This document shows, piece after piece, positions 1-64,000 of a DNA stretch of 64,000 bases (the stretch's first letter is position 1; each line of letters starts with the position of its first letter). The translations under genes were made by a program, and so were the position numbers. The notes under the pieces are model-generated. The model saw only the letters and a list, made by a program, of their open reading frames with translations, had not been told where the DNA came from and did not search any database. Origin of the DNA: an uncultured Acidobacteriota bacterium (GTDB lineage: Bacteria > Acidobacteriota > Terriglobia > UBA7540); the NCBI GenBank assembly GCA_963804995.1, contig CAWDSK010000006.1, forward strand, positions 1,344,001 through 1,408,000, given 5' to 3'.

Positions 1-352
1 TAGGGAGAACGGCTTACCAAACGGCGCAGTGGCTCATTTGGGCTGCGACTCCGCAGGAGGACAGTCATAAGACTCTTGAAACTCGCAATTCTTTGGGCTT
101 TGCTGGCACCAATTGCTCGGGCCGATCCCGCAAGGTACTTCACGTTTGCGGCCTAGGTGACATCTGTCGGTTCACTTGGGAGATTCAGCGAAGGGCGTTG
201 GAGAAATTTATTTAAGTGTCGCGGGTTAGGGGCGTGGGCGACAACTTGGCCCTGTGCCCAGTACCCCCCGGACATAGTGTCGCTTTAGCTAGGAAATCTG
301 CGATATGTCATTTATAAATTGCCTTTAGTAGTTATCTGAATACTTATTTAAC

Positions 353-382
353 TTGACAATAGTTTCGCCCGACGGCTACAAT
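353..382 (+). promoter_or_regulatory. sigma70-like promoter upstream of ORF 507
   Basis: TTGACA (353-358), 18 bp, TACAAT (377-382), with an AT-rich stretch upstream. Confidence 0.6.
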
Positions 383-506
383 ACTCGGGTAATGATCGCC
401 GTACGCTACACCGGCCGTGCAATCCTTTTCCCCTACCATTACTGACGGTTCGACTGCAAGCGCCGCGGCGCCGGCAGCCCAGCCGCTGCCCAAGTGAAGG
501 AGACAA

Positions 507-1460
507 ATGAGTCTTATCAAAAGAGAAGCCAGCCCGGCGCAGTCCAGCGCCAGCCGAGCCAACAGCCTGCACTCCACCGGGCCACGCAGCGAGCGGGGCA
601 AGGCGATATCAAGTCGCAATTTACGGAAGGTGCGCCCTTTTTCCCGGACCGTGGCGCGGAGCCTGGCGGCGATTGGCGAAACTCCCCGGGATTTTGAACA
701 AATGCACCAGGCTTTGGCGGACGCCATGGCGCCGCGCGATGGTTGGGAGGCTGCATGGGTGCAAGACATCGCCATTTTGCGCTGGAGGCTGGAGCGCCTG
801 CAACGCGCGGAGGCGGGAGTGGTGGCCTTGCGACGGCGCAAGCTGGTGCACCAGCGCCGGCGCGCCACCGCCCCTCCCACCGGGTCAGCCGCCCTCGAAC
901 TTAACAGTTTGGTGGGTTTTTGTGGTTTTACCGGCCTGCCTGATTCGACGACGAAATTCCAGCAGGTGATTGCCATCCTCACCCAACTGCGCGACCTCGT
1001 CAGGATCGAAGAGCTGGAGGAAGATGCCTCCCTGTACTTCTCCCTTCTCTACGGAAAGGCGGTCGGGCCTCACGCCGCAATCCTGAAGTCCCACTTTGAG
1101 AGCACGGCCGAGAAGTGGAAACAAGGGGATTCCGAGGCCGCGGCGGCGGCGCGCAAATCAATGGCGGCTGAGCTGAACAGGGAAATCGCCGACTGGGAGC
1201 AGCTCCAATCGCTCTACGCGGTGGAACACCTGGAAGCGGACCCGCTCCGGGAGGATGCCGAGTTGCTGCTGCCCCCTCAGGAATTGGACGAAATCATCCG
1301 CTATGAAACGCACTTGGAGGATCAGATCGAACGCAAGCTGCGCCAGTTCTACGCCCGGCGACGGGAGCCCGTCCCGCGCCAGGCACAAGCGCTGCCCGCC
1401 GCAAGTGAGGGACTCGAGGCGGAGGAGTTGACCTGCCAGACCAGATCGGCGGGGGCGTAG
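507..1460 (+). CDS. uncharacterised helical protein, 'N..HSTGP....GK' family (paralogue of 57950-59101)
   Basis: AGGAG RBS; 317 aa; motifs RANSLHSTGPRSERGK, GE..DF, P....E..V..IA..RWRLERLQR, RYE..L..QI.R are shared with the ORF at 57950-59101. Confidence 0.8.
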   Translation: MSLIKREASPAQSSASRANSLHSTGPRSERGKAISSRNLRKVRPFSRTVARSLAAIGETPRDFEQMHQALADAMAPRDGWEAAWVQDIAILRWRLERLQRAEAGVVALRRRKLVHQRRRATAPPTGSAALELNSLVGFCGFTGLPDSTTKFQQVIAILTQLRDLVRIEELEEDASLYFSLLYGKAVGPHAAILKSHFESTAEKWKQGDSEAAAAARKSMAAELNREIADWEQLQSLYAVEHLEADPLREDAELLLPPQELDEIIRYETHLEDQIERKLRQFYARRREPVPRQAQALPAASEGLEAEELTCQTRSAGA

Positions 1461-1554
1461 CCTATGGCGTTCACGGACCACGAACGGATGATCCCAGAGG
1501 CTGAAAAGCACACGAATTTCATGATGACACGATGTCCATTCGGCGTGAAAAAGC

Positions 1555-1643
1555 CCAAAGCTGAGAACTTATTGAAAACAAAGGATCAGAAGAAGGGATT
1601 TTCTTGCGCCAAAGCTGAGAACATACTGAAAATAAGTGACTTA
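1555..1643 (+). repeat. AT-rich degenerate repeat array A (2 units)
   Basis: CCAAAGCTGAGAACttatTGAAAAcAAagga at 1555 and CCAAAGCTGAGAACatacTGAAAAtAAgtgactta at 1609. Confidence 0.7.
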
Positions 1644-1988
1644 CAAGACATCCAAAAAATGGAATTTGGTGCGGGCAAATTGTCATGAGCGATGGGATTG
1701 TAAAAGCGCTGCGACCGAGGATCGATGGGCTCCGGGAATTCGACCCCCGGCATCGGGAGATGCTGGTGGAAGGCACGCATTATCTGATCAACCCCGCGGC
1801 TGGGGTGGGGAGATCGTCGCCGGGGCGGCAGCCAAACTTCTCGAAGGCGGAGCACCCATTGCTTACTACGGTTATTCATCAAGAAATATTATATCAATGT
1901 GTAATACTGAGTTTTGACCGCTTGTCCGGTCCCGCTGGGGCAACGGAGGGCGCAGGACGAGGCCCATGCGCAAATCGCCCATCACCCG

Positions 1989-2858
1989 CTACGAATTCTG
2001 GTCCTCCACCAATTGCTTGGCGCGTTGGGCAGCGCGGACCACAGCCTTAATCAGGGTGACGCGCAGGCCGCCTTCCTCGAGTTCGAGCAGCCCATCGATG
2101 GTACAGCCCGCCGGCGTGGTGACCACGTCCTTCAACTTGGCCGGATGCTCTCCCGTGTGCAGGACCAGGGCGGAAGCGCCCAATAAAGTTTGAGAAACCA
2201 GTTCGGTGGAAAGGTCGCGCGGCAGGCCCAGCTTCACACCTGCCTCGGCCAGGGATTCGATAATGAGGTAAACATAGGCGGGGCCGGAAGCCGAAAGGCC
2301 GGTGATGGCGTCCATGTGTTTCTCTTCCACTTCCACGGTACGGCCCATGGCCCGGAAGATTTCCTGCGCCAGCATCACGTCGTCGGGCGTCGCATGGACA
2401 CCGGCGGCAATGGCCGTCATGCCCTGGCGAATCAGGCAGGGCGTGTTGGGCATGGCGCGAACCACGTGCGCCGGGCGCCCGAGTTCGCGCTCGATGAGCG
2501 CCGTGGTGACGGAAGCCGCGGCGGAGATGATCACCACGTCCCTGCGCAGCGCTTGCTTTATCTCGTGCAGAACGCCCTTCACCTGCTGGGGTTTTAAAAC
2601 AATCAACACCAAGTCGGCGCCCCTCACGGCCTGTATGTTGTGGGTGTGAGCTCTCACCCCGTATTTTCCGGCAAGAAACTCAGCTTGCGGGGGCTCTGCA
2701 ACGGTCACTTCCACGTCCTCAACGGGAATGAGCTGCGAACCCAGGATACCGGAAAGCAGCGCCTCCCCCAACTTCCCGCAGCCAATCAGCGCCAGCTTTT
2801 TGACGCGGCTTTGAAAGTCACGCACGCCTCGAACGTGCTTGGATTCGGTGGTTTTCAT
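1989..2858 (-). CDS. proC: pyrroline-5-carboxylate reductase
   Basis: GCGKLG Rossmann motif, RAMPNTP, SASGPAY, VTTPAGCT. Confidence 0.95.
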   Translation of the reverse strand: MKTTESKHVRGVRDFQSRVKKLALIGCGKLGEALLSGILGSQLIPVEDVEVTVAEPPQAEFLAGKYGVRAHTHNIQAVRGADLVLIVLKPQQVKGVLHEIKQALRRDVVIISAAASVTTALIERELGRPAHVVRAMPNTPCLIRQGMTAIAAGVHATPDDVMLAQEIFRAMGRTVEVEEKHMDAITGLSASGPAYVYLIIESLAEAGVKLGLPRDLSTELVSQTLLGASALVLHTGEHPAKLKDVVTTPAGCTIDGLLELEEGGLRVTLIKAVVRAAQRAKQLVEDQNS

Positions 2859-2872
2859 TGTAGGCCTCTTGG

Positions 2873-3027
2873 GATTGTCGATTTACCATTGCCGATTGAC
2901 GATGGCCGATTGACGATTGCGAACGATCATCAACTGACCATCGAGAATCGGCGATTATAGGTGATCAAGGCATGGAGGCATTGCCGATTTCGTTCAATCG
3001 ACAATCGACCATCGGCAATCGGCAATT
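2873..3027. repeat. gene-less inverted pair of 7-mer arrays (GATTGnC / GnCAATC)
   Basis: gattgccgattgacgatggccgattgacg-type run opposed by caatcgacaatcgaccatcggcaatcggc between proC and ilvC. Confidence 0.7.
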
Positions 3028-3029
3028 TC

Positions 3030-4064
3030 TCATTCCCTCGCCGCCGCTTGCGCCGCGGTAACTTCTTGCTTGGAGGTGGAAATCCACGGCATCATCTTGC
3101 GCAGCTCGCTTCCCACTTTCTCGATGAGGTGGGCGGAAGCTTTGGCGCGCATTTCCAGGAAGTGCTGGCGGCCTTTGGCGTTTTCATCCATCCACTCTTT
3201 GGCGAAGGAGCCGTCCTGCACGCTGGCCAGGACTTGCTTCATGGTTTCGCGCACGTGGGCGTCAATCACCTCAGGCCCGCGAGTGTAGTCGCCGTATTCC
3301 GCGGTGTCGCTTACCGAGTAGCGCATGTACTTGATGCCACCCTGGTAGATGAGGTCGACAATCAGCTTCAGCTCATGCAGGCATTCGAAGTAAGCAATCT
3401 CCGGTTGGTAGCCGGCTTCGACCAGCGTTTCAAACGCGGTGGTGATAAGGGCTGAGACTCCACCGCACAGCACCGTCTGCTCGCCGAAGAGGTCGGTTTC
3501 TGTCTCTTCCTTGAATGTGGTGCGAATCACGCCCGCTTTGAGCGAACCGAGGGCCTTGGCGTAAGCCAAGCCGGTGGCCTCAGCGTGGCCGGAAGCGTCC
3601 TGCTCAATCGCGAGCAGCGCAGGCACGCCGACGCCCTCGGTAAAGAGTTCGCGCAGGCGATGCCCGGGGCACTTGGGCGCAATCATGATCACGTCCACCG
3701 AGGGGGGAGGAACGATGAACTTGTAGTGAATGTTGAACCCGTGGGCAAACACCAGGGTTTTACCAGGTCCAAGGTGCGGAGCGATCGCCTCCTGGTAAAT
3801 CTTCGCCTGGATGGGATCAGGGATGAGGATGACGAGCAGGTCGGCGCGCTTGGCGGCTTCTGACGCATCATAGACCTCGAAGCCTGCGTCTTTTGCCTTG
3901 GTGCGGGGCGGGTCGCCCATGCGCTCGGCAACGATCACCTTCACGCCGCTGTCGCGCAGATTCAATGCGTGGGCATGCCCCTGACTGCCATAGCCGATAA
4001 TGGCCACTGTCTTTCCCGCCAGATTCTTCAGATCACCGTCTTTCTCATAGTAGACTTTAGCCAT
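3030..4064 (-). CDS. ilvC: ketol-acid reductoisomerase
   Basis: [38 protein letters not shown]. Confidence 0.97.
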
Positions 4065-4121
4065 AGTTCTCTAATCCTTTTTCGATAATGGAATTTGGAA
4101 TCCTGAATTATACACCAAGAG

Positions 4122-4205
4122 CAGGAGTCAGGAGTTAGGAGTCAGAAGTTACGCATCAGGAGGGGAGAGATTATTCTGACTCCTAGCTTCCAGCTCCTGA
4201 CTCCT
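4122..4205. repeat. gene-less inverted pair of 7-mer arrays (AGGAGTC / GACTCCT)
   Basis: caggagtcaggagttaggagtcagaa ... ttctgactcctagcttccagctcctgactcct. Confidence 0.75.
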
Positions 4206-4211
4206 TCTTTG

Positions 4212-4706
4212 TCATGCCTGCGCGGCAACCAGCACCGGGCGCGGCACGTTTCGGGTGGTCTTCACACAGGCGAAAGGCAGGGCCTCCGGCATGCCGAAGA
4301 CCGGCGCGGCGGTTTGCCGGCGGCTTTCCGCAGGAACCTCGAGGAGGTATTTTCCGTGACTGGCAAAAATCAGTGTGGAGCCTGGAAAAGTCTTGAGGAT
4401 GTCGGCCACGCGCGAAGTGTCCTCCTGGGCGTCAATAAAAACGAACGCGGCGTTGAGAGAGGTGTTGTGGCGGTAACAACTGACGCGCTGCACGCCTTCG
4501 ACGCGGCGCAGAAAATTGAAGAGGTGATCAACGTCCGGCTCCAACGATTCCAGCACGGCCATCATGGAAAAGCCGTTGGGCCGCGTGGCCAGGGCGAGAG
4601 TCACAATCTTCATACCCTTGCGGCGAAAAACATTCATCAGCCGGCAAGTCACAATCAAGTCCTGTTCGGTTTCAAGCGTGATGAGCCACTGCATGGTGAA
4701 CTCCAA
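4212..4706 (-). CDS. ACT-domain protein, probable acetolactate synthase regulatory subunit with C-terminal extension
   Basis: RLMNVFRRKG ACT-like N-terminus; lies between ilvB and ilvC. Confidence 0.65.
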   Translation of the reverse strand: MEFTMQWLITLETEQDLIVTCRLMNVFRRKGMKIVTLALATRPNGFSMMAVLESLEPDVDHLFNFLRRVEGVQRVSCYRHNTSLNAAFVFIDAQEDTSRVADILKTFPGSTLIFASHGKYLLEVPAESRRQTAAPVFGMPEALPFACVKTTRNVPRPVLVAAQA

Positions 4707-4709
4707 GTA

Positions 4710-4869
4710 CCAGGTGTCGGGTGTCAGGTGCTGGGTTCTAGAAACCGGGTTGGGTAATTTACGAAGGTTAAAGGATAAAGGGTAAAGTATGAAGCCATCT
4801 GTCCTTTATCCTTTACCCTTTACATTTTACACTTATTTTATCCACCAACCCCCAGTACCTAGCACCCAG
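4710..4869. repeat. nested inverted 7-mer arrays
   Basis: outer caggtgtcgggtgtcaggtgctgggt / cccagtacctagcacccag; inner aaaggataaagggtaaag / ctttatcctttaccctt. Confidence 0.65.
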
Positions 4870-6612
4870 TCACACCGCCCACAAATCATCCAACGCTTCT
4901 TCTTCCACCTGAACTCGCGGTGGTTCGACCACCATCTCCGCCAGCGCTGCGCCGGGGGGAACGATGGGATAAACGTTTTCCGCCGGGTCCACCCAGAAAT
5001 CGATCAGGCGCGGCTCACGGTCGGCGAGGAAATCCTCCACTGCGTCCGCCACGTCGGAGCGGTGCTCGACGCGCGCGCCGCGAATGCCATAAGCATCCGC
5101 CAGCTTGACGAAGTCCGGCGCGAAGTTGAGATCGATGTCGCAATAGCGTTTCTCAAAGAAAATCTCCTGCCACTGGCGCACCATGCCAAGCGCGCGGTTA
5201 TTGATGATGGCGATTTTGACCGGCACCCGGTATTGCACCACGGTAGCGAGATCGTTCAGCGTCATCTGAAAGCCGCCGTCACCCACGATGGCCACCACCT
5301 GGCGATCCGGGAAGGCCATCTGCGCGCCCATAGCGGCTGGGAAGCCGTAACCCATCGACCCCAGGCCGCTCGAGGAGAGCCAGGTGCGCGGCTGCGTGAA
5401 GTTATAGAACTGCGCGGTCCACATCTGATGCTGCCCCACGTCCACGGATATGATGGCGTCTTCCGCGGCGCGCTGGGCAATGGACTCAATTACAAACTGG
5501 GGCTTCACCGTATTCGCATACTTGTCATAGGTCAGCGGATGCTCGCCGCGCCAGGATTCGATGCGTTGCAGCCACTGCTGACGCGCCGGGGTGGGAGCCG
5601 CCTTCCGCCGCTTCAAAACATCCACCAGCGCCCGCAGCGCTTCCCGCGCGTCGCCGACCACAGAGAGGTCAACCGCCACGTTCTTGTTGACCTCGGAAGG
5701 GTCAACATCAAAGTGGATTTTCTTCGAGTGCGTGGCGAAACCGTTCAGGCGCCCCGTCACGCGGTCATCAAATCGCGCTCCAATGGCCACCAGCAGGTCG
5801 CAATTGCAGATCGCCATGTTGGTGGAATACGAGCCGTGCATGCCCAGCATCCCGAGCGACAGGGGATGGCGGGAAGGAAACGCGCCCAACCCCATCAGGG
5901 TTGTGGTGACCGGGATATGCGTCAACTCCGCCAACTCGCGAAGCTCCAGCCAGGCGTCGGAGGCAATCGCTCCGCCGCCTACGTAAAGGACCGCCCGGCG
6001 GGATTCGAGAATCATATCCGCGGCGCGTTCAAGGTCGGCGTCCGTAAACTCGCGCAACCGCTCAGGCGGCGTCACACCCAGCGTGGACGGGTAGTTGGGC
6101 TCCGCTGTTTCCATGAGCACGTTCTTGGGGAGATCAATCAGCACCGGCCCCGGCCGTCCGGAGACCGACGTGCGGAAAGCCCGATCGATAATGCGGGGAA
6201 TGTCCGCGGCAGAGCGAATCGAGAATGACTGCTTGGTGCAAGGGAGGCTGATGCCGACGATATCAGCTTCCTGAAAACCGTCCTTCCCAATCAACGCCAT
6301 CGGGACCTGGCCCGCCAAGGCAACGACGGGGATGGAATCCATCATGGCCGAGGTCAATCCGGTGATCAGGTTGGTGGCGCCCGGGCCGGAAGTTCCCAAA
6401 CACACCCCCGGCTTGCCGGTCACGCGCGCGTAGCCGTCGGCGGCGAAAGCCGCGGCCTGCTCGTGCCGCACCAGCAGGTGGCGAATGCCCGCACTGTAAA
6501 GGGCGTCGTAAAGAGGAAGGACCGTGCCGCCCGGGAGGCCAAAGAAGACATCGACATTTTGGCGCTTCAAACTTTCGAGCAGGATTTCGGAACCGGAAAT
6601 AGACTTTCCCAT
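4870..6612 (-). CDS. ilvB: acetolactate synthase large subunit
   Basis: RHEQAAAFAADGYAR, TSGPGATN, RFDDRV, GDGGFQM ThDP motif; ATG start chosen at 6612. Confidence 0.96.
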   Translation of the reverse strand: MGKSISGSEILLESLKRQNVDVFFGLPGGTVLPLYDALYSAGIRHLLVRHEQAAAFAADGYARVTGKPGVCLGTSGPGATNLITGLTSAMMDSIPVVALAGQVPMALIGKDGFQEADIVGISLPCTKQSFSIRSAADIPRIIDRAFRTSVSGRPGPVLIDLPKNVLMETAEPNYPSTLGVTPPERLREFTDADLERAADMILESRRAVLYVGGGAIASDAWLELRELAELTHIPVTTTLMGLGAFPSRHPLSLGMLGMHGSYSTNMAICNCDLLVAIGARFDDRVTGRLNGFATHSKKIHFDVDPSEVNKNVAVDLSVVGDAREALRALVDVLKRRKAAPTPARQQWLQRIESWRGEHPLTYDKYANTVKPQFVIESIAQRAAEDAIISVDVGQHQMWTAQFYNFTQPRTWLSSSGLGSMGYGFPAAMGAQMAFPDRQVVAIVGDGGFQMTLNDLATVVQYRVPVKIAIINNRALGMVRQWQEIFFEKRYCDIDLNFAPDFVKLADAYGIRGARVEHRSDVADAVEDFLADREPRLIDFWVDPAENVYPIVPPGAALAEMVVEPPRVQVEEEALDDLWAV

Positions 6613-6771
6613 ATTTGCACTCTCAACGCCTGGCCGCACCAAACAACCGACCAGTCGGTAGGTAAATTAGCACGGCGGCCCTCCGGCGTCAACTCCTAAT
6701 TCGACAGAAATTCAGATCCGCATGAGTCGGGATTTTTGGGGGGGAGCCAAACCGCCGTCCGCGTCCTAGAA

Positions 6772-6858
6772 CCCCCTCACCCGTCCCGCCCCGGCTGGTG
6801 AAAGCGCCGGCTGCGGTCCATCCTCTCCCCCAAAGGGGCGAGGGTAGTAAATTCAAAT
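6772..6858 (-). repeat. REP-like multi-hairpin element R1 (same family as the DUF559 flanks)
   Basis: reverse complement of the element at 46616-46699. Confidence 0.8.
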
Positions 6859-6964
6859 CTCCACTCTCCATCGGTCGCCGCGGCGAGAGAGGGGCCGGGT
6901 GGGGTCGCCCATGAACGAATTGATCACAAATTTCCTCAAATCCCTTATGTGAACACTATTCGGG

Positions 6965-7801
6965 CTACCGCAGCCACTCCTCCAGGCGCACAGCCTGATC
7001 GGTTTTCTCATCCCGGTACTTGATGATGACCGGTGTGTAGAGGGAAATGCCCAACTCCTTGCCGCGGCCTTTGGTGACGGCGCGTGCGCCGGGGACAACC
7101 ACTGCGCCCTCGGGAATCCGCAACGGCATCTCTCCGTCGCGGCGATGCACGGTATCACGCACCAGGTCGTAGACGGGCGTCGAACCTGTGAGGATGGCGC
7201 CGGCGGCAAGCACGGCTCCCTTCCCCACTATCGTGCCTTCATACACGCCGCAGTTGCCGCCCACCAGCACCTCATCCTCGATGATCACCGGCAAGGCGCC
7301 AATGGGCTCCAGCACTCCGCCGATTTGCGCCGCGGCGCTGATGTGGACGCGCTTGCCCACTTGCGCGCAGGAACCCACCAGGGCGTGTGAGTCAATCATG
7401 GTGCCGTCGTCCACGTAAGCGCCCGCGTTCACGAACATGGGCGGCATGCAGGTCACGTTCTTGCCGATGTAGCAGCCATCGCGAATCGAGGAGCCACCCG
7501 GCACGACGCGGATGTTCTGGCCGTCCGGAAGCTGCTTCAAGGGATAGGTGTGCTTGTCGCGGAATTGCAGATCGCTCGGCGGCATCGCTGCCACACGCCC
7601 GATGCGGAACCCCAGCAGGATGCCTTTCTTGACCCAGCCATTCACCTTCCATCCCGTGGGCGAGGAGGCGTCGGGTTCAGCGGCGCGAATGCGGCCCTCA
7701 TTCAGCGCAGCCTTGAATTCGTCGAAAACGCTGAAATACTCCTCACCAAATTCTTTTGTTTCTCGCGCGTACAGTTCTTCAATTTTGGTTTGCAGTTCCA
7801 T
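6965..7801 (-). CDS. dapD: tetrahydrodipicolinate N-succinyltransferase
   Basis: WVKKGILL, RVVPGG, VGSCAQVG, IGGVLEP hexapeptide repeats. Confidence 0.95.
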   Translation of the reverse strand: MELQTKIEELYARETKEFGEEYFSVFDEFKAALNEGRIRAAEPDASSPTGWKVNGWVKKGILLGFRIGRVAAMPPSDLQFRDKHTYPLKQLPDGQNIRVVPGGSSIRDGCYIGKNVTCMPPMFVNAGAYVDDGTMIDSHALVGSCAQVGKRVHISAAAQIGGVLEPIGALPVIIEDEVLVGGNCGVYEGTIVGKGAVLAAGAILTGSTPVYDLVRDTVHRRDGEMPLRIPEGAVVVPGARAVTKGRGKELGISLYTPVIIKYRDEKTDQAVRLEEWLR

Positions 7802-7820
7802 TTTACCTTTCTGTTCTGAT

Positions 7821-7904
7821 CTACAGGCCTAGCACCAGGCGCATTCCGGCATCGACTTGATAAGTCAGAAGTGATGCGCGCCAAATTTCACCGCACCGAA
7901 TCAC
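7821..7904 (-). pseudogene. remnant of MazF/PemK-type toxin (N-terminus only)
   Basis: GTG overlapping the antitoxin stop reads VIRCGEIWRASL, like MazF-family starts, then stops after 27 codons. Confidence 0.55.
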
Positions 7905-8138
7905 CAGTCCTCCCGACCCAGCGCCGTCGCCTGCAACTGAGCGATCACGGGATCTAGTTCCGATGACTCTGTCTTGTAAACCTCGTCCAGCGCTTCCTTA
8001 ATTCCTTTTGACCTGTGGCGCTTGACGTAATCTTCCAAGGCTCTTACATAGAGCTGACTGCGCGGAATATGCAGCCGCTTCGAGAGCCGCTCAACCTCAT
8101 GGAAGAGAGGGTCGGGTATGGAGACGGACGTTCTTCAT
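7901..8138 (-). pseudogene. ribbon-helix-helix antitoxin (ChpI/MazE-like), +1 frameshift after codon 2
   Basis: ATG AAG (A) ACG...: MK-TSVSIPDPLFHEVERLSKRLHIPRSQLYVRALEDY...LDPVIAQLQATALGREDW; not present in the ORF track. Confidence 0.7.
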
Positions 8139-8324
8139 GGCTGTAGTATAACCGGGGACGTAACGGAACTCGATTTGATAATCCTCCGACTCCCTTTCTC
8201 TTCCCTGCTTCCGGCATACCGTGCTTCCCGGGCGTGAAGTGAGGCTTGTGGGTACGAGAAAAGCGATAACATTTGGCCCTAATACCGATAAGCGGCTCAT
8301 CGCTATCGTCTCGCGTATAGTCGA

Positions 8325-8637
8325 TAACTCCATTTCTTTTCATCAACATAATGGCTTTACAATTATAACTAGCTTATTTTTCATAAACATCATGGGTTAG
8401 CGCAAAACTGACATTTTTTCTACATGTGTTTTCAACAACATGATGGGTTCATCCTTCATTTTTAATTCCCCCTTTTTTGCTGCACCCACTCCGGCGGATC
8501 GAACTAAGTTACTTAATTTCAAATACATAGGAGTTATGACATTTTTGCCATTTTACCGCTAAGTACTTTTGTTTTCTAATACATCATGGGTTAGAAGGTT
8601 CTTTTCGCTCGCTTCCCAGGGTTCCATTTTGCGCTCT
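8325..8637 (-). repeat. AT-rich degenerate repeat array B (5 units)
   Basis: reverse complement is colinear with 33861-34173, e.g. AGAGCGCAAAATGGAA.CCTGGGAAGCGAGCGA and GGGGGAATTAAAAATGAAGG. Confidence 0.9.
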
Positions 8638-8732
8638 CGGCGAAAAAGAGATTCACCACTGAGGTCACAGAGAACACAGAGAAACAGCCTCCTGTTTCGC
8701 CCCATTTCACCAGGGCGCTTCCGTCCCCTACA

Positions 8733-8827
8733 ATGGTAACATTTCTCGAATGGGTAATGTCAAGACAAGAACTTACGATTTGGGCTACCGGTAGCCCAAA
8801 AATGCGAGCCAGGCAGCTAATTGTCCG
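8733..8827 (-). promoter_or_regulatory. palindrome plus promoter module B
   Basis: GGACAATTAG; GGGCTACCGGTAGCCC at 8782-8797; 18 bp; TTGACA at 8763-8758; 19 bp; TACCAT preceded by TG. Confidence 0.75.
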
Positions 8828-8878
8828 AGAATTTTACTGTGGTGGAAAGCCCACAGAAAGCAAAATGTATGCCCCGCC

Positions 8879-9440
8879 CTACGACCCCCTCCTGCCCCCA
8901 AGCAGGCGTTCGAAGTCTGTCTTTAGCCCGCTTACCAATTCTTCATTCACCGAGCCGCACAGGGGCACAGGATCACCCGAATTCCTCTGGAGGTAGAGCA
9001 CATACTGCGGATAGCTGACCCTCCCGGTGGGGTAAGATTCCACTTTTACGTTGAAGCCTTGAATTTCCGACCAGGGAATGACGAATTCCGGTCCGCCGCC
9101 GCGATACTTGAAGAATTGAACCTCCCCAGCGCCCTTGGGCACTTCGATGCGCGGCATGCCTCGCAAGTAGCGAATCAGGATGTACCAAAGCAGCACCGCG
9201 AAGATCCCAGTGGCATATTTGGCGTAGGTGTAGAACAGTCCTCCGTGCGGGTTGGGAAACCCATACCAGGCAAGAAAGGACAGGCCGCCGCCACCGACCA
9301 CCAGGATAAAGAGCGACGAAGAAGTACTCGCCGGGATCGAGCCGGATGACCATGCGATCCTCCAGCCGCCGCACCTGAAGGCTATTGTCGCTGCCCATCA
9401 GCCCGACATACGGTTTGGGAAGGGTTGTGATCACGGGCAT
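8879..9440 (-). CDS. hypothetical membrane protein split by a +1 frameshift near 9309
   Basis: ORF 9440-> (MPVITTLPK...FFVAL) joins ORF ->8879 (ILVVGGGGLSFLAW...) if one T is removed from gctctttatc; two hydrophobic helices. Confidence 0.55.
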
Positions 9441-9709
9441 GGATCTGCCAGGAACTTCAAGTTTCGAGCGGGCAGGATACCACACCCCCCAAGTCAGGTG
9501 TATGGCTTGGATTGTCCTTCAGGCAGGAGTCGCCAATGCTGGGAGCGTGCACGCGAAGAGCCCCGACCTGCGCGCCTCTTCCGGCAGTCCGTTCACGAGG
9601 CGGGCGGGGGCCACCTGGGAGTTCTGACCTTTACGTTTTGCGTTTGGCGATTTGACCTGTGCGTGAGGCCGAGCGCCGCTCGGCCCTACGCCACGATCGC
9701 AATGTGAGC

Positions 9710-10613
9710 CTAGAGGGCAGCGCTCTTTGACAGCAGCCCCAAACCGGCCATCACCTTTTCCAGCTTGGCGCGGTTTTCAGGTCTCATAGGGACCATGGGC
9801 AGGCGGTAAACTTCCTCGATCATGCCCAGCATGGCAAGCGCGGCCTTGACGGGAATGGGGTTGGTCTCGATAAAGTTCACCTGCATCAGGGGGAGCAGTT
9901 GCGCGTTCAGCTTGCGGGCTTCGTCGTATTTGCCATCCAGCGCCAGGTGGGTGAGCCGCACCATGGGCCCGGGGATTTCGTTCGAGACGACGGAGATGAT
10001 GCCCGCACCGCCTACGGCTACGAGCGGCAAAGTGAAAGCGTCATCACCCGAAAGCACCAGGAATCCCGGCTCGAACGGCGTTCAGCACTTCCATCTGCTG
10101 CACGATGCTTCCGGAGGCTTCTTTGATTCCGATGATATTGGGAATTTTCGAAAGCCGCCCGACCGTGGCCGGTTCAATGTTCGACGCCGTGCGCCCCGGC
10201 ACGTTGTAAAGAATCACAGGCAGGGAAGTCAATTCCGCGATGGCCTTGAAATGCTGGTAGAGACCTTCCTGCGTCGGTTTGTTGTAATAAGGCGCAACGG
10301 AAAGGAGAGCCTGCACGCCCAATCCTTTGACTTCGCGCGCCAAATCGCAAACCTTCTTCGTGTTGTTGCCACCCACTCCAGGAATGATGGGGACTTTCCC
10401 GCCGGCTTCTTCCAGCACGACGCGGATCACACCCAGGTATTCACCGTCCTCGAGCGTGGGGGTTTCGCCGGTCGTGCCGCAGGGGACCAGGAAATCGATT
10501 CCTTCGCGAAGCTGAAACTGTACGAGCCGCCGCAGCGCCGGTTCATCCACGGAACCGTCTTTGCGAAAAGGCGTGACGAGTGCCGTACCACATCCACGAA
10601 TTGCGAGACTCAT
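9710..10613 (-). CDS. dapA: 4-hydroxy-tetrahydrodipicolinate synthase, +1 frameshift near 10074
   Basis: GTTGE, LYNVPGRT, IKEASG in one frame; LSGDD, ETNPIPVKAAL in the next; gccgt(t)cgagccg junction. Confidence 0.9.
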
Positions 10614-10630
10614 GAGATGACCTCCAAGAC

Positions 10631-11338
10631 CTAGCTGCCTGCTCCTAGCTCCAAGATTTCCGCGAAACTGTAGAACCCCTTCTTGCCCACCACCCAGCGT
10701 GCTGCGTAAAGCGCGCCCTCGGCAAAACCCTGGCGGCCACGCGCCGTGTGGCGAAGAACGACCGTATCCGCCTCCGAGTCAAAACCCAGCTCATGGGTGC
10801 CGGGAATGTAACCGGCGCGCACACTGGCCACAGGGATATCGCGGTCCGCAAAGTAAGGCTGGATCTGCCGAGCAACTTCGAGCGCCGTGCCCGACGGGGC
10901 GTCCTTCTTCATCTTGTGATGAGACTCGGTGAGGAAGGGATCGTACATGGGGAAGGGCGCGAAGATTTGCGCGGCCGCGCGCGCCAGGCGGTAGAACAAG
11001 TTCACACCGATGGAAAAATTGGGGGCATACACCATGCCGACGCCCGCCTGCTCAATCACCTTGCGGACCTCCGCCTGGTGCTTGTGCCAGCCGGTGGTGC
11101 CGACCACCAGGTTCACACCCAAGGCGGCGACGCGGTGAACGTTCTCAACCACGGCGTCAGACACGGTGAAATCCACGCACACGTCGATGCCTTTGAACTT
11201 TTCGCGCGTGATGCCATGGCCTTTGGCGTTGACATCAATATCCATCACGAGACGCACTTCGAAGCCGCGCTGCGGCGCAAGTTGCGCCAGCGCCTTGCCC
11301 ATTTTCCCGTAACCGAGGATGGCGAGGTTTATCATCAT
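10631..11338 (-). CDS. dapB: 4-hydroxy-tetrahydrodipicolinate reductase
   Basis: GYGKMG, GTTG, ESHHKMKKDAPSGTA. Confidence 0.95.
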   Translation of the reverse strand: MMINLAILGYGKMGKALAQLAPQRGFEVRLVMDIDVNAKGHGITREKFKGIDVCVDFTVSDAVVENVHRVAALGVNLVVGTTGWHKHQAEVRKVIEQAGVGMVYAPNFSIGVNLFYRLARAAAQIFAPFPMYDPFLTESHHKMKKDAPSGTALEVARQIQPYFADRDIPVASVRAGYIPGTHELGFDSEADTVVLRHTARGRQGFAEGALYAARWVVGKKGFYSFAEILELGAGS

Positions 11339-11352
11339 TCACCGCCGGGGCG

Positions 11353-11897
11353 GATTCACCGCAGAGGCGCGGAGGCGCTGAGAAATGCTCTTACAGGAAT
11401 TCCCTGTTGCATTGGCTATTTCCCATGAGCTTCATCGCTACTATCGTCTCCGCCTCGTTCCGAGCCCTCATCAAAGTGATTCACAATTCTTTTGATCCCG
11501 CGTCGCAGCACGGGAACATTGAAATTGATCAACAGGCCCACCGTTAAACCCGAAAGCTTCAAATACGTCAAGAGTTGGGCCTCATGGATGGGCGCCAACG
11601 CCTCAACAGATTTGAGTTCTACGACCAGCTTGTTCTCAACCACAACGTCCAAGCGATAGCCACAGTCCAGTCGGACACCCTTGTAGGCAACTGGAAGCGA
11701 CCTCTGGCGCTCAAATCCCAGACCCGCCAAACGCAACTCGTGGCACAAACATTCTTCGTAAGCTGATTCGAGCAACCCTGGACCGAGGGTTTTGTGGATC
11801 TCTATGCAGGCCCCGATGACCCGCTCGGTCAGTTGGTTGATCTGCATGGCATCCGTTCATCTTACTTCTCAGCGCCTCAGCGCCTCTGCGGTGAATC
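11353..11897. mobile_element. inverted-repeat-bounded GxxExxY cassette between asd and dapB
   Basis: 32-bp IRs at 11353-11384 and 11866-11897 with 31/32 identity. Confidence 0.6.
11416..11847 (-). CDS. GxxExxY protein (PD-(D/E)XK-like)
   Basis: [41 protein letters not shown]. Confidence 0.92.
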
Positions 11898-12945
11898 AGC
11901 CCAAGTACCCTTCCGACTTCATCAGTTCCGCATTGAGCAGGGCTGCACCCGCGGCGCCGCGGATGGTATTGTGGCTGAGCGCGATATATTTGAACTGCAG
12001 CACCGGGCACTCACGCACCCGGCCCACCACGGTTGCCATGCCATGCTCAGCGTTCACATCGAATTTCGGCTGGGGCCGGTCCCGCTCCTCGCGCACAATA
12101 ATGGGATGCTTCGGCGCGGAAGGCAAGGCCCGTTCCTGCGGCAGGGAGCGATAGGCGCGCCAAGCCTCCAGGAGGTCCGGGATAGTGGCTTTGGTCTTGA
12201 GCGACACGGAGATGGTCTCCGTGTGACCGTCTTCCACCGGCACGCGGTTGCAATGCGCGCTGACCGCAAAGTCACCCATCTTCACCTGGCCATCCACCAA
12301 CTTGCCCAGAAGCCGGCGGGTTTCGCGCTCAACCTTTTCTTCTTCGCCGCCAATATAGGGAATGACGTTGCCCAGGATGTCGAGCGTCGGCACGCCGGGA
12401 TAGCCGGCGCCAGAAACCGCCTGCATGCTGGTCATCAAAACCTTCTCGAGCCCAAAGGTATGTTCAAGCGGCGCAAGCGACATCACCAGCCCCACGGTAG
12501 TGCAATTGGGGTTGGTGACAATCATGCCCTTCCAGCCGCGCTGCTTCCGCTGCTCTCGGACCAGCGCCAGGTGGTCCGGGTTAACGTCGGAAACCAGGAG
12601 CGGCACATCCTTCTCCATGCGGTAGTTCGAGGAATTTGAGACCACCACATGGCCGGCCTGTGCGAATTCCTTCTCCACTTCCCCCGCCACCTTGGAATCA
12701 AGCGAAGAAAAGATCAAGGGCGGGGCGCCCGCGGGCTTGCACTCGTGCACGGAGAGCTCCCGCGCGTATTTGGGCAAAGCCTCGCGCAGGCGCCAATTGC
12801 ATGCATCCGCGTAAGTTTTGCCCGCCGACCTTTCTGAGGCGGCGAGCCATTTGAGTTCGAACCAGGGATGATGCTCGAGCAGGCTCACAAACCGCTGCCC
12901 GACCATTCCCGTAGCTCCCAAAATGCCAACTTCAAGCTTCTTCAT
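11896..12945 (-). CDS. asd: aspartate-semialdehyde dehydrogenase
   Basis: GATGMVGQ, NPNCTT, SGAGYPG, HNTIRGAAG. Confidence 0.95.
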   Translation of the reverse strand: MKKLEVGILGATGMVGQRFVSLLEHHPWFELKWLAASERSAGKTYADACNWRLREALPKYARELSVHECKPAGAPPLIFSSLDSKVAGEVEKEFAQAGHVVVSNSSNYRMEKDVPLLVSDVNPDHLALVREQRKQRGWKGMIVTNPNCTTVGLVMSLAPLEHTFGLEKVLMTSMQAVSGAGYPGVPTLDILGNVIPYIGGEEEKVERETRRLLGKLVDGQVKMGDFAVSAHCNRVPVEDGHTETISVSLKTKATIPDLLEAWRAYRSLPQERALPSAPKHPIIVREERDRPQPKFDVNAEHGMATVVGRVRECPVLQFKYIALSHNTIRGAAGAALLNAELMKSEGYLG

Positions 12946-13000
12946 GACCCTCACTAGGGCGGATTGAATCCGCCTTTACCTTTCTGCCCCCGGATTATTT

Positions 13001-13126
13001 TAGCAGGCTGATGAAAAACGACGTAGCGGCGGGTTTACCCCGCCATCCGCGGTTGAAATCGTTGGCGATATGGCGGGGTAAACCCGCCGCTTCGTCGCAC
13101 CGTAAGGGTTTTTCAACAGCCTGCTA
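13001..13126. mobile_element. 126-bp MITE-like element enclosing a REP doublet
   Basis: TAGCAGGCTG(A/T)TGAAAAAC terminal IRs, 18/19 identical; internal inverted GTAGCGGCGGGTTTACCCCGCCAT pair at 13023-13093. Confidence 0.65.
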
Positions 13127-13224
13127 GATGTTGGATTCCAGTCAGCGATGCCGCGTTTAAGCGGTGGGCCATAAGAACGGATAATCAGAGAGGAAAAACC
13201 AGCTTTCCTGGATCCAAAATCAAT

Positions 13225-14214
13225 TCATGACTTCAAGTCACGGACCAAACGGCAATAGAGCTCGACCGCCGCCAGCAGGTCGGCCTTGCGCACGCACTCG
13301 CGCTCCGTATGCGCCACAGAAATCGAGCCCGGCCCCAGCAACAGCGGCCGCCCCCAATTCCCGAGCGAGGGCAAGTCAGTGGTAAACGCCACCACGTCCG
13401 TTTCGTACCCCTCGAGCTTTTCCATCAGGAGCAACGGCGTGTCGCGCACGAACTCAAATTCGCAGCGGCCTCCAATAATTTCCGTAATCCTCCGGCGCAG
13501 CGGCTCGGATTCCTCAACCATGCGGATCAGGATCTGCACGTGGGCTTCATCGGGCACGACATTGGCAGCGCGTCCTCCGGCGATCACTCCGATGTTCATC
13601 GTCGAAGGACCCAGCACCGGGCTGACCGGCAAGGTGAGCTTGCGCAAGTCTGCCAGCACATCCAGCAGCTTTTCGATGGCATTCACACCCAGATGCGGAT
13701 AGGCGGAATGCGCCATCTTCCCACGCGCCCGCAGATCCAGCCGCAGGATGCCCTTGGTTCCGATGACCAACTTGTTCTCGGTGGGCTCGCCATTGATGAT
13801 GTATCGCGCGCCCTGCGGATGCAGGTTGGCCTCGCGTGCGCCGTCGCTGACGGTCTCTTCCCCCACCAGGAAAAGCAGGGCGAAATCCGTCACGCCCTCC
13901 TGTTTCAGACGCTCTGCGGCCACTAACTGCGCAGCCACGATCCCCTTGGCATCGCACGACCCACGACCGTAAATGCATTCCGCGTCCTCGTGCGCAGGCG
14001 CGAAAGGAGGCACGGTATCCAGGTGCGTGCTCAGCACCACGTCCGGCTTCCCCCAACAGGCGAACACATTCGACCGGTCGCGCGAAACGGGCATCAATTC
14101 TGCCTGAAAACCCAGTTGCGCAAGGTAGTCCTTAACGAACCCGGCGCAAACTTTCTCGTGACCGGTGACCGATGCCATGTTGACCAGGCACTTTGTCAGT
14201 TCGAAAAGATCCAT
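13225..14214 (-). CDS. M20 family metallo-hydrolase (DapE/ArgE-like)
   Basis: STHLDTV, GRGSCDAKG, GEE, GEPT, AHT; heads the dap operon. Confidence 0.88.
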   Translation of the reverse strand: MDLFELTKCLVNMASVTGHEKVCAGFVKDYLAQLGFQAELMPVSRDRSNVFACWGKPDVVLSTHLDTVPPFAPAHEDAECIYGRGSCDAKGIVAAQLVAAERLKQEGVTDFALLFLVGEETVSDGAREANLHPQGARYIINGEPTENKLVIGTKGILRLDLRARGKMAHSAYPHLGVNAIEKLLDVLADLRKLTLPVSPVLGPSTMNIGVIAGGRAANVVPDEAHVQILIRMVEESEPLRRRITEIIGGRCEFEFVRDTPLLLMEKLEGYETDVVAFTTDLPSLGNWGRPLLLGPGSISVAHTERECVRKADLLAAVELYCRLVRDLKS

Positions 14215-14536
14215 GGGAAAGCCCAATTTAGACCGTCACCGAAGGGGGCGTGCGCTCACCGTTCGGGAACAATTCTGGGATCATGACCAACCGTAAGACG
14301 TTAGCCTACTACTGAAAACAGCGTCAAGCCCAAATCACGCGTCAAGCCCTGAGCGTGGCAGGTGGACCGTGTCCCACTTAGAACCATCTCGCTATTGCTC
14401 AATACTTAAACCAAAGCCCTGTGGAAGTGCAACCAACCCCCGCGTCGAAGCATCCCCTTAATGCTCGCATTTGGACTTGGAGAGTGCTAGAATTAGGGCT
14501 AGTGCGAGGCAATTGGGTTCCGTTGCAGGAGACCAC

Positions 14537-15076
14537 ATGCGCCGCCGGTGCCTTGTCATCCTTCTTCTCAGTCTTTCGTTCCTTCTTGTGTCTGCTCCCG
14601 TCTTCGCCCAGCGGGGGGGGACTGGTAGCGCTGCCCGGTCTCTTAGCGCTGGTCGCTCGTATGGAGGCTACGGCGGCTATGGCGGTTACGGGTATGGTGG
14701 CTACTCTTTCTACCCCACGTACAACTCGCCCCTGTCAGTCCCGCCCAACTACTGGTGGGTCAGCCCCTATCCCAGTGAAAACCCGTGCCAAGCCGGCTGC
14801 AATCCCAATTCTGGATACGAATGGGATAGCGTCGGGGCGCTAATCCTCGACACAAACCCACCTCAGGCGCGCGTTTCTCTGGATGGCACCTATGCGGGCA
14901 CCACCGACAAGCTTGGTCCCTTCCAACTTCCCGTCGGCGAGCACACCCTGCACATCGAAGCGCCGGGTTTCGAACCCTCCGACGTCATCGTCAAGTTCGA
15001 CAAACCGGGCGTCCAAAGCCTGAAGGTCGAACTGAAGCGTCTGACCGCTTTTGCCAAGCCCGCCCCACGCCAGTAG
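14537..15076 (+). CDS. secreted PEGA-domain protein
   Basis: AGGAG RBS, signal peptide, G/Y-rich linker, P.QARVSLDG.YAG...GEHTLHIEAPGF. Confidence 0.75.
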   Translation: MRRRCLVILLLSLSFLLVSAPVFAQRGGTGSAARSLSAGRSYGGYGGYGGYGYGGYSFYPTYNSPLSVPPNYWWVSPYPSENPCQAGCNPNSGYEWDSVGALILDTNPPQARVSLDGTYAGTTDKLGPFQLPVGEHTLHIEAPGFEPSDVIVKFDKPGVQSLKVELKRLTAFAKPAPRQ

Positions 15077-15234
15077 CTTGCCCTCACTTCTTTTGCACTG
15101 AACCCACCAGCTAAAATCGAGGTGTACTTCCGGGTTAGCGGCTTGCCCGCTTGCGGTAGAATGGCAGGCGGAAGATTCGGGCTGCAATTCAAGCAGAGTC
15201 AATCGTTAGCCAAAGTCGTCGCGTTGGAGGTCCT

Positions 15235-16581
15235 ATGCCACCCAAAGCCAACCCCGCGAACCGGCGGGGATTCTTGAAACTTGCCGGAGCGGCAGCGCTC
15301 ACGGACCCGGCGCTCGCCAAAGGCCGGGCTCCGGGATCGGCATCACTCCCTGCACCCACACTGGGCCTGCCGCCACTTAAGATTACTGACGTGCGCGTCA
15401 TCGTCACCTGCCCCGGCCGCAATTACGTGCTGGTCAAGATTCTGACGAGCGAGCCGGGGCTTTACGGCGTGGGCGACGCCACGCTCAATGGGCGAGAATT
15501 GGCCGTGGCGACGACGCTCGAAAAACATCTGGCGCCGCTGCTCATCGGGCGCGACCCCGAAGCCATCGAGGACATTTGGCAGTACCTCTATCGTGGCCCC
15601 TACTGGCGCGGCGGCCCGGTGCAGATGACGGCGCTCGCCGGGATCGATCTGGCCCTCTGGGACATCAAGGGCAAGCGCGCGGGGATGCCCGTCTATCAGT
15701 TGCTGGGCGGACGCACTCGCCACGGAGCGCTAGCTTACACGCACACCAACGGCAAAGATTTTTCGGAGGTTGAAGACGCGGCGCGGCACGCCATGGAACG
15801 CGGCTTCAAGGCGGTGCGCGCGCAGGTGGCCATTCCGGGCCTGGAAGGAACCTATGGCATCGCCGCCATGGGCGGAATCCTGCACCAATCCGACTTGCCG
15901 GAGACTGAAACTTTTGAGCCCGGACCCTACCTGCGCACCGTGCCCCGGCTCTTCGAGCACCTGCGCAAAGCCTTGGGAGATGAAGTCGAGCTGCTGCACG
16001 ACGTCCACGAAAAACTCGGACCGGTGGAGGCAGCGCGCCTGGCGAAAGAACTTGAACCCTCCCACCTGTTCTTTCTCGAAGACCCGCTGCGCCCCGAATA
16101 CAAGGAGAGCTTCCGCCTGATCCGCCAGCACTCCACCACACCCATCGCCATGGGAGAGCTCTTCAATACGCTGTGGGATTGCGTGGACCTGATCAAAGAA
16201 CAGTTGATTGATTTCATCCGCTGCGACCTGGGGCACATCGGAGGCATTACCAATGCGCGCAAAGTGGCCGCGCTGGCCGAAGCTTTTCAGGTGAAAACCG
16301 CGTGGCACGGCCCCGGCGATATCGCTCCACCGACGCACGCCGCGAATGTCCATGTGGATGTTTCCATTCCTAATTTCGGCATCCAGGAGATGGTGTTCTT
16401 CTCCGACCCGGCGAGCGAGGTCATGCCCGGCGCCCCGGAATTCAAAGATGGCTACATGATGGTCAGCGACAAGCCCGGCCTTGGAACCGATGTGAATGAG
16501 GAATTGGCCAAGAGGTATCCGTACAAGCGCGCGTATCTGCCCACGGCGCGGCGAAGAGATGGGAGCGTGCAGGATTGGTAG
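15235..16581 (+). CDS. mannonate-dehydratase-like enolase-superfamily enzyme (RspA/ManD) with Tat signal
   Basis: TCPGRNYV, DATLNGRE, YWRGGPV, HDVH, WHGPGD; NRRGFLK leader. Confidence 0.88.
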   Translation: MPPKANPANRRGFLKLAGAAALTDPALAKGRAPGSASLPAPTLGLPPLKITDVRVIVTCPGRNYVLVKILTSEPGLYGVGDATLNGRELAVATTLEKHLAPLLIGRDPEAIEDIWQYLYRGPYWRGGPVQMTALAGIDLALWDIKGKRAGMPVYQLLGGRTRHGALAYTHTNGKDFSEVEDAARHAMERGFKAVRAQVAIPGLEGTYGIAAMGGILHQSDLPETETFEPGPYLRTVPRLFEHLRKALGDEVELLHDVHEKLGPVEAARLAKELEPSHLFFLEDPLRPEYKESFRLIRQHSTTPIAMGELFNTLWDCVDLIKEQLIDFIRCDLGHIGGITNARKVAALAEAFQVKTAWHGPGDIAPPTHAANVHVDVSIPNFGIQEMVFFSDPASEVMPGAPEFKDGYMMVSDKPGLGTDVNEELAKRYPYKRAYLPTARRRDGSVQDW

Positions 16582-16628
16582 GGTGGATTAGTCCGCGAGT
16601 GTCGTACGATGCTGCTGGAAGACACCTA

Positions 16629-17169
16629 CAAACCAAAAGGCAAAGGGCAAATGTCAAAAGGCAAATGTAGATAGTACAGTGCGTATGGTCCGTAAAGGTA
16701 TGGAGGTTAAGTGGCAGAACAACGGAAGATCGGTGAGCGGTTGCTCGATTACAGCGCGCGAGTGATAAAGCTAGTAGATACTCTGCCAAAGACCCTGGTG
16801 GGAAGACGCATCGCGGACCAGTTACTTCGTAGCGCTATGTCCGCCGGCGCTAACTATGAAGAAGCTCAGGGTGCGGAATCCAAGGACGATTTCACTCATA
16901 AACTGCAGATTGCGCTCAAGGAGCTTCGCGAGTCGGGCTATTGGCTGCAATTACTTGTGCGATCCGGTAAAATCCCCATCAAAAAAATGCATCCACTCCT
17001 TGATGAATCGGATCAGTTGCGCTCGATGATATCCAAAGCGGTTGCCACGGCTAAAGGAAAGGCCAAGGCCCCGAATGAGAATCCCTAGAATGGCTCGCCC
17101 GAGACCCTTGCCCCCCGCGCAAATCGGTACCTTTTGCCTTTTGCCATTTGCCCTTTGCCTTTTGGTTTG
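16629..17169. mobile_element. inverted-repeat-bounded four-helix-bundle cassette 1
   Basis: 37-bp IRs built of CAAAAGG-like 7-mers at 16629-16665 and 17133-17169, 36/37 identical. Confidence 0.6.
16711..17088 (+). CDS. four helix bundle protein (23S rRNA IVP/Avd-like)
   Basis: GGAGG RBS; QLLRSAMSAGANYEEA, F.HKLQIALKELRES.YWL. Confidence 0.92.
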   Translation: MAEQRKIGERLLDYSARVIKLVDTLPKTLVGRRIADQLLRSAMSAGANYEEAQGAESKDDFTHKLQIALKELRESGYWLQLLVRSGKIPIKKMHPLLDESDQLRSMISKAVATAKGKAKAPNENP

Positions 17170-17899
17170 CTTTTCACCCTCCTTCGCCGTTCCGCTTTCC
17201 CAAACGGAGAAACTAAAGCCTCCCCCGCAAGACGACCGCGTTTTACAAGCGGTCGTGCAGCTTGTGTCTGTCGGTCCTGCAAACCAGCAGCAGAATCGCG
17301 CCTGCTCGGCCACGGCCTTCCTGATTGATGAACAGGGCTATCTGATTACCAATGCGCACGTGGTGGAAGACGCCAAGCGGTGCCTGGAAAAAGCGCCAGG
17401 GGCGAAGATTCTCGCCAAGCTGGCCATTACTGACTCACGAACTGCGAAGGCGGTTCCGTGCGAGGTGATCGGAATCGACGCCGCCAACGATTTGGCTCTG
17501 CTCAAGACCGAGCGGCCACTGGTTGTGAACCCGGGTGGCAAGCCAGTTTATGCCTTGCTTGATAGGCGCGAAGTGGCCGTAGGAATTGCAGTGAGGGTCA
17601 GCGGCTATCCGGCATTTTCATGGCAAGCGGTTACGCAGGCAGGCCACGTCAGATGGCGAGGCAGAACGCGGCTCGATGAAAACAATTCCTCTCTCCGCAA
17701 CTCCAGCGATGCTTTGGATATCGATATCCACCTGCGCCCGGGAAACAGTGGCAGCCCCGTGTATCGTCCCGGGGGCGGGGTGGTCGCAGTGGTTGACATG
17801 AGGAATTCCCTGCAGCCCTCACACTCTGTGGCCGTGGCGATTCACTACGCCATTGAGCTTGCGGAACGCTTCGGTGCGCCGTGGCAAGGCATAGATTAA
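17090..17899 (+). CDS. trypsin-like (S1) serine protease
   Basis: LITNAHVV, NDLALLK, PGNSGSPV triad motifs; start uncertain (17075 or 17090). Confidence 0.85.
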   Translation: MARPRPLPPAQIGTFCLLPFALCLLVCFSPSFAVPLSQTEKLKPPPQDDRVLQAVVQLVSVGPANQQQNRACSATAFLIDEQGYLITNAHVVEDAKRCLEKAPGAKILAKLAITDSRTAKAVPCEVIGIDAANDLALLKTERPLVVNPGGKPVYALLDRREVAVGIAVRVSGYPAFSWQAVTQAGHVRWRGRTRLDENNSSLRNSSDALDIDIHLRPGNSGSPVYRPGGGVVAVVDMRNSLQPSHSVAVAIHYAIELAERFGAPWQGID

Positions 17900-17908
17900 G
17901 ACCCACCG

Positions 17909-18154
17909 CTACTTAGGATGGGGCCGAATGTCGTGTAAGAGATACTCCTCACCTTCAAGGGTGAAGTAGAAGCGCCAATTGCGATTCACGCGCGCCTGCC
18001 AGAGGCCGAGCACCTCGTCGTATTTCTTGGCTCGTAATGATGGATGGCTGAGGTTTTCAAGCAGGAACCCGCATTGCTTCTCAAAGGCTTTCCGGACTTC
18101 CGCAGGTGCGGACGCATATTGGCGTAGGAACCGTTGCGAGTATCGGGCCCTCAA
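17909..18154 (-). CDS. RelE/ParE-superfamily toxin
   Basis: HPSLRAKKY, WQARVNRNWRFYF, HPK C-terminus; overlaps the antitoxin stop. Confidence 0.75.
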   Translation of the reverse strand: MRARYSQRFLRQYASAPAEVRKAFEKQCGFLLENLSHPSLRAKKYDEVLGLWQARVNRNWRFYFTLEGEEYLLHDIRPHPK

Positions 18155-18441
18155 GTTTGCGAGACTTTGCGACCGGACTTCTTCGAACGCAATTTTGCCA
18201 CTTCCTTGCGAAGCGACACCACAAGTTCCGCTTGGGTATCAAAGGGCCCGTAGGCACGGCCCTCTTTGAAGTCCGCCAGGCTCTCCGCGATACCCCGATC
18301 CACCACCGATTTCGGAGTGAACGTGATCTTTCCCCGTTCCACCCTGGCCTCCAGGAGGTCTCCGACGTTGAGGCCAATCTTCTTGCGGACGTTCCGGGGA
18401 ATGACGACTTGGTATTTATTCTTTACAGAGACGAGGGCCAT
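18151..18441 (-). CDS. AbrB/MazE-family antitoxin
   Basis: KYQVVIPRNVRKKIGLNVGDLL. Confidence 0.85.
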   Translation of the reverse strand: MALVSVKNKYQVVIPRNVRKKIGLNVGDLLEARVERGKITFTPKSVVDRGIAESLADFKEGRAYGPFDTQAELVVSLRKEVAKLRSKKSGRKVSQT

Positions 18442-18756
18442 AGTTGATTAGTTGAACAGTTCAACTCTCCACCTAAAGAATAGCAGGCCAGAATACTCTG
18501 TCAAGGGTGAACGTGCAGAATCTCATTGCTACTACTCAGTCGCAAAAACGTTCGTTCCAATCCCCTGAAGTCTGCATGGGCAAATGCTCCACGCGCTCGC
18601 CTCGTGAGCCTTTTGTCCATCCACCTCCCGCCCATGCGACCATCATATTGACGCGGCATTGGCTTAGAAGTACAGTTGGTATTCTCATCAATTGCGAGGT
18701 ATCCGCAAGTAACCCTGAACAGTCCCGCAACTCGGAGAGAAGAGAAAGGCGAGGAG

Positions 18757-19914
18757 ATGGGATTTCCTGCCGTCATTAACTTGAGAAGCCGCAACGGACT
18801 TTGCTCGGCTGCCCAGGCGGTATGCGCCGGCGTGCTCCTTTCGAGTCTGCTGACGCTCGGAGGCTGCGCCTCCAAATCCGCCGAGTCCCCGGCGATGAAG
18901 GGCGCCTTCCGCGCTCCCGTGACTGTCGCCAAGGCCGTGGCAAAAACCATGCCGGTCGAAGTAGCGGTCATCGGCAACGTGGAAGCCTATTCGAACGTCT
19001 CGGTGCGCACCCAGATGGCGGGAGAAATCGAACGCGCCTATTTCACCCAGGGCCAGGACGTAAAAAAGGGGCAACTGCTGTTCACCCTGGACCGCCGCCC
19101 CTTCGAAGCCACCTTGCACCAGTACGAGGCGAACCTGGCTCGCGATGAAGCGCAACTGGCCAACGCCCAGGCCCAGGCGGAACGCAACCGCAAGCTGTTC
19201 GAGGCCGGCATTACCTCCAAGGACCAGTACGAGACCATTCGCACCAGCGCGCAGGCACTCGCGGCCACGGTGCGCGCTGACCAGGCGGCCATTGAAAACG
19301 CCAAGGTGGACTTAAGCTACTGCTCGATTTATTCCCCCATCGACGGACGCACGGGAAGCTACCAAGTTTATCCCGGCAATATTGCAAAGGTAAGTGATAC
19401 GGTCCTGGTGGTCATCAATCAGATTCATCCCATCTACGTGACCTTCGCCGTGCCGGAGCTCCATCTCGCGGACGTCAAGAAGTACCAGGCGCTGGGCCCG
19501 GTGACGGTCGAGGCCCACATTCCCAACGACGCGCGGCCGCCGGCGGTCGGCCAACTCACCTTCATTGACAATGCCGTGGATATGACCACCGGCACCATCA
19601 AGATGCGCGCCACGTTCGAGAATCCCGACAATCGCCTCTGGCCGGGGCAGTTCGTGAACGTGATCATGCGCCTGACCACGCAGCCCAACTCGACCGTGGT
19701 GCCGTCACAGTGCGTGCAGACCGGCCCGGCGGGAAAATACCTTTTCGTGGTGAAACCCGACGAAACGGCGGACCTGCGTGTGGTGGTGGCGGGCGAAACG
19801 GTAGATGGCGAAACGGTGATTGAGAAAGGCGTCGAGCCCGGCGAAATGGTAGTGACCGACGGTCAGTTGCTGCTCGCCCCCGGATCGAAAGTCGAAATCA
19901 AAAAGGGAAGCTAG
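18757..19914 (+). CDS. RND efflux periplasmic adaptor (MdtA-like)
   Basis: lipobox LGGC, GQDVKKGQLL, SPIDGRTG, LWPGQFV. Confidence 0.92.
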   Translation: MGFPAVINLRSRNGLCSAAQAVCAGVLLSSLLTLGGCASKSAESPAMKGAFRAPVTVAKAVAKTMPVEVAVIGNVEAYSNVSVRTQMAGEIERAYFTQGQDVKKGQLLFTLDRRPFEATLHQYEANLARDEAQLANAQAQAERNRKLFEAGITSKDQYETIRTSAQALAATVRADQAAIENAKVDLSYCSIYSPIDGRTGSYQVYPGNIAKVSDTVLVVINQIHPIYVTFAVPELHLADVKKYQALGPVTVEAHIPNDARPPAVGQLTFIDNAVDMTTGTIKMRATFENPDNRLWPGQFVNVIMRLTTQPNSTVVPSQCVQTGPAGKYLFVVKPDETADLRVVVAGETVDGETVIEKGVEPGEMVVTDGQLLLAPGSKVEIKKGS

Positions 19915-19917
19915 AAG

Positions 19918-20170
19918 AAAAAGTCAAAAGGCAAAGGTCAAAAGGCAAAACCTCAGGGCGGACATCAATGATTGTAGATAAGCGCGATCTGGGGGAACGC
20001 CTTTTGAAGTATAGCGCGATTCTCTCAAAATCCGTGGCCACCGCCAAAGGAAAGGCCAAGGAAAACGCCCATGATTCGCCTTAGTTTTCCAGAGTTGCAG
20101 GGTCTGACCGCAGGTCGCCAGCGGGTTTTTACTTTTGAGTTTTGCGCTTTGCGTTTTGACTTTTGACTTG
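19918..20170. repeat. 7-mer inverted arrays (CAAAAGK / TTTTGMS) enclosing a deleted four-helix gene
   Basis: aagtcaaaaggcaaaggtcaaaaggcaaaa ... ttttacttttgagttttgcgctttgcgttttgacttttgactt. Confidence 0.75.
19968..20084 (+). pseudogene. internally deleted four helix bundle gene (38 aa, in frame)
   Basis: MIVDKRDLGERLLKYSA|ILSKSVATAKGKAKENAHDSP matches both ends of 16711-17088 (GERLLDYSA ... ISKAVATAKGKAK). Confidence 0.85.
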
Positions 20171-20198
20171 TATTTCGCTTTGTGCGGCACAGGGAATT

Positions 20199-23100
20199 AT
20201 GAATTTAGCGGAAATCTTCATCCGCCGGCCGATCATGACCACGCTCGCGATGGCGGCCATTCTGCTTTTCGGCATCATTGCGTACCGTGTCCTACCGGTC
20301 AGCGACCTGCCCAACGTGGATTACCCCACGATTCAGGTGCAAGCCTCCCTGCCCGGTGCGAGCCCGGAGACAATGGCCGCCGCCGTGGCCACCGTGCTCG
20401 AGCGCGAGTTCTCAACCATTGCCGGCCTTGAGGCCATGAGCTCCATGAGCACGCAAGGTGGCACGCAAATCACCTTGCAATTCAGCCTGAGCCGCAACAT
20501 TGACGCCGCCTCACAGGACGTGCAGGCCGCCATCGCGCGCGCGCAGGGCAGGCTTCCCTCCGACATGCCGGCGCCACCCTCCTACCAGAAAGTGAACCCC
20601 GCGGACCAGCCCATCCTCTACATGGCAGTCTATTCCGACACGCTTCCGCTCTCCACCGTCAACGAATACGCCGACACCCTGATGGCGCAGCGCATCTCGA
20701 TGATCAGCGGCGTGGCGCAAGTACAGGTGTACGGCTCGCAGAAGTATGCAGTGCGCGTCCAGCTCGATCCCCGAGCCCTGGCCGCGCGCGGCATCGGCAT
20801 TGACGAGGTGATGGATTCGGTCAAGAACGCCAACGTCAACCTGCCCACGGGAACGCTTTTCGGGACGCACAAATCCTATGTGGTCGAGGCCAACGGGCAG
20901 CTCAAGAACGCCGCTGCCTACCGGCCGCTGATCGTGGCTTATCGCAACGGCGCGCCGGTGCGCTTGGAAGCCCTGGGCCAGGTGATCGACGACGTACAGA
21001 ACAATAAGCTTGCCAACTGGTACAACGGCCAGCGCGCCGAGGTGCTCGCCATTTCGCGGCAACCCGGCACCAACACCGTGGAAGTGGTGGACAACATCCT
21101 GCGCCTGCTTCCCACCTTCCGCAAGGAGATCCCTCAGTCCGTTCGCCTGACCACCCTCTACGACCGCTCGATTTCTATTCGCGACTCGGTGGACGACGTC
21201 AAGTTTACGCTCTACCTGACGCTCGCCCTGGTGGTGATGGTCATCTTCCTGTTCCTGCGCAACGTGTCGGCCACGATTATCCCCAGCCTGGCGCTTCCCA
21301 TGTCCATCGTGGGCACGTTCTCGGTGATGTACCTTCTGGGCTACACCGTGGACAACCTTTCGCTGATGGCCCTGGTGCTGGCGGTGGGCTTTGTCGTGGA
21401 CGACGCCATCGTCATGCTTGAAAACATCGTGCGGCACCTGGAGATGGGCGAGGACATTCTGGAAGCAGCCCTCAATGGCTCGAAAGAAATCAGCTTCACG
21501 ATCTTTTCCATGACGCTGTCGCTGGCCGCCGTCTTCATTCCCGTGCTTTTCCTGGGGGGGATTATGGGGCGGCTGCTGCACGAGTTCTCAGTAACCATCA
21601 TTTCCGCCGTGCTGGTGTCAGGAGTGGTCTCGCTGACCCTGACGCCCATGCTGTGCAGCCGATTCCTGCGCCATGCCAAGCCCGAGGAACATGGTTTCCT
21701 GTTCAACCTTTTCGAGCGCGGCTTCCAGGCGATGCTCCATGCCTACGATTGGAGCCTCCAGAAGGTTTTGCGGTTCCGCTTTGCCACCCTGATGTTTTCC
21801 TTCGCCATCATGGCGGTCACGATCTATCTCTTCGTGAAGATTCCCAAGGGATTCCTCCCCAGCGAAGACAGCGGTTTGATCTTCGGGATCACCATGGCGC
21901 AGCAGGGCATCTCCTTCGACTCCATGAAGGAGCACCAGAAGGCCGTGGCCGACCTCATGGTGACGGACCCCTACGTCGAGAACGTCACGTCCTTTGCGGG
22001 CGCCGGTGGACCGGGGGGCGGGGGAAACTCTGGCTTCTTCTTCATGAGCTTAAAATCCCGCCCCAGCGGCCGCGCCCAGATGCTCAACTGGTTTAAGGGC
22101 CTGCTGCATATCCCCTACCCGCGCGATCCGAACCTGCGCTACATCGACACCGATCAGGTCATTCAGGAACTGCGGGGAAGACTGTTCCCGGTTCCCGGCA
22201 TCATGACCTTTATGCAAAACCCTCCGCCGATTGAAATCGGAGGACGCCTGACCAAGAGCCAGTACCAGTTCACGCTGCAAGGGCCGGATACCAAAGAACT
22301 CTATCGTGAAGGGCTTAATCTGGAAGGGGCGTTGCGGACGGTTCCGGGACTGCTGGACGTGACCACCGATATCCAGATGAACAACCCGCAAGTGAATGTG
22401 GATATCGACCGCGACAAGGCGAACGCCTTGGGCGTGTCGGCGTTCCAAGTGGAAAACGCTCTGGAAACAGCTTACAGCTCGCGCCAGGTTTCCACCATCT
22501 ACACGCCCAACAACGAGTACTGGGTCATCGCCGAACTCCTGCCGCAGTACCAACTGGATCCGCAAGCGCTCAGCATGCTTTACATTCGCTCGAGCGGCGG
22601 GCAGCTTGTACCCCTGAGCGCGGTCTCGAAGCTAAGCCAGTCGCTGGGCCCGCTGGTGGTGAATCACACCGGGCAGTTGCCGTCCGTCACGGTATCGTTC
22701 AATCTGAAGCCCGGCACGGCGCTGGGCGATGCCGTCGATAACGTGGGGCAGATCGCCCGGCAGACTTTGCCCTCCGATATCAGCGCCAACTTTGAGGGCA
22801 CCGCGCAGCAGTTTGAGTCCTCCCTGGTCGGCCTCAGCCTTTTGCTGGTCATCACTATCCTGGTGATTTACATCGTGCTGGGGATTTTGTACGAAAGCTT
22901 CATTCACCCCCTGACCATTCTCTCCGGCCTTCCCTCGGCGGCGCTGGGAGCGCTGCTCACGCTGATGTACTTCGGGTATCAGCTCGACCTTTACGGTTTT
23001 GTGGGCATCATCATGCTGATCGGCATCGTGAAGAAGAACGCCATCATGATGATTGATTTTGCCCTGGATGCGGAGAGGAATGCCGGCAAAAGTACGCAGG

Positions 23101-23396
23101 ATGCCATCTACTACGGAGCGCTGGTGCGCTTCCGTCCCATTATGATGACCACCATGGCGGCACTCATGGGGACGCTGCCCATCGCGGTAGGCTTAGGCGC
23201 GGGCGCGGATTCTCGCCGCCCGCTGGGCTTGTGCGTGGTGGGCGGGCTGGTGTTCTCCCAGTTCATCACCCTTTACATCACCCCTGTCTACTACACCTAC
23301 CTCGATTCGTTCCAGAAATGGCTGCAAAGATTAGGGAACAGGGAACAGGGAATAGGGAACAGGCGGAGGGAACAGGTTGTAGAGAATAGGCTCTAG
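20199..23396 (+). CDS. RND efflux permease (MdtB/C-like)
   Basis: FIRRPI, GFVVDDAIVMLENI, GIVKKNAIMMIDFA, RFRPIMMTT. Confidence 0.95.
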   Translation: MNLAEIFIRRPIMTTLAMAAILLFGIIAYRVLPVSDLPNVDYPTIQVQASLPGASPETMAAAVATVLEREFSTIAGLEAMSSMSTQGGTQITLQFSLSRNIDAASQDVQAAIARAQGRLPSDMPAPPSYQKVNPADQPILYMAVYSDTLPLSTVNEYADTLMAQRISMISGVAQVQVYGSQKYAVRVQLDPRALAARGIGIDEVMDSVKNANVNLPTGTLFGTHKSYVVEANGQLKNAAAYRPLIVAYRNGAPVRLEALGQVIDDVQNNKLANWYNGQRAEVLAISRQPGTNTVEVVDNILRLLPTFRKEIPQSVRLTTLYDRSISIRDSVDDVKFTLYLTLALVVMVIFLFLRNVSATIIPSLALPMSIVGTFSVMYLLGYTVDNLSLMALVLAVGFVVDDAIVMLENIVRHLEMGEDILEAALNGSKEISFTIFSMTLSLAAVFIPVLFLGGIMGRLLHEFSVTIISAVLVSGVVSLTLTPMLCSRFLRHAKPEEHGFLFNLFERGFQAMLHAYDWSLQKVLRFRFATLMFSFAIMAVTIYLFVKIPKGFLPSEDSGLIFGITMAQQGISFDSMKEHQKAVADLMVTDPYVENVTSFAGAGGPGGGGNSGFFFMSLKSRPSGRAQMLNWFKGLLHIPYPRDPNLRYIDTDQVIQELRGRLFPVPGIMTFMQNPPPIEIGGRLTKSQYQFTLQGPDTKELYREGLNLEGALRTVPGLLDVTTDIQMNNPQVNVDIDRDKANALGVSAFQVENALETAYSSRQVSTIYTPNNEYWVIAELLPQYQLDPQALSMLYIRSSGGQLVPLSAVSKLSQSLGPLVVNHTGQLPSVTVSFNLKPGTALGDAVDNVGQIARQTLPSDISANFEGTAQQFESSLVGLSLLLVITILVIYIVLGILYESFIHPLTILSGLPSAALGALLTLMYFGYQLDLYGFVGIIMLIGIVKKNAIMMIDFALDAERNAGKSTQDAIYYGALVRFRPIMMTTMAALMGTLPIAVGLGAGADSRRPLGLCVVGGLVFSQFITLYITPVYYTYLDSFQKWLQRLGNREQGIGNRRREQVVENRL

Positions 23397-23975
23397 GGAA
23401 CAGGGAACAGGAAAGAAAAAAGATGGCTCAGTCGCACCGGGATCTTATTGTTTGGCAAAAGGCGATGGACCTTGCCGTGGCCGTTTACGGGTTAGCCGGG
23501 AAATTTCCGCCAAAGGAGACATATCGCCTCGGCTCGCAGATTACCCGGGCTGCTGCTTCGGTCCCCGCCAACATTGCGGAAGGAAATGCGCGAGGTACAA
23601 GGCGGGACTATGCCAATTTCTTGTCGACGGCAAAGGGCTCGCTGATGGAAACCGAAACGTTCCTTATGCTGGCGGTCCGCCTGAAATTCCTGACCCAGGG
23701 TGAGACAACACTGGCATTGAGCCTCGTGACCGAGATCAGTAAGATGCTTACCGCCCTACGCAGCCGCCTGCTTGCCAATACCGAGTAAGCCTGTTTCCTG
23801 TTCTTTACCCTGTTCTTTACCCTGTTCTTTACCCTGTTCTTTACCCTGTTCTCTTCCCGCCGTCCTGTTCCCTGTTCCCTATTCCCTGTTCCCTCTTTTG
23901 TTCCCTATTCCCTAGTCCGTTCTTTCGCTCTGTTCCCTATTCCCTATTCCCTGTTCCCTTCCGCCCTGTTCCCTA
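23333..23975. repeat. AGGGAAC / GTTCCCT inverted 7-mer arrays framing four-helix gene 2, plus a 12-bp tandem repeat
   Basis: arrays at 23333-23411 and 23864-23975; CCTGTTCTTTAC x4 plus a partial copy at 23797-23852. Confidence 0.85.
23423..23788 (+). CDS. four helix bundle protein (23S rRNA IVP family)
   Basis: HRDLIVWQKAM, FP..E.Y.L.SQI.RAAASVPANIAEG, AKGSL.E.ET. Confidence 0.93.
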   Translation: MAQSHRDLIVWQKAMDLAVAVYGLAGKFPPKETYRLGSQITRAAASVPANIAEGNARGTRRDYANFLSTAKGSLMETETFLMLAVRLKFLTQGETTLALSLVTEISKMLTALRSRLLANTE

Positions 23976-26698
23976 GTACTTACGTTCCACCCATCGACCG
24001 AAACAACCGCCCCCCCTGTGCCCAAATCTTTGTGGGAATAGGTCGCCGTCACTTCCCGGGTTTCCCCTGGCATCAACTCAATGAAGTTATCGGTCCAGAA
24101 GGTGGGGATCAATTCCGGTCCACCCTTGCCCTTCAGGACACGCAGATGGACGGAAAAAGCTAGCGCCGGACTCGGGTTCACCAGGGTGACGCGGACCGTA
24201 TCCTTGTCATCGTGGGATTCGGTTTTGGTTTGGAGATTCAGGGTGGCCATGGGAAGGCGGCTCAATCCTGTCACGTCGGAATAGGCGGTAATCGGCGTGG
24301 AGTGCTCACGGAAAGTTTCCCAATCATATTGATCGGGCTTGGTGGAGAGCCAGTAGAAGTTCGAACTCTCCACTTCACCCTGCGCGTCGCGGAGCGTGAG
24401 CTTAAGAAAGTAGGTGGTAGTCAGTCCCTCAAGCTTGGGAATGACGAGAATCCGCGTACTGCTATCCGCGGGAACGTTCGCCTCGGCCGACTTTGAAAAT
24501 CTGGGCTTGAGGTCCAGATCGAAGAGATGAGCTTCCACGCGCAGGCCATCAAAGTTGCGATAAAGCGAGTTCACAACCACCACCGAATCGTCATCGTAGG
24601 AGTACTGAACGTGGAGGGGCTCGCAGGCTTTCTTGGTTCCGTAATAGGCGCCGCCCGTCCGCAAGTAGTAGTCGTAAAGATTCCACACGATGGTGGGCCA
24701 GGCGTTATTCAGCATCCATTGGATCACGCCGGTCGCAACGTATTTATTGCGCCCATAGGCCTCAAACATGGCGCGTTCGCTTTCGTAATCCATCACCTGA
24801 GCCTTGCGCAGGAAGTCATGAAGGTCGGCAGCGGGGCCGTAGCGCGCGTTCATCCCGTCGCGGTAAGCTCCCAGCATCTTCCGCCGGCATTCTTCGCCAT
24901 CCGCATGGAGCAGCCAAACCTCGTTAATCGGCCACAGCTTATCATCCGGCAGGAACTCCTTGAGGCTTTCGAGCACCGGTATGGTTACTCCCGGACTCGT
25001 CTCCGTATTGAATCCCCAACCGCCGCCGCGCTTGTTGGGGTCAAGCAGCCAATAGCTCGGTGGGATGTAGTCGTAGGGGCCCCAGTGTCCGTTCGTCTGC
25101 CCTTTGAATCCCGGCAGTCCAGTCAGGGATGACCGGGTTGCGTCAGAGGTATTTTCATACGGGTTAGGCCAGTGGGTATCGTGAAGCACCTGGAGGTAGA
25201 TATTCTCAACCCGCGGTGGCGGCGCCTTGTCGCTTCCGTACATCCAGTCCAGCACACAAGGATGGTTTTGCAGCCGGTGGAGTTCGTCGCGCAGGGAGGC
25301 GCCGGCCACCGCAAAATTTTCAGGCTTCCAACTTTCCCACATCTCCCACTGGTCGCAGCAGCACCAGCCCGCCATCACCAGGATTCCATAGCGGTCGCAC
25401 AGATCGAAAAAGTGGTCGGTTTCAATTTTCCCTTCCAGACGCAGGGCGTTCAAATGCATGTCGCGCACATACTGAATCTCAAGCTCGGTCTTTTCCGGAT
25501 TTTCCCGCAGCATCATGTCCGGCGCCCAGCCCCCGCCGCGAATAAGAAGCCTCTTGCCATTAACCGCGAATTCGATGTCGCCATGCGCGTTGATGCGGGA
25601 AGTGACCTGCCGCACGCCGAATTGAACTTCCTTGCGATCGGAGACTTGGTTTCCCGCCTCAAATTCCAGATCCAGCTTGTACAAGTTCTGTGGCCCAAGG
25701 TCGATCGGCCACCACAGGCGCGGATTGTGCAGATTGAGCTGCGAGAATTGGGTGGGAGCAAAGGTAATCTCGCGAGTCTCCCCGGCGTTGAGGTGAACCG
25801 GCTGGTGGAACTCCACCTCGCCGATCCGCCCTTTAAGCGTGCCGTCGATGGGCTCGCGCGCGGCGTTTTCCAAGCTCGTGCGGACGGTCAAGTGTGCCAC
25901 CTCGAGCGCGGGCAAATCGAAATGGGTAACCACTTGCGGATCACGCAGAGCCACCGGCCCCGTCGAAGTAAGGTAGGCCGGCCGCCACAGCCCCATGTCC
26001 TTATCCGGAGGGGCAGGGTTCCAATCGACCCAGGTAATCCCCAGCTCATCGGCTTCGGGCGGCGTCACTTCGACGGCCAACACGTTCTCACCGCCGGCGT
26101 GAACCAGGCTGGTTACATCAAAACGGTAGAGCCGCCACGCCCCGGCCACCTGGTCCGCGCCCGCTACCTTGTGGCCATTCAGCCAGATTTCGGCGCGATA
26201 GTTGATCCCATCAAAGTGCAGCCAAATGCGCCTGTTTTGCCATTCCGGTGAGAGTTGGAATTCCTTGCGGTACCACCAGGCAGGCTTGAAGGGACTGTCG
26301 GTAGGCATGGGAAGATTCGAAAAATTCTCCCCTTCAGAGGGGCTCGGCGCCTTCGCGTCGCGCTTGGGGTTTTCGTTCAGCCACGATGCCAGGTAGTTTG
26401 ACCCAGGAAGGGAGGCAAGATTCTTCCCAAAGTAGGGATCGGGATACACGCCGTGGTGTACCAAAGCCGCGAGCACGGTGGATGGAACCTTGGTGGGTAT
26501 CCAACTCCCAGGTTTGAAAGAGGGCGTGGAAACAACTTCTCCGGTTTCGTGAACCAGCGCCGAGGATTGAATCAACCAACCCTCTTCCAGCGCCCAGCGC
26601 GTCCCGCCCGATTCATTTGCCGGCGTTGATTGACACTGGCCGAAACCCGCCAGGGCCAGAATAAGTACGATCGAAGCAAACGTGCATCGAGTTCTCAT
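23912..26698 (-). CDS. GH2 glycosidase, exo-beta-D-glucosaminidase-like
   Basis: signal peptide; FDGINYRA, LIRGGGW, RLEGK, GWCCCD, GPYDY, WMLNNAWP. Confidence 0.85.
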   Translation of the reverse strand: MRTRCTFASIVLILALAGFGQCQSTPANESGGTRWALEEGWLIQSSALVHETGEVVSTPSFKPGSWIPTKVPSTVLAALVHHGVYPDPYFGKNLASLPGSNYLASWLNENPKRDAKAPSPSEGENFSNLPMPTDSPFKPAWWYRKEFQLSPEWQNRRIWLHFDGINYRAEIWLNGHKVAGADQVAGAWRLYRFDVTSLVHAGGENVLAVEVTPPEADELGITWVDWNPAPPDKDMGLWRPAYLTSTGPVALRDPQVVTHFDLPALEVAHLTVRTSLENAAREPIDGTLKGRIGEVEFHQPVHLNAGETREITFAPTQFSQLNLHNPRLWWPIDLGPQNLYKLDLEFEAGNQVSDRKEVQFGVRQVTSRINAHGDIEFAVNGKRLLIRGGGWAPDMMLRENPEKTELEIQYVRDMHLNALRLEGKIETDHFFDLCDRYGILVMAGWCCCDQWEMWESWKPENFAVAGASLRDELHRLQNHPCVLDWMYGSDKAPPPRVENIYLQVLHDTHWPNPYENTSDATRSSLTGLPGFKGQTNGHWGPYDYIPPSYWLLDPNKRGGGWGFNTETSPGVTIPVLESLKEFLPDDKLWPINEVWLLHADGEECRRKMLGAYRDGMNARYGPAADLHDFLRKAQVMDYESERAMFEAYGRNKYVATGVIQWMLNNAWPTIVWNLYDYYLRTGGAYYGTKKACEPLHVQYSYDDDSVVVVNSLYRNFDGLRVEAHLFDLDLKPRFSKSAEANVPADSSTRILVIPKLEGLTTTYFLKLTLRDAQGEVESSNFYWLSTKPDQYDWETFREHSTPITAYSDVTGLSRLPMATLNLQTKTESHDDKDTVRVTLVNPSPALAFSVHLRVLKGKGGPELIPTFWTDNFIELMPGETREVTATYSHKDLGTGGAVVSVDGWNVSTREQGGREQGIGNREQSERTD

Positions 26699-26767
26699 GA
26701 CTTTTGACCCCAATATGATTCCCCTTTAGAGCTTGGTAAAGAATTTGGACGCGTTGTTCACAACCCT

Positions 26768-26939
26768 TGCTTGCTCAACCTAGCGGGATAGAAATTGAAA
26801 TCATAGCCCTCTCCGAGGGGAGAGGGTGGACCGCCGCCGGCGTTTTCATCAGCCGGGGCGGGACGGGCCTACGCCCACCGAAGGGCCACCTCGGATACGT
26901 AACCCACTTCGGCTCCGGCCCGCAGGCGGGTGAGGGGTC
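26768..26939 (+). repeat. REP-like element R2 with an inserted hairpin module
   Basis: ATTGAAATCATAGCCCTCTCC...GAGAGGGTGG...CGTTTTCATCAGCCGGGGCGGGACGGG[insert]TGAGGGG. Confidence 0.8.
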
Positions 26940-27020
26940 ACTTCACCACCCTATGAGTGGACCCGCACTCACCTTCGGAACAGGCAGCGTCATTTCTGGT
27001 TTGATTGCCGCCACGCCGCC

Positions 27021-27959
27021 CTACGGAACAAGCCTGCCCAATTCTCGCCAACCGATGACGGTAATGTGCCGGCTGCGCAGCGCCTCTTTGAAGACGGGAT
27101 TACCCACCAGATCGAAATCCCGTTGCCGCCACTTGGCGTCCCAGCCGGTATTAACCACGGTGATGGCTTGGAGTTCCTGGTCGTCGTAACCGAGGTGCAC
27201 AATCATCTGGTTGAGGCCCGGCACCACCCGATCGAGCATGCGCACGTATGAGTCGACCCATTGGTCGGGGGGGACATGATAGTTGGGCTCAAGAAACCGA
27301 TCCAGAATAATGTCCTGGGGCGACACCAGGGAAAGCCATCCCTTTTTGTCGAGGTCAGGGCGGCCGCAGCGGAAGGGCAGATGAAATTCATGCGCCACTC
27401 TGACCATGGCCGCGAAAAAATCCATGCGGTCCTCGATGGTTGCCTCGTGGCTGTCCACGTGGGTGGGCTGCAAACCCATCCGCAGGGCCTGCTCGATCTG
27501 TGCGCGAATCTCTCGTTCAACGTCCTCAGCCTCCCCGTGCTGGACGGTTAAGGTCGAATCCCACCACAAATAGCGGTCCGGGTCCAGCAGGCTCTTCACT
27601 TGATCGCGCGGCGACTGCGGACCCCAACGAAAAGGCTTCCACTCACTGTTGAGCGTCAGATGGAGGCCAATGTCCGCCTCCGGATGCTGATGAGCATACT
27701 CGACAACTTCGGGGAACCATGGGCAAGGCACCATCACGCTAGCCGAGCTCACATTATGCTCCTCAAGCGCACGGAAACTCGCCAGGTCAACGGAATGCGC
27801 CACCGCAAGATCGTCAGCGTGAATAATCAGCAGCTTCGCATCCCGAGGATAGCCCAGCCGCTCTGCGATGGTCGGGGACTGAGCATGAGTCGTGGAGCCA
27901 GCCCAGAACACGCTGAGCAACAACCCCATCAAAGCCATGAAGGAAAAATTCAGTTTCAT
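27021..27959 (-). CDS. YdjC/ChbG-family carbohydrate deacetylase, secreted
   Basis: LIIHADD, GLHLTL.SEW, THVDSH, H.GYD; signal peptide. Confidence 0.85.
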   Translation of the reverse strand: MKLNFSFMALMGLLLSVFWAGSTTHAQSPTIAERLGYPRDAKLLIIHADDLAVAHSVDLASFRALEEHNVSSASVMVPCPWFPEVVEYAHQHPEADIGLHLTLNSEWKPFRWGPQSPRDQVKSLLDPDRYLWWDSTLTVQHGEAEDVEREIRAQIEQALRMGLQPTHVDSHEATIEDRMDFFAAMVRVAHEFHLPFRCGRPDLDKKGWLSLVSPQDIILDRFLEPNYHVPPDQWVDSYVRMLDRVVPGLNQMIVHLGYDDQELQAITVVNTGWDAKWRQRDFDLVGNPVFKEALRSRHITVIGWRELGRLVP

Positions 27960-28032
27960 TCTCACACCCAATCTCCCTGTTGAGCCCGGGATTCTCACCA
28001 AGGCATTGGAAGCAAGCAGCGCTGCCGCTATA

Positions 28033-28224
28033 TGCTTGCTCAACCTCACGAAATGGATATTGAAATCATAGCCCTCTCCAAGGGGTCGTAGATCCGCCGT
28101 GGCGGAAGAGGGTGGCCCGCCGCCGGCGTTTTCATCAGCCGGGGCGGGACGGGCCTACGCCCACCGAAGGGGCACCCGGGAACAGTAAACAACCTCAGCT
28201 TCGGCCCGCAGGCGGGTGAGGGGT
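28033..28224 (+). repeat. REP-like element R3, direct repeat of R2
   Basis: same leader TGCTTGCTCAACCT and body as R2, with an extra insert tcgtagatccgccgtggcgga. Confidence 0.8.
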
Positions 28225-28279
28225 TACTTCGCCACCTGCCGGATAACCAGTCGCCGGTCCACCGTAACCTCGCATCCGC

Positions 28280-28636
28280 TCAAGTCCGCATTCCCGCGGC
28301 GGCGGCATTTTCCTCGAAATGTTTCACTTCCTCCTCGCTTGCCCGCAGCGCGTGACGCAAGAAATCCTTTTCCTCCAGCGTGTACGGATAGATCGCGTAG
28401 TTCACCCAGGGGTCGGCGCCGGCGCTCGAATGGTCGCTCAGCATTCGGGTAATGCGCAGCCGCTTGTACAAGGCTTCATCCATCAAGCCCTTCTCCTCCA
28501 GCACGCCTTTCATGATGACGAGATCCTGCACGGCGCTGTTCAGCGTATAGCGCAGGTCCTGGATCTGCTGGCTCAATTCCTCCAGCGACTTGGGTGTCAA
28601 GAACAGCCGGAATAATCTTTCTTGAAAGAAGCTCAC
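28280..28636 (-). CDS. hypothetical protein
   Basis: GGAGGAGG RBS, 118 aa, helical composition. Confidence 0.65.
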   Translation of the reverse strand: MSFFQERLFRLFLTPKSLEELSQQIQDLRYTLNSAVQDLVIMKGVLEEKGLMDEALYKRLRITRMLSDHSSAGADPWVNYAIYPYTLEEKDFLRHALRASEEEVKHFEENAAAAGMRT

Positions 28637-28774
28637 AATTTCCTCCTCCCAAACGCAAAGCGGGGTGGGATTGCCGTCGCCATAGTCTACAACGAGCCGC
28701 GGCTGAAAACATTTGTGGCGTGAACCGCAGACTCAAAGAGCCGATCCGCGCTACACTTGCCCTGGGAGGAAAAC

Positions 28775-29140
28775 ATGGAACGGCAGGAAATGATCGCCAT
28801 CGACACGACCACGATGCCGTGGGAAGAAAAGTATCAGCCGGCCCTCGGCAAAAGCAACTACCTCAAGCGCTTGCTCCAGGACCCGGACACGGGCATGGAG
28901 GTCAGGCTGGTTCGCTACCCCGCCGGCTTCGTGACCACGTGGCACACCCACTCCTGCGCCCACGGCATGTACGTGCTGGAAGGCACTCTGGTCACTCACG
29001 CGGGCAGCTATGGTCCGGGCGCCTTCGTCTGGTTTCCGGAAGGCATGCTGATGGAGCATGGCGCCACCGCGGACAAGGAAGTGGTGGCCGTGTTCATCAC
29101 CAATAAGAAGTTCGATATTCACTTCGTGGAAAAGAAATAG
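28775..29140 (+). CDS. cupin-domain protein (ChrR-like)
   Basis: GGAGG RBS; YPAG...HTH, MYVLEG, P.G..MEHG. Confidence 0.8.
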   Translation: MERQEMIAIDTTTMPWEEKYQPALGKSNYLKRLLQDPDTGMEVRLVRYPAGFVTTWHTHSCAHGMYVLEGTLVTHAGSYGPGAFVWFPEGMLMEHGATADKEVVAVFITNKKFDIHFVEKK

Positions 29141-29746
29141 ATGTTGAGGAGAACTATCCGCCGCCAGGTATGGCGGGGGCCAAGGGCAGTCGCGGAAATC
29201 AGCTAACAGCTCACAGCCGACAGCTTACAGTTTGTTCCGAGGGCCGACCTCCGTTCGGCCATGGGGTGAACACCTGGCTCGTCACTTGTCACTGAGCCTG
29301 CCCTGAGCCCGTCGAAGGGTCACACGTCACTGCTCTTAGCTTTCGCGGTCATAAAGAAACCGACGCCGCAAAGTCCCACGGCCGACCTGCCCCGATGCAT
29401 CGGGGTCTTGGCCGTGCCCATTCACGGGCGGGACCCCGATGCATCGGGGCAGGTCGGCCGTGGCACAAGCTACGCGCGGGGCCAAGGATGAACCGAGCGG
29501 GACGGGGCTTTAGGGACTGTGTGAAAACGCAGTGTGAAAGGCCCGGGACGCTATGCCTTCGGCATGATAGGCTGAGCCCAAAGTCAGAACTGCGCTGACT
29601 GTGGGCCGTTACGAGTCGCGAGACCGGGCGTGGACCGCGCACCACTCCACAGTCGCCCGGGTAGAATCCACCGGGAGGCAGATAACGCCGTTCGTCTCGC
29701 AACGAACAATTGCGGCCGGGCCCCTGGGGTTCCCGGCCCCCTTCCT

Positions 29747-30001
29747 TTAACGCTTGAAATCCTTACCCCATGTATGGACTCTGTAGTGCTGGCGAAAGTG
29801 GCCATTGTTGTCATGTACCCAAACGTCCCCAGAGCGGGTATCGAAGAACGCGTGTTCACCCCCGCTATACGAGAATTGGATACTGGCGAAGTTTCCCGCC
29901 GCATCGGCGGCCGGGGGTTGAAAGTATGGTCTCAATGCGATCATCCCAAGGAACAAAAGGATGAGCGTGAGGATTGTCTTCGTGTAAAGGTCAATACGCA
30001 T
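29747..30001 (-). CDS. small secreted/membrane hypothetical protein
   Basis: GGAGG RBS; MRIDLYTKTILTLILLFLGMIALRP leader. Confidence 0.7.
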   Translation of the reverse strand: MRIDLYTKTILTLILLFLGMIALRPYFQPPAADAAGNFASIQFSYSGGEHAFFDTRSGDVWVHDNNGHFRQHYRVHTWGKDFKR

Positions 30002-30142
30002 GTGAGCGCCTCCAAGTAGGGATTTCGATTTTTCTCCCGAGTTCGAATGAGCCCACACCCGATTGCCTCAGGAGCTGCCAATAACATCGGGCGTGTTTGA
30101 TCAAACCTGGGCCGGTTTTCAGGAGCCGCGGCTGCGAGCTGC

Positions 30143-30367
30143 TCAGCGGCCGAAGAGCCCAAGCAGCCCAACCAGGATGAGGTAACAGCCCACGATATAT
30201 CTGAGGAGCTTGGGGAAAATCAAAATCATGATGCCTGCGGCCAGAGAAACCAACGGCGAAAACGAAGTGTAGTGCAGCGTAAAGGAGCCGCCCCTGGTCT
30301 GCGCGAGAGCCGTGGTGGTCAACAAACTGAATAGGACTATAGAGGTAACCCCTGCTTTGAGTTTCAA
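30143..30367 (-). CDS. DUF3096-like small membrane protein
   Basis: AGGAGG RBS and TTG start; LVSLAAGIMILIFPKLLRYIVGCYLILVGLLG. Confidence 0.65.
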   Translation of the reverse strand: MKLKAGVTSIVLFSLLTTTALAQTRGGSFTLHYTSFSPLVSLAAGIMILIFPKLLRYIVGCYLILVGLLGLFGR

Positions 30368-30632
30368 TCCACACCTCCTGTTACAAACCAAGCGTTGCGC
30401 AGGCCTGTTCGGTAGGTCCGCGGCTTTCTGGTATCAAGGGGGGACGAACCGCAGACCTTCAAGACAGGTCCGCGCTACACCTGCTCCTCGGCGGGGCGGG
30501 CGCCCAGGTAGCATCGCATAACGGCGGCAACTGTCTGTTCAATTTTGCTCACGATGAGCAGATCTGTAACTGCTAGCCTGGATTTCTCACTGCGGCTTTG
30601 GAAGGGGGCGTTGATGTAGTGCCACGGGGCGG

Positions 30633-30874
30633 GTAGCCACGGTCAGCGCATTTCTGACCGTGGGCTTTTCCCTCGATGACAAACCGGAGTGCATGCACCT
30701 GTTGGCAAGGGGCCGACGAAGCGGGATTCGGGAAACGGGGCTCGGGATTTGGGATTCGGGGTTCACAACTCAGAACTAACTGTTAGCTGTCGGCTTACTT
30801 GACGACGTGCTATTTTCGCCGGGGTACCGTGCACGAGAAGAGCCCACGGTCAGAACTGCACTGACCGTGGCTAC
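30633..30874. repeat. GTAG-type REP doublet (REPIN-like)
   Basis: GTAGCCACGGTCAG...CTGACCGTGGGCT and its inverse at 30841-30874; related copy near 29575-29608. Confidence 0.75.
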
Positions 30875-30997
30875 GCGCTTGCTTCGAAGTTGATCGCCGC
30901 CCTGATCAAACTTGTGGGGCACGAAGCTTTAGCTCTGGCGGATAGCCGGCCGGCGGCAGGAATGGGGCCCCGGGCGAAAAGCCGAGGCAATCCCTAA

Positions 30998-31723
30998 CTA
31001 ATTGTGCAGGACAACGCTCATGAGGCCGCTGTTTACCGTCAACCCGCCGTTGCCCGCGTAATCGATAAAGCCCATGGTGCGGAACTTGTTCATGAAATGA
31101 CTGACCCGCGACCGGGTGGTGCCCACCATTTGGGCCAGGTGTTCCTGATTGATTCCGGGATGGACGGTTTCGGTTCTGCTTTCCTTGCCAAAATGCGCCA
31201 GCAATAAGAGAATCCGGGCCAGGCGCTTCTCGCTGGAGTTGAAAAGCTGGTCGACCAGATCCTCTTCAAATCGAATGTTGCGGGTAAGCAGGTGCGTCAT
31301 GAACAATTCCGAGACACCCTGCTGCTCGTGAAGCAGACGCACCATCAGCGACTTCTCGATCCTGTAAAGGGTGCAATCCGTCACCGCGGTCGCCCTTGCG
31401 ATGCGCAACGGCTGGCCGGCCAGGCATCCCTCACCAAAGAACTCGTTGTCACCCAGAACCGTGACGATCGCTTCCTTGCCTTCTTGGGATGTCACCGCGA
31501 GTTTCACCTCGCCATGCTGAAGATAGAACACGGAATCCGCAAGGTCTCCCTGCGCAAAGATCGTGCGGTTCGCGCCATATTCTAGAACCGATTTCCCGCG
31601 CGTGATTCCTGCGAGGAATGCCTGCCAATCGACAGGCTGAGTCATCCCGTTTGCTGTAGCCGGTGCAGGCTTGCCTTTGCCCATGGCCCTGACAATCTTA
31701 GACTGGCTCTTCTGTGGCTTCAT
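30998..31723 (-). CDS. Crp/Fnr family transcriptional regulator
   Basis: FAQGD, FFGEGCL, EKRLAR.LL, QEHLAQMVGTTRSRVS HTH. Confidence 0.93.
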   Translation of the reverse strand: MKPQKSQSKIVRAMGKGKPAPATANGMTQPVDWQAFLAGITRGKSVLEYGANRTIFAQGDLADSVFYLQHGEVKLAVTSQEGKEAIVTVLGDNEFFGEGCLAGQPLRIARATAVTDCTLYRIEKSLMVRLLHEQQGVSELFMTHLLTRNIRFEEDLVDQLFNSSEKRLARILLLLAHFGKESRTETVHPGINQEHLAQMVGTTRSRVSHFMNKFRTMGFIDYAGNGGLTVNSGLMSVVLHN

Positions 31724-31839
31724 AACAGCCTTTCCTTTCTCCGTACTGACGGCGAATCCGTGGACTTCAGCATGGAAAATGCACGCAATAACACCGATTT
31801 GGATCTTCGATCCTGAACTCTAGTTATCCACTGGCTGAG

Positions 31840-31882
31840 ATGGTAGCCTTCGCAGAAGGCCCTGTCGGTAGGCTGCCGAACA
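31840..31882 (-). promoter_or_regulatory. shared motif plus -10 box upstream of Crp gene 1
   Basis: TGTTCGG-N6-ACCGAC, 18 bp, TACCAT. Confidence 0.55.
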
Positions 31883-31933
31883 CTGGCAGGGAATATTAAA
31901 GGATCTCATCGATCGTCGTCTTTCCGGCAGTAT

Positions 31934-32713
31934 TCACGCGTCCGGCTTGAAAGTCTTTCCTTGACGCAGTGGTCCTTCGCCAAACCTGTCCTCCCGGATA
32001 GCTGCGTAACACTCGCAGGCGCTCTCTTCAAGCTTCGCGCGGCTCAGAATCTGTACTCCGCCACGAGTCCACTTGATAACTCCCTTTTTCTGCAATATTC
32101 CGGCTGCCAAGCTCACCGTAGGTCGGTCTGTCCCTAGCATCGTGGCCAGGAAATCCTGCGTGATGGCGAACGTCGGGGAATCCACCCTGTCCTGAGTGAT
32201 CAGTAGCCAGCGTGAAAAGCGCTGTTCGATATTGTGAAGTCGATTGCACGCGGCGGTTTGAGCCATTTGCATCCAGTGAGTTACTGCATACCGAGTCAGA
32301 ATCTGTTGAAGTTGTGGACTTGACCGCAAGACTCTTTGCAATTCGTCGACTCTCACCCTGAACCCATCTCCGCCGATTTGTACGACCTCACGCACTTGGC
32401 TCTTCCTCATGCCCACCGCCGCCGGTATCCCTGCAAACCCTTCCTTTCCTACTTCACCTACTTCCACCGTCCTTCCGTCTTCCGTCTCAATGACCAGAGA
32501 CACCATGCCTGCATTCGGAAAATACACAAACTCCAGTGGATCGTTCGGTTCGTAAAGGCTGAGCTGGTGAGGCATGCTGAGGAACTCTAAGTGAGGACGG
32601 ATGGCGCGGTATTCTTTGTCGGAAACCGACAGAAGGACCCGGTTGTTTATCGGCTTCCCAATAGGATTTGTCCGTTCGCCTGCCTTCGCTGTTTGATAGT
32701 CTTTTTTTGCCAC
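31934..32713 (-). CDS. Crp/Fnr family transcriptional regulator
   Basis: VYFP..GMVS, QTAACNRLH..EQR..RWLL, TQDFLATMLG..R.TVS. Confidence 0.92.
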   Translation of the reverse strand: MAKKDYQTAKAGERTNPIGKPINNRVLLSVSDKEYRAIRPHLEFLSMPHQLSLYEPNDPLEFVYFPNAGMVSLVIETEDGRTVEVGEVGKEGFAGIPAAVGMRKSQVREVVQIGGDGFRVRVDELQRVLRSSPQLQQILTRYAVTHWMQMAQTAACNRLHNIEQRFSRWLLITQDRVDSPTFAITQDFLATMLGTDRPTVSLAAGILQKKGVIKWTRGGVQILSRAKLEESACECYAAIREDRFGEGPLRQGKTFKPDA

Positions 32714-32894
32714 AGAAGTCCTTTGCCATGCTGGATTTGTTTGCCCGAAAGGGTTCGGCTTTCTTGGGACCGCCTAATGCGCTTAAATTATGAGCTACCG
32801 CATCTGCGGGGGGCTGGCTCCTCTTTACAAACGAAGCCGGGAAAACGTCATGCGCTTCCCCACCAAAGCCTGACGGGCAGCTAGAAGCACACAC

Positions 32895-33008
32895 TTTATA
32901 CCCAAAGGTGTTTAGCGCGTCGGTTTGATACCAAACACACGTTAGGTCAAGATTATACAGTCATGTGTGCGTAATGGAGCAGACACGCGTCTCCGCCGCT
33001 TCTATCAT
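32895..33008. promoter_or_regulatory. divergent pair of motif plus -10 promoters
   Basis: minus: TGTTTGG-N6-ACCGAC, 18 bp, TATAAA; plus: TGTGCGT-N6-GCAGAC, 18 bp, TATCAT. Confidence 0.55.
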
Positions 33009-33060
33009 GATGTTTAGGGGAAGAATAAGAAGTAATTCCTCTCACCATTAAAGAGTGTAT

Positions 33061-33204
33061 ATGGGAAGCATAAGGAAACCTAGGAACGAATCTGACAAAG
33101 CGACGCTCGCCCGCATCACGAAAGAAATGGCGCAGCCCCGCATCGCCAAGTCCGCGAAAAAGGGGAGCTTGAGCCCGACAAGACTCGCAGTGGCCGCGTC
33201 ATAA
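33061..33204 (+). CDS. small basic hypothetical protein (47 aa)
   Basis: MGSIRKPRNESDKATLARITKEMAQPRIAKSAKKGSLSPTRLAVAAS downstream of a candidate promoter; weak RBS. Confidence 0.35.
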   Translation: MGSIRKPRNESDKATLARITKEMAQPRIAKSAKKGSLSPTRLAVAAS

Positions 33205-33385
33205 CCGTTAGTCGGCGCAGTTCCCTCCCGAGCTATATTGCTCGGCATCCTGCCGAGCGGGTCAGTGCAGTTCTGCGTGGGATTTTCTCATGCCCGACAC
33301 CTCAGCGGCAAACGCATGTGGTCAATCGGGATGGGGCATGGTGCTGAGGAAAAGCTTTCAGCTTTCAGCTCTCAGCTATCAGATC

Positions 33386-33467
33386 GCTTGTAGCGCGGGT
33401 GTCCTCACCCGCGTCTTCGAGGTAACGAGACACGTAAAGCGCGGGTGGGGACACCCGCGCTACAAGC
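33386..33467. repeat. GTAG-type REP doublet
   Basis: GCTTGTAGCGCGGGTGTCCTCACCCGCG ... CGCGGGTGGGGACACCCGCGCTACAAGC. Confidence 0.8.
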
Positions 33468-33599
33468 TCACAGCCGACAGCCCACAGTCAGTTCCGAGTC
33501 CCGATTCCAGATTCGGGATCGCCGAACCCCGTATCCCGACGCGCGTATCCCGAACCCCGTGTCCCGTTTCCCGTATCCCGCCCCCCGAGACCTTGCTTT

Positions 33600-33690
33600 C
33601 AGACAATTAGACGCCCCTATTTACGATTTGGGCTACCGGAAGCCCATCTGCATATATCTTTCTTGACAATGGCCGGGTCCCTGCTAGCCT
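33600..33690 (+). promoter_or_regulatory. palindrome plus promoter module C
   Basis: AGACAATTAG; GGGCTACCGGAAGCCC at 33630-33645; 17 bp; TTGACA at 33663-33668; candidate TGcTAGCCT. Confidence 0.7.
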
Positions 33691-33860
33691 ATTAAATGGA
33701 GAATTGTGTCGTGGTGAAGTCGAGCACCCTAAAGGCACCCGGAACGCGCCGCGGAAATCGCGCCCTGCCATGCCGACGCCTTGCTGATGCGTCAAATGCA
33801 AGATGGCAACCGGCGGGAAGTCCACCCACTCACCAACCCGCTGCTGAAAATCTAATGCTC

Positions 33861-34173
33861 AGAGCGCAAAATGGAATCCTGGGAAGCGAGCGACGGGGAC
33901 CTCCTAACCCACGATATACTAGAAAACAAAGCTACTTAGGGGCGGAATGGTAGAAATGTCAAAACACCTATGTATTTGAAATCAAATAACATAGCGCGTG
34001 ACGACGGCGTGGGGGCAGCGAGAAGGGGGAATTAAAAATGAAGGTTAAACCCACGATGTTGTTGAAAACAAAGAAAGAAGGAAGTGACATTTTGACTAAT
34101 GCCACGATGTTTATGGAAAATAAGCTAGTTAGTGTTGCTAACCCACGATGTTGTTGAAAATAAAGGATTAAGT
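33861..34173 (+). repeat. AT-rich degenerate repeat array C (5 units)
   Basis: CCCACGATATACTAGAAAACAAAG, CCTATGTATTTGAAATCAAA, CCCACGATGTTGTTGAAAACAAAG, GCCACGATGTTTATGGAAAATAAG, CCCACGATGTTGTTGAAAATAAAG. Confidence 0.9.
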
Positions 34174-34404
34174 CATCTGACGCGAAGTCGATGCGGTGTT
34201 GTCTGGAGGCTCGTGGCGTGCCGCTGCCGGTACCGGACCTCAGATTGAGGCTTCCCCAAAACTCGACGAGGGCCTTCAGAAAATCATTGACGCGCTGGTG
34301 GACTAAATGTAGTTTGGGCTCCTCAGCGCAATTAAGGCAGCAGGCAGCGAGCGCTCTAGCCTTTTGCGCGTGGGCATTCAGGGCAAATCAGGGGGTCCGA
34401 ATCT

Positions 34405-36114
34405 ATGCTCCAAATCATTCGCTCCGCGAAGGTTTTTGATGTGTGCGTGATCGGCTCCGGGGCGGCGGGTGGCGCCGCTGCAAAGGTGCTGACCGAGGGC
34501 GGCCTGAACGTCGTATTGCTCGAAGCCGGGCCTCCGCTGAATCCAGGGACCGATTACCCGGAACACGTGTGGCCGTACGAATTGGCGCATCGCGGGGCGG
34601 GCATCGGCGGGGCAGGCTTCGAGGATTTCGGGCGCACAGAGTTGATGGCCCCCAACGGTTCCTGGACGATCGAGGGTGAGCCGTACACCAGCGCCCCCGG
34701 GACCGAATTCCGCTGGTTTCGCTCGCGTATTGTGGGCGGGCGCACGAACCATTGGGGACGCATCGCGCTGCGTTTTGCCGAGGTGGATTTTCGTTCGCGC
34801 TCGACGGACGGCCGCGGCGACGATTGGCCGGTCAGCTATCAGGATATTGCCCCGTACTACGACAAGGTGGAAGCCTCTGTGGGAGTCTACGGCAGCCGCG
34901 AGGGAATCCCCAGCGCTCCCGATGGAGTGTTCCAGCAGCCGCCCAAACCCCGGTGCACGGAAGTGATGGTCAAGCGCGCCTGCGACCAGCTAAAAATCCT
35001 CTGCGTGCCGGCGCGCATGGCAATCCTGACCCAGCCTCTGAACGGGCGCCCGGCGTGCCATTACTGCGATCAGTGCGGACGGGGCTGCAAGACGGCGTCA
35101 AACTTCAGCTCAAGCCAGGTCTTGATTCCTCCCGCCCAAGCTACAGGACGCCTGACGCTCAAGACCAACGCCATGGCGCGTGAAATCCTGGTGAACGACG
35201 AAGGGAAGGCGACGGGCGTTTCCTACATCGACCGCACCACCCGCCAGGAGCAGCAGGTCCGCGCCAAGGCCGTGGTGGTGGGAGCGAGCACGGGCGAATC
35301 CACTCGGCTGCTGCTGAATTCCAAATCCCGGCGCTTTCCGAATGGCCTCGCGAACTCTTCCGGCGTGGTGGGGCGCTACCTGATGGATTCGGTGGGCAGC
35401 GACGGCCATGGGCATGTGCCCTTGCTTGAAAAGATGCCGCCCCACAATCACGATGGCACGGGCGGCATGCACCTCTACATCCCCTGGTGGAAATTCGACC
35501 GGAAGAATGAGTTTCTGCGCGGCTATCACATTGAGTTTGGCGGCGGCCGCCACATGCCCGGCGTGGGCCAATTCCACGGCGTCTGCCACAGTTATGAAGG
35601 TTACGGTCTGGGGCTGAAGCAGCAGTGCCACAAGATGTATGGCACATCGATTGGACTGTCGGGCCGCGGGGAGATGATCCCCAACCAGGACACCTACTGC
35701 GAGATCGACCCCAGCGTCGTGGATGAGTGGGGGATTCCCGTGCTGCGCTTCCATTTCAAGTGGGGAGAAAATGAAATCAAGATGGCGCGCGATATGCAGG
35801 AAACTTTTCGCGCCATCGTGGAAGCGGCGGGCGGTACCTATCAGGCGCACGCAGAACCCACTGGAGATTTTCCATACGGCATCAGTAAGGGTGGCGAGAT
35901 TATCCATGAGGTGGGAACCGTGCGCATGGGGAAGGATCCCAAAACCTCAGCGCTGAATGGATTCTGCCAGTCGCACGACGTGAAAAACCTTTTCGTGACC
36001 GACGGCGCGTGCTTTGTGACCATGCCGGATAAGAATCCCACGCTAACGATTCTGGCGCTTTCCTGGCGAGCGTCGGAGTATTTGCTGGAAGAGGCGAGGA
36101 AGGGGAATCTGTGA
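34405..36114 (+). CDS. GMC family flavoprotein oxidoreductase
   Basis: VIGSGAAGG, GGRTNHW, C..C..C..GC, HEVGT.RMG, NPTLTILAL. Confidence 0.93.
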   Translation: MLQIIRSAKVFDVCVIGSGAAGGAAAKVLTEGGLNVVLLEAGPPLNPGTDYPEHVWPYELAHRGAGIGGAGFEDFGRTELMAPNGSWTIEGEPYTSAPGTEFRWFRSRIVGGRTNHWGRIALRFAEVDFRSRSTDGRGDDWPVSYQDIAPYYDKVEASVGVYGSREGIPSAPDGVFQQPPKPRCTEVMVKRACDQLKILCVPARMAILTQPLNGRPACHYCDQCGRGCKTASNFSSSQVLIPPAQATGRLTLKTNAMAREILVNDEGKATGVSYIDRTTRQEQQVRAKAVVVGASTGESTRLLLNSKSRRFPNGLANSSGVVGRYLMDSVGSDGHGHVPLLEKMPPHNHDGTGGMHLYIPWWKFDRKNEFLRGYHIEFGGGRHMPGVGQFHGVCHSYEGYGLGLKQQCHKMYGTSIGLSGRGEMIPNQDTYCEIDPSVVDEWGIPVLRFHFKWGENEIKMARDMQETFRAIVEAAGGTYQAHAEPTGDFPYGISKGGEIIHEVGTVRMGKDPKTSALNGFCQSHDVKNLFVTDGACFVTMPDKNPTLTILALSWRASEYLLEEARKGNL

Positions 36115-36710
36115 TGTCCACTCACATCTCCCGTCGCGATGTCTTGAGAGGCTTGACGATGGGCGTGTCGGCGGGGTCGGTGCTGCGCATGATCCCCGTC
36201 CAGGCCGCGGAGCACGTGCACAATCTGCTCAAGGAGGAGCGCGCCAAAACACCGGGCGGTGCTTACACGCCGAAGTTTTTTCCGCCACATCAGTACCAGA
36301 CGCTTCAGGCGCTGTGTCAGATGATTATTCCTCCTGACGCGCAGGCGGGTGGGGCACTGGAAGCAGGCACGCCTGAATTCATCGATCTGTTGACGAGTGA
36401 AAATCGGGATTACCAACTCAAGCTGGGGGGCGGAATCGCCTGGCTTGATTCCACCTGCGACGACCGATACGGGAAGGCGTTTCTCGATTGTGCGGCCCCA
36501 CAACAGAAAGAAATTTTGGATCTGATCGCTTACCGCGCCAGTGCCAGAAAGGATCCGGCGCTCGGCCCGGGCGTTGAGTTCTTCGCTTTCCTGCGTGATC
36601 TTACCGCCGACGGCTTTTTCACCAGTGAAATCGGCATCAACTATTTGCAGTACATCGGCAACACCTACCTTGCCGAATTCCCCGGCTGCCCACCGTTGCC
36701 GGAGGGCTGA
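36114..36710 (+). CDS. gluconate 2-dehydrogenase subunit 3 family protein (Tat)
   Basis: SRRDVL, IIP.D...GA, FID, GFFTSEIG..L.Y.GN. Confidence 0.88.
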   Translation: MSTHISRRDVLRGLTMGVSAGSVLRMIPVQAAEHVHNLLKEERAKTPGGAYTPKFFPPHQYQTLQALCQMIIPPDAQAGGALEAGTPEFIDLLTSENRDYQLKLGGGIAWLDSTCDDRYGKAFLDCAAPQQKEILDLIAYRASARKDPALGPGVEFFAFLRDLTADGFFTSEIGINYLQYIGNTYLAEFPGCPPLPEG

Positions 36711-36800
36711 CGTCCGCCGCTTGGAGGAGAAACAGAAGAACTCCAGTCGGCCAACGGAAAGTTATGGCGTGTGGGAGCATGCCCATTTAGAATTCCAAGC

Positions 36801-37292
36801 ATGATGCGGACAAAGGGCATTTTTCTTTTCACTCTCATCTGGGGATTCTCTACTTTGATGATGGCACAGGATAATCCTACTTTCCCAGCGACCAGCCAAG
36901 CCACGCGCCCAACCGCGACAATCAAGAAACCCGAAGCGCCGCATCGCTTTTGGGACCGTGAGAACGACTGGCTCTTCGCCGGAGTCACGGGCGCACGGAT
37001 GCTCGACTACGCTTCCACGCGGCACTTCCGCGACCAGGGTAATAATGAAGTATTGCTGAGCAACTCTGTCGTGGATAACAAACCGCTTTTTGTGGGAATT
37101 GAGCTGGCGGGCGCGGCGGTGTCAGTGGGCGTGTCTTACCTCTGCCACCGCACGGGCCACCATCGCGCCGAGCGCTGGGTTTCCATCGCACACATCGGGG
37201 TGGCGGTAGGCGGCTCAATTCACAACTACACCCTCAAACCACCTGCCCCGCAAGCCCAGCCCGCGCTGGCGATTCAATCTGGCGCGAATTAG
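36801..37292 (+). CDS. hypothetical secreted/membrane protein
   Basis: signal peptide; HRFWDREN, D..ST..F, H.TGHH..ER. Confidence 0.7.
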   Translation: MMRTKGIFLFTLIWGFSTLMMAQDNPTFPATSQATRPTATIKKPEAPHRFWDRENDWLFAGVTGARMLDYASTRHFRDQGNNEVLLSNSVVDNKPLFVGIELAGAAVSVGVSYLCHRTGHHRAERWVSIAHIGVAVGGSIHNYTLKPPAPQAQPALAIQSGAN

Positions 37293-37404
37293 TATCGGGC
37301 GGTATTTGATGATTCCGAACGGAGTACTCATCCAGACCATGAAATAACCCGCATATCTTTCAAGTTCTCGCGCATTCTGCCGAAAAGATAGAGGAGGGCC
37401 CTAA

Positions 37405-39419
37405 CCGAACTTTCGCACTTCAGGGTGTTGAGTTGGGTTAACTCGCTTCTTTTCAGTACAGGCATTGCCAAGGTCTGGCCTACAAACGCAGCATTCCAGC
37501 AGGAAAGATTTCCGGCTGGACCGTGATCCTGGGCGGTGGCTGAGTGGGGAGCACGAGCTGCAGTTCGTGCAACAGGAGCTTTTGTTCGGGTGTCGGCTCG
37601 GTGTAGCGGGGCATCACTAATCGGCGCCCATCCGTGGTCGGGAAAGACACATCGAGCATCTGCATGCCCGCCAGCTTCTCCAGCACCGCTTTCGGCGTCA
37701 GGCCCGGAGCGTGGGCCTGCAGACGCTGTTTCAGCGTCACCCACAAGCCGTACGCCAGAAAGGCAATGAGGATGTGGGCCTCGACGCGATGTTCTATTTG
37801 ATGATAAATCGGCCGAATTCCCAGCTCACTCTTCAAACACTTAAAGGCCGCTTCGATCTGCGCCAGTTGCATGTAGCGGTCCCACAACACCTCGGGATTT
37901 TCCCCCGTCAGATTGGTGCGCAACAGATAATGTCCATCGCGCCGCTCCGCTTCCTCCAACTTGCTGCGCTCGAGCCGGAACTGGAAGGTCTGGCGAGTCA
38001 CTTCTTCCTGGGCCTTGGGCACGCTGATCTTCACGAAACCGAAGGCCCGTCCGGCTTCACTCTTGGCTGCTCCGATCTTCATCAGCAACGCATCACGCGT
38101 CGGACACACGCGCCGCAAGGCCCGCAGCCTCCACAACAGCCGTGCCAGCTTGCGTCGACGGATGGCCATCTCTTTCGCCTGGCGGCCTGCGCTCTTCGCC
38201 AGCACATACAACTCGCCTTCCTCCGCGAACAGTTTCACCTCTACCGACTCGCGCACCTTCCGCCACGGCAGTTCCGTCCACTTCGCTTCGTACTGCCGGA
38301 TCTTGCCCCGTGGCGTCCCCACCAGGTAAAACATCTCCCGCCCCGGGGTGCGCATCTCCGCCAGCAGTTCTTCACTGGGAACTCCCCGATCCATCATCCA
38401 CACCCGCCGTGCCTTGCCGTACACGCTCTCGATCTTGTCCAGAAAACCGCGCAAGCTGTTCCGGTCGGAAGTATTCCCCTCCATCACTTCGTAGGCCAGC
38501 GGGAAACCTTCCGGCGTCAGCACCAGGGCGATCACCACCTGCCGACAGTCGAACCGCCCGTCCCGGCTGTAACCGTGGCGGGCTTTGGGAATCGCTTCCG
38601 CCTCTCCTTCCACATAGGTGCTGGTGAGATCGTAGAGGAGCAGATCAAAGCGCGCCGCAAAGAGGTCTTGCCACCGCAGCCGCAGGTGCTGGAACAACTC
38701 CGCCTTGTGCGCCAGTATTCGATCCAGACAACGATAGAGCCGGTCCTTCTCGGCCACCGCGAAGTTCACTGCCAGCAACTCGGCCATGGCGGTCTGATCG
38801 AACCAGTGCCGATGCACACGGAATTCGCTGCCCGGCTCGATCAACCGGTTCACCACCAGCAGCCGTAGCACCTTCTCCCACGGAACTCCCTCGCGCCCTT
38901 CCGGCAACCTCGCCTGCCAGAACTCGTCCAGCTTCAACTGGCGCCACAGCTCGCAGCCCAACCAACAGCCACCGAAGGTGCGCGGCCGCTCAACGCGCAT
39001 TTCACTCAACTTCACTTGTACGCCGTCCACAGCATCCGCAGGAAGTTCGCGGTCCTCCGGGAAGAGGCTCAGGGACGCGAGGACGCGACGGTCCTCGTCA
39101 AAAACCTCCAGCGTCTTGCGCCACGCGGATTGTTGGCTGTCGTTGATTTCGCCCAGATACAGCACCGTCCGATGCACGACCTTCGAGCGCGACACGCGCC
39201 GACTCTCGACGATGCTGAAATAACGATGTTCCTTGCCGTCCTTTTTGCGTCGATGAATCTTCAGGTGCACGCCCCAGAATGCCAGACCTTCGCGCCCCAG
39301 AAAAGAGGGTAGGTCGGGCCTACAAGCACTCTTCAACCCGCGCCCATTGAAGGCAAAGACCTTGTGCACCGCAAGCTGCCAAAATCAGCCCGGTAGCGGG
39401 TGGAAGTGCGAAAGGCAGG
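37405..39419 (-). mobile_element. IS1634-family element, copy 1
   Basis: 17-bp imperfect TIRs (CCnnnCTTTCGCACTTC); CTAA duplicated at 37401-37404 and 39420-39423. Confidence 0.9.
37480..39270 (-). CDS. IS1634-family DDE transposase
   Basis: LYDLTSTY.EG, GYSRD.R.D..QV, MDRG, IEAAFKCLKSEL.IRPIYH; probable GTG start. Confidence 0.92.
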   Translation of the reverse strand: MHLKIHRRKKDGKEHRYFSIVESRRVSRSKVVHRTVLYLGEINDSQQSAWRKTLEVFDEDRRVLASLSLFPEDRELPADAVDGVQVKLSEMRVERPRTFGGCWLGCELWRQLKLDEFWQARLPEGREGVPWEKVLRLLVVNRLIEPGSEFRVHRHWFDQTAMAELLAVNFAVAEKDRLYRCLDRILAHKAELFQHLRLRWQDLFAARFDLLLYDLTSTYVEGEAEAIPKARHGYSRDGRFDCRQVVIALVLTPEGFPLAYEVMEGNTSDRNSLRGFLDKIESVYGKARRVWMMDRGVPSEELLAEMRTPGREMFYLVGTPRGKIRQYEAKWTELPWRKVRESVEVKLFAEEGELYVLAKSAGRQAKEMAIRRRKLARLLWRLRALRRVCPTRDALLMKIGAAKSEAGRAFGFVKISVPKAQEEVTRQTFQFRLERSKLEEAERRDGHYLLRTNLTGENPEVLWDRYMQLAQIEAAFKCLKSELGIRPIYHQIEHRVEAHILIAFLAYGLWVTLKQRLQAHAPGLTPKAVLEKLAGMQMLDVSFPTTDGRRLVMPRYTEPTPEQKLLLHELQLVLPTQPPPRITVQPEIFPAGMLRL

Positions 39420-39699
39420 CTAAGGGCCGGACCGCGGAACCTCAGAACTCCATCCGCGACCTTGGGTGCCCTCACTTCAGCCCAGTGGCCACAAGGTGTA
39501 CCGGGTGTGAAGCATGGGAATAAATGAGAAGGTCCTGAAACGGCGGAGCCAAGGTACCGCCCTTCCCCTGACTGGGGATGAATCCGGACTACACGATTCG
39601 GCGGGTTGGCGACAAGTATGAAGAAAGCCTAGCTGCTACCATGCAAATCGGGTCGGCTGCAAGACTCCTGGCTCTTTACCTCCCCTCGCATTTCCGTGG

Positions 39700-42600
39700 G
39701 TGGAGCTCGCTTGTTTGGGGGGCCAGCAAGCCACGCTTCCGGCGGGCGCACCTTCGCTGCCGGTTCTAGGACAGGTCAGTGACACCGGAGCGTTTCCTGC
39801 CCTGCTGCCGAGGAAAAGTCATGCTTTATTCGCTACCAATAATTTCGAGGTCCTATGGGATTTAAGTGGGACCTCGCGCGCTATGCCCCGCTTAGAGCGA
39901 ATTTCCGCGGGGGTGGTACCGGGCATAGCAAGCGCCTTGTGGGACGTGGGACGCGCCCCCTGGGTGCTGGGATTCGTGGGCCTGCTGATGCTCGGCGCCG
40001 CGGCGTGGGTGTGGATCTTGCAGCGTCAGGTGCGAGCGAAGACGGAGCTGATGCGGGAGTGGCTGCGGCGCGAGGCGGCCTTGAAGGAGCAGTACCGCGA
40101 CCTGCTGGAGAATGCCATCGACATCGTCTACACGCGCGACCTTGAGGGGCGCATCACCTCCTGGAACAACACGGCGGAAAGGGTCTTGGGCTACGGGCGC
40201 GTCGAAGCCCTGGGCATGAATGTCAGACAAATCGTCGCCCCCGAATTCCTGGATCTTCTCAATCGAGGAATTCTCAGCGCTGCGGAAGGAAGGCCTGTTG
40301 ACAACGTCGAAATGGACATTATCACCAAACCCGGAGCCCGGATTACCGTGGAGGTGCGCACGCGGTTGCTCTACGATAACGGCAAACCCGTGGGGGTCCA
40401 GGGAATCGCCCGCAATGTAACAGCACGAAAGCACGTAGAGCAGCAGGCTTGCCTGCAGGCAGCGGCTTTGGAGGCGACCGCCGTTGGCATCGTTATCACC
40501 AACCCGGAGGGAGCAATCCTTTGGGTCAACCCCGCGTTCACGGCCTTGTCGGGCTACGCGCTGGCGGACGTAGTGGGCAAGAATCTCCGCCTGCTGAAGT
40601 CCGGCAAGCATGACGTGGAGTACTACCGCGACCTGTGGGGCACGCTCAAATCGGGCCGGGTCTGGCATGGGGAGATTGTCAACCGTCGCAAGGACGGCAC
40701 CCTCTACACCGAAGAGTTGACGATTACGCCCGTGCGGGGCACAGGCGGAGAGGTCACACATTTCGTGGCCATCGCGCAGGACATCACCCTGCACCAGCAG
40801 GCCGAGGAGGCGCTCCGTCAAAGTGAGGAGAAATACCGCTCCATCGTCTTGAATATTCCCGAGGTTGTCTGGACGGTCGATTCCCGAGGCCGTTGCGTCT
40901 TCATCAGCCCCAATATCGAAAGGCTTTCTGGATATACCGCCGAGGAGGTCTATCAGGCAGGCTTGAATCTGCTCTTCCAGAGCGTTCATCCTGACGAGGG
41001 GCAAGCGATCACGGAGGCATTGCAAGCAGCCTTCGGGGACCAGCAACCGCGGGATGTGGAGTTCCGGACGCGACACAAAGACGGCAAATGGATTTGGGTA
41101 CGCGCCCGGACCATGGGCTCTTATGAAAAGGAAGGTGTTCGACACCTGCAAGGCCTCCTTGCGGACATCACCGAGCGCCACCGGGCGGAAGAAGCCATAC
41201 GGCGCTCGGAGACAAAGTTCCGCACGCTGTATGAATCCATCACCGATGCGGTGCTGCTTTTTGGCGAGAACGGTTTTCTCGACTGCAACAAGGCGGCCCT
41301 GGCAATCTACGGCTGCGCTACCTGGGAGGACATCTGCGCGCTACACCCCGCCGATCTGTCGCCGCCCCTGCAGCCTTGCGGAACAGATTCCTCAACGCTG
41401 GCCAACCAGCACCTCGCTACGGCGATGGAAAAGGGCGTCAATCACTTTGAATGGGTCCACAAGAGAGTCGACACGGGTGCGATCTTTCCCGCCGATGTGC
41501 TGCTCAATGCCACGGAACTGGATGGCAAACGGGTTATCCAGGCCGTTATCCGCGACATCACCGAACGCAAGCGGGCGGAGCGTTTCCAAAATCTTTCCGC
41601 TGAAATCCTGGGTACCCTGAATGAACCTCTGGGTGTAACGGATGTGGTCGACCAGATTCTCGCCGCCATCAAGCGGGAAACCGGTGTCGACGCTGTGGGG
41701 ATTCGACTACGAAGCGGCGATGACTTCCCCTACTTTGTCCAGAGCGGCTTTTCCCAGGGGTTCTTGCTTACGGAAAATACGCTAATCGCCCGGGATAAGA
41801 ACGGTGGCCCTTGCCGGGATAAGAACGGCAACATCAGCTTGGAGTGCACCTGCGGCCTGGTCATTTCCGGGCAGACAGACCCGGCAAACCCCCTCTTCAC
41901 CACGGGTGGAAGTTACTGGACAAATAACTCGCTGCCCTTGCTGGATCTTCCTGCCCACCAGGACAAGAGGCTTCATCCGCGCAACATTTGTGTCCATCAA
42001 GGGTACAGCTCTGTGGCGCTTATTCCCATTCGCGCCCATGGCGACATCGTTGGCCTGATGCAGCTCAATGACCGAAAGAAGAACTGTTTCACGTTGGAGA
42101 TGATCCAGTTCTTTGAGGGGATAAGTGCCAGCATTGGTGTAGCCCTGATGCGCAAGCAGCAGGAGGAGGCTCTGCGCCGGAGCGAAGCCCAGCTAAAAGA
42201 AGCCCTGCTGGCCGCCCAGATGGGCGTCTGGGAGTGGGCACTCGAGACTGGCACCGTCACCTGGGACGGAAACCTCTACCGCATCTCGGGTCGAGACCCG
42301 AAACTGCCCGCGCCCAGCTACGCGGAGCAGCAACAAATCTATGCTCCGGAGAGTTGGGAACGACTGGAGGGGGCGGTAAACAAAGCCCTCGCTGCCGGAA
42401 CTCCTTACGAGCTCAACCTGGAGTTAGTCCGCCCGGACGGCTCCAAGCGGTGGGTGATTGCCCGTGGAGAGGCGTCGCGGGATGCGAGTGGCCACATCAC
42501 GCAGCTCCGCGGCACCGTGCAGGACATTACCGAGCGGAAGGCGGCAGAGGAAGCAGCCGCGATAGCTGAGAACGAATACCACAAGATATTCGAGGGGGCG

Positions 42601-45600
42601 CTGGAAGGAATCTATCGAACCTCACCGGAAGGGAGAAATTTGGCTGCGAACCCCGCTCTGGCCAGAATGCTCGGTTACGATTCACCGCAGGAGGTCGTAT
42701 CGACGGTCAATGACTCGGGGCATCAGGTATGGCGGGATCCTCAGGACCGCCTGGCCTTCTCCCGGCTGCTGGAGGAGCAAGAGATCGTCCGCGGATTTGA
42801 GTGTCAGTACCTGCGCAAGGATGGAACCGTCATCTGGGTGTCACTTAATAGCCGCAGAGTTCGTGGGCCGGACGGGCAAACGCTCTACTATGAAGGTTTC
42901 ATAGAAGATATCACCGAGCGCAAGCGCACGGAGGAAGCATTGCGCGAGAGCGAACAGGGCTTGGCGGCGGCCCAACGCATCGCTCACGTCGGGTCCTGGC
43001 AATGGAACGTCCAAACCAACGCCGCGCATTGGTCCGCTGAAACTTTCCGGATCTTTGGCCTGGCTCCCGGGCAACTGGAAGAGCATCGTAAAGCCTTCCT
43101 GGAAATGATTCATCCCGCTGACAAGCTGCGGGTGGATCAAGCCCTGACCGACGCGCTCCTCGGAACCAGCGAGTACAACCTTGACTATCGCCTGCAACTG
43201 CCGGATGGAACCGAGAAGGTGATTCACTCCCAAGCCGAAGTTTTGCTCGACCAGGCCGGCAAACCCCTCGCGTTGCAGGGGATCGTGCATGACATCACGG
43301 AGCAGAAGCAGGCCGAGGAAGCGCTCCGGCAGAGTGAAGACCAGTATCGTTCGATGGTTCTGAACATTCCCGAAGTGGTGTGGACGGTAGATTCCGAAGG
43401 CCGGATCGCCTTTATCAGCCCCAACCTCAAAAAGTTAAGCGGGTTTACCCCCGAGGAGGCTTATCAAACTGGGCTTTCTCTGTTCTTCCAGTCCATTCAT
43501 CCCGACGACGCGCCGAGAATTAAAGCAGCCTTTATAGCCCTCTTCCGAGGGGGCCACCCCTACGACGTGGAATGCCGTGTCCGCCGTAAGGACGGGGAAT
43601 GGATTTGGGTGCACGACCGGGCCGTGGGCACTTATGAAAAGGATGGTGTCGTGTACGCGCAAGGCTTGCTCTCAGACATTACCGAACGCAAGCGCGCGGA
43701 AAAGGCTCTGCAAGATAGTGAGGAGCGCTTCCGGAGCCTGGTTGAGAACGCCACCGTCGGCATCTACCGCACCACTCCTGAGGGTCACATCCTGATGGCG
43801 AATCCCACCCTGGTGCGGATGTTAGGGTGTGAGAACGCCGGAGAAGTGGTGGCGCGCAACCTCGAGGAACAAGGGTTCGAGCCCAGTTACCCGCGCCGCG
43901 CCTTTCGAGAGCGCATCGAGCGGGATGGCGAAGTCTACGGTTTGGAATCCACATGGACAAAACGGGATGGGTCAATAATCTTCGTCCGTGAAAGCGCGCG
44001 AGCCATCCGGGCAGAATCCGGCCAGTTGTTGTACTACGACGGAATCGTCGAGGACATCACGGAGGTCCGGCGCGCCGTCGAGGCGGTCCAGGAAAGTGAA
44101 GAACGCTTTCGTCAATTAGCGGAGAACATTCGCGAGGTCTTCTTTGTCATGACCCCGGAACCGGTCCGGGCCACTTACCTGAGTCCGGCCTACGACGAAA
44201 TCTGGGGCAGGCCGCGCCAGGAAGTCCTGGACTCTCCCGTCGCCTGGATTAACTCGATTCATTCGGAAGACCGCGAAGGGGCGATCCAGACCTTTGCCCA
44301 ACAACTGCGGGGCGAGGCGACCGATATGGAGTATCGGATCGTGCGCCCGGACGCCTCTCTGCGCTGGATCAGGAACCGCACCTTTCCGGTATGCGATGCG
44401 GAAGGGAGGTTCTATCGAGTCGTGGGCATTGCGGAAGACATCACGGAGCGCAAGCAAGTGGAGGCGGCGATGCAGAGCGCCATGCAAGCCTCCGAGGAAG
44501 CCAGCCGCTCGAAGAGTGAGTTCCTGGCGAATATGAGCCATGAACTTCGCACGCCCATGAATGCGGTGATTGGCATGACGGAACTTGCCCTGGCCACAAA
44601 CTTGAATCCTGAGCAGCGCCGCTACCTGGAGCTCGCCGAGTCGTCAGCCGGGTCCCTGCTGGCAATGATTGAAACAATTCTGGACTTTTCCAAAATCGAG
44701 GCGCGCAAATTCCAGCTCAACTGCGTTCCCTTTCGCTTGCGCTCCCTGGTGGATGAGGCCCTGCGGCCCCTGGCGATCGAAGCGTACCGCAAGGGGCTGG
44801 AGATCGCCTACGGGGTGTCACCCACCATCCCCTCCTCCCTGCGCGGGGACCCGGTCCGTTTGAAGCAAATCCTGGTGAACCTGGTGGGAAACGCCATCAA
44901 GTTCAGCGAGCGGGGAGAAGTCGTGGTCCGCGCCCAGGTGGAATCACACGAGCTGGATGCCGTTTGGCTGAAGTTTCAGGTGAGCGACACGGGGGTGGGC
45001 ATTCCTGCGGACAAGTTGGAGATGATCTTTGAGGCTTTTACGCAGGTGGATGGCTCCCTGACGCGAGACTTTGAAGGCACGGGTTTGGGGCTGACGATTT
45101 GCGCGGAGCTGGTGCGGATGATGGGAGGGCGCATCCGGGTGGAAAGCCAGGTAGGGAGAGGAAGCACCTTCCACTTCAACGTACGTCTGGGCGTGGAGAA
45201 AGACCCTGCCCCACCCGGAGCCGAGCCCGCCCATCCGTCCCTCCGCGGGCTGCCCGTGCTGGTGGTGGATGACCATGCGGCCAGCCGCGAGGTGGTGGCG
45301 GAAATCCTGCTCCATCACGGAATGATCCCCACCCTCGCCGAGGGCATGGAAGCTGCGCTCGAAGCCATTCTTAACAATCAGGAGTCCCAGGCGCCTTTCC
45401 GTGTGGCGCTGGTCGACGCGCACCTGCCGTCGGGGGATGGCTTTTCCCTGGCGGAGCGGACGCGCCGCATCCCGGGATTTTCCGCCGCGATTCTGCTGAT
45501 GGTTCCTCCCGACGATGCGTGGCACGATACGGCCCGTTGCCGGGAGCTGGGAATTGTGAATTATCTCCACAAGCCGGTGCGGGAAAAAGAGCTGCTAGGG

Positions 45601-46410
45601 ACGATTGCCACCGCCATCGAAAAATCCGCCACGGCGGGAAAGGGGGCTTCCCGGATGCGAGGTTCAGCGGAGGAGCTCGGACGTGTAATGCGTGTGTTGC
45701 TGGTAGAAAACAACGAAGTCAGCCAGGTGCTGGTGACGCACCTCCTGGAGAAACGAGGCCACGAAGTCGTGGTGGCCCGCGACGGCGAGGAGGCATTGAC
45801 CGCGCTCGCCCGGGTCAAAGCGGGCGGTTTTAATTTGGCCCTTCTGGATGTCGAGATGCCCGGTCTGAGCGGGCCAGAAACCGTCCAGGCAATCCGGAAA
45901 ATGGAGGCTAAAACCGGTGGCCGCCTGCCCATTATCGCCACGTCAGCCCACCCCACCGAGAGCGAGGAGCAGCACTGTCGCGCCGCCGGGATGGATGGCT
46001 ACATCGCGAAGCCCCTCCGTACCCATGAGCTCTTTGAAATCATCGAAGGCGTGGTCGACCGCAAGGGGCCGGTTTTTGATAGGGCACGCTTCCTGGCCCG
46101 GCTGGAGGGAGACGAACTGCTGATTACAGAAATCGTGGGAATGTTTTTACAGGAGTGCCCCAAGCTGATGAAGGGTGTGTGCCAAGCCATCACCCAAAGT
46201 GACCCCCACGCCTTGGAGCGCGCCGCCCACACGCTGAAAGGTTCCGTGGCGGATATGGCGGCCCCGCAAGCTGTCGAAGCCGCCCAAAACCTGGAAAAGA
46301 TGGGACGGGAGGGAGACCTTGGACAGGCCGGGCCCGCCCTCGAAGTCCTGGAAGGCGCCATCGACCGACTGACTCCAGAACTGCGTAAATTGGAGAAGCG
46401 TACGGCCTAA
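39700..46410 (+). CDS. very large multi-PAS/GAF hybrid sensor histidine kinase (HisKA-HATPase-REC-REC-Hpt)
   Basis: one TM, many DITERK PAS junctions, FLANMSHELRTP, GTGLGL, two receivers, AHTLKGS; start uncertain. Confidence 0.93.
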   Translation: MELACLGGQQATLPAGAPSLPVLGQVSDTGAFPALLPRKSHALFATNNFEVLWDLSGTSRAMPRLERISAGVVPGIASALWDVGRAPWVLGFVGLLMLGAAAWVWILQRQVRAKTELMREWLRREAALKEQYRDLLENAIDIVYTRDLEGRITSWNNTAERVLGYGRVEALGMNVRQIVAPEFLDLLNRGILSAAEGRPVDNVEMDIITKPGARITVEVRTRLLYDNGKPVGVQGIARNVTARKHVEQQACLQAAALEATAVGIVITNPEGAILWVNPAFTALSGYALADVVGKNLRLLKSGKHDVEYYRDLWGTLKSGRVWHGEIVNRRKDGTLYTEELTITPVRGTGGEVTHFVAIAQDITLHQQAEEALRQSEEKYRSIVLNIPEVVWTVDSRGRCVFISPNIERLSGYTAEEVYQAGLNLLFQSVHPDEGQAITEALQAAFGDQQPRDVEFRTRHKDGKWIWVRARTMGSYEKEGVRHLQGLLADITERHRAEEAIRRSETKFRTLYESITDAVLLFGENGFLDCNKAALAIYGCATWEDICALHPADLSPPLQPCGTDSSTLANQHLATAMEKGVNHFEWVHKRVDTGAIFPADVLLNATELDGKRVIQAVIRDITERKRAERFQNLSAEILGTLNEPLGVTDVVDQILAAIKRETGVDAVGIRLRSGDDFPYFVQSGFSQGFLLTENTLIARDKNGGPCRDKNGNISLECTCGLVISGQTDPANPLFTTGGSYWTNNSLPLLDLPAHQDKRLHPRNICVHQGYSSVALIPIRAHGDIVGLMQLNDRKKNCFTLEMIQFFEGISASIGVALMRKQQEEALRRSEAQLKEALLAAQMGVWEWALETGTVTWDGNLYRISGRDPKLPAPSYAEQQQIYAPESWERLEGAVNKALAAGTPYELNLELVRPDGSKRWVIARGEASRDASGHITQLRGTVQDITERKAAEEAAAIAENEYHKIFEGALEGIYRTSPEGRNLAANPALARMLGYDSPQEVVSTVNDSGHQVWRDPQDRLAFSRLLEEQEIVRGFECQYLRKDGTVIWVSLNSRRVRGPDGQTLYYEGFIEDITERKRTEEALRESEQGLAAAQRIAHVGSWQWNVQTNAAHWSAETFRIFGLAPGQLEEHRKAFLEMIHPADKLRVDQALTDALLGTSEYNLDYRLQLPDGTEKVIHSQAEVLLDQAGKPLALQGIVHDITEQKQAEEALRQSEDQYRSMVLNIPEVVWTVDSEGRIAFISPNLKKLSGFTPEEAYQTGLSLFFQSIHPDDAPRIKAAFIALFRGGHPYDVECRVRRKDGEWIWVHDRAVGTYEKDGVVYAQGLLSDITERKRAEKALQDSEERFRSLVENATVGIYRTTPEGHILMANPTLVRMLGCENAGEVVARNLEEQGFEPSYPRRAFRERIERDGEVYGLESTWTKRDGSIIFVRESARAIRAESGQLLYYDGIVEDITEVRRAVEAVQESEERFRQLAENIREVFFVMTPEPVRATYLSPAYDEIWGRPRQEVLDSPVAWINSIHSEDREGAIQTFAQQLRGEATDMEYRIVRPDASLRWIRNRTFPVCDAEGRFYRVVGIAEDITERKQVEAAMQSAMQASEEASRSKSEFLANMSHELRTPMNAVIGMTELALATNLNPEQRRYLELAESSAGSLLAMIETILDFSKIEARKFQLNCVPFRLRSLVDEALRPLAIEAYRKGLEIAYGVSPTIPSSLRGDPVRLKQILVNLVGNAIKFSERGEVVVRAQVESHELDAVWLKFQVSDTGVGIPADKLEMIFEAFTQVDGSLTRDFEGTGLGLTICAELVRMMGGRIRVESQVGRGSTFHFNVRLGVEKDPAPPGAEPAHPSLRGLPVLVVDDHAASREVVAEILLHHGMIPTLAEGMEAALEAILNNQESQAPFRVALVDAHLPSGDGFSLAERTRRIPGFSAAILLMVPPDDAWHDTARCRELGIVNYLHKPVREKELLGTIATAIEKSATAGKGASRMRGSAEELGRVMRVLLVENNEVSQVLVTHLLEKRGHEVVVARDGEEALTALARVKAGGFNLALLDVEMPGLSGPETVQAIRKMEAKTGGRLPIIATSAHPTESEEQHCRAAGMDGYIAKPLRTHELFEIIEGVVDRKGPVFDRARFLARLEGDELLITEIVGMFLQECPKLMKGVCQAITQSDPHALERAAHTLKGSVADMAAPQAVEAAQNLEKMGREGDLGQAGPALEVLEGAIDRLTPELRKLEKRTA

Positions 46411-46501
46411 AACCATGGCTGTTCACTTAAACTTTGTTGTTCCCGGTTCGACCGTAGTACATCGTTCCGTTTGTTCTTTGTATTATAGGGAACTCAAATT
46501 C

Positions 46502-47132
46502 ATTGCGGGAAAACGTCCAGGCTTTTGATCAGCAAGACCCGGATTGATCCGCTGGTAATATAAAGCCCTGTGTGTACGACGGACTAGCCCTTCCCCGAGG
46601 GGAGAGGGCGGAGCTATTTGAATTCATAACCCTCTCCGAAGGGAGAGGGTGGACCGCAGCCGGCGTTTTCATCAGCCGGGGCGGGACGGGTGAGGGGTCA
46701 GTCCTCCATGCAAGTACCAGGTCCCAGAGTTCGCGATCTGCGGCGGCAAGAAACGCCAGCAGAAAAGCTTGCGTGGCACCTTTTGCGCGACCGCCGCGCG
46801 GGACTCAAGTTTCGTCGCCAGTTTCCCATCGGAACCTACGTCGTCGATTTTTACTGTTTTGAAGTTCGTTTGGCAGTAGAGCTTGACGGTAGCGCGCATT
46901 CCCAACCGAGCCAAGTGAAGAAGGATCGTGCCAAGGACGCGTACCTGACCGGCATGGGAATTCGGGTGCTGCGCTTGCCGAACGGACAGGTGAGGGAAGA
47001 TCCGGAGGGGTTCGTGAAGAAGATCCGCGAGTCTCGACTGAGTCGGATACCGCCTGAAAGACCCCTCACCCGGCCCGCTGCGGCTTGAGAAATTGCGGGA
47101 AAACGTCCAGGCTTTTGATCAGCAAGACCCGG
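46502..47132. mobile_element. DUF559 cassette between perfect 41-bp direct repeats
   Basis: ATTGCGGGAAAACGTCCAGGCTTTTGATCAGCAAGACCCGG at 46502-46542 and 47092-47132; REP-like R4 at 46616-46699 and an inverted partial copy at 47061-47085. Confidence 0.6.
46708..47088 (+). CDS. DUF559 (Vsr-like) endonuclease-domain protein
   Basis: LRR.ETPAE..AW..LR, KFRRQ.PIG.YVVDFYC, VELDG..H, D..KD.YL...G.RVLR. Confidence 0.92.
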   Translation: MQVPGPRVRDLRRQETPAEKLAWHLLRDRRAGLKFRRQFPIGTYVVDFYCFEVRLAVELDGSAHSQPSQVKKDRAKDAYLTGMGIRVLRLPNGQVREDPEGFVKKIRESRLSRIPPERPLTRPAAA

Positions 47133-47465
47133 CAGCGGCGCACACGACGTTCACTTAACAATATTTTACGACCCGCCAGATAACCTCTACTGCCTTTTCT
47201 TACTCCAACCCATGGCGAACATTTTGGCGTGGTAATTCCGATGGGGACTGGGGAACCAGGCGTGGATTTCTTACCACCCTGGGGTTAATCTGGGGTAAGG
47301 GCGGTAAACTCGCCACTGCCGCGCTAGACTGACTCTCGACAGTCCCCCATGGCCAGAGGCGGAATTCCAGTCTATGATGCTGATTAAACCTTTTTCACCA
47401 GGGGCCATACGCCTAATTGATAAGGTCAACAGCAAAAGACGGAAAAAGCGTAAGGATGGGAGAAT

Positions 47466-47915
47466 ATGAAAACCATATTGGGAGTATTACTGATTCTGAT
47501 TCTGGGCGCCGCGCCAGCGTGGGCGGTCCTGGGTGAATATGAGTCGTCGGTGAGCTTGGATCAACAGGTTTTTGGCGGTGCGCATCGCGAAGAGGCCCGC
47601 CAGGGCTATAAACTTCACGAAATTACTACTCCGGATGGCACGGTGGTGAAGGAATTCGTGTCGCCAGCGGGTTTGGTTTTTGGGATTAGATGGCAGGCGT
47701 CGCACATGCCGAACCTGCAACAGTTAATGGGCTCCAGTATGACGGAGCTGCAGGCGGCCATGCAATCCAAGACGCGCCGACACACGGGGGGACCCTTGAT
47801 CGTGCGCACCGACAAGCTGGTGTTTGTCAGTGGCGGTCATATGCGCTCCTTCCACGGGTATGCCTATGTACCCAGCCTGGTGCCAGGCAACGTCTCGCCG
47901 GAGGTGGTGCAATGA
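47466..47915 (+). CDS. DUF2844 family secreted protein
   Basis: PAWAVLG, GTVVKEFVSPAG.VFG..W, P.L.QL.G, GGHMR.F.G.AY.P. Confidence 0.85.
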   Translation: MKTILGVLLILILGAAPAWAVLGEYESSVSLDQQVFGGAHREEARQGYKLHEITTPDGTVVKEFVSPAGLVFGIRWQASHMPNLQQLMGSSMTELQAAMQSKTRRHTGGPLIVRTDKLVFVSGGHMRSFHGYAYVPSLVPGNVSPEVVQ

Positions 47916-49234
47916 CGCGCAGATTGACTTCGGCGGCCGCAGGGGGCCGTCTGCTTGCTGTGGTAATGGGCTTGATTGCTTTGGCGAGTTGCGGAAGCGG
48001 TGGTGGCACTCCCCCTGCTTCCCCACCCCCACCGACGCCGGTCGGCAACACCGCATCCGTTACGGTGGGCTTTGGGGCCTTGGGAGCCGCGGGTGGGTAC
48101 ACGAATGGGATCTGGACGACGGTGACGGTTTGCGCTCCGGGCAGTACCACCAATTGCGTCGCCGTCCCGGACGTCCTGGTCGATACCGGCTCCGTGGGAT
48201 TGCGTGTCCTTTCTTCGGCGCTGGGCAGCCTCCAACTGCCGCCGATCACTGATGGCAGTAACCCCGCTAATCCGCTGCAGGAGTGCATCCAGTTCGCCGA
48301 CTTCTCCTACATCTGGGGGCCAGTGGTGGTGGGCAACGTTCAGATTGCCGGAGAAACGGCTGCGCAGGTCCCGGGTCAAGCCGCGAACTCAGGAATTCCC
48401 ATCCATGTTATTGGTTCTTCGCCCTACGTCGTGCCCGCGAGTTGCATTACGAACCCCCCCGGCGGTGGTGTGGCGACCCCTCTCGACACGCTGCAGGCAC
48501 TCGGCGGTAACGGTATTCTGGGCATAGGCAACTTCCCCCAGGATTGTGGCAGTAGCTGCGCTTCGGGTTCACAGCCCTATTACTTTCTCTGCCCCGGCGG
48601 CGTCTGCTCCATTGCCTCCGTACCCGAGCAGCTCCAGGTCTTTAATCCCGTTTCGGCGTTTACCTCAGACAACAACGGGGTGTTAATAACTTTACCGTCT
48701 GTCGCTGCCGGCGGCGCCCCCTCCGTCACAGGAACGCTGATTTTCGGTATCGGGACGCAATCCAATAACGCCCTGGGCAGCGCCAAAGTCTACGAGATCG
48801 ACGGGTACGGTAATTTCCCCCAGGTTACACTCAATGGCGTTAACTACATGTCAGGACAGAACACCTTCGGCGGCTTCATTGACAGCGGCTCGAATGCCCT
48901 CTACATCTCTGATGCCACCACCTTGGCCTCGACTGGCATCGTCGAGTGTGCGGGCAACCTCCAGGGTTACTACTGTCCCGCCTCCACGGTCCAACTTACC
49001 CCCACCGTTTTTGGAGCGAATAGTGTCTCGGCCCCAGTTCAGCTCAGCGTCGCAAATGCTGCCACGTTGATTAACAGCGGTAACGCAGTGTTTAACAACG
49101 TGGGTGGGGATAGCGGCATTGGCTTGTCAACAGACTACGTCGATCTGGGAATACCGTTCTTCCTCGGTAAGTCAGTGTTCGTGGGGATTGAGGGTACCAA
49201 CGCTACCTACCCGAACGGCTATTGGGCGTTTTAG
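47912..49234 (+). CDS. DUF3443 family lipoprotein (pepsin-like DTG/DSG motifs)
   Basis: ATGA overlap with DUF2844; lipobox LASC; VLVDTGSVGLRV, LIFGIGTQSNN, FIDSGSN, DLG.PFF. Confidence 0.88.
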   Translation: MTRRLTSAAAGGRLLAVVMGLIALASCGSGGGTPPASPPPPTPVGNTASVTVGFGALGAAGGYTNGIWTTVTVCAPGSTTNCVAVPDVLVDTGSVGLRVLSSALGSLQLPPITDGSNPANPLQECIQFADFSYIWGPVVVGNVQIAGETAAQVPGQAANSGIPIHVIGSSPYVVPASCITNPPGGGVATPLDTLQALGGNGILGIGNFPQDCGSSCASGSQPYYFLCPGGVCSIASVPEQLQVFNPVSAFTSDNNGVLITLPSVAAGGAPSVTGTLIFGIGTQSNNALGSAKVYEIDGYGNFPQVTLNGVNYMSGQNTFGGFIDSGSNALYISDATTLASTGIVECAGNLQGYYCPASTVQLTPTVFGANSVSAPVQLSVANAATLINSGNAVFNNVGGDSGIGLSTDYVDLGIPFFLGKSVFVGIEGTNATYPNGYWAF

Positions 49235-49343
49235 GGTGAAGTCTGAAAGCAGATTGTCGTGCTGAGTTCTTGGTAGGGGCGCATCTCAGTTAAGCGGGAT
49301 GCGCCCCTGAATTTTTCTGTAGCCGCGACTTCCTTTTCAAGCT

Positions 49344-49415
49344 GTAGCGGCGGGTTTACCCCGCCATTTGGCGCCATAGGCGCAACAGACAATGGCGGGG
49401 TAAACCCGCCGCCAC
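49344..49415. repeat. GTAG-type REP doublet
   Basis: same GTAGCGGCGGGTTTACCCCGCCAT unit as 13023; further copies at 57527 and 61846. Confidence 0.8.
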
Positions 49416-49577
49416 GTCAAACTGAACCAGCACCGGAGTCCGACAGGACTGGATAGCTTCAAAAATTATGTGGTATCTTGAAAGGTTAAACGCAATACTG
49501 ACAACCTTTCGTAGCGGAATGGTGTCCGAGCATAAGAAGCAAATGGAAAGCCCTGGCGAAGGGCAGCGTGGCATTAT

Positions 49578-49744
49578 ATGAAAACCACTTTGAATCCAAG
49601 ACGCGCCGGCACAGTGGGGGACCTTTGATCGTGAGGACCGATAAGCTGGTGTTTGTCAGCGGCGGTCACATGCGGTCTTTCCACGGGTACGCCTACGTGC
49701 CCAGCCTGGTACCCAAGAACATCACCACGGAGGTGGTGCAGTGA
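49578..49744 (+). pseudogene. internally deleted DUF2844 copy
   Basis: ATGAAAACCA start fused out of frame to SKTRRHSGGPLIVRTDKLVFVSGGHMRSFHGYAYVPSLVP...EVVQ*. Confidence 0.85.
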
Positions 49745-51093
49745 CCCTTAGGAATGGTTTCGCGGCCTCATGGGGCCGTCTGGTCGCCTTGGCGGTGAGC
49801 CTGATGGTTTTGGCAGGGTGTCGCAACAACAGCCCAACCACCACGCCTACCCCCCCGACCGTGAACAACACAGCGACCGTCCAGGTGGGGCCGCTCAACG
49901 CTTCCACTCCCAATTTGCCTTACCCGAATGGGGTCTATACCACGGTAACCGTTTGTTTGCCCGGCACGCTGATTTGCCAGACAATCCCCAACGTTCTGGT
50001 GGATACGGGTTCCGTGGGGCTGCGCGTCCTGTATTCGGCGCTGGGCAACCTCGCCCCGGAGATGCAGGTGGTGACTGAAGCTGGAAGCAAAAATATTTTG
50101 CAAGAGTGCGTCGAGTTCGCAGACTTCTCCTATACCTGGGGGCCGGTGGCACTGGCCAACATTCAAATTGCCGGAGAATCAGCCACCCAGGTCCCAGGCC
50201 AAACTGCGAATTTTGGGGTTCCCATGCAGATTATCCCCACCAATGCGCAGTTCCCCGTGCCCTCGACGGGTGCTTTGAGCTGCCTCCATTCCCCTCCGGA
50301 CAACGACACTGTCATCGACGACAATACCGTCGAGACGCTTGGAGCCAACGGCATTCTGGGAGTTGGCCTTTTTCCCCAGGATTGCGGCAACAACTGTGGC
50401 CCGGCCTCCGGCAACCTTCCTAACCAGTACTATTACTGCACGCCCGGCGCCTCCTGCCGCATCGCTGCCGTACCCTTGCAATACCAGGTCTGGAACCCCG
50501 TCGCGGCATTCACCTCGACCGACAACAATGGAGTGCTGCTATCTCTGCCGTCGGTGGCTGCGGGCGGCGCCACCTCCGTCACCGGGTCGCTGATCTTCGG
50601 CATCGGAACTCAATCCAACAATGCCCTCGCGAGCGCCACCCTTTACGCTACCGACGAGTACGGCAACTTTCCCATGGTTGTTTACAACGGCGTCCAATAC
50701 AACTCTCCCGCCAATGGAAGCTATCTCAACAGTGGCTCGAACGCCTACTACTTCGTCGATACGACCACCCTGGGCATCGCGGAGTGTCTCGACCAGTCCG
50801 GCAATGCCACGGGGTATTACTGCCCCAGCGCGCCGACCCCATTCACGGTCACCCCGCACGGAGCAAATGGCACATCGAGCGCTGTCATGTTCAGCATCTT
50901 AAACGCCGCCACCTTGTTTGCGAGCGGCAACGCGGCACTCCCCAACCTGGGTGGCGATAGCGGGGTGGGAGCCTCAACGGACTACATCGATCTTGGAATC
51001 CCGTTCTTCTATGGCCGCCCCGTGTTCGTGGGAATTGCGGGTTCGACAGTGCCCAACAATGTAAGCGCCCCATTTGGATACTGGGCGTTTTAG
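49741..51093 (+). CDS. DUF3443 family lipoprotein, paralogue 2
   Basis: lipobox LAGC; VLVDTGSVGLRV; second motif reads YLNSGSN; ends GYWAF like copy 1. Confidence 0.88.
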   Translation: MTLRNGFAASWGRLVALAVSLMVLAGCRNNSPTTTPTPPTVNNTATVQVGPLNASTPNLPYPNGVYTTVTVCLPGTLICQTIPNVLVDTGSVGLRVLYSALGNLAPEMQVVTEAGSKNILQECVEFADFSYTWGPVALANIQIAGESATQVPGQTANFGVPMQIIPTNAQFPVPSTGALSCLHSPPDNDTVIDDNTVETLGANGILGVGLFPQDCGNNCGPASGNLPNQYYYCTPGASCRIAAVPLQYQVWNPVAAFTSTDNNGVLLSLPSVAAGGATSVTGSLIFGIGTQSNNALASATLYATDEYGNFPMVVYNGVQYNSPANGSYLNSGSNAYYFVDTTTLGIAECLDQSGNATGYYCPSAPTPFTVTPHGANGTSSAVMFSILNAATLFASGNAALPNLGGDSGVGASTDYIDLGIPFFYGRPVFVGIAGSTVPNNVSAPFGYWAF

Positions 51094-51249
51094 GCCGCAC
51101 GCAAAGTAACAGGACTTCACCCCATAACCCAGTGCCCACCCGGCAGTCACTGCCAGCTTATAAGGCAATTCCCTTTTCCGTCTTTCTCCGTGGGCTCGGC
51201 GGTAAATTCCGTTTGGATTATTGGAAGGCCTGGGCACTGGAGAATCTAC

Positions 51250-53264
51250 CCTGCCTTTCGCACTTCCACCCGCTACCGGGCTGATTTTGGCAGCTTGCGG
51301 TGCACAAGGTCTTTGCCTTCAATGGGCGCGGGTTGAAGAGTGCTTGTAGGCCCGACCTACCCTCTTTTCTGGGGCGCGAAGGTCTGGCATTCTGGGGCGT
51401 GCACCTGAAGATTCATCGACGCAAAAAGGACGGCAAGGAACATCGTTATTTCAGCATCGTCGAGAGTCGGCGCGTGTCGCGCTCGAAGGTCGTGCATCGG
51501 ACGGTGCTGTATCTGGGCGAAATCAACGACAGCCAACAATCCGCGTGGCGCAAGACGCTGGAGGTTTTTGACGAGGACCGTCGCGTCCTCGCGTCCCTGA
51601 GCCTCTTCCCGGAGGACCGCGAACTTCCTGCGGATGCTGTGGACGGCGTACAAGTGAAGTTGAGTGAAATGCGCGTTGAGCGGCCGCGCACCTTCGGTGG
51701 CTGTTGGTTGGGCTGCGAGCTGTGGCGCCAGTTGAAGCTGGACGAGTTCTGGCAGGCGAGGTTGCCGGAAGGGCGCGAGGGAGTTCCGTGGGAGAAGGTG
51801 CTACGGCTGCTGGTGGTGAACCGGTTGATCGAGCCGGGCAGCGAATTCCGTGTGCATCGGCACTGGTTCGATCAGACCGCCATGGCCGAGTTGCTGGCAG
51901 TGAACTTCGCGGTGGCCGAGAAGGACCGGCTCTATCGTTGTCTGGATCGAATACTGGCGCACAAGGCGGAGTTGTTCCAGCACCTGCGGCTGCGGTGGCA
52001 AGACCTCTTTGCGGCGCGCTTTGATCTGCTCCTCTACGATCTCACCAGCACCTATGTGGAAGGAGAGGCGGAAGCGATTCCCAAAGCCCGCCACGGTTAC
52101 AGCCGGGACGGGCGGTTCGACTGTCGGCAGGTGGTGATCGCCCTGGTGCTGACGCCGGAAGGTTTCCCGCTGGCCTACGAAGTGATGGAGGGGAATACTT
52201 CCGACCGGAACAGCTTGCGCGGTTTTCTGGACAAGATCGAGAGCGTGTACGGCAAGGCACGGCGGGTGTGGATGATGGATCGGGGAGTTCCCAGTGAAGA
52301 ACTGCTGGCGGAGATGCGCACCCCGGGGCGGGAGATGTTTTACCTGGTGGGGACGCCACGGGGCAAGATCCGGCAGTACGAAGCGAAGTGGACGGAACTG
52401 CCGTGGCGGAAGGTGCGCGAGTCGGTAGAGGTGAAACTGTTCGCGGAGGAAGGCGAGTTGTATGTGCTGGCGAAGAGCGCAGGCCGCCAGGCGAAAGAGA
52501 TGGCCATCCGTCGACGCAAGCTGGCACGGCTGTTGTGGAGGCTGCGGGCCTTGCGGCGCGTGTGTCCGACGCGTGATGCGTTGCTGATGAAGATCGGAGC
52601 AGCCAAGAGTGAAGCCGGACGGGCCTTCGGTTTCGTGAAGATCAGCGTGCCCAAGGCCCAGGAAGAAGTGACTCGCCAGACCTTCCAGTTCCGGCTCGAG
52701 CGCAGCAAGTTGGAGGAAGCGGAGCGGCGCGATGGACATTATCTGTTGCGCACCAATCTGACGGGGGAAAATCCCGAGGTGTTGTGGGACCGCTACATGC
52801 AACTGGCGCAGATCGAAGCGGCCTTTAAGTGTTTGAAGAGTGAGCTGGGAATTCGGCCGATTTATCATCAAATAGAACATCGCGTCGAGGCCCACATCCT
52901 CATTGCCTTTCTGGCGTACGGCTTGTGGGTGACGCTGAAACAGCGTCTGCAGGCCCACGCTCCGGGCCTGACGCCGAAAGCGGTGCTGGAGAAGCTGGCG
53001 GGCATGCAGATGCTCGATGTGTCTTTCCCGACCACGGATGGGCGCCGATTAGTGATGCCCCGCTACACCGAGCCGACACCCGAACAAAAGCTCCTGTTGC
53101 ACGAACTGCAGCTCGTGCTCCCCACTCAGCCACCGCCCACGATCACGGTCCAGCCGGAAATCTTTCCTGCTGGAATGCTGCGTTTGTAGGCCAGACCTTG
53201 GCAATGCCTGTACTGAAAAGAAGCGAGTTAACCCAACTCAACACCCTGAAGTGCGAAAGTTCGG
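51250..53264 (+). mobile_element. IS1634-family element, copy 2
   Basis: same TIRs and length (2015 bp) as copy 1; CTAC duplicated at 51246-51249 and 53265-53268. Confidence 0.9.
51399..53189 (+). CDS. IS1634-family DDE transposase
   Basis: protein matches copy 1 except PPPT versus PPPR near the C-terminus. Confidence 0.92.
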   Translation: MHLKIHRRKKDGKEHRYFSIVESRRVSRSKVVHRTVLYLGEINDSQQSAWRKTLEVFDEDRRVLASLSLFPEDRELPADAVDGVQVKLSEMRVERPRTFGGCWLGCELWRQLKLDEFWQARLPEGREGVPWEKVLRLLVVNRLIEPGSEFRVHRHWFDQTAMAELLAVNFAVAEKDRLYRCLDRILAHKAELFQHLRLRWQDLFAARFDLLLYDLTSTYVEGEAEAIPKARHGYSRDGRFDCRQVVIALVLTPEGFPLAYEVMEGNTSDRNSLRGFLDKIESVYGKARRVWMMDRGVPSEELLAEMRTPGREMFYLVGTPRGKIRQYEAKWTELPWRKVRESVEVKLFAEEGELYVLAKSAGRQAKEMAIRRRKLARLLWRLRALRRVCPTRDALLMKIGAAKSEAGRAFGFVKISVPKAQEEVTRQTFQFRLERSKLEEAERRDGHYLLRTNLTGENPEVLWDRYMQLAQIEAAFKCLKSELGIRPIYHQIEHRVEAHILIAFLAYGLWVTLKQRLQAHAPGLTPKAVLEKLAGMQMLDVSFPTTDGRRLVMPRYTEPTPEQKLLLHELQLVLPTQPPPTITVQPEIFPAGMLRL

Positions 53265-53380
53265 CTACCAAAAGGCCCGTAGCACTGGGCCCGCAAGGTA
53301 GCACAGGCACTCCTGCCTGTGAATGCGGCTCGATGTTCGAGCATATCGACACAGCCAGGAGTGGCTGTCCCACTTTACTC

Positions 53381-53474
53381 GGACAATTCGTTGCCCGCCT
53401 TGCATTTTTGGGCTACCGGTAGCCCTAACGTGCACATTGCCTATTGACATAGCCTAGTGGATGAAGCGCACAAT
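53381..53474 (+). promoter_or_regulatory. palindrome plus promoter module D
   Basis: GGACAATT; GGGCTACCGGTAGCCC at 53410-53425; 18 bp; TTGACA at 53444-53449; 19 bp; CACAAT. Confidence 0.7.
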
Positions 53475-53829
53475 GGAGGTAGGGAAGCGTAGCGCCCTGA
53501 TGTGTCCAGGTACCCCTTTCTACCGAACAACCACGGGGCCCAAAATGGGGGGTCTGCAATGCTTCACGAACACGCCGACAAACGTCCGGGAAGGGGGGTT
53601 CTGTCAAAAGTTTTATGAAAGGTAATGAAGGGTCGGGAGGTGGGTAGAGCTGGGGGATTTGCCCCCAGACCCCCAGGATTTATCGCTTTGGTGCCAAGAT
53701 GGGTCTGGACTGGGGGAGCGAGTGGGGCTCGCTCCCGACCGATCTCGGCCCCGGGGTCGGCGCTCAGGTCGCATCCCTGCGGAGCCCTATCCTCCGCCCC
53801 GGCCACCGCGAAGTTTACTCCCACCGGGC

Positions 53830-55287
53830 TCAGGCCGCCAGGGCGAGAGCGAGGATCTTGTTCCACTGGCCTTGCAAGGTGGTGAGGGAACTCAACTCCG
53901 GCAAGGGGATGGGTACGCGGTAGCCCAGGGCCAGATGGGGGCGAAGGAAGTTGTAGTGGGTGACGAACAGGGTGGTGAGGGCCACGGCGCCGTTGCGCGT
54001 GGCAAAGCCGCAAGCCGGGCGGACGTGGTATTTGTAGGTGCGATTGAGACGTTCGATGAGTTGCTTGAAGGGGCGGAATTCCTTGGAGACCGCGTCGAGG
54101 TTTTCCAGGCCGATGACCTGCCGCAAGGTATGGGGAGGTTGGGAAGCGGTGCGGTGAGCGTTGAGGAAGTGTACGCCGGCCTGATAAGCGGGGTTGCCGT
54201 CGGTGATGAAACGCAGGGCCTGATCTTCGGGCAAGGTGCGCGCGGCCTCGCCCAGGGCCACGGTGGCGGCCAAGGCATCGCGCTCCGGCGCCACGTGATA
54301 GGACGTGATGCGATGTCCTTGGGGATCGAGAAAGAAGAACGTGTATGGGTGCTTCCCCGCGACGCGAATATAAGTCTCGTCGCCGGTGGCGGTGGCGCTG
54401 AGCGGGGCTTTGTAGCGGAGGTTGAAGGCGTGGCAGTAGTAAGCGGCGGCCTGGGCATAGTTGAGAACGGACTGGTAGCTGAGAGGCACGCCGAAGACTT
54501 GCCGCAGGACCTGGGCGGTCTTGCGGGCGGAGAGGGCGAAAGAGATGTGGAAGGCCAACACCAGGCCCAAGACATCGGAAGAACGATGCAGACGGGTGAG
54601 GTCGACGGTGGGCGGATCGGGAGCGGTGGGGGCCAGTTGGGCGGGTTGAAAGTGGTATTCGCGATACTGGTAACGCAGCTTGAACTGCGTGCGGCGCAGC
54701 TTCTGGAGCAACTTCTCGTTCCAGTGCAGGGCTTGCTGCTTCTGGAGATAGTGAGGACAACGCTCGCCAGGACATTTGTAGATGGTGCAATCGGCACGCT
54801 GCTTCCAGCGGAAGAGGGAGCTGCCGCAGTAGGGGCACCAGTAAGGAGTTTTCGTCGGGCGATGACAACGAGCGATTTGCGACAGCCGGCCACAGACTTT
54901 GCAGCGCAGTTGGCGGGCGTGACGGCCATCGTTGAGGTAGAGGAAGTCGCGCGGTGCGCCGCAGTGGGCACAACGACAAGTGGGAGGCAGGGGGTGGGCG
55001 CCAGAACGCTGAATCGGAGCCAACGGTCGGCGGTGCTGGCGCTGGTACTGAGCCAGCAACTGCCGCCAGTTCCAGGTGCGAGGTGCCGGAGGCGGCTGGG
55101 TCAAGGGAGCCAGAGGGTCAACGTAGAAGTCGCGATAGTGTGGATGCTGCTGGCGAAAGTCGTCGCGGGGTTGAGGCTCGGGCTGGCGCCCGGCGAGAAT
55201 CTCTTGCAGTTGCTCAACCAGTTCCTGCAAATCCTGGCGGGTAAATTTCCTACAGAGCCAAAGCACCAATCGTGGTATCTTGCCCAT
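53830..55287 (-). CDS. DDE transposase with N-terminal CxxC zinc fingers (IS6/IS240-like core)
   Basis: CAHCG, CKVC, CPYCG; GDETY, ITDGNPAY, IERLNRTYK, HYNFLRPH. Confidence 0.85.
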   Translation of the reverse strand: MGKIPRLVLWLCRKFTRQDLQELVEQLQEILAGRQPEPQPRDDFRQQHPHYRDFYVDPLAPLTQPPPAPRTWNWRQLLAQYQRQHRRPLAPIQRSGAHPLPPTCRCAHCGAPRDFLYLNDGRHARQLRCKVCGRLSQIARCHRPTKTPYWCPYCGSSLFRWKQRADCTIYKCPGERCPHYLQKQQALHWNEKLLQKLRRTQFKLRYQYREYHFQPAQLAPTAPDPPTVDLTRLHRSSDVLGLVLAFHISFALSARKTAQVLRQVFGVPLSYQSVLNYAQAAAYYCHAFNLRYKAPLSATATGDETYIRVAGKHPYTFFFLDPQGHRITSYHVAPERDALAATVALGEAARTLPEDQALRFITDGNPAYQAGVHFLNAHRTASQPPHTLRQVIGLENLDAVSKEFRPFKQLIERLNRTYKYHVRPACGFATRNGAVALTTLFVTHYNFLRPHLALGYRVPIPLPELSSLTTLQGQWNKILALALAA

Positions 55288-55444
55288 GGCGGTGAGTCTC
55301 TCGGGAACCTGGCGGGTTCCCTACAAGGTGGATTGGGAAAGAGAGACTTCACCGCCCTTTTTGTTTGCCGTCAAGCCCCACGACGCAGTTACGTCCAGGA
55401 ACTTAAGCGCGGCAACCCGACCGCACCTCACGCCAACGTCCTAG

Positions 55445-57081
55445 GAGCCTGTCGGAGATAGATTTTGGCCGCAGGAGGGATCCAGTCGCAAGATTTTCGG
55501 GGGGGGCATTGGATTGATTATTGATAGTTTTAGAAGATGTTGTAAGATGGAGTTATGGGCAAACAGTTTCGGAGTTGCGATTTAAATCAGGCGTACTTGC
55601 TCCCGCCCTCGTTGCAGGATTGGCTGCCGGAGGGTCACCTGGCGCGGTTCGTGGCGGAGGTGGTGGAAGCCTTAGACCTGTCGGCGATTTACGCGAAGTA
55701 CGAAGCGGGAGATGGGCGGGGGCTGGCGGCGTACGATCCGCGGATGATGGTCCGGGTGCTGATTTACGGTTACTGCCGAGGGGTGGCGAGTTCGCGACGG
55801 ATCGAGCGGGCGACGTACGAGGACGTGGCGTTCCGGTATTTGGCGGCCGACCAGCATCCGGATCACGACACGATCGCGACCTTCCGGCAGGAGCACTTGG
55901 TGCCCTTGGCGCAATTGTTCGTGCAGGTGTTGCAGTTGTGCCAGCGGGCGGGCCTGGTGAAGCTGGGGCACGTGGCGCTGGACGGGACGAAGATCAAGGC
56001 CAACGCCTCGAAGCACAAGGCGATGAGCTACGAGCGGATGGAGAAGGCGGAGAAGGAATTAGCCGCGGAAGTGCAGGCGCTGCTGGCCGAGGCGGCACGG
56101 GTAGACGCCGAGGAAGATGGAAAATATGGGAAGGGTAAGCGCGGCGACGAACTGCCGAAGGAACTGGCGCGGCGCGAGAGCCGGTTAGAGAAGATTCGGG
56201 AGGCGAAGGCGGCACTGGAGCAAGAGGCAAAAGAGGCGGCGGAAAAGAAGCAGGCGGAGGTGGCGGCGCAATTAAAGGAGCGGGCGAAGCAGGAACGGGA
56301 ACGGGGGCGGAAGTTCGGGGGCCGACCGCCGCAGGCGCCGGACGCGGAAGCGGCGAAACCGGAGCCCCAAGCGCAACGGAATTTTACCGACCCGGATTCG
56401 CGCATCATGAAGGACGGAGCGACGAAAGAGTTTGTGCAAGCCTATAACGCCCAGGCGGCGGTGGACAGTCACGCGCAAGTGATCGTGGGGGCGGCGGTGA
56501 CGCAGGAAGCCAACGACAAGAAGCAGTTGGTACCGATGCTGAAGGAAGTGAAAGCGCAGATGGGGCGACCGCCGCGGCAAGCGACGGCGGACAACGGGTA
56601 TTTCAGCGAGCCCAACGTCACCGATGCGCAGGTGCGGGAGATCGATCTGTTCGTAGCGCCGGACGCTCAGAAGCACAGCGAGAAACCGCCCGTCACGACC
56701 GGGCCTCCGCCCTCCGGGGCCAGCGTGGCCGAGCAGATGCGGCACAAGCTGCGCACGGCGGAAGGACAGGCGGTTTATAAACTGCGCAAGGCGGTGGTGG
56801 AACCGGTCTTTGGACAGATCAAAGAGGCGCGCGGGTTTCGGAGATTCCTGCTGCGAGGACTGAGGAAAGTGCAGGCGGAATGGCAGATGATCTGTGCCAC
56901 GCACAACCTGTTGAAACTCTTCCGCTCGGGATGGAGCCCCCAAAGGGCCTGAAAGCGCTGGCCCAACCGACCCCGTTGCTCGCGTGGACGGCCTGGCCAG
57001 CGTCAAATGCCTAACATTCGGTTCGCGGAGAACGAGAGTCGGTAAAAAGTAAGATTGTGGGGCCGTATCTCCGACGGGCTC
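55445..57081 (+). mobile_element. IS1182-family element
   Basis: TIR GAGCC(T/C)GTCGGAGATA 15/16; CTAG duplicated at 55441-55444 and 57082-57085. Confidence 0.92.
55555..56952 (+). CDS. IS1182-family transposase
   Basis: LLPPSL.DWLPEGHLA, SSRRIE, DGTKIKANAS, TDPDSRIM, ADNGY, VEPVFGQIK. Confidence 0.95.
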   Translation: MGKQFRSCDLNQAYLLPPSLQDWLPEGHLARFVAEVVEALDLSAIYAKYEAGDGRGLAAYDPRMMVRVLIYGYCRGVASSRRIERATYEDVAFRYLAADQHPDHDTIATFRQEHLVPLAQLFVQVLQLCQRAGLVKLGHVALDGTKIKANASKHKAMSYERMEKAEKELAAEVQALLAEAARVDAEEDGKYGKGKRGDELPKELARRESRLEKIREAKAALEQEAKEAAEKKQAEVAAQLKERAKQERERGRKFGGRPPQAPDAEAAKPEPQAQRNFTDPDSRIMKDGATKEFVQAYNAQAAVDSHAQVIVGAAVTQEANDKKQLVPMLKEVKAQMGRPPRQATADNGYFSEPNVTDAQVREIDLFVAPDAQKHSEKPPVTTGPPPSGASVAEQMRHKLRTAEGQAVYKLRKAVVEPVFGQIKEARGFRRFLLRGLRKVQAEWQMICATHNLLKLFRSGWSPQRA

Positions 57082-57200
57082 CTAGTCAAGCGCACCCGGA
57101 GGGGGGAGAAAGCAGAAAATCCAGTTTCTCCCAGCAATTCAATGGGTTATCGCCTTAGGGGACAAAAATTCTTGACACAACCCACTGATCCGTAGAGATG

Positions 57201-57862
57201 TTAAAAATGAAGGTCGATCCGGGGATGTGTATGAAAACACAGGAGAGGGGACGATTTGTCAGGCTATTTTTCGATCTTTTTGCAGAAAATTCCGGAGTTT
57301 TGTGACAATGGACGGCAAACGATCGGGATTGTGGGCCGACAATGCACAGGTTATACGGAAATTCGGGGCGAATCAGCGCCGACCTTTAGAGCCCTCCCCG
57401 AACACTTCCGGTTATCGGCGGGTTGGGGCACGAACCTGAGCTCACCAATCGGCCTGGAGCTGGGCAATCCCGCACCCTCGATGGGGCATCGCAGACGGGC
57501 GGAAGGTGGTGGGTCAAATGGAGGACGTAGCGGCGAGTTTACCTTGCCCAAGGGGGGCGTCCCGATAGGATCGAGATCGATTCCGCCCCGTGGGCATCAT
57601 GTTGGCTCACGACCCTATCCCACGATGTTTCAGATAACAAAAGGAGTTAGCGAAGAGGAGCAAAAACTCGCAAAATGCAACTCATTGAAACCACAACAGT
57701 AATGAAATTGGCTGAAGTTTACGCACGCCGGTATCCCACGATGTTATAGAAAGCAAAGGGGGTTAGTGATGGGGAGAAGAAACCCGGCAAATATCTATCT
57801 AATTGAAAAAAGGGGAGTTAATTGATTTGCTGCCAATGGGGCGACGGAAAAAGGGGGAATTA
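57201..57862 (+). repeat. AT-rich degenerate repeat array D (one unit at 57201-57244, four at 57616-57820)
   Basis: TTAAAAATGAAGGT...GATGTGTATGAAAACACAG; TATCCCACGATGTT x2; ends AAGGGGGAATTA as seen within arrays B and C. Confidence 0.8.
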
Positions 57863-57895
57863 TTATTTGCGCCTTTCTTCCGGCGCCTTTAGATG

Positions 57896-57980
57896 TAACT
57901 ACTTTTATTTCAACTAGATAGATTTTTGCTAAAAACCCCATTTCTACCCCTAACCCCCTTTATTTTCATTAACATCTTCA
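57896..57980 (-). repeat. AT-rich array E (2 units) overlapping the stop of ORF 57950-59101
   Basis: GATGTTAATGAAAATAAAGGGGGTTAG and ATCTATCTAGTTGAAAATAAAAGTAGTTA on the minus strand. Confidence 0.8.
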
Positions 57981-59101
57981 CAAGCAGCGGGCGCTTCTGA
58001 ACCTTCTGCACGCGAAGCCTGCCGTTTAATCTTCATAAGCAGGTTCGTCAAGCGCCAGATTTGGCGAAAGTAGGAGTCTTCCATTCTCTGCATGACCATT
58101 GCAGAGAGATGGGTAGGCGCGATTTCTGCGGCACGTTCATAAGGCGAGGGACCTTTCACGCACTCCCGCAGATTGGCAAGGCGCTCCATCTCGCACAACT
58201 CCACCTGACGCGTCAGGATGTGCTGCAGAAGTTGGCGCACCCGCTCCCGAGATTCCCATTCCTCCTCCGTAATCTGGGGATAATCGGCCTGCCTTGTATC
58301 GGCGGCCTGCAAATCGGCACTTGCCTCTGTAGCGCCGACCTTGAGGTCGGCACTTACCGGATCGAAGTCCGCCGGCACGTCGCCTTCCTCGTCCGGCGGG
58401 GTTTCCGGCTCCAACCCGAAGCCCCGTTGCCTTTCTTCCTCCCGGGTGAAGGGGGGCAAATTAAAGATGGCTCGGGCCTGAGTCACGACTCGGCGGGCGT
58501 TCTCAAGCTCATCCTCCACTTCACCCGCTTCTTCCGATTCCACAGCCCCCGGCGCCTGAAGCTGGCAGAAGAGTGCGAGAGCGATTTCGCCCAATTCCTT
58601 CATGGCTCCCTCGCGGCGCAAGTTCTTCATTTGCTCGAGGTCTTCGGGCGTGGTGACGTAATATTCCTGTGCCACCGATTGGGCGAGCATCTGCAAAACG
58701 GCGGAATTCATTTTCAGATTCATCATGTGCGCGTGCAGGCGGGCCTCCCGGCCGCGGTTTGCCTCCTGCGCCTGCCGCACGGCCATGCCCTCCTGCATGC
58801 GGTCAAAACGCTTCATCCGCCACAGGGCCCGCGCCAGACGCTCCACCAATTCTTCCTCCGAACCGCTGCGGGGGCGCCACTCGCACTGGAGTTTTTCCCG
58901 CAGTTCCCGAAGGTCGGCTGAATCCTCACCCAGGTCGAGCAAGGCGGTTTCTTCCCACTGCGCGTAACGTCCATGGCGCAAGTGCGCGGCGCGGATGCGC
59001 TCCACGCCCTCCGCCGTCTTCGGGCCGTGCGAATGCTTTCGGTTGCGCCGAAGGGCGGCCAGTTTCTTGGCCGTCAGGCGCGGCTTCTTGACCAGTGACA
59101 T
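57950..59101 (-). CDS. uncharacterised helical protein, 'N..HSxGP....G' family (paralogue of 507-1460)
   Basis: GGAGG RBS; MSLVKK, RRNRKHSHGPKTAEG, LGED, P....EEELVERLARALWRMKRFDR. Confidence 0.8.
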   Translation of the reverse strand: MSLVKKPRLTAKKLAALRRNRKHSHGPKTAEGVERIRAAHLRHGRYAQWEETALLDLGEDSADLRELREKLQCEWRPRSGSEEELVERLARALWRMKRFDRMQEGMAVRQAQEANRGREARLHAHMMNLKMNSAVLQMLAQSVAQEYYVTTPEDLEQMKNLRREGAMKELGEIALALFCQLQAPGAVESEEAGEVEDELENARRVVTQARAIFNLPPFTREEERQRGFGLEPETPPDEEGDVPADFDPVSADLKVGATEASADLQAADTRQADYPQITEEEWESRERVRQLLQHILTRQVELCEMERLANLRECVKGPSPYERAAEIAPTHLSAMVMQRMEDSYFRQIWRLTNLLMKIKRQASRAEGSEAPAACEDVNENKGG

Positions 59102-59231
59102 AAAACCTCCAAGGGCGGATACGGGATACAGGATTCGCAAAGGGCGCTCGCTGCCTATCCCGACTTGTCGGGACTCGCAAAAGGCGCTCGCTGCCTAGAC
59201 CTTACTGCTTCTCCCCAACCCCCCAGTACCC

Positions 59232-59337
59232 AGTTTAACATTTACTTTAGGGGTATCTGCAAGTGGAAGATTTACGAGTTGGGCTACCGGTAGCCCAAAC
59301 GGGCAAAAATCTTTTGGCGAGGGCGTCTAATTGCCCG
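59232..59337 (-). promoter_or_regulatory. palindrome plus promoter module E
   Basis: GGGCAATTAG; GGGCTACCGGTAGCCC at 59281-59296; 18 bp; TTGCAG; 19 bp; TAAACT preceded by TG. Confidence 0.7.
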
Positions 59338-59413
59338 AAATCGTTCTTGCGCTCGCTGGTAAGGGTCACAGAACCCCAGCACCCCGGGGCATATCGGCGT
59401 TAAACTGTCGCTC

Positions 59414-60712
59414 ATGAAAAAACGCAAAACGAACAGCGCAGACGGCGAGTGCTCCTCGCGAAGAACTTTTTTGAAGAAGGCAGCGGGGTGGGGCTTGACC
59501 CTCGCGGCCAAGCCGGCTTCTGCCACTACCCTATTCCGCCCACAGGCAGCGACGAGACGGGGCAGGGTCAATTGGCGGACCCACGAGGTCGCGAAGGTCC
59601 CATCGGGCTACCAGGTGGCAGTGGCAGATGTGAATGGCGACGGCCGGCCGGACATCCTGGGATTGAGTGCGGGTAAGAACATCGTCGAGTGGTACGAGAA
59701 TCCGACATGGAAGGCCCGACCTGTGACCACCGCGACGCAAAACAACATCAGCCTGGCGCCACTGTTTCACCCCGGGTATCCGGTGCGGGGCATGGCGCTG
59801 GCAACTGACTTCGCGCTCGATGACAGCACGCACGGCGGCAGCTTGTGGTGGGCCGAGCCGGGAACTGACTGGGCGGCGGAGTGGCGGATCGAGTTGCTGG
59901 GGAAAATTCCCACCTCGCACCGGCTGCGCTGGGCAAACCTGGATGGCACGGGGCGGTTGGCGCTGGTGGACGCAGTTCTACTGGGCTTCGGCGCAGTGGC
60001 TCCGGATTACAAAGTGCCGGCGCCGCTGACTTGGTTCGAAATGCCGGAACAGCTTTTGCGTGGGCACGTCTCAGCCGGAGGGCCGCCACCGGCCGCCTGG
60101 ACTTCGCACGTGATCGACGCTTCCACTACCGTCGTGCATGGAATCAACGTGCTGGATTGGGATGGCGATGGACGCGATGAAATCCTGACGGCGAGTTTTG
60201 AAGGTGTGCATCTGTATCACGCCGCTGGACGCGGCGCTGAAATTACCTGGACCAAGACACACCTCGCCGCGGGGGATCAACAGTCAACGCCTAAGCGCGG
60301 TTCGAGCGAAATCGGATTGGGGAAGGTGGGCGGGAAGCGCTACCTTGCCACCATCGAACCTTGGCACGGCGACCAGGTGGTGGTCTATCTGGAAGGCAAA
60401 CCGGGTGAGTTGTGGAACCGTCACGTGATCGATACGAGTTTCAACGATGGGCACGCCCTCGCCTGCGCAGATTTGGATGGCGACGGTAACGATGAAATCG
60501 TGGCGGGCTACCGCGGACCGGGCACCAGCCTCTGCGTTTATTACGCTGCGGACGCTTCCGGGATGAATTGGGAGAGACAACTGCTGGATGCAGAGATGGG
60601 CACGTCCTGCGTGGTTATCTGGGATCTGAATGGCGACGGCCGCAAAGATGTCGTGGCCATTGGCTCCTCAACCGGAAATGTGAGGTGGTACGAGAACGGG
60701 GGACTGATGTAG
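59414..60712 (+). CDS. Tat-exported FG-GAP/VCBS beta-propeller protein
   Basis: SRRTFLKK; repeats DVNGDGRPD, DWDGDGRDE, DLDGDGNDE, DLNGDGRKD; IEPWHG. Confidence 0.85.
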   Translation: MKKRKTNSADGECSSRRTFLKKAAGWGLTLAAKPASATTLFRPQAATRRGRVNWRTHEVAKVPSGYQVAVADVNGDGRPDILGLSAGKNIVEWYENPTWKARPVTTATQNNISLAPLFHPGYPVRGMALATDFALDDSTHGGSLWWAEPGTDWAAEWRIELLGKIPTSHRLRWANLDGTGRLALVDAVLLGFGAVAPDYKVPAPLTWFEMPEQLLRGHVSAGGPPPAAWTSHVIDASTTVVHGINVLDWDGDGRDEILTASFEGVHLYHAAGRGAEITWTKTHLAAGDQQSTPKRGSSEIGLGKVGGKRYLATIEPWHGDQVVVYLEGKPGELWNRHVIDTSFNDGHALACADLDGDGNDEIVAGYRGPGTSLCVYYAADASGMNWERQLLDAEMGTSCVVIWDLNGDGRKDVVAIGSSTGNVRWYENGGLM

Positions 60713-61284
60713 GGCTCAGAAGGCAGAAGGCAGAAGGCTTTGACACCTCAATGGTGCAGCGGCATGCAAGAAACGAATGGTCGAGGGCAAAGGAAAGAAT
60801 TGAGACATCTTTTGGGCCAAGCCGCAGGCTGGCGGGCTGCTCGGCGGTTAAGCTTGCGGGTTCGCGGAGAGCATCAGAATTACCATGCCGGTCAGAACGA
60901 GTACAAACTGGATCATGAAGAACATCGGAACTATTTGGTGTAGGACGCTCATTTTAACCTCCCGCCGTCTTCCTTAGCTTTCACAACTTCTGGGTCTATC
61001 TCGGCGTTCACCTACCTAATCGGCGGGGGGCAAGAACTTCATGAATGTTTTTTAATGTTATGGGAGAGACAAGATGTACCTAGGCAAAAATGTCGCCAAT
61101 CCGCATTTCTTACCGCAGTGGGGTGGGGCTGCCGGAAGGGCGGGGCATCAGGATCTGTATGAAATCCCTGATCTGTAGGGGCGGTCGGCGCCAGCCCCCA
61201 GTGGTGGGGACCGCCAACTTTTAGAATCAACGACTTCGGCGATCAGAGTTCGCCGCTACGAGAAAGCCAAAGTGAACTGCCACC

Positions 61285-61533
61285 TTAGAAGCGATAAATC
61301 GGCGTAGACAGTTTGGATGTGACTAAGTGCGCCAAGCGGGCGGCTGACCCATAGGTTCGCCGCGGCAGGCCACCCACAAAGGCCAAGCTTCTGAGGATGG
61401 CCGCGGTGCCGGTTTCGCGCCCCAGGAGGGGAACATCTGGCCGCGCCACGAGCAGCGCCACGACCATGATCGTTAATACCACCAGAAACTGGATCAGGAA
61501 GAATGCGAGAGCAATCCGAAGAATGACGCCCAT
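61285..61533 (-). CDS. small membrane hypothetical protein
   Basis: GGAGG before MGVILRIALAFFLIQFLVVLTIMVVALLV. Confidence 0.45.
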   Translation of the reverse strand: MGVILRIALAFFLIQFLVVLTIMVVALLVARPDVPLLGRETGTAAILRSLAFVGGLPRRTYGSAARLAHLVTSKLSTPIYRF

Positions 61534-61781
61534 GCTGACCTCCCGCCGGCCAACGGCACGCGCTTCCATTCGTCTTGCCAATCGCGCCGGGGCTCGGCGT
61601 ACAGGTATCTAATCGGTTGGAAGTCAGGGCCACATGAATCATTCTTAACGTGGCGGAAAGGACGAGCGGTAGCAGGATTGGCGCGGCGTGAGGGTCACGG
61701 ATGCGGAAAACTTCCGTGGCCGATCAGGATTCCCCCCAATCCAACAGTATGGGCAGCAACCCCATACGCGGCGAGGCAGTC

Positions 61782-61891
61782 GGTTCTGGTGCAGTTTGAT
61801 GTAAAGGCGGCGGCATACATCCCGATCTGATCGAGACGCCGCCATATGGCGAGGTAAACTCGCCGCTACACAATCAAACTGCACCACTACC
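61782..61891. repeat. short IR-bounded element containing a REP
   Basis: GGTTCTGGTGCAGTTTGAT ... ATCAAACTGCACCACTACC. Confidence 0.65.
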
Positions 61892-61943
61892 AGGCAGTCG
61901 TACACGTTGACACACCTCGCCGCGCAGGGGGAAAATCCTAGTT

Positions 61944-62378
61944 ATGCATCAGTTGAGGAAAACCATGTGGGCCGTCGCTCTCGGACTTCTTCTGGCCGGG
62001 CCGGCGGTTCGCGCGCAGGTCCCTGAGAAAATACCGCTTCCCTCGGGCAATGACGATTGGGAGTATACGAACCCGGGGCCGGCAAAATCCGTGGAAATCG
62101 GAAACTTTTATTTGCACAAAGGCAATTTGAAGGGGGCCCTCAGCCGCTTTCAAGAGGCGATCAAGACGAACCCGCATTACGCGCCGGCATTCCTGGGCTT
62201 GGGCAAGGTGTATGAAAAGATGGGCCAGAAGCAGAAGGCGCTAGAGTCTTACGAGCGTTATTTGGACGAGCTTCCCTCCGCTAGGGATGCCGACAACGCC
62301 AAGGCGGCGCAGAGGGCCATAGCACGCTTGCAGAAGGAAGTGGGGACAGGCAAGCCCAACCCTACTCCTCCCCGTTAG
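61944..62378 (+). CDS. secreted TPR protein
   Basis: signal peptide; GNFY..KG...GA..RF.EA, LGLGKVYEKMG....A...Y..YL. Confidence 0.85.
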   Translation: MHQLRKTMWAVALGLLLAGPAVRAQVPEKIPLPSGNDDWEYTNPGPAKSVEIGNFYLHKGNLKGALSRFQEAIKTNPHYAPAFLGLGKVYEKMGQKQKALESYERYLDELPSARDADNAKAAQRAIARLQKEVGTGKPNPTPPR

Positions 62379-62751
62379 GTTCCTCCTCCTCCGTACCCGT
62401 GGGCGTCACCGTATCGAGATAGTCCCGCAACACATGCCCGGCGCGCACGGCGTCTTCTTCGCGCACGAGCAATTGGACATCCAGCACTGGGATGATTTCC
62501 GCCGACCCTCCCCCGGACAGCGTGCAAGGAATTCTCTGCGATTGCAGGATGCTTTGCGCCACTTCGGCATCCATTTGCGCGGTGCCGCTGGTGAAGACTC
62601 GCACTGGAACCAGCTTTACGTTTTTTTCATCACTGAGCTCGAGGGTCGGAGGGGCCTCGGGCGGCGGGCCGGGGAGCAAAAGAGCTCCGCAGTCTTCGCA
62701 CTGGGTGGTGCCATCCACGTACTCGATGAAACACGAAGGACAGTACGGCAT
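62362..62751 (-). CDS. zinc-ribbon plus DUF2007-like protein
   Basis: CPSC..EY.....C.DCG; A...L.S..IP; LLVREEDA.RA. Confidence 0.75.
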   Translation of the reverse strand: MPYCPSCFIEYVDGTTQCEDCGALLLPGPPPEAPPTLELSDEKNVKLVPVRVFTSGTAQMDAEVAQSILQSQRIPCTLSGGGSAEIIPVLDVQLLVREEDAVRAGHVLRDYLDTVTPTGTEEEEPNGEE

Positions 62752-62935
62752 AACGCACCTCGCCTTCCACTCCTTAGTATAAACCTGGGGGAGCCCGAGA
62801 GCGCTGATTCGTTGCGCAGGATTTCTATGATTGCACCGTCTGGCGCGCTATAATGCCGTCGCATCTTGGGGCTTAGCAGCCGGGGCAGGCACGATGAACG
62901 TCCGGCTGAAGCTCCACCCTATTCAGGAGGTATTT

Positions 62936-63112
62936 ATGTCGTGGCTTCCACGCGTGCTCGTGATCCTCGCTACTCTAGGGCTACTGGTGGGCCTCGCGGA
63001 TCGCATCGTGAAAAGTGGGTTCCTCGGAGATCCGGTTTTCTTCTGGCGCGGTTCAGTGGCCTTGTTGATACTGTCGATCGCCATTAGCGTCAATCAGAAT
63101 CGCAGCAAGTGA
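62936..63112 (+). CDS. small two-TM hypothetical protein
   Basis: AGGAGG RBS; 58 aa hydrophobic. Confidence 0.65.
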   Translation: MSWLPRVLVILATLGLLVGLADRIVKSGFLGDPVFFWRGSVALLILSIAISVNQNRSK

Positions 63113-63161
63113 AGGGTATCGGGTCATCGATTCATCGGGCCATCGGGTCATGGGGAAAACT

Positions 63162-64000
63162 ATGTCCCGGTGGCCCGAGGGCTCACTTGCCCATACCTGG
63201 GGGTTTGTCGTGACTTCACGGACTGACATTTGCCGGCGAACAGTGAGGCTGGCACTGCCCAGCGTTCTAGTGGCGGTCATGGCAATCGCTGGTTTTATGG
63301 TCCGCCAACCACGGGCGGAAGAAGCGCAATACGACCTGCTGATCATTAACGGCCATATCGTGGATGGCAGTGGAAGCCCATGGTTTGAGGGCAGCGTGGC
63401 CGTGAAGGACGGCAAGATCGCGGACATAGGGAGATTGATCAATGCCACGGCACGCCGCGTGATCGACGCGAAGGGACTGGTCGTCGCGCCAGGATTCATC
63501 GACCTGCACAGCCATTCTGATCGCACCCTGCTGGTTGACGGCAAGGCGGAAAGCAAGATCCGTCAAGGCGTGACCACGGAGATTCTGGGCGAAGACCACT
63601 CGGCCGGACCGGTTCCGCCCGGCGCGTCGAAAAATCTGACAGAGTACGGATTGACCCGTGACTGGACGACGCTCGGCGAGTACCTGGCGCGCCTCGAACG
63701 CCAAGGTATGTCTGTGAACATCGCTTCTTACGTGGGCGCGGGGCAAGTGCGCGAGGTGGTACTGGGCAACGCCAATCGGGCTCCGACGCCGGCGGAGCTT
63801 GAAAAGATGAAAGCGCTGGTGGACCAGGCGATGCGCGAGGGTGCGATCGGGCTTTCCTCCGGTTTGATCTACCTCCCCAACCTTTATGCCCAGACCGATG
63901 AGCTGATTGAGTTGGCCAAAGTGGCGGCGAAGTATGGCGGGATTTACACCAGCCACATGCGCGGTGAGGGCGCCCACTGGAAAAAGTCCGTCGACGAAGT
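63162..64000 (+). CDS. N-acyl-D-amino-acid deacylase family amidohydrolase (runs off the window end)
   Basis: YDLLIINGHIVDGSG, VVAPGFIDLHSHSD, QGVTTE, GA.GLSSGL.Y, YTSHMR; start uncertain; absent from the ORF track. Confidence 0.88.
   Translation, partial: MSRWPEGSLAHTWGFVVTSRTDICRRTVRLALPSVLVAVMAIAGFMVRQPRAEEAQYDLLIINGHIVDGSGSPWFEGSVAVKDGKIADIGRLINATARRVIDAKGLVVAPGFIDLHSHSDRTLLVDGKAESKIRQGVTTEILGEDHSAGPVPPGASKNLTEYGLTRDWTTLGEYLARLERQGMSVNIASYVGAGQVREVVLGNANRAPTPAELEKMKALVDQAMREGAIGLSSGLIYLPNLYAQTDELIELAKVAAKYGGIYTSHMRGEGAHWKKSVDE

Follow-up and report, generated by a model that had tools for sequence, protein, structure and literature searches.

The window, as the whole 64,000-nucleotide stretch of DNA analysed here is called, contains five copies (A to E) of a dispersed cassette, and there is about an even chance that this cassette combines a small-terminase (TerS)-like protein with a pac-like site at which a helper terminase cuts. 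The cassettes might then act as a minimal parasite of packaging, or as a device for gene transfer, and at the same time break and rearrange the chromosome. An earlier note on this DNA had proposed a system of a protein plus a repeat array, some copies having the gene and others lacking it; this is supported here, and mobile-like behavior is indicated by empty and filled sites in relatives and by a 98% identical twin of copy E.

Cassette anatomy and copy number were established by scanning the 7.55-Mb genome. The host is a soil-type Terriglobia bacterium. The palindrome of the head was matched 73 times at two mismatches or fewer; five matches without a box or −35 were discarded, leaving 68 oriented heads, which are partly dependent (one cassette has two heads, and four heads are in tandem). 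At least one repeat unit lies downstream in sense, within 3.5 kb, at 58 of the 68 heads, compared with 5.7% of 5000 random positions, and at least three units lie downstream in sense at 45 heads (1.3% of 5000 random positions); antisense units occur at three heads, and upstream units at two. The suggested enrichment of the palindrome upstream of arrays, thus, holds. The order is constant, i.e., a promoter head, an optional gene, and a fixed repeat block. The palindrome, centered near −61, is nearly invariant (mean distance of 0.024, vs. about 0.5 for the flanks), and is most simply read as an operator switching all copies jointly. A genus-wide operator was rejected, as the exact form exists in only 2 of 24 congeners and its 10-bp core is not above control (five genomes). 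Palindrome variants precede the genes of several relatives.

The tail is a fixed block of about 270 bp, with two units to the left of a center and three to the right, at constant offsets (about 0, +58, +143, +194, and +235). The array of units described earlier is, therefore, real, but its 'variable spacers' are conserved intervening DNA at fixed offsets, kept among copies by subfamily. All units are oriented alike, are non-palindromic, do not form hairpins, and comprise an invariant AT-rich 3′ half and an element-specific 5′ half. They are more alike inside one cassette than between cassettes (identity of 0.73 vs. 0.53, with a permutation maximum of 0.66, in 11 tails). The alternative of IHF sites captures only a partial resemblance in the invariant 3′ halves, judged by eye against the consensus WATCAANNNNTTR, and accounts neither for the central break, nor for the coupling to a gene, nor for the element-specificity of the 5′ halves.

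The four palindromes reported in the window (at 8782, 33630, 53410, and 59281) were all recovered and are far beyond chance genome-wide, each with a GRCAATT box about 25–40 bp before it and, 17–18 bp after it, TTGACA (B, C, and D) or TTGCAG (E). Copy A, on the plus strand, has a sigma70-like promoter without the palindrome, read from sequence (TTGACA-17-TACAAT, 353..381), a gene for a 317-residue protein of the A subtype that keeps the RYE motif (507..1460), and a two-unit tail with 54-bp spacing (1554..1643), the genome total of such two-unit clusters being 24; the gene and its two related units are as previously noted. Copy B, on the minus strand, consists of a head (8758..8826) with a GGACAATT box, the palindrome (8782–8797), and TTGACA, the final codons of a deleted gene, including the first unit (8598..8645; tblastn E 1e-10, paralogue residues 350–393), and an intact five-unit tail centered near 8463 (8325..8597). 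Copy C, on the plus strand, has a head (33602..33668) with a GACAATT box, the palindrome with one change (33630–33645), and TTGACA, a gene remnant that still codes for the family protein's C-terminal helix (33787..33855; E 7e-22), and an intact five-unit tail centered near 34034 (33903..34172). B and C had been taken as gene-free; both retain a 3′ remnant of the gene, and the gene-less copies are deletion derivatives.

Copy D, on the plus strand, begins with a head made of the box, the palindrome (53410–53425), and TTGACA (53381..53449). It is interrupted by an IS6-family element on the minus strand (53596..57183), of which six of the seven genomic copies occupy the identical cassette position, and in which a plus-strand IS1182 is nested, with CTAG flanking both sides (55441..57085). 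Only with both elements taken out does D join its units, as had been recognized. These are a lone core unit (AAAAATGAAGG, position 57203) within the 3′ remnant of a short-subtype gene (57184..57270), and a tail left arm in which the unit pair is duplicated and which stops at the center (57617..57862). Copy E, on the minus strand, has a head (59257..59336) with a GGGCAATT box, the palindrome (59281–59296), and TTGCAG, a gene for a 383-residue, all-helical protein with a TerS-like core and a helical insertion (57950..59101), homologous to the product of 507–1460 (phmmer E 2.4e-7), and a tail left arm whose first unit overlaps the last codons of the gene (57863..57982). The ORF (59101–57950) does stop within this unit.

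The tails of D and E are each only the left half of a block, and the two are fused head-to-head, left arm to left arm, at their centers (57862/57863). The reciprocal right–right junction lies on contig C5 (G000:C5:473590), where the right half is of a subtype otherwise found only in E's twin, and both breaks fall at the same aligned position in two non-identical tails. FG-GAP and leuC, on separate contigs here, are neighbors in 3 of the 12 relatives examined. One reciprocal rearrangement, broken at two tail centers and confirmed by synteny, has, thus, occurred. Its junctions are imperfectly reciprocal (2–3 extra bases), and joining was antiparallel, at a near-symmetric AT core. Strict fusion patterns of this type were found in none of 28 relatives, the central break being one event, and a sliding test of left/right arm shuffling in 40 tails gave no clear minimum at the center; these observations count against the TerS–pac reading. 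This reciprocal fusion at the block center and the small-terminase traits of the protein are features beyond those of the earlier note.

The gene is present in 28 of the 29 genus genomes and is under purifying selection (median dN/dS of 0.37 for 135 pairs, 17 genes). Cassette positions are not conserved between species, and empty and filled sites were found in relatives, demonstrating insertion polymorphism. The majority of copies show decay and have drawn in ISs and REP-like hairpins, the GTAG hairpins being passengers only, and variant bursts differ among species. No integrase, att site, or primase/replication module was found in or beside the window copies or at filled sites in relatives. 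Nor was a recombinase gene seen beside the window copies, and by eye neither terminal inverted repeats nor target duplication were evident, the relatives compared (about 75% identity) being too divergent for the ends to be placed.

Mobility of this kind could also be that of non-autonomous cassettes moved by site-specific recombination, in which the tail center and the palindrome would be crossover sites, the recombinase would be encoded elsewhere, and the helical protein would be an arm-binding architectural accessory. The antiparallel joining, with its near-symmetric AT core, the arm–core–arm layout, and the empty sites all agree with this, as do the twin of E on C4, which begins at the palindrome, the lower correlation across the palindrome (0.2–0.46) than within either side (0.49–0.65), and the mirroring of the upstream flank type by 13 of 68 downstream flanks. 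Nevertheless, the lack of a recombinase gene beside the window copies, the absence by eye of target duplication at copy B, and junctions that are not exactly conservative make it unlikely, and it leaves the TerS traits unexplained.

These traits are drawn from an unnamed superfamily that comprises 17,777 clusters at 50% identity and occurs in Acidobacteriota, Planctomycetota, Alphaproteobacteria, and others, and to which the family protein belongs, window protein E being placed there by hhalign (99.3% over residues 9–115). Over its N-terminal 45 residues, the superfamily matches the N-terminus of a viral gene preceding the large terminase gene, TerL (hhalign 98.4%); the C-terminal part of this viral gene matches TerS phrog_83 (E 0.0025), and the gene adjoins TerL (E 1e-20) and portal. 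PHROG TerS families were weakly matched by 3 of 108 relatives (E 0.0015–0.004; one across residues 18–154), which matched only three PHROG families in total, and an NCBIfam TerS model was matched by one of the 108 (E 0.004). Named small terminases represent 6 of the best 50 viral Foldseek matches, none of which is significant. Four copies of the relative P0412 (residues 1–165) were modeled as a head-to-tail chain, via a helical hairpin and C-terminal segments, with a score of 0.77 vs. 0.00 for the best control, at least 70% of contacts agreeing between runs, and a pLDDT of at least 74; the score mark, calibrated on two copies only, was attained in 20 of the 30 solved pairs and in 1 of the 23 single chains. 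The unnamed protein may be a TerS-like ring, the DNA-recognizing part of a phage packaging motor.

Several points argue against the TerS reading, including that the L114 TerS has the N-terminal module alone in common with the superfamily, that P0412, used for the oligomer model, is a distant relative, and that any helical hairpin might score. The window proteins yielded nothing usable from Pfam, NCBIfam, and PHROGs, matching no TerS model, and carry an N-terminal STGP/NAxKHG module in place of a recognized HTH. Neither by profile nor by model did they show a recombinase of the DDE, HUH, serine, or tyrosine type. The ESM Atlas search returned no named match, only unnamed Acidobacteriota clusters, and Foldseek on the A and E models gave no match at E 0.001; a VIA fold search with the same models reached Z 8–11 to generic helical bundles or hairpins, by which the fold is neither shown nor excluded. 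For phrog_9231, 151 genomes of the phylum gave one marginal match and no alignable TerS set. Sequence matches to TAL repeats in the PDB were rejected as an artefact (no single passing stretch, in a gappy profile region). A catalytic tyrosine in RYE, 92% conserved in 112 relatives, was rejected as non-essential, the E subtype having Met instead.

Gene and oriented motif are coupled across phyla. As the earlier note anticipated for homologues of the protein, RAAAC[GA]AA[CG]CC accompanies the gene 3′ end in sense at 33 of 82 distant loci, vs. 7 of 82 in antisense; the strict motif is absent downstream at 49 of the 82, which argues against the TerS–pac reading. The idea that selection acts on an in-frame NE[PAG] peptide was rejected, since the peptide is no more frequent than in shuffled sequences (5 of 112 vs. 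8.1), and the motif is therefore a DNA feature. In G048, gene and site lead directly into a Mu-type DNA-binding gene and then TerL, and, among 11 further viral loci, 3 have TerL nearby. The gene stands directly before TerL in L114 and, with a second gene in between, in G048, but in no other case, and in no window copy. In 7 of 11 viral loci and one genome locus, it lies directly 3′ of, and overlaps, ERF-DUF968, and in two further loci 3′ of Rad52-DUF968, with YqaJ upstream in one. The neighbor scan covered 126 of 300 candidate ORFs, namely all 55 viral ones and 71 of 139 by motif-less genes, and none of the 106 by motif-bearing genes. tblastn on named phages and plasmids found one Planctomyces plasmid gene and otherwise nothing, and viral contigs gave no match to Terriglobia or single queries. 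Also against the TerS–pac reading, queries for four TerL types and for portal, ERF, Rad52, and YqaJ found no homologue in this genome, and phrog_38 TerL occurs in only 3 of the 29 genus genomes.

The annealase coupling, at 10 loci, adjoins islands with a different TerS candidate of their own (DUF5681), and so points to a recombination role, against the TerS–pac reading. The protein could then be a DNA-end or recombination accessory ring, loading at a cis motif, working with exonuclease/annealase systems, and promoting break repair and copy-paste of cassettes. The position of the motif in these recombinase-linked copies, about 30 bp 5′ of the gene start, and the concerted evolution of the units would suit such a ring; however, no such annealase was found in this genome and the Terriglobia copies stand alone, and this explanation appears improbable.

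An equally improbable proposal is host domestication, the TerS-like ring acting as a dominant-negative packaging decoy or organizing the chromosome from dozens of scattered positions, and the palindrome serving as a stress switch. The near-ubiquity of the gene in the genus, its purifying selection, and the near-invariance of the palindrome are consistent with this, but positions that differ between species, species-specific bursts, and the decay of most copies into targets for ISs and REP-like hairpins are not. Finally, transcription of the block as a repeat RNA partnering the protein, although the promoter is aimed at the block even in gene-less copies, is very improbable, as the spacers are not unique, Rfam gave no match, the units resemble duplex protein-binding sites at fixed offsets, and other phyla can have a single motif before the gene.

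In the TerS–pac reading, each copy would bring together a co-regulated promoter, the gene (or remnant) of a small-terminase-like ring protein, and a pac-like site whose cleavable center is flanked by binding arms on the left and right. The protein would oligomerize head-to-tail and bind the units through its STGP/NAxKHG module, the invariant AT-rich half of the unit possibly serving for bending or as a host-factor site. It would have no nuclease of its own and would recruit the large terminase of a visiting phage or island, which would cut the tail center, leading to packaging and transfer of the flanking chromosome in a lateral-transduction-like manner. Free ends would be rejoined, sometimes wrongly, or inserted elsewhere, and insertion elsewhere would spread gene-bearing and gene-less copies. 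Against this, new insertion sites are not explained by packaging alone, full-length TerS similarities are all weak, and known pac sites lie in or before terS, instead of after the gene. A broader proposal, more doubtful, is that these are minimal selfish elements found across phyla, in which a TerS-like ring gene and a universal oriented site would make packaging starts for helper terminases out of dozens of chromosomal positions, transfer host DNA from them, and both multiply and rearrange the genome via the resulting ends, without their own integrase or transposase. For a very large unnamed superfamily, this work proposes a structure, an ancestry, and a site on DNA. If the cassettes are pac-like, these soil bacteria bear their own dispersed launch points for transduction, constituting a gene-flow route between satellites and gene transfer agents, and also a cause of chromosome rearrangement.

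No description of such cassettes was found in the literature searched, and they share features with several known systems. They have the promoter–leader–repeat look of CRISPR and the dispersed, intergenic distribution of REP/BIME; unlike CRISPR, they have conserved inter-unit DNA, no unique spacers, and no cas among the window proteins, and unlike REP-RAYT or integrons, their units are not hairpins and no RAYT or IntI gene lies beside the copies. As with IS/MITE families, there are autonomous-looking and internally deleted copies, bursts, and empty sites, but no terminal inverted repeats were seen by eye, and no transposase of known class was found (Pfam, NCBIfam, PHROG; all-helical model). 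Lambda-type attP has arm sites and IHF sites flanking its crossover point, and the two left and three right sites about the tail center, with AT-rich IHF-like half sites, recall it; however, cassette units all point in one direction, there is no integrase, and joining is antiparallel. Contrary to PICI/SaPI, the cassettes are 0.5–1.7 kb long, multi-copy in one chromosome, and devoid of integrase, excisionase, replication genes, and att sites. The likeness to PICI/SaPI and PICI-mediated lateral transduction, as set out in PMC12829572, is that of a non-phage element with a TerS-like gene and a site usable by a helper terminase. Differences from SPP1/SF6 are the lack of a surrounding phage, the approximately 60–70 dispersed copies, the site at the 3′ end, the STGP module in place of a recognized HTH, and window proteins that match no TerS model. 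Nevertheless, SPP1 pac has a left–center–right layout (pacL-pacC-pacR; PMC4737164), and the SPP1/SF6 system resembles the cassettes in the G1P protein, whose N-terminal putative DNA-binding part and central helical oligomerization part would have counterparts in the family protein, and in the pac site, with repeated boxes on both sides of a central cut, overlapping its own gene.

The window (C6:1344001-1408000 of G000, the 7.55-Mb genome, whose contigs are numbered C2, C3 and so on and whose protein relatives carry Terriglobia names) contains copies A to E of a cassette made of a head (box, 16-bp palindrome, and -35 hexamer), an optional family gene, and a tail of ~25-bp units. The four palindromes, upstream boxes, and -35 hexamers of the earlier note were all recovered in place. 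Genome-wide, the palindrome has 73 matches at two mismatches or fewer, 68 of them orientable; the box is present at 56 of these heads, and TTGAC (49/68) or TTGCA/TTGCG (10/68) lies 16-19 bp past the palindrome. Heads had been said to point at units, and this extends to the genome, with sense units downstream of 58/68 heads versus 5.7% of random positions. Across 63 heads the palindrome hardly varies (mean pairwise distance 0.024), its flanks are unlike at roughly one position in two, and its centre lies near -61, a common activator position. At L009 (G000:C2:700576), it is extended into a perfect 36-bp inverted repeat, and the downstream flank mirrors an upstream flank type at 13/68 heads. Four palindromes with promoters and without a tail form two tandem pairs (G000:C5:300717-301110), the first pair with mirror-image flanks; downstream of them come a small HTH-like ORF and stretches that look like phage lysis or muramidase sequences.

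The tail, previously described as an array of degenerate units with variable separators, is instead a conserved ~270-bp block with units at fixed offsets: two units come first, then a spacer with AAAAATGAAGG at its end, then three more units. Each unit joins a variable 5' half to the invariant half TGAAAA-n-AAA-n-TTA; in 11 tails of relatives, the likeness of 5' halves is 0.73 within a cassette versus 0.53 between cassettes (permutation maximum 0.66). The core unit occurs in 23 of the 29 genus genomes, and expanded variants are species-specific. A second tail type, of two units, follows gene A (507-1460) and has 24 occurrences without palindrome. The superfamily profile matches 11 ORFs in the genome (about seven apparently full length, three interrupted, and one fragment). 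By tblastn, 45/68 heads match family ORFs in sense, chiefly at the 3' end of these ORFs and in some cases possibly through translated unit or hairpin DNA; the gene-less copies, including B (minus strand), C (plus strand), and D (with nested ISs), are accordingly internal deletion derivatives. REP-like hairpins and short tandem repeats accumulate up- and downstream of cassettes. Many cassettes, such as the one at G000:C6:1485169 (1270-1960 downstream), are followed by tandem modules of 147 bp that contain a CACACTCCCCCGCTTCGGTTATCGG box, by tandem repeats of 7- and 9-mers, and by GTAG hairpins.

The family gene is present in 28 of the 29 genus genomes, with units after it in most loci examined, and is under purifying selection (median dN/dS 0.37). 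Cassette positions vary among relatives. In a comparison with eight of them, the gap at 62378-62434 is empty in the window genome and G043, filled in G013 and G003 by cassettes that carry the gene, and occupied by tail-bearing relics in G005 and G023. A twin of copy E, 98% identical, lies on C4, and the likeness begins at the palindrome. An IS6-family element (window 53596-57183; other copies at G000 C3:402015, C5:112706, C6:888614, C6:923073, and C9:175727) is apparently target-specific for the cassette: 6/7 genomic copies occupy one identical cassette position, ~20 bp ahead of the short subtype's AAAAATGAAGG core, with short flanking duplications. Between two identical, inverted copies of a 629-aa DDE transposase (37480-39369 and 51300-53189) lie the gene for a PAS protein of 2236 aa and two DUF3443 genes.

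At window 57862/57863, the left arms of D and E (arms being the units either side of a tail centre) are fused head-to-head, and at C5:473590, just upstream of leuC, two right arms are fused back-to-back. One of these right arms is a subtype known otherwise only from E's C4 twin, and the gene at 59414, beside E, lies back-to-back with leuC across a gap of 130-150 bp in G015, G007, and G043 (3 of 12 loci examined). Given this synteny, the two junctions are the ends of one single rearrangement. In the tail alignment, each break lies no more than 2-3 bases from a shared position just ahead of AAAAATGAAGG. An assembly error is unlikely, since repeat collapse would be expected to join a left arm to a right arm; the public contigs compared do not span the junction. 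Strict patterns detected no further arm fusion in 28 relatives, leaving the break as one event, and arm shuffling across 40 tails is not sharply centred. An IS1-like transposon with a second ORF (G000:C5:473900-476250) separates the displaced right arm from leuC. The tail centre and palindrome might be crossover sites for a recombinase acting in trans, a reading of the cassettes that we hold to be unlikely.

No library searched gave a name for the family protein. Its superfamily comprises 17,777 clusters by profile at E 0.001, with the wider consensus ANRxNAxKSTGP..GK..S..NA.KHG, then helices with WRLxR and RYE; protein E (gene 57950-59101, minus strand) aligns with it over residues 9-115 (hhalign, 99.3%). 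Structure models are all-helical (pLDDT 82 and 87), with no specific fold match. The motif RAAAC[GA]AA[CG]CC, derived from three other Acidobacteriota, was surveyed across many phyla in 80 loci from genomes and 11 from viruses, 82 testable for the gene's 3' end and 64 for upstream. It occurs near the 3' end in sense at 33/82 loci and in antisense at 7/82, and upstream at 5/64, several upstream copies lying ~30 bp ahead of the start. By eye, it matches AAAATGAAGG, the word adjoining the break. A more distant family gene (G000:C5:735212-736159), in a toxin-antitoxin-like region, has a single AAAACGAAGCC site and neither head nor five-unit tail.

Several observations point to small terminases (TerS). 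At viral locus L114, the N-terminal module is carried by the gene immediately ahead of the large terminase (TerL) and portal, and three relatives match TerS profiles weakly. A four-copy model of the relative P0412 binds head-to-tail (0.77 versus 0.00 for the best control) through residues 43-164, residues 1-42 not being among those named at the interface; the oligomer-model mark is reached by 20/30 pairs and 1/23 single chains, a calibration unlike this four-copy case. In G048 (L098:12927-15700, on G048:C1), a superfamily (STGP) gene is followed by the site, a Mu-type DNA-binding gene, and TerL, the cassette being isolated among housekeeping genes, outside a full prophage. Sequence searches of the window genome with four TerL types found no TerL. 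The most likely mechanism, to which we give about an even chance, is that a TerS-like ring would bind the arms of a pac-like packaging site, a terminase supplied in trans would cut the tail centre, and the cut ends would be packaged with flanking DNA or rejoined. We infer all of these steps: binding, cutting, a helper, and the way in which new sites are reached.

Ten loci couple the STGP gene to ERF-DUF968 or Rad52-DUF968, some adjoining DUF5681-TerL. The conserved module (L104, L106, L107, L109-L112, L127, L173, and L191) runs from YqaJ through a DUF968 fusion of ERF or Rad52 and the site to the STGP gene. It is found near DUF5681, TerL, and a methylase, with capsid genes apparently lacking from the sequence inspected; the congener G015 has a comparable island including TerL. 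With such neighbours, the protein could be an accessory of annealase recombination, which seems doubtful, less probable than a recombinase acting in trans. Equally doubtful is a host decoy or chromosome organiser, and a repeat RNA is very improbable.

The cassette is real and, within the literature searched, undescribed: no description was found there, most subscription journals being outside its coverage. By the features tested, it falls outside PICI, IS, CRISPR, integron, and REP. The present analysis adds a very large superfamily, a site motif shared across phyla, and a reciprocal break that falls at the centre of the site. The boldest reading is a new class of element; the best reading places the cassette with TerS-pac systems. 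In its proposed working, it most resembles SPP1/SF6 TerS with pacL-pacC-pacR (PMC4737164) or a satellite's own TerS and pac (PMC12829572).
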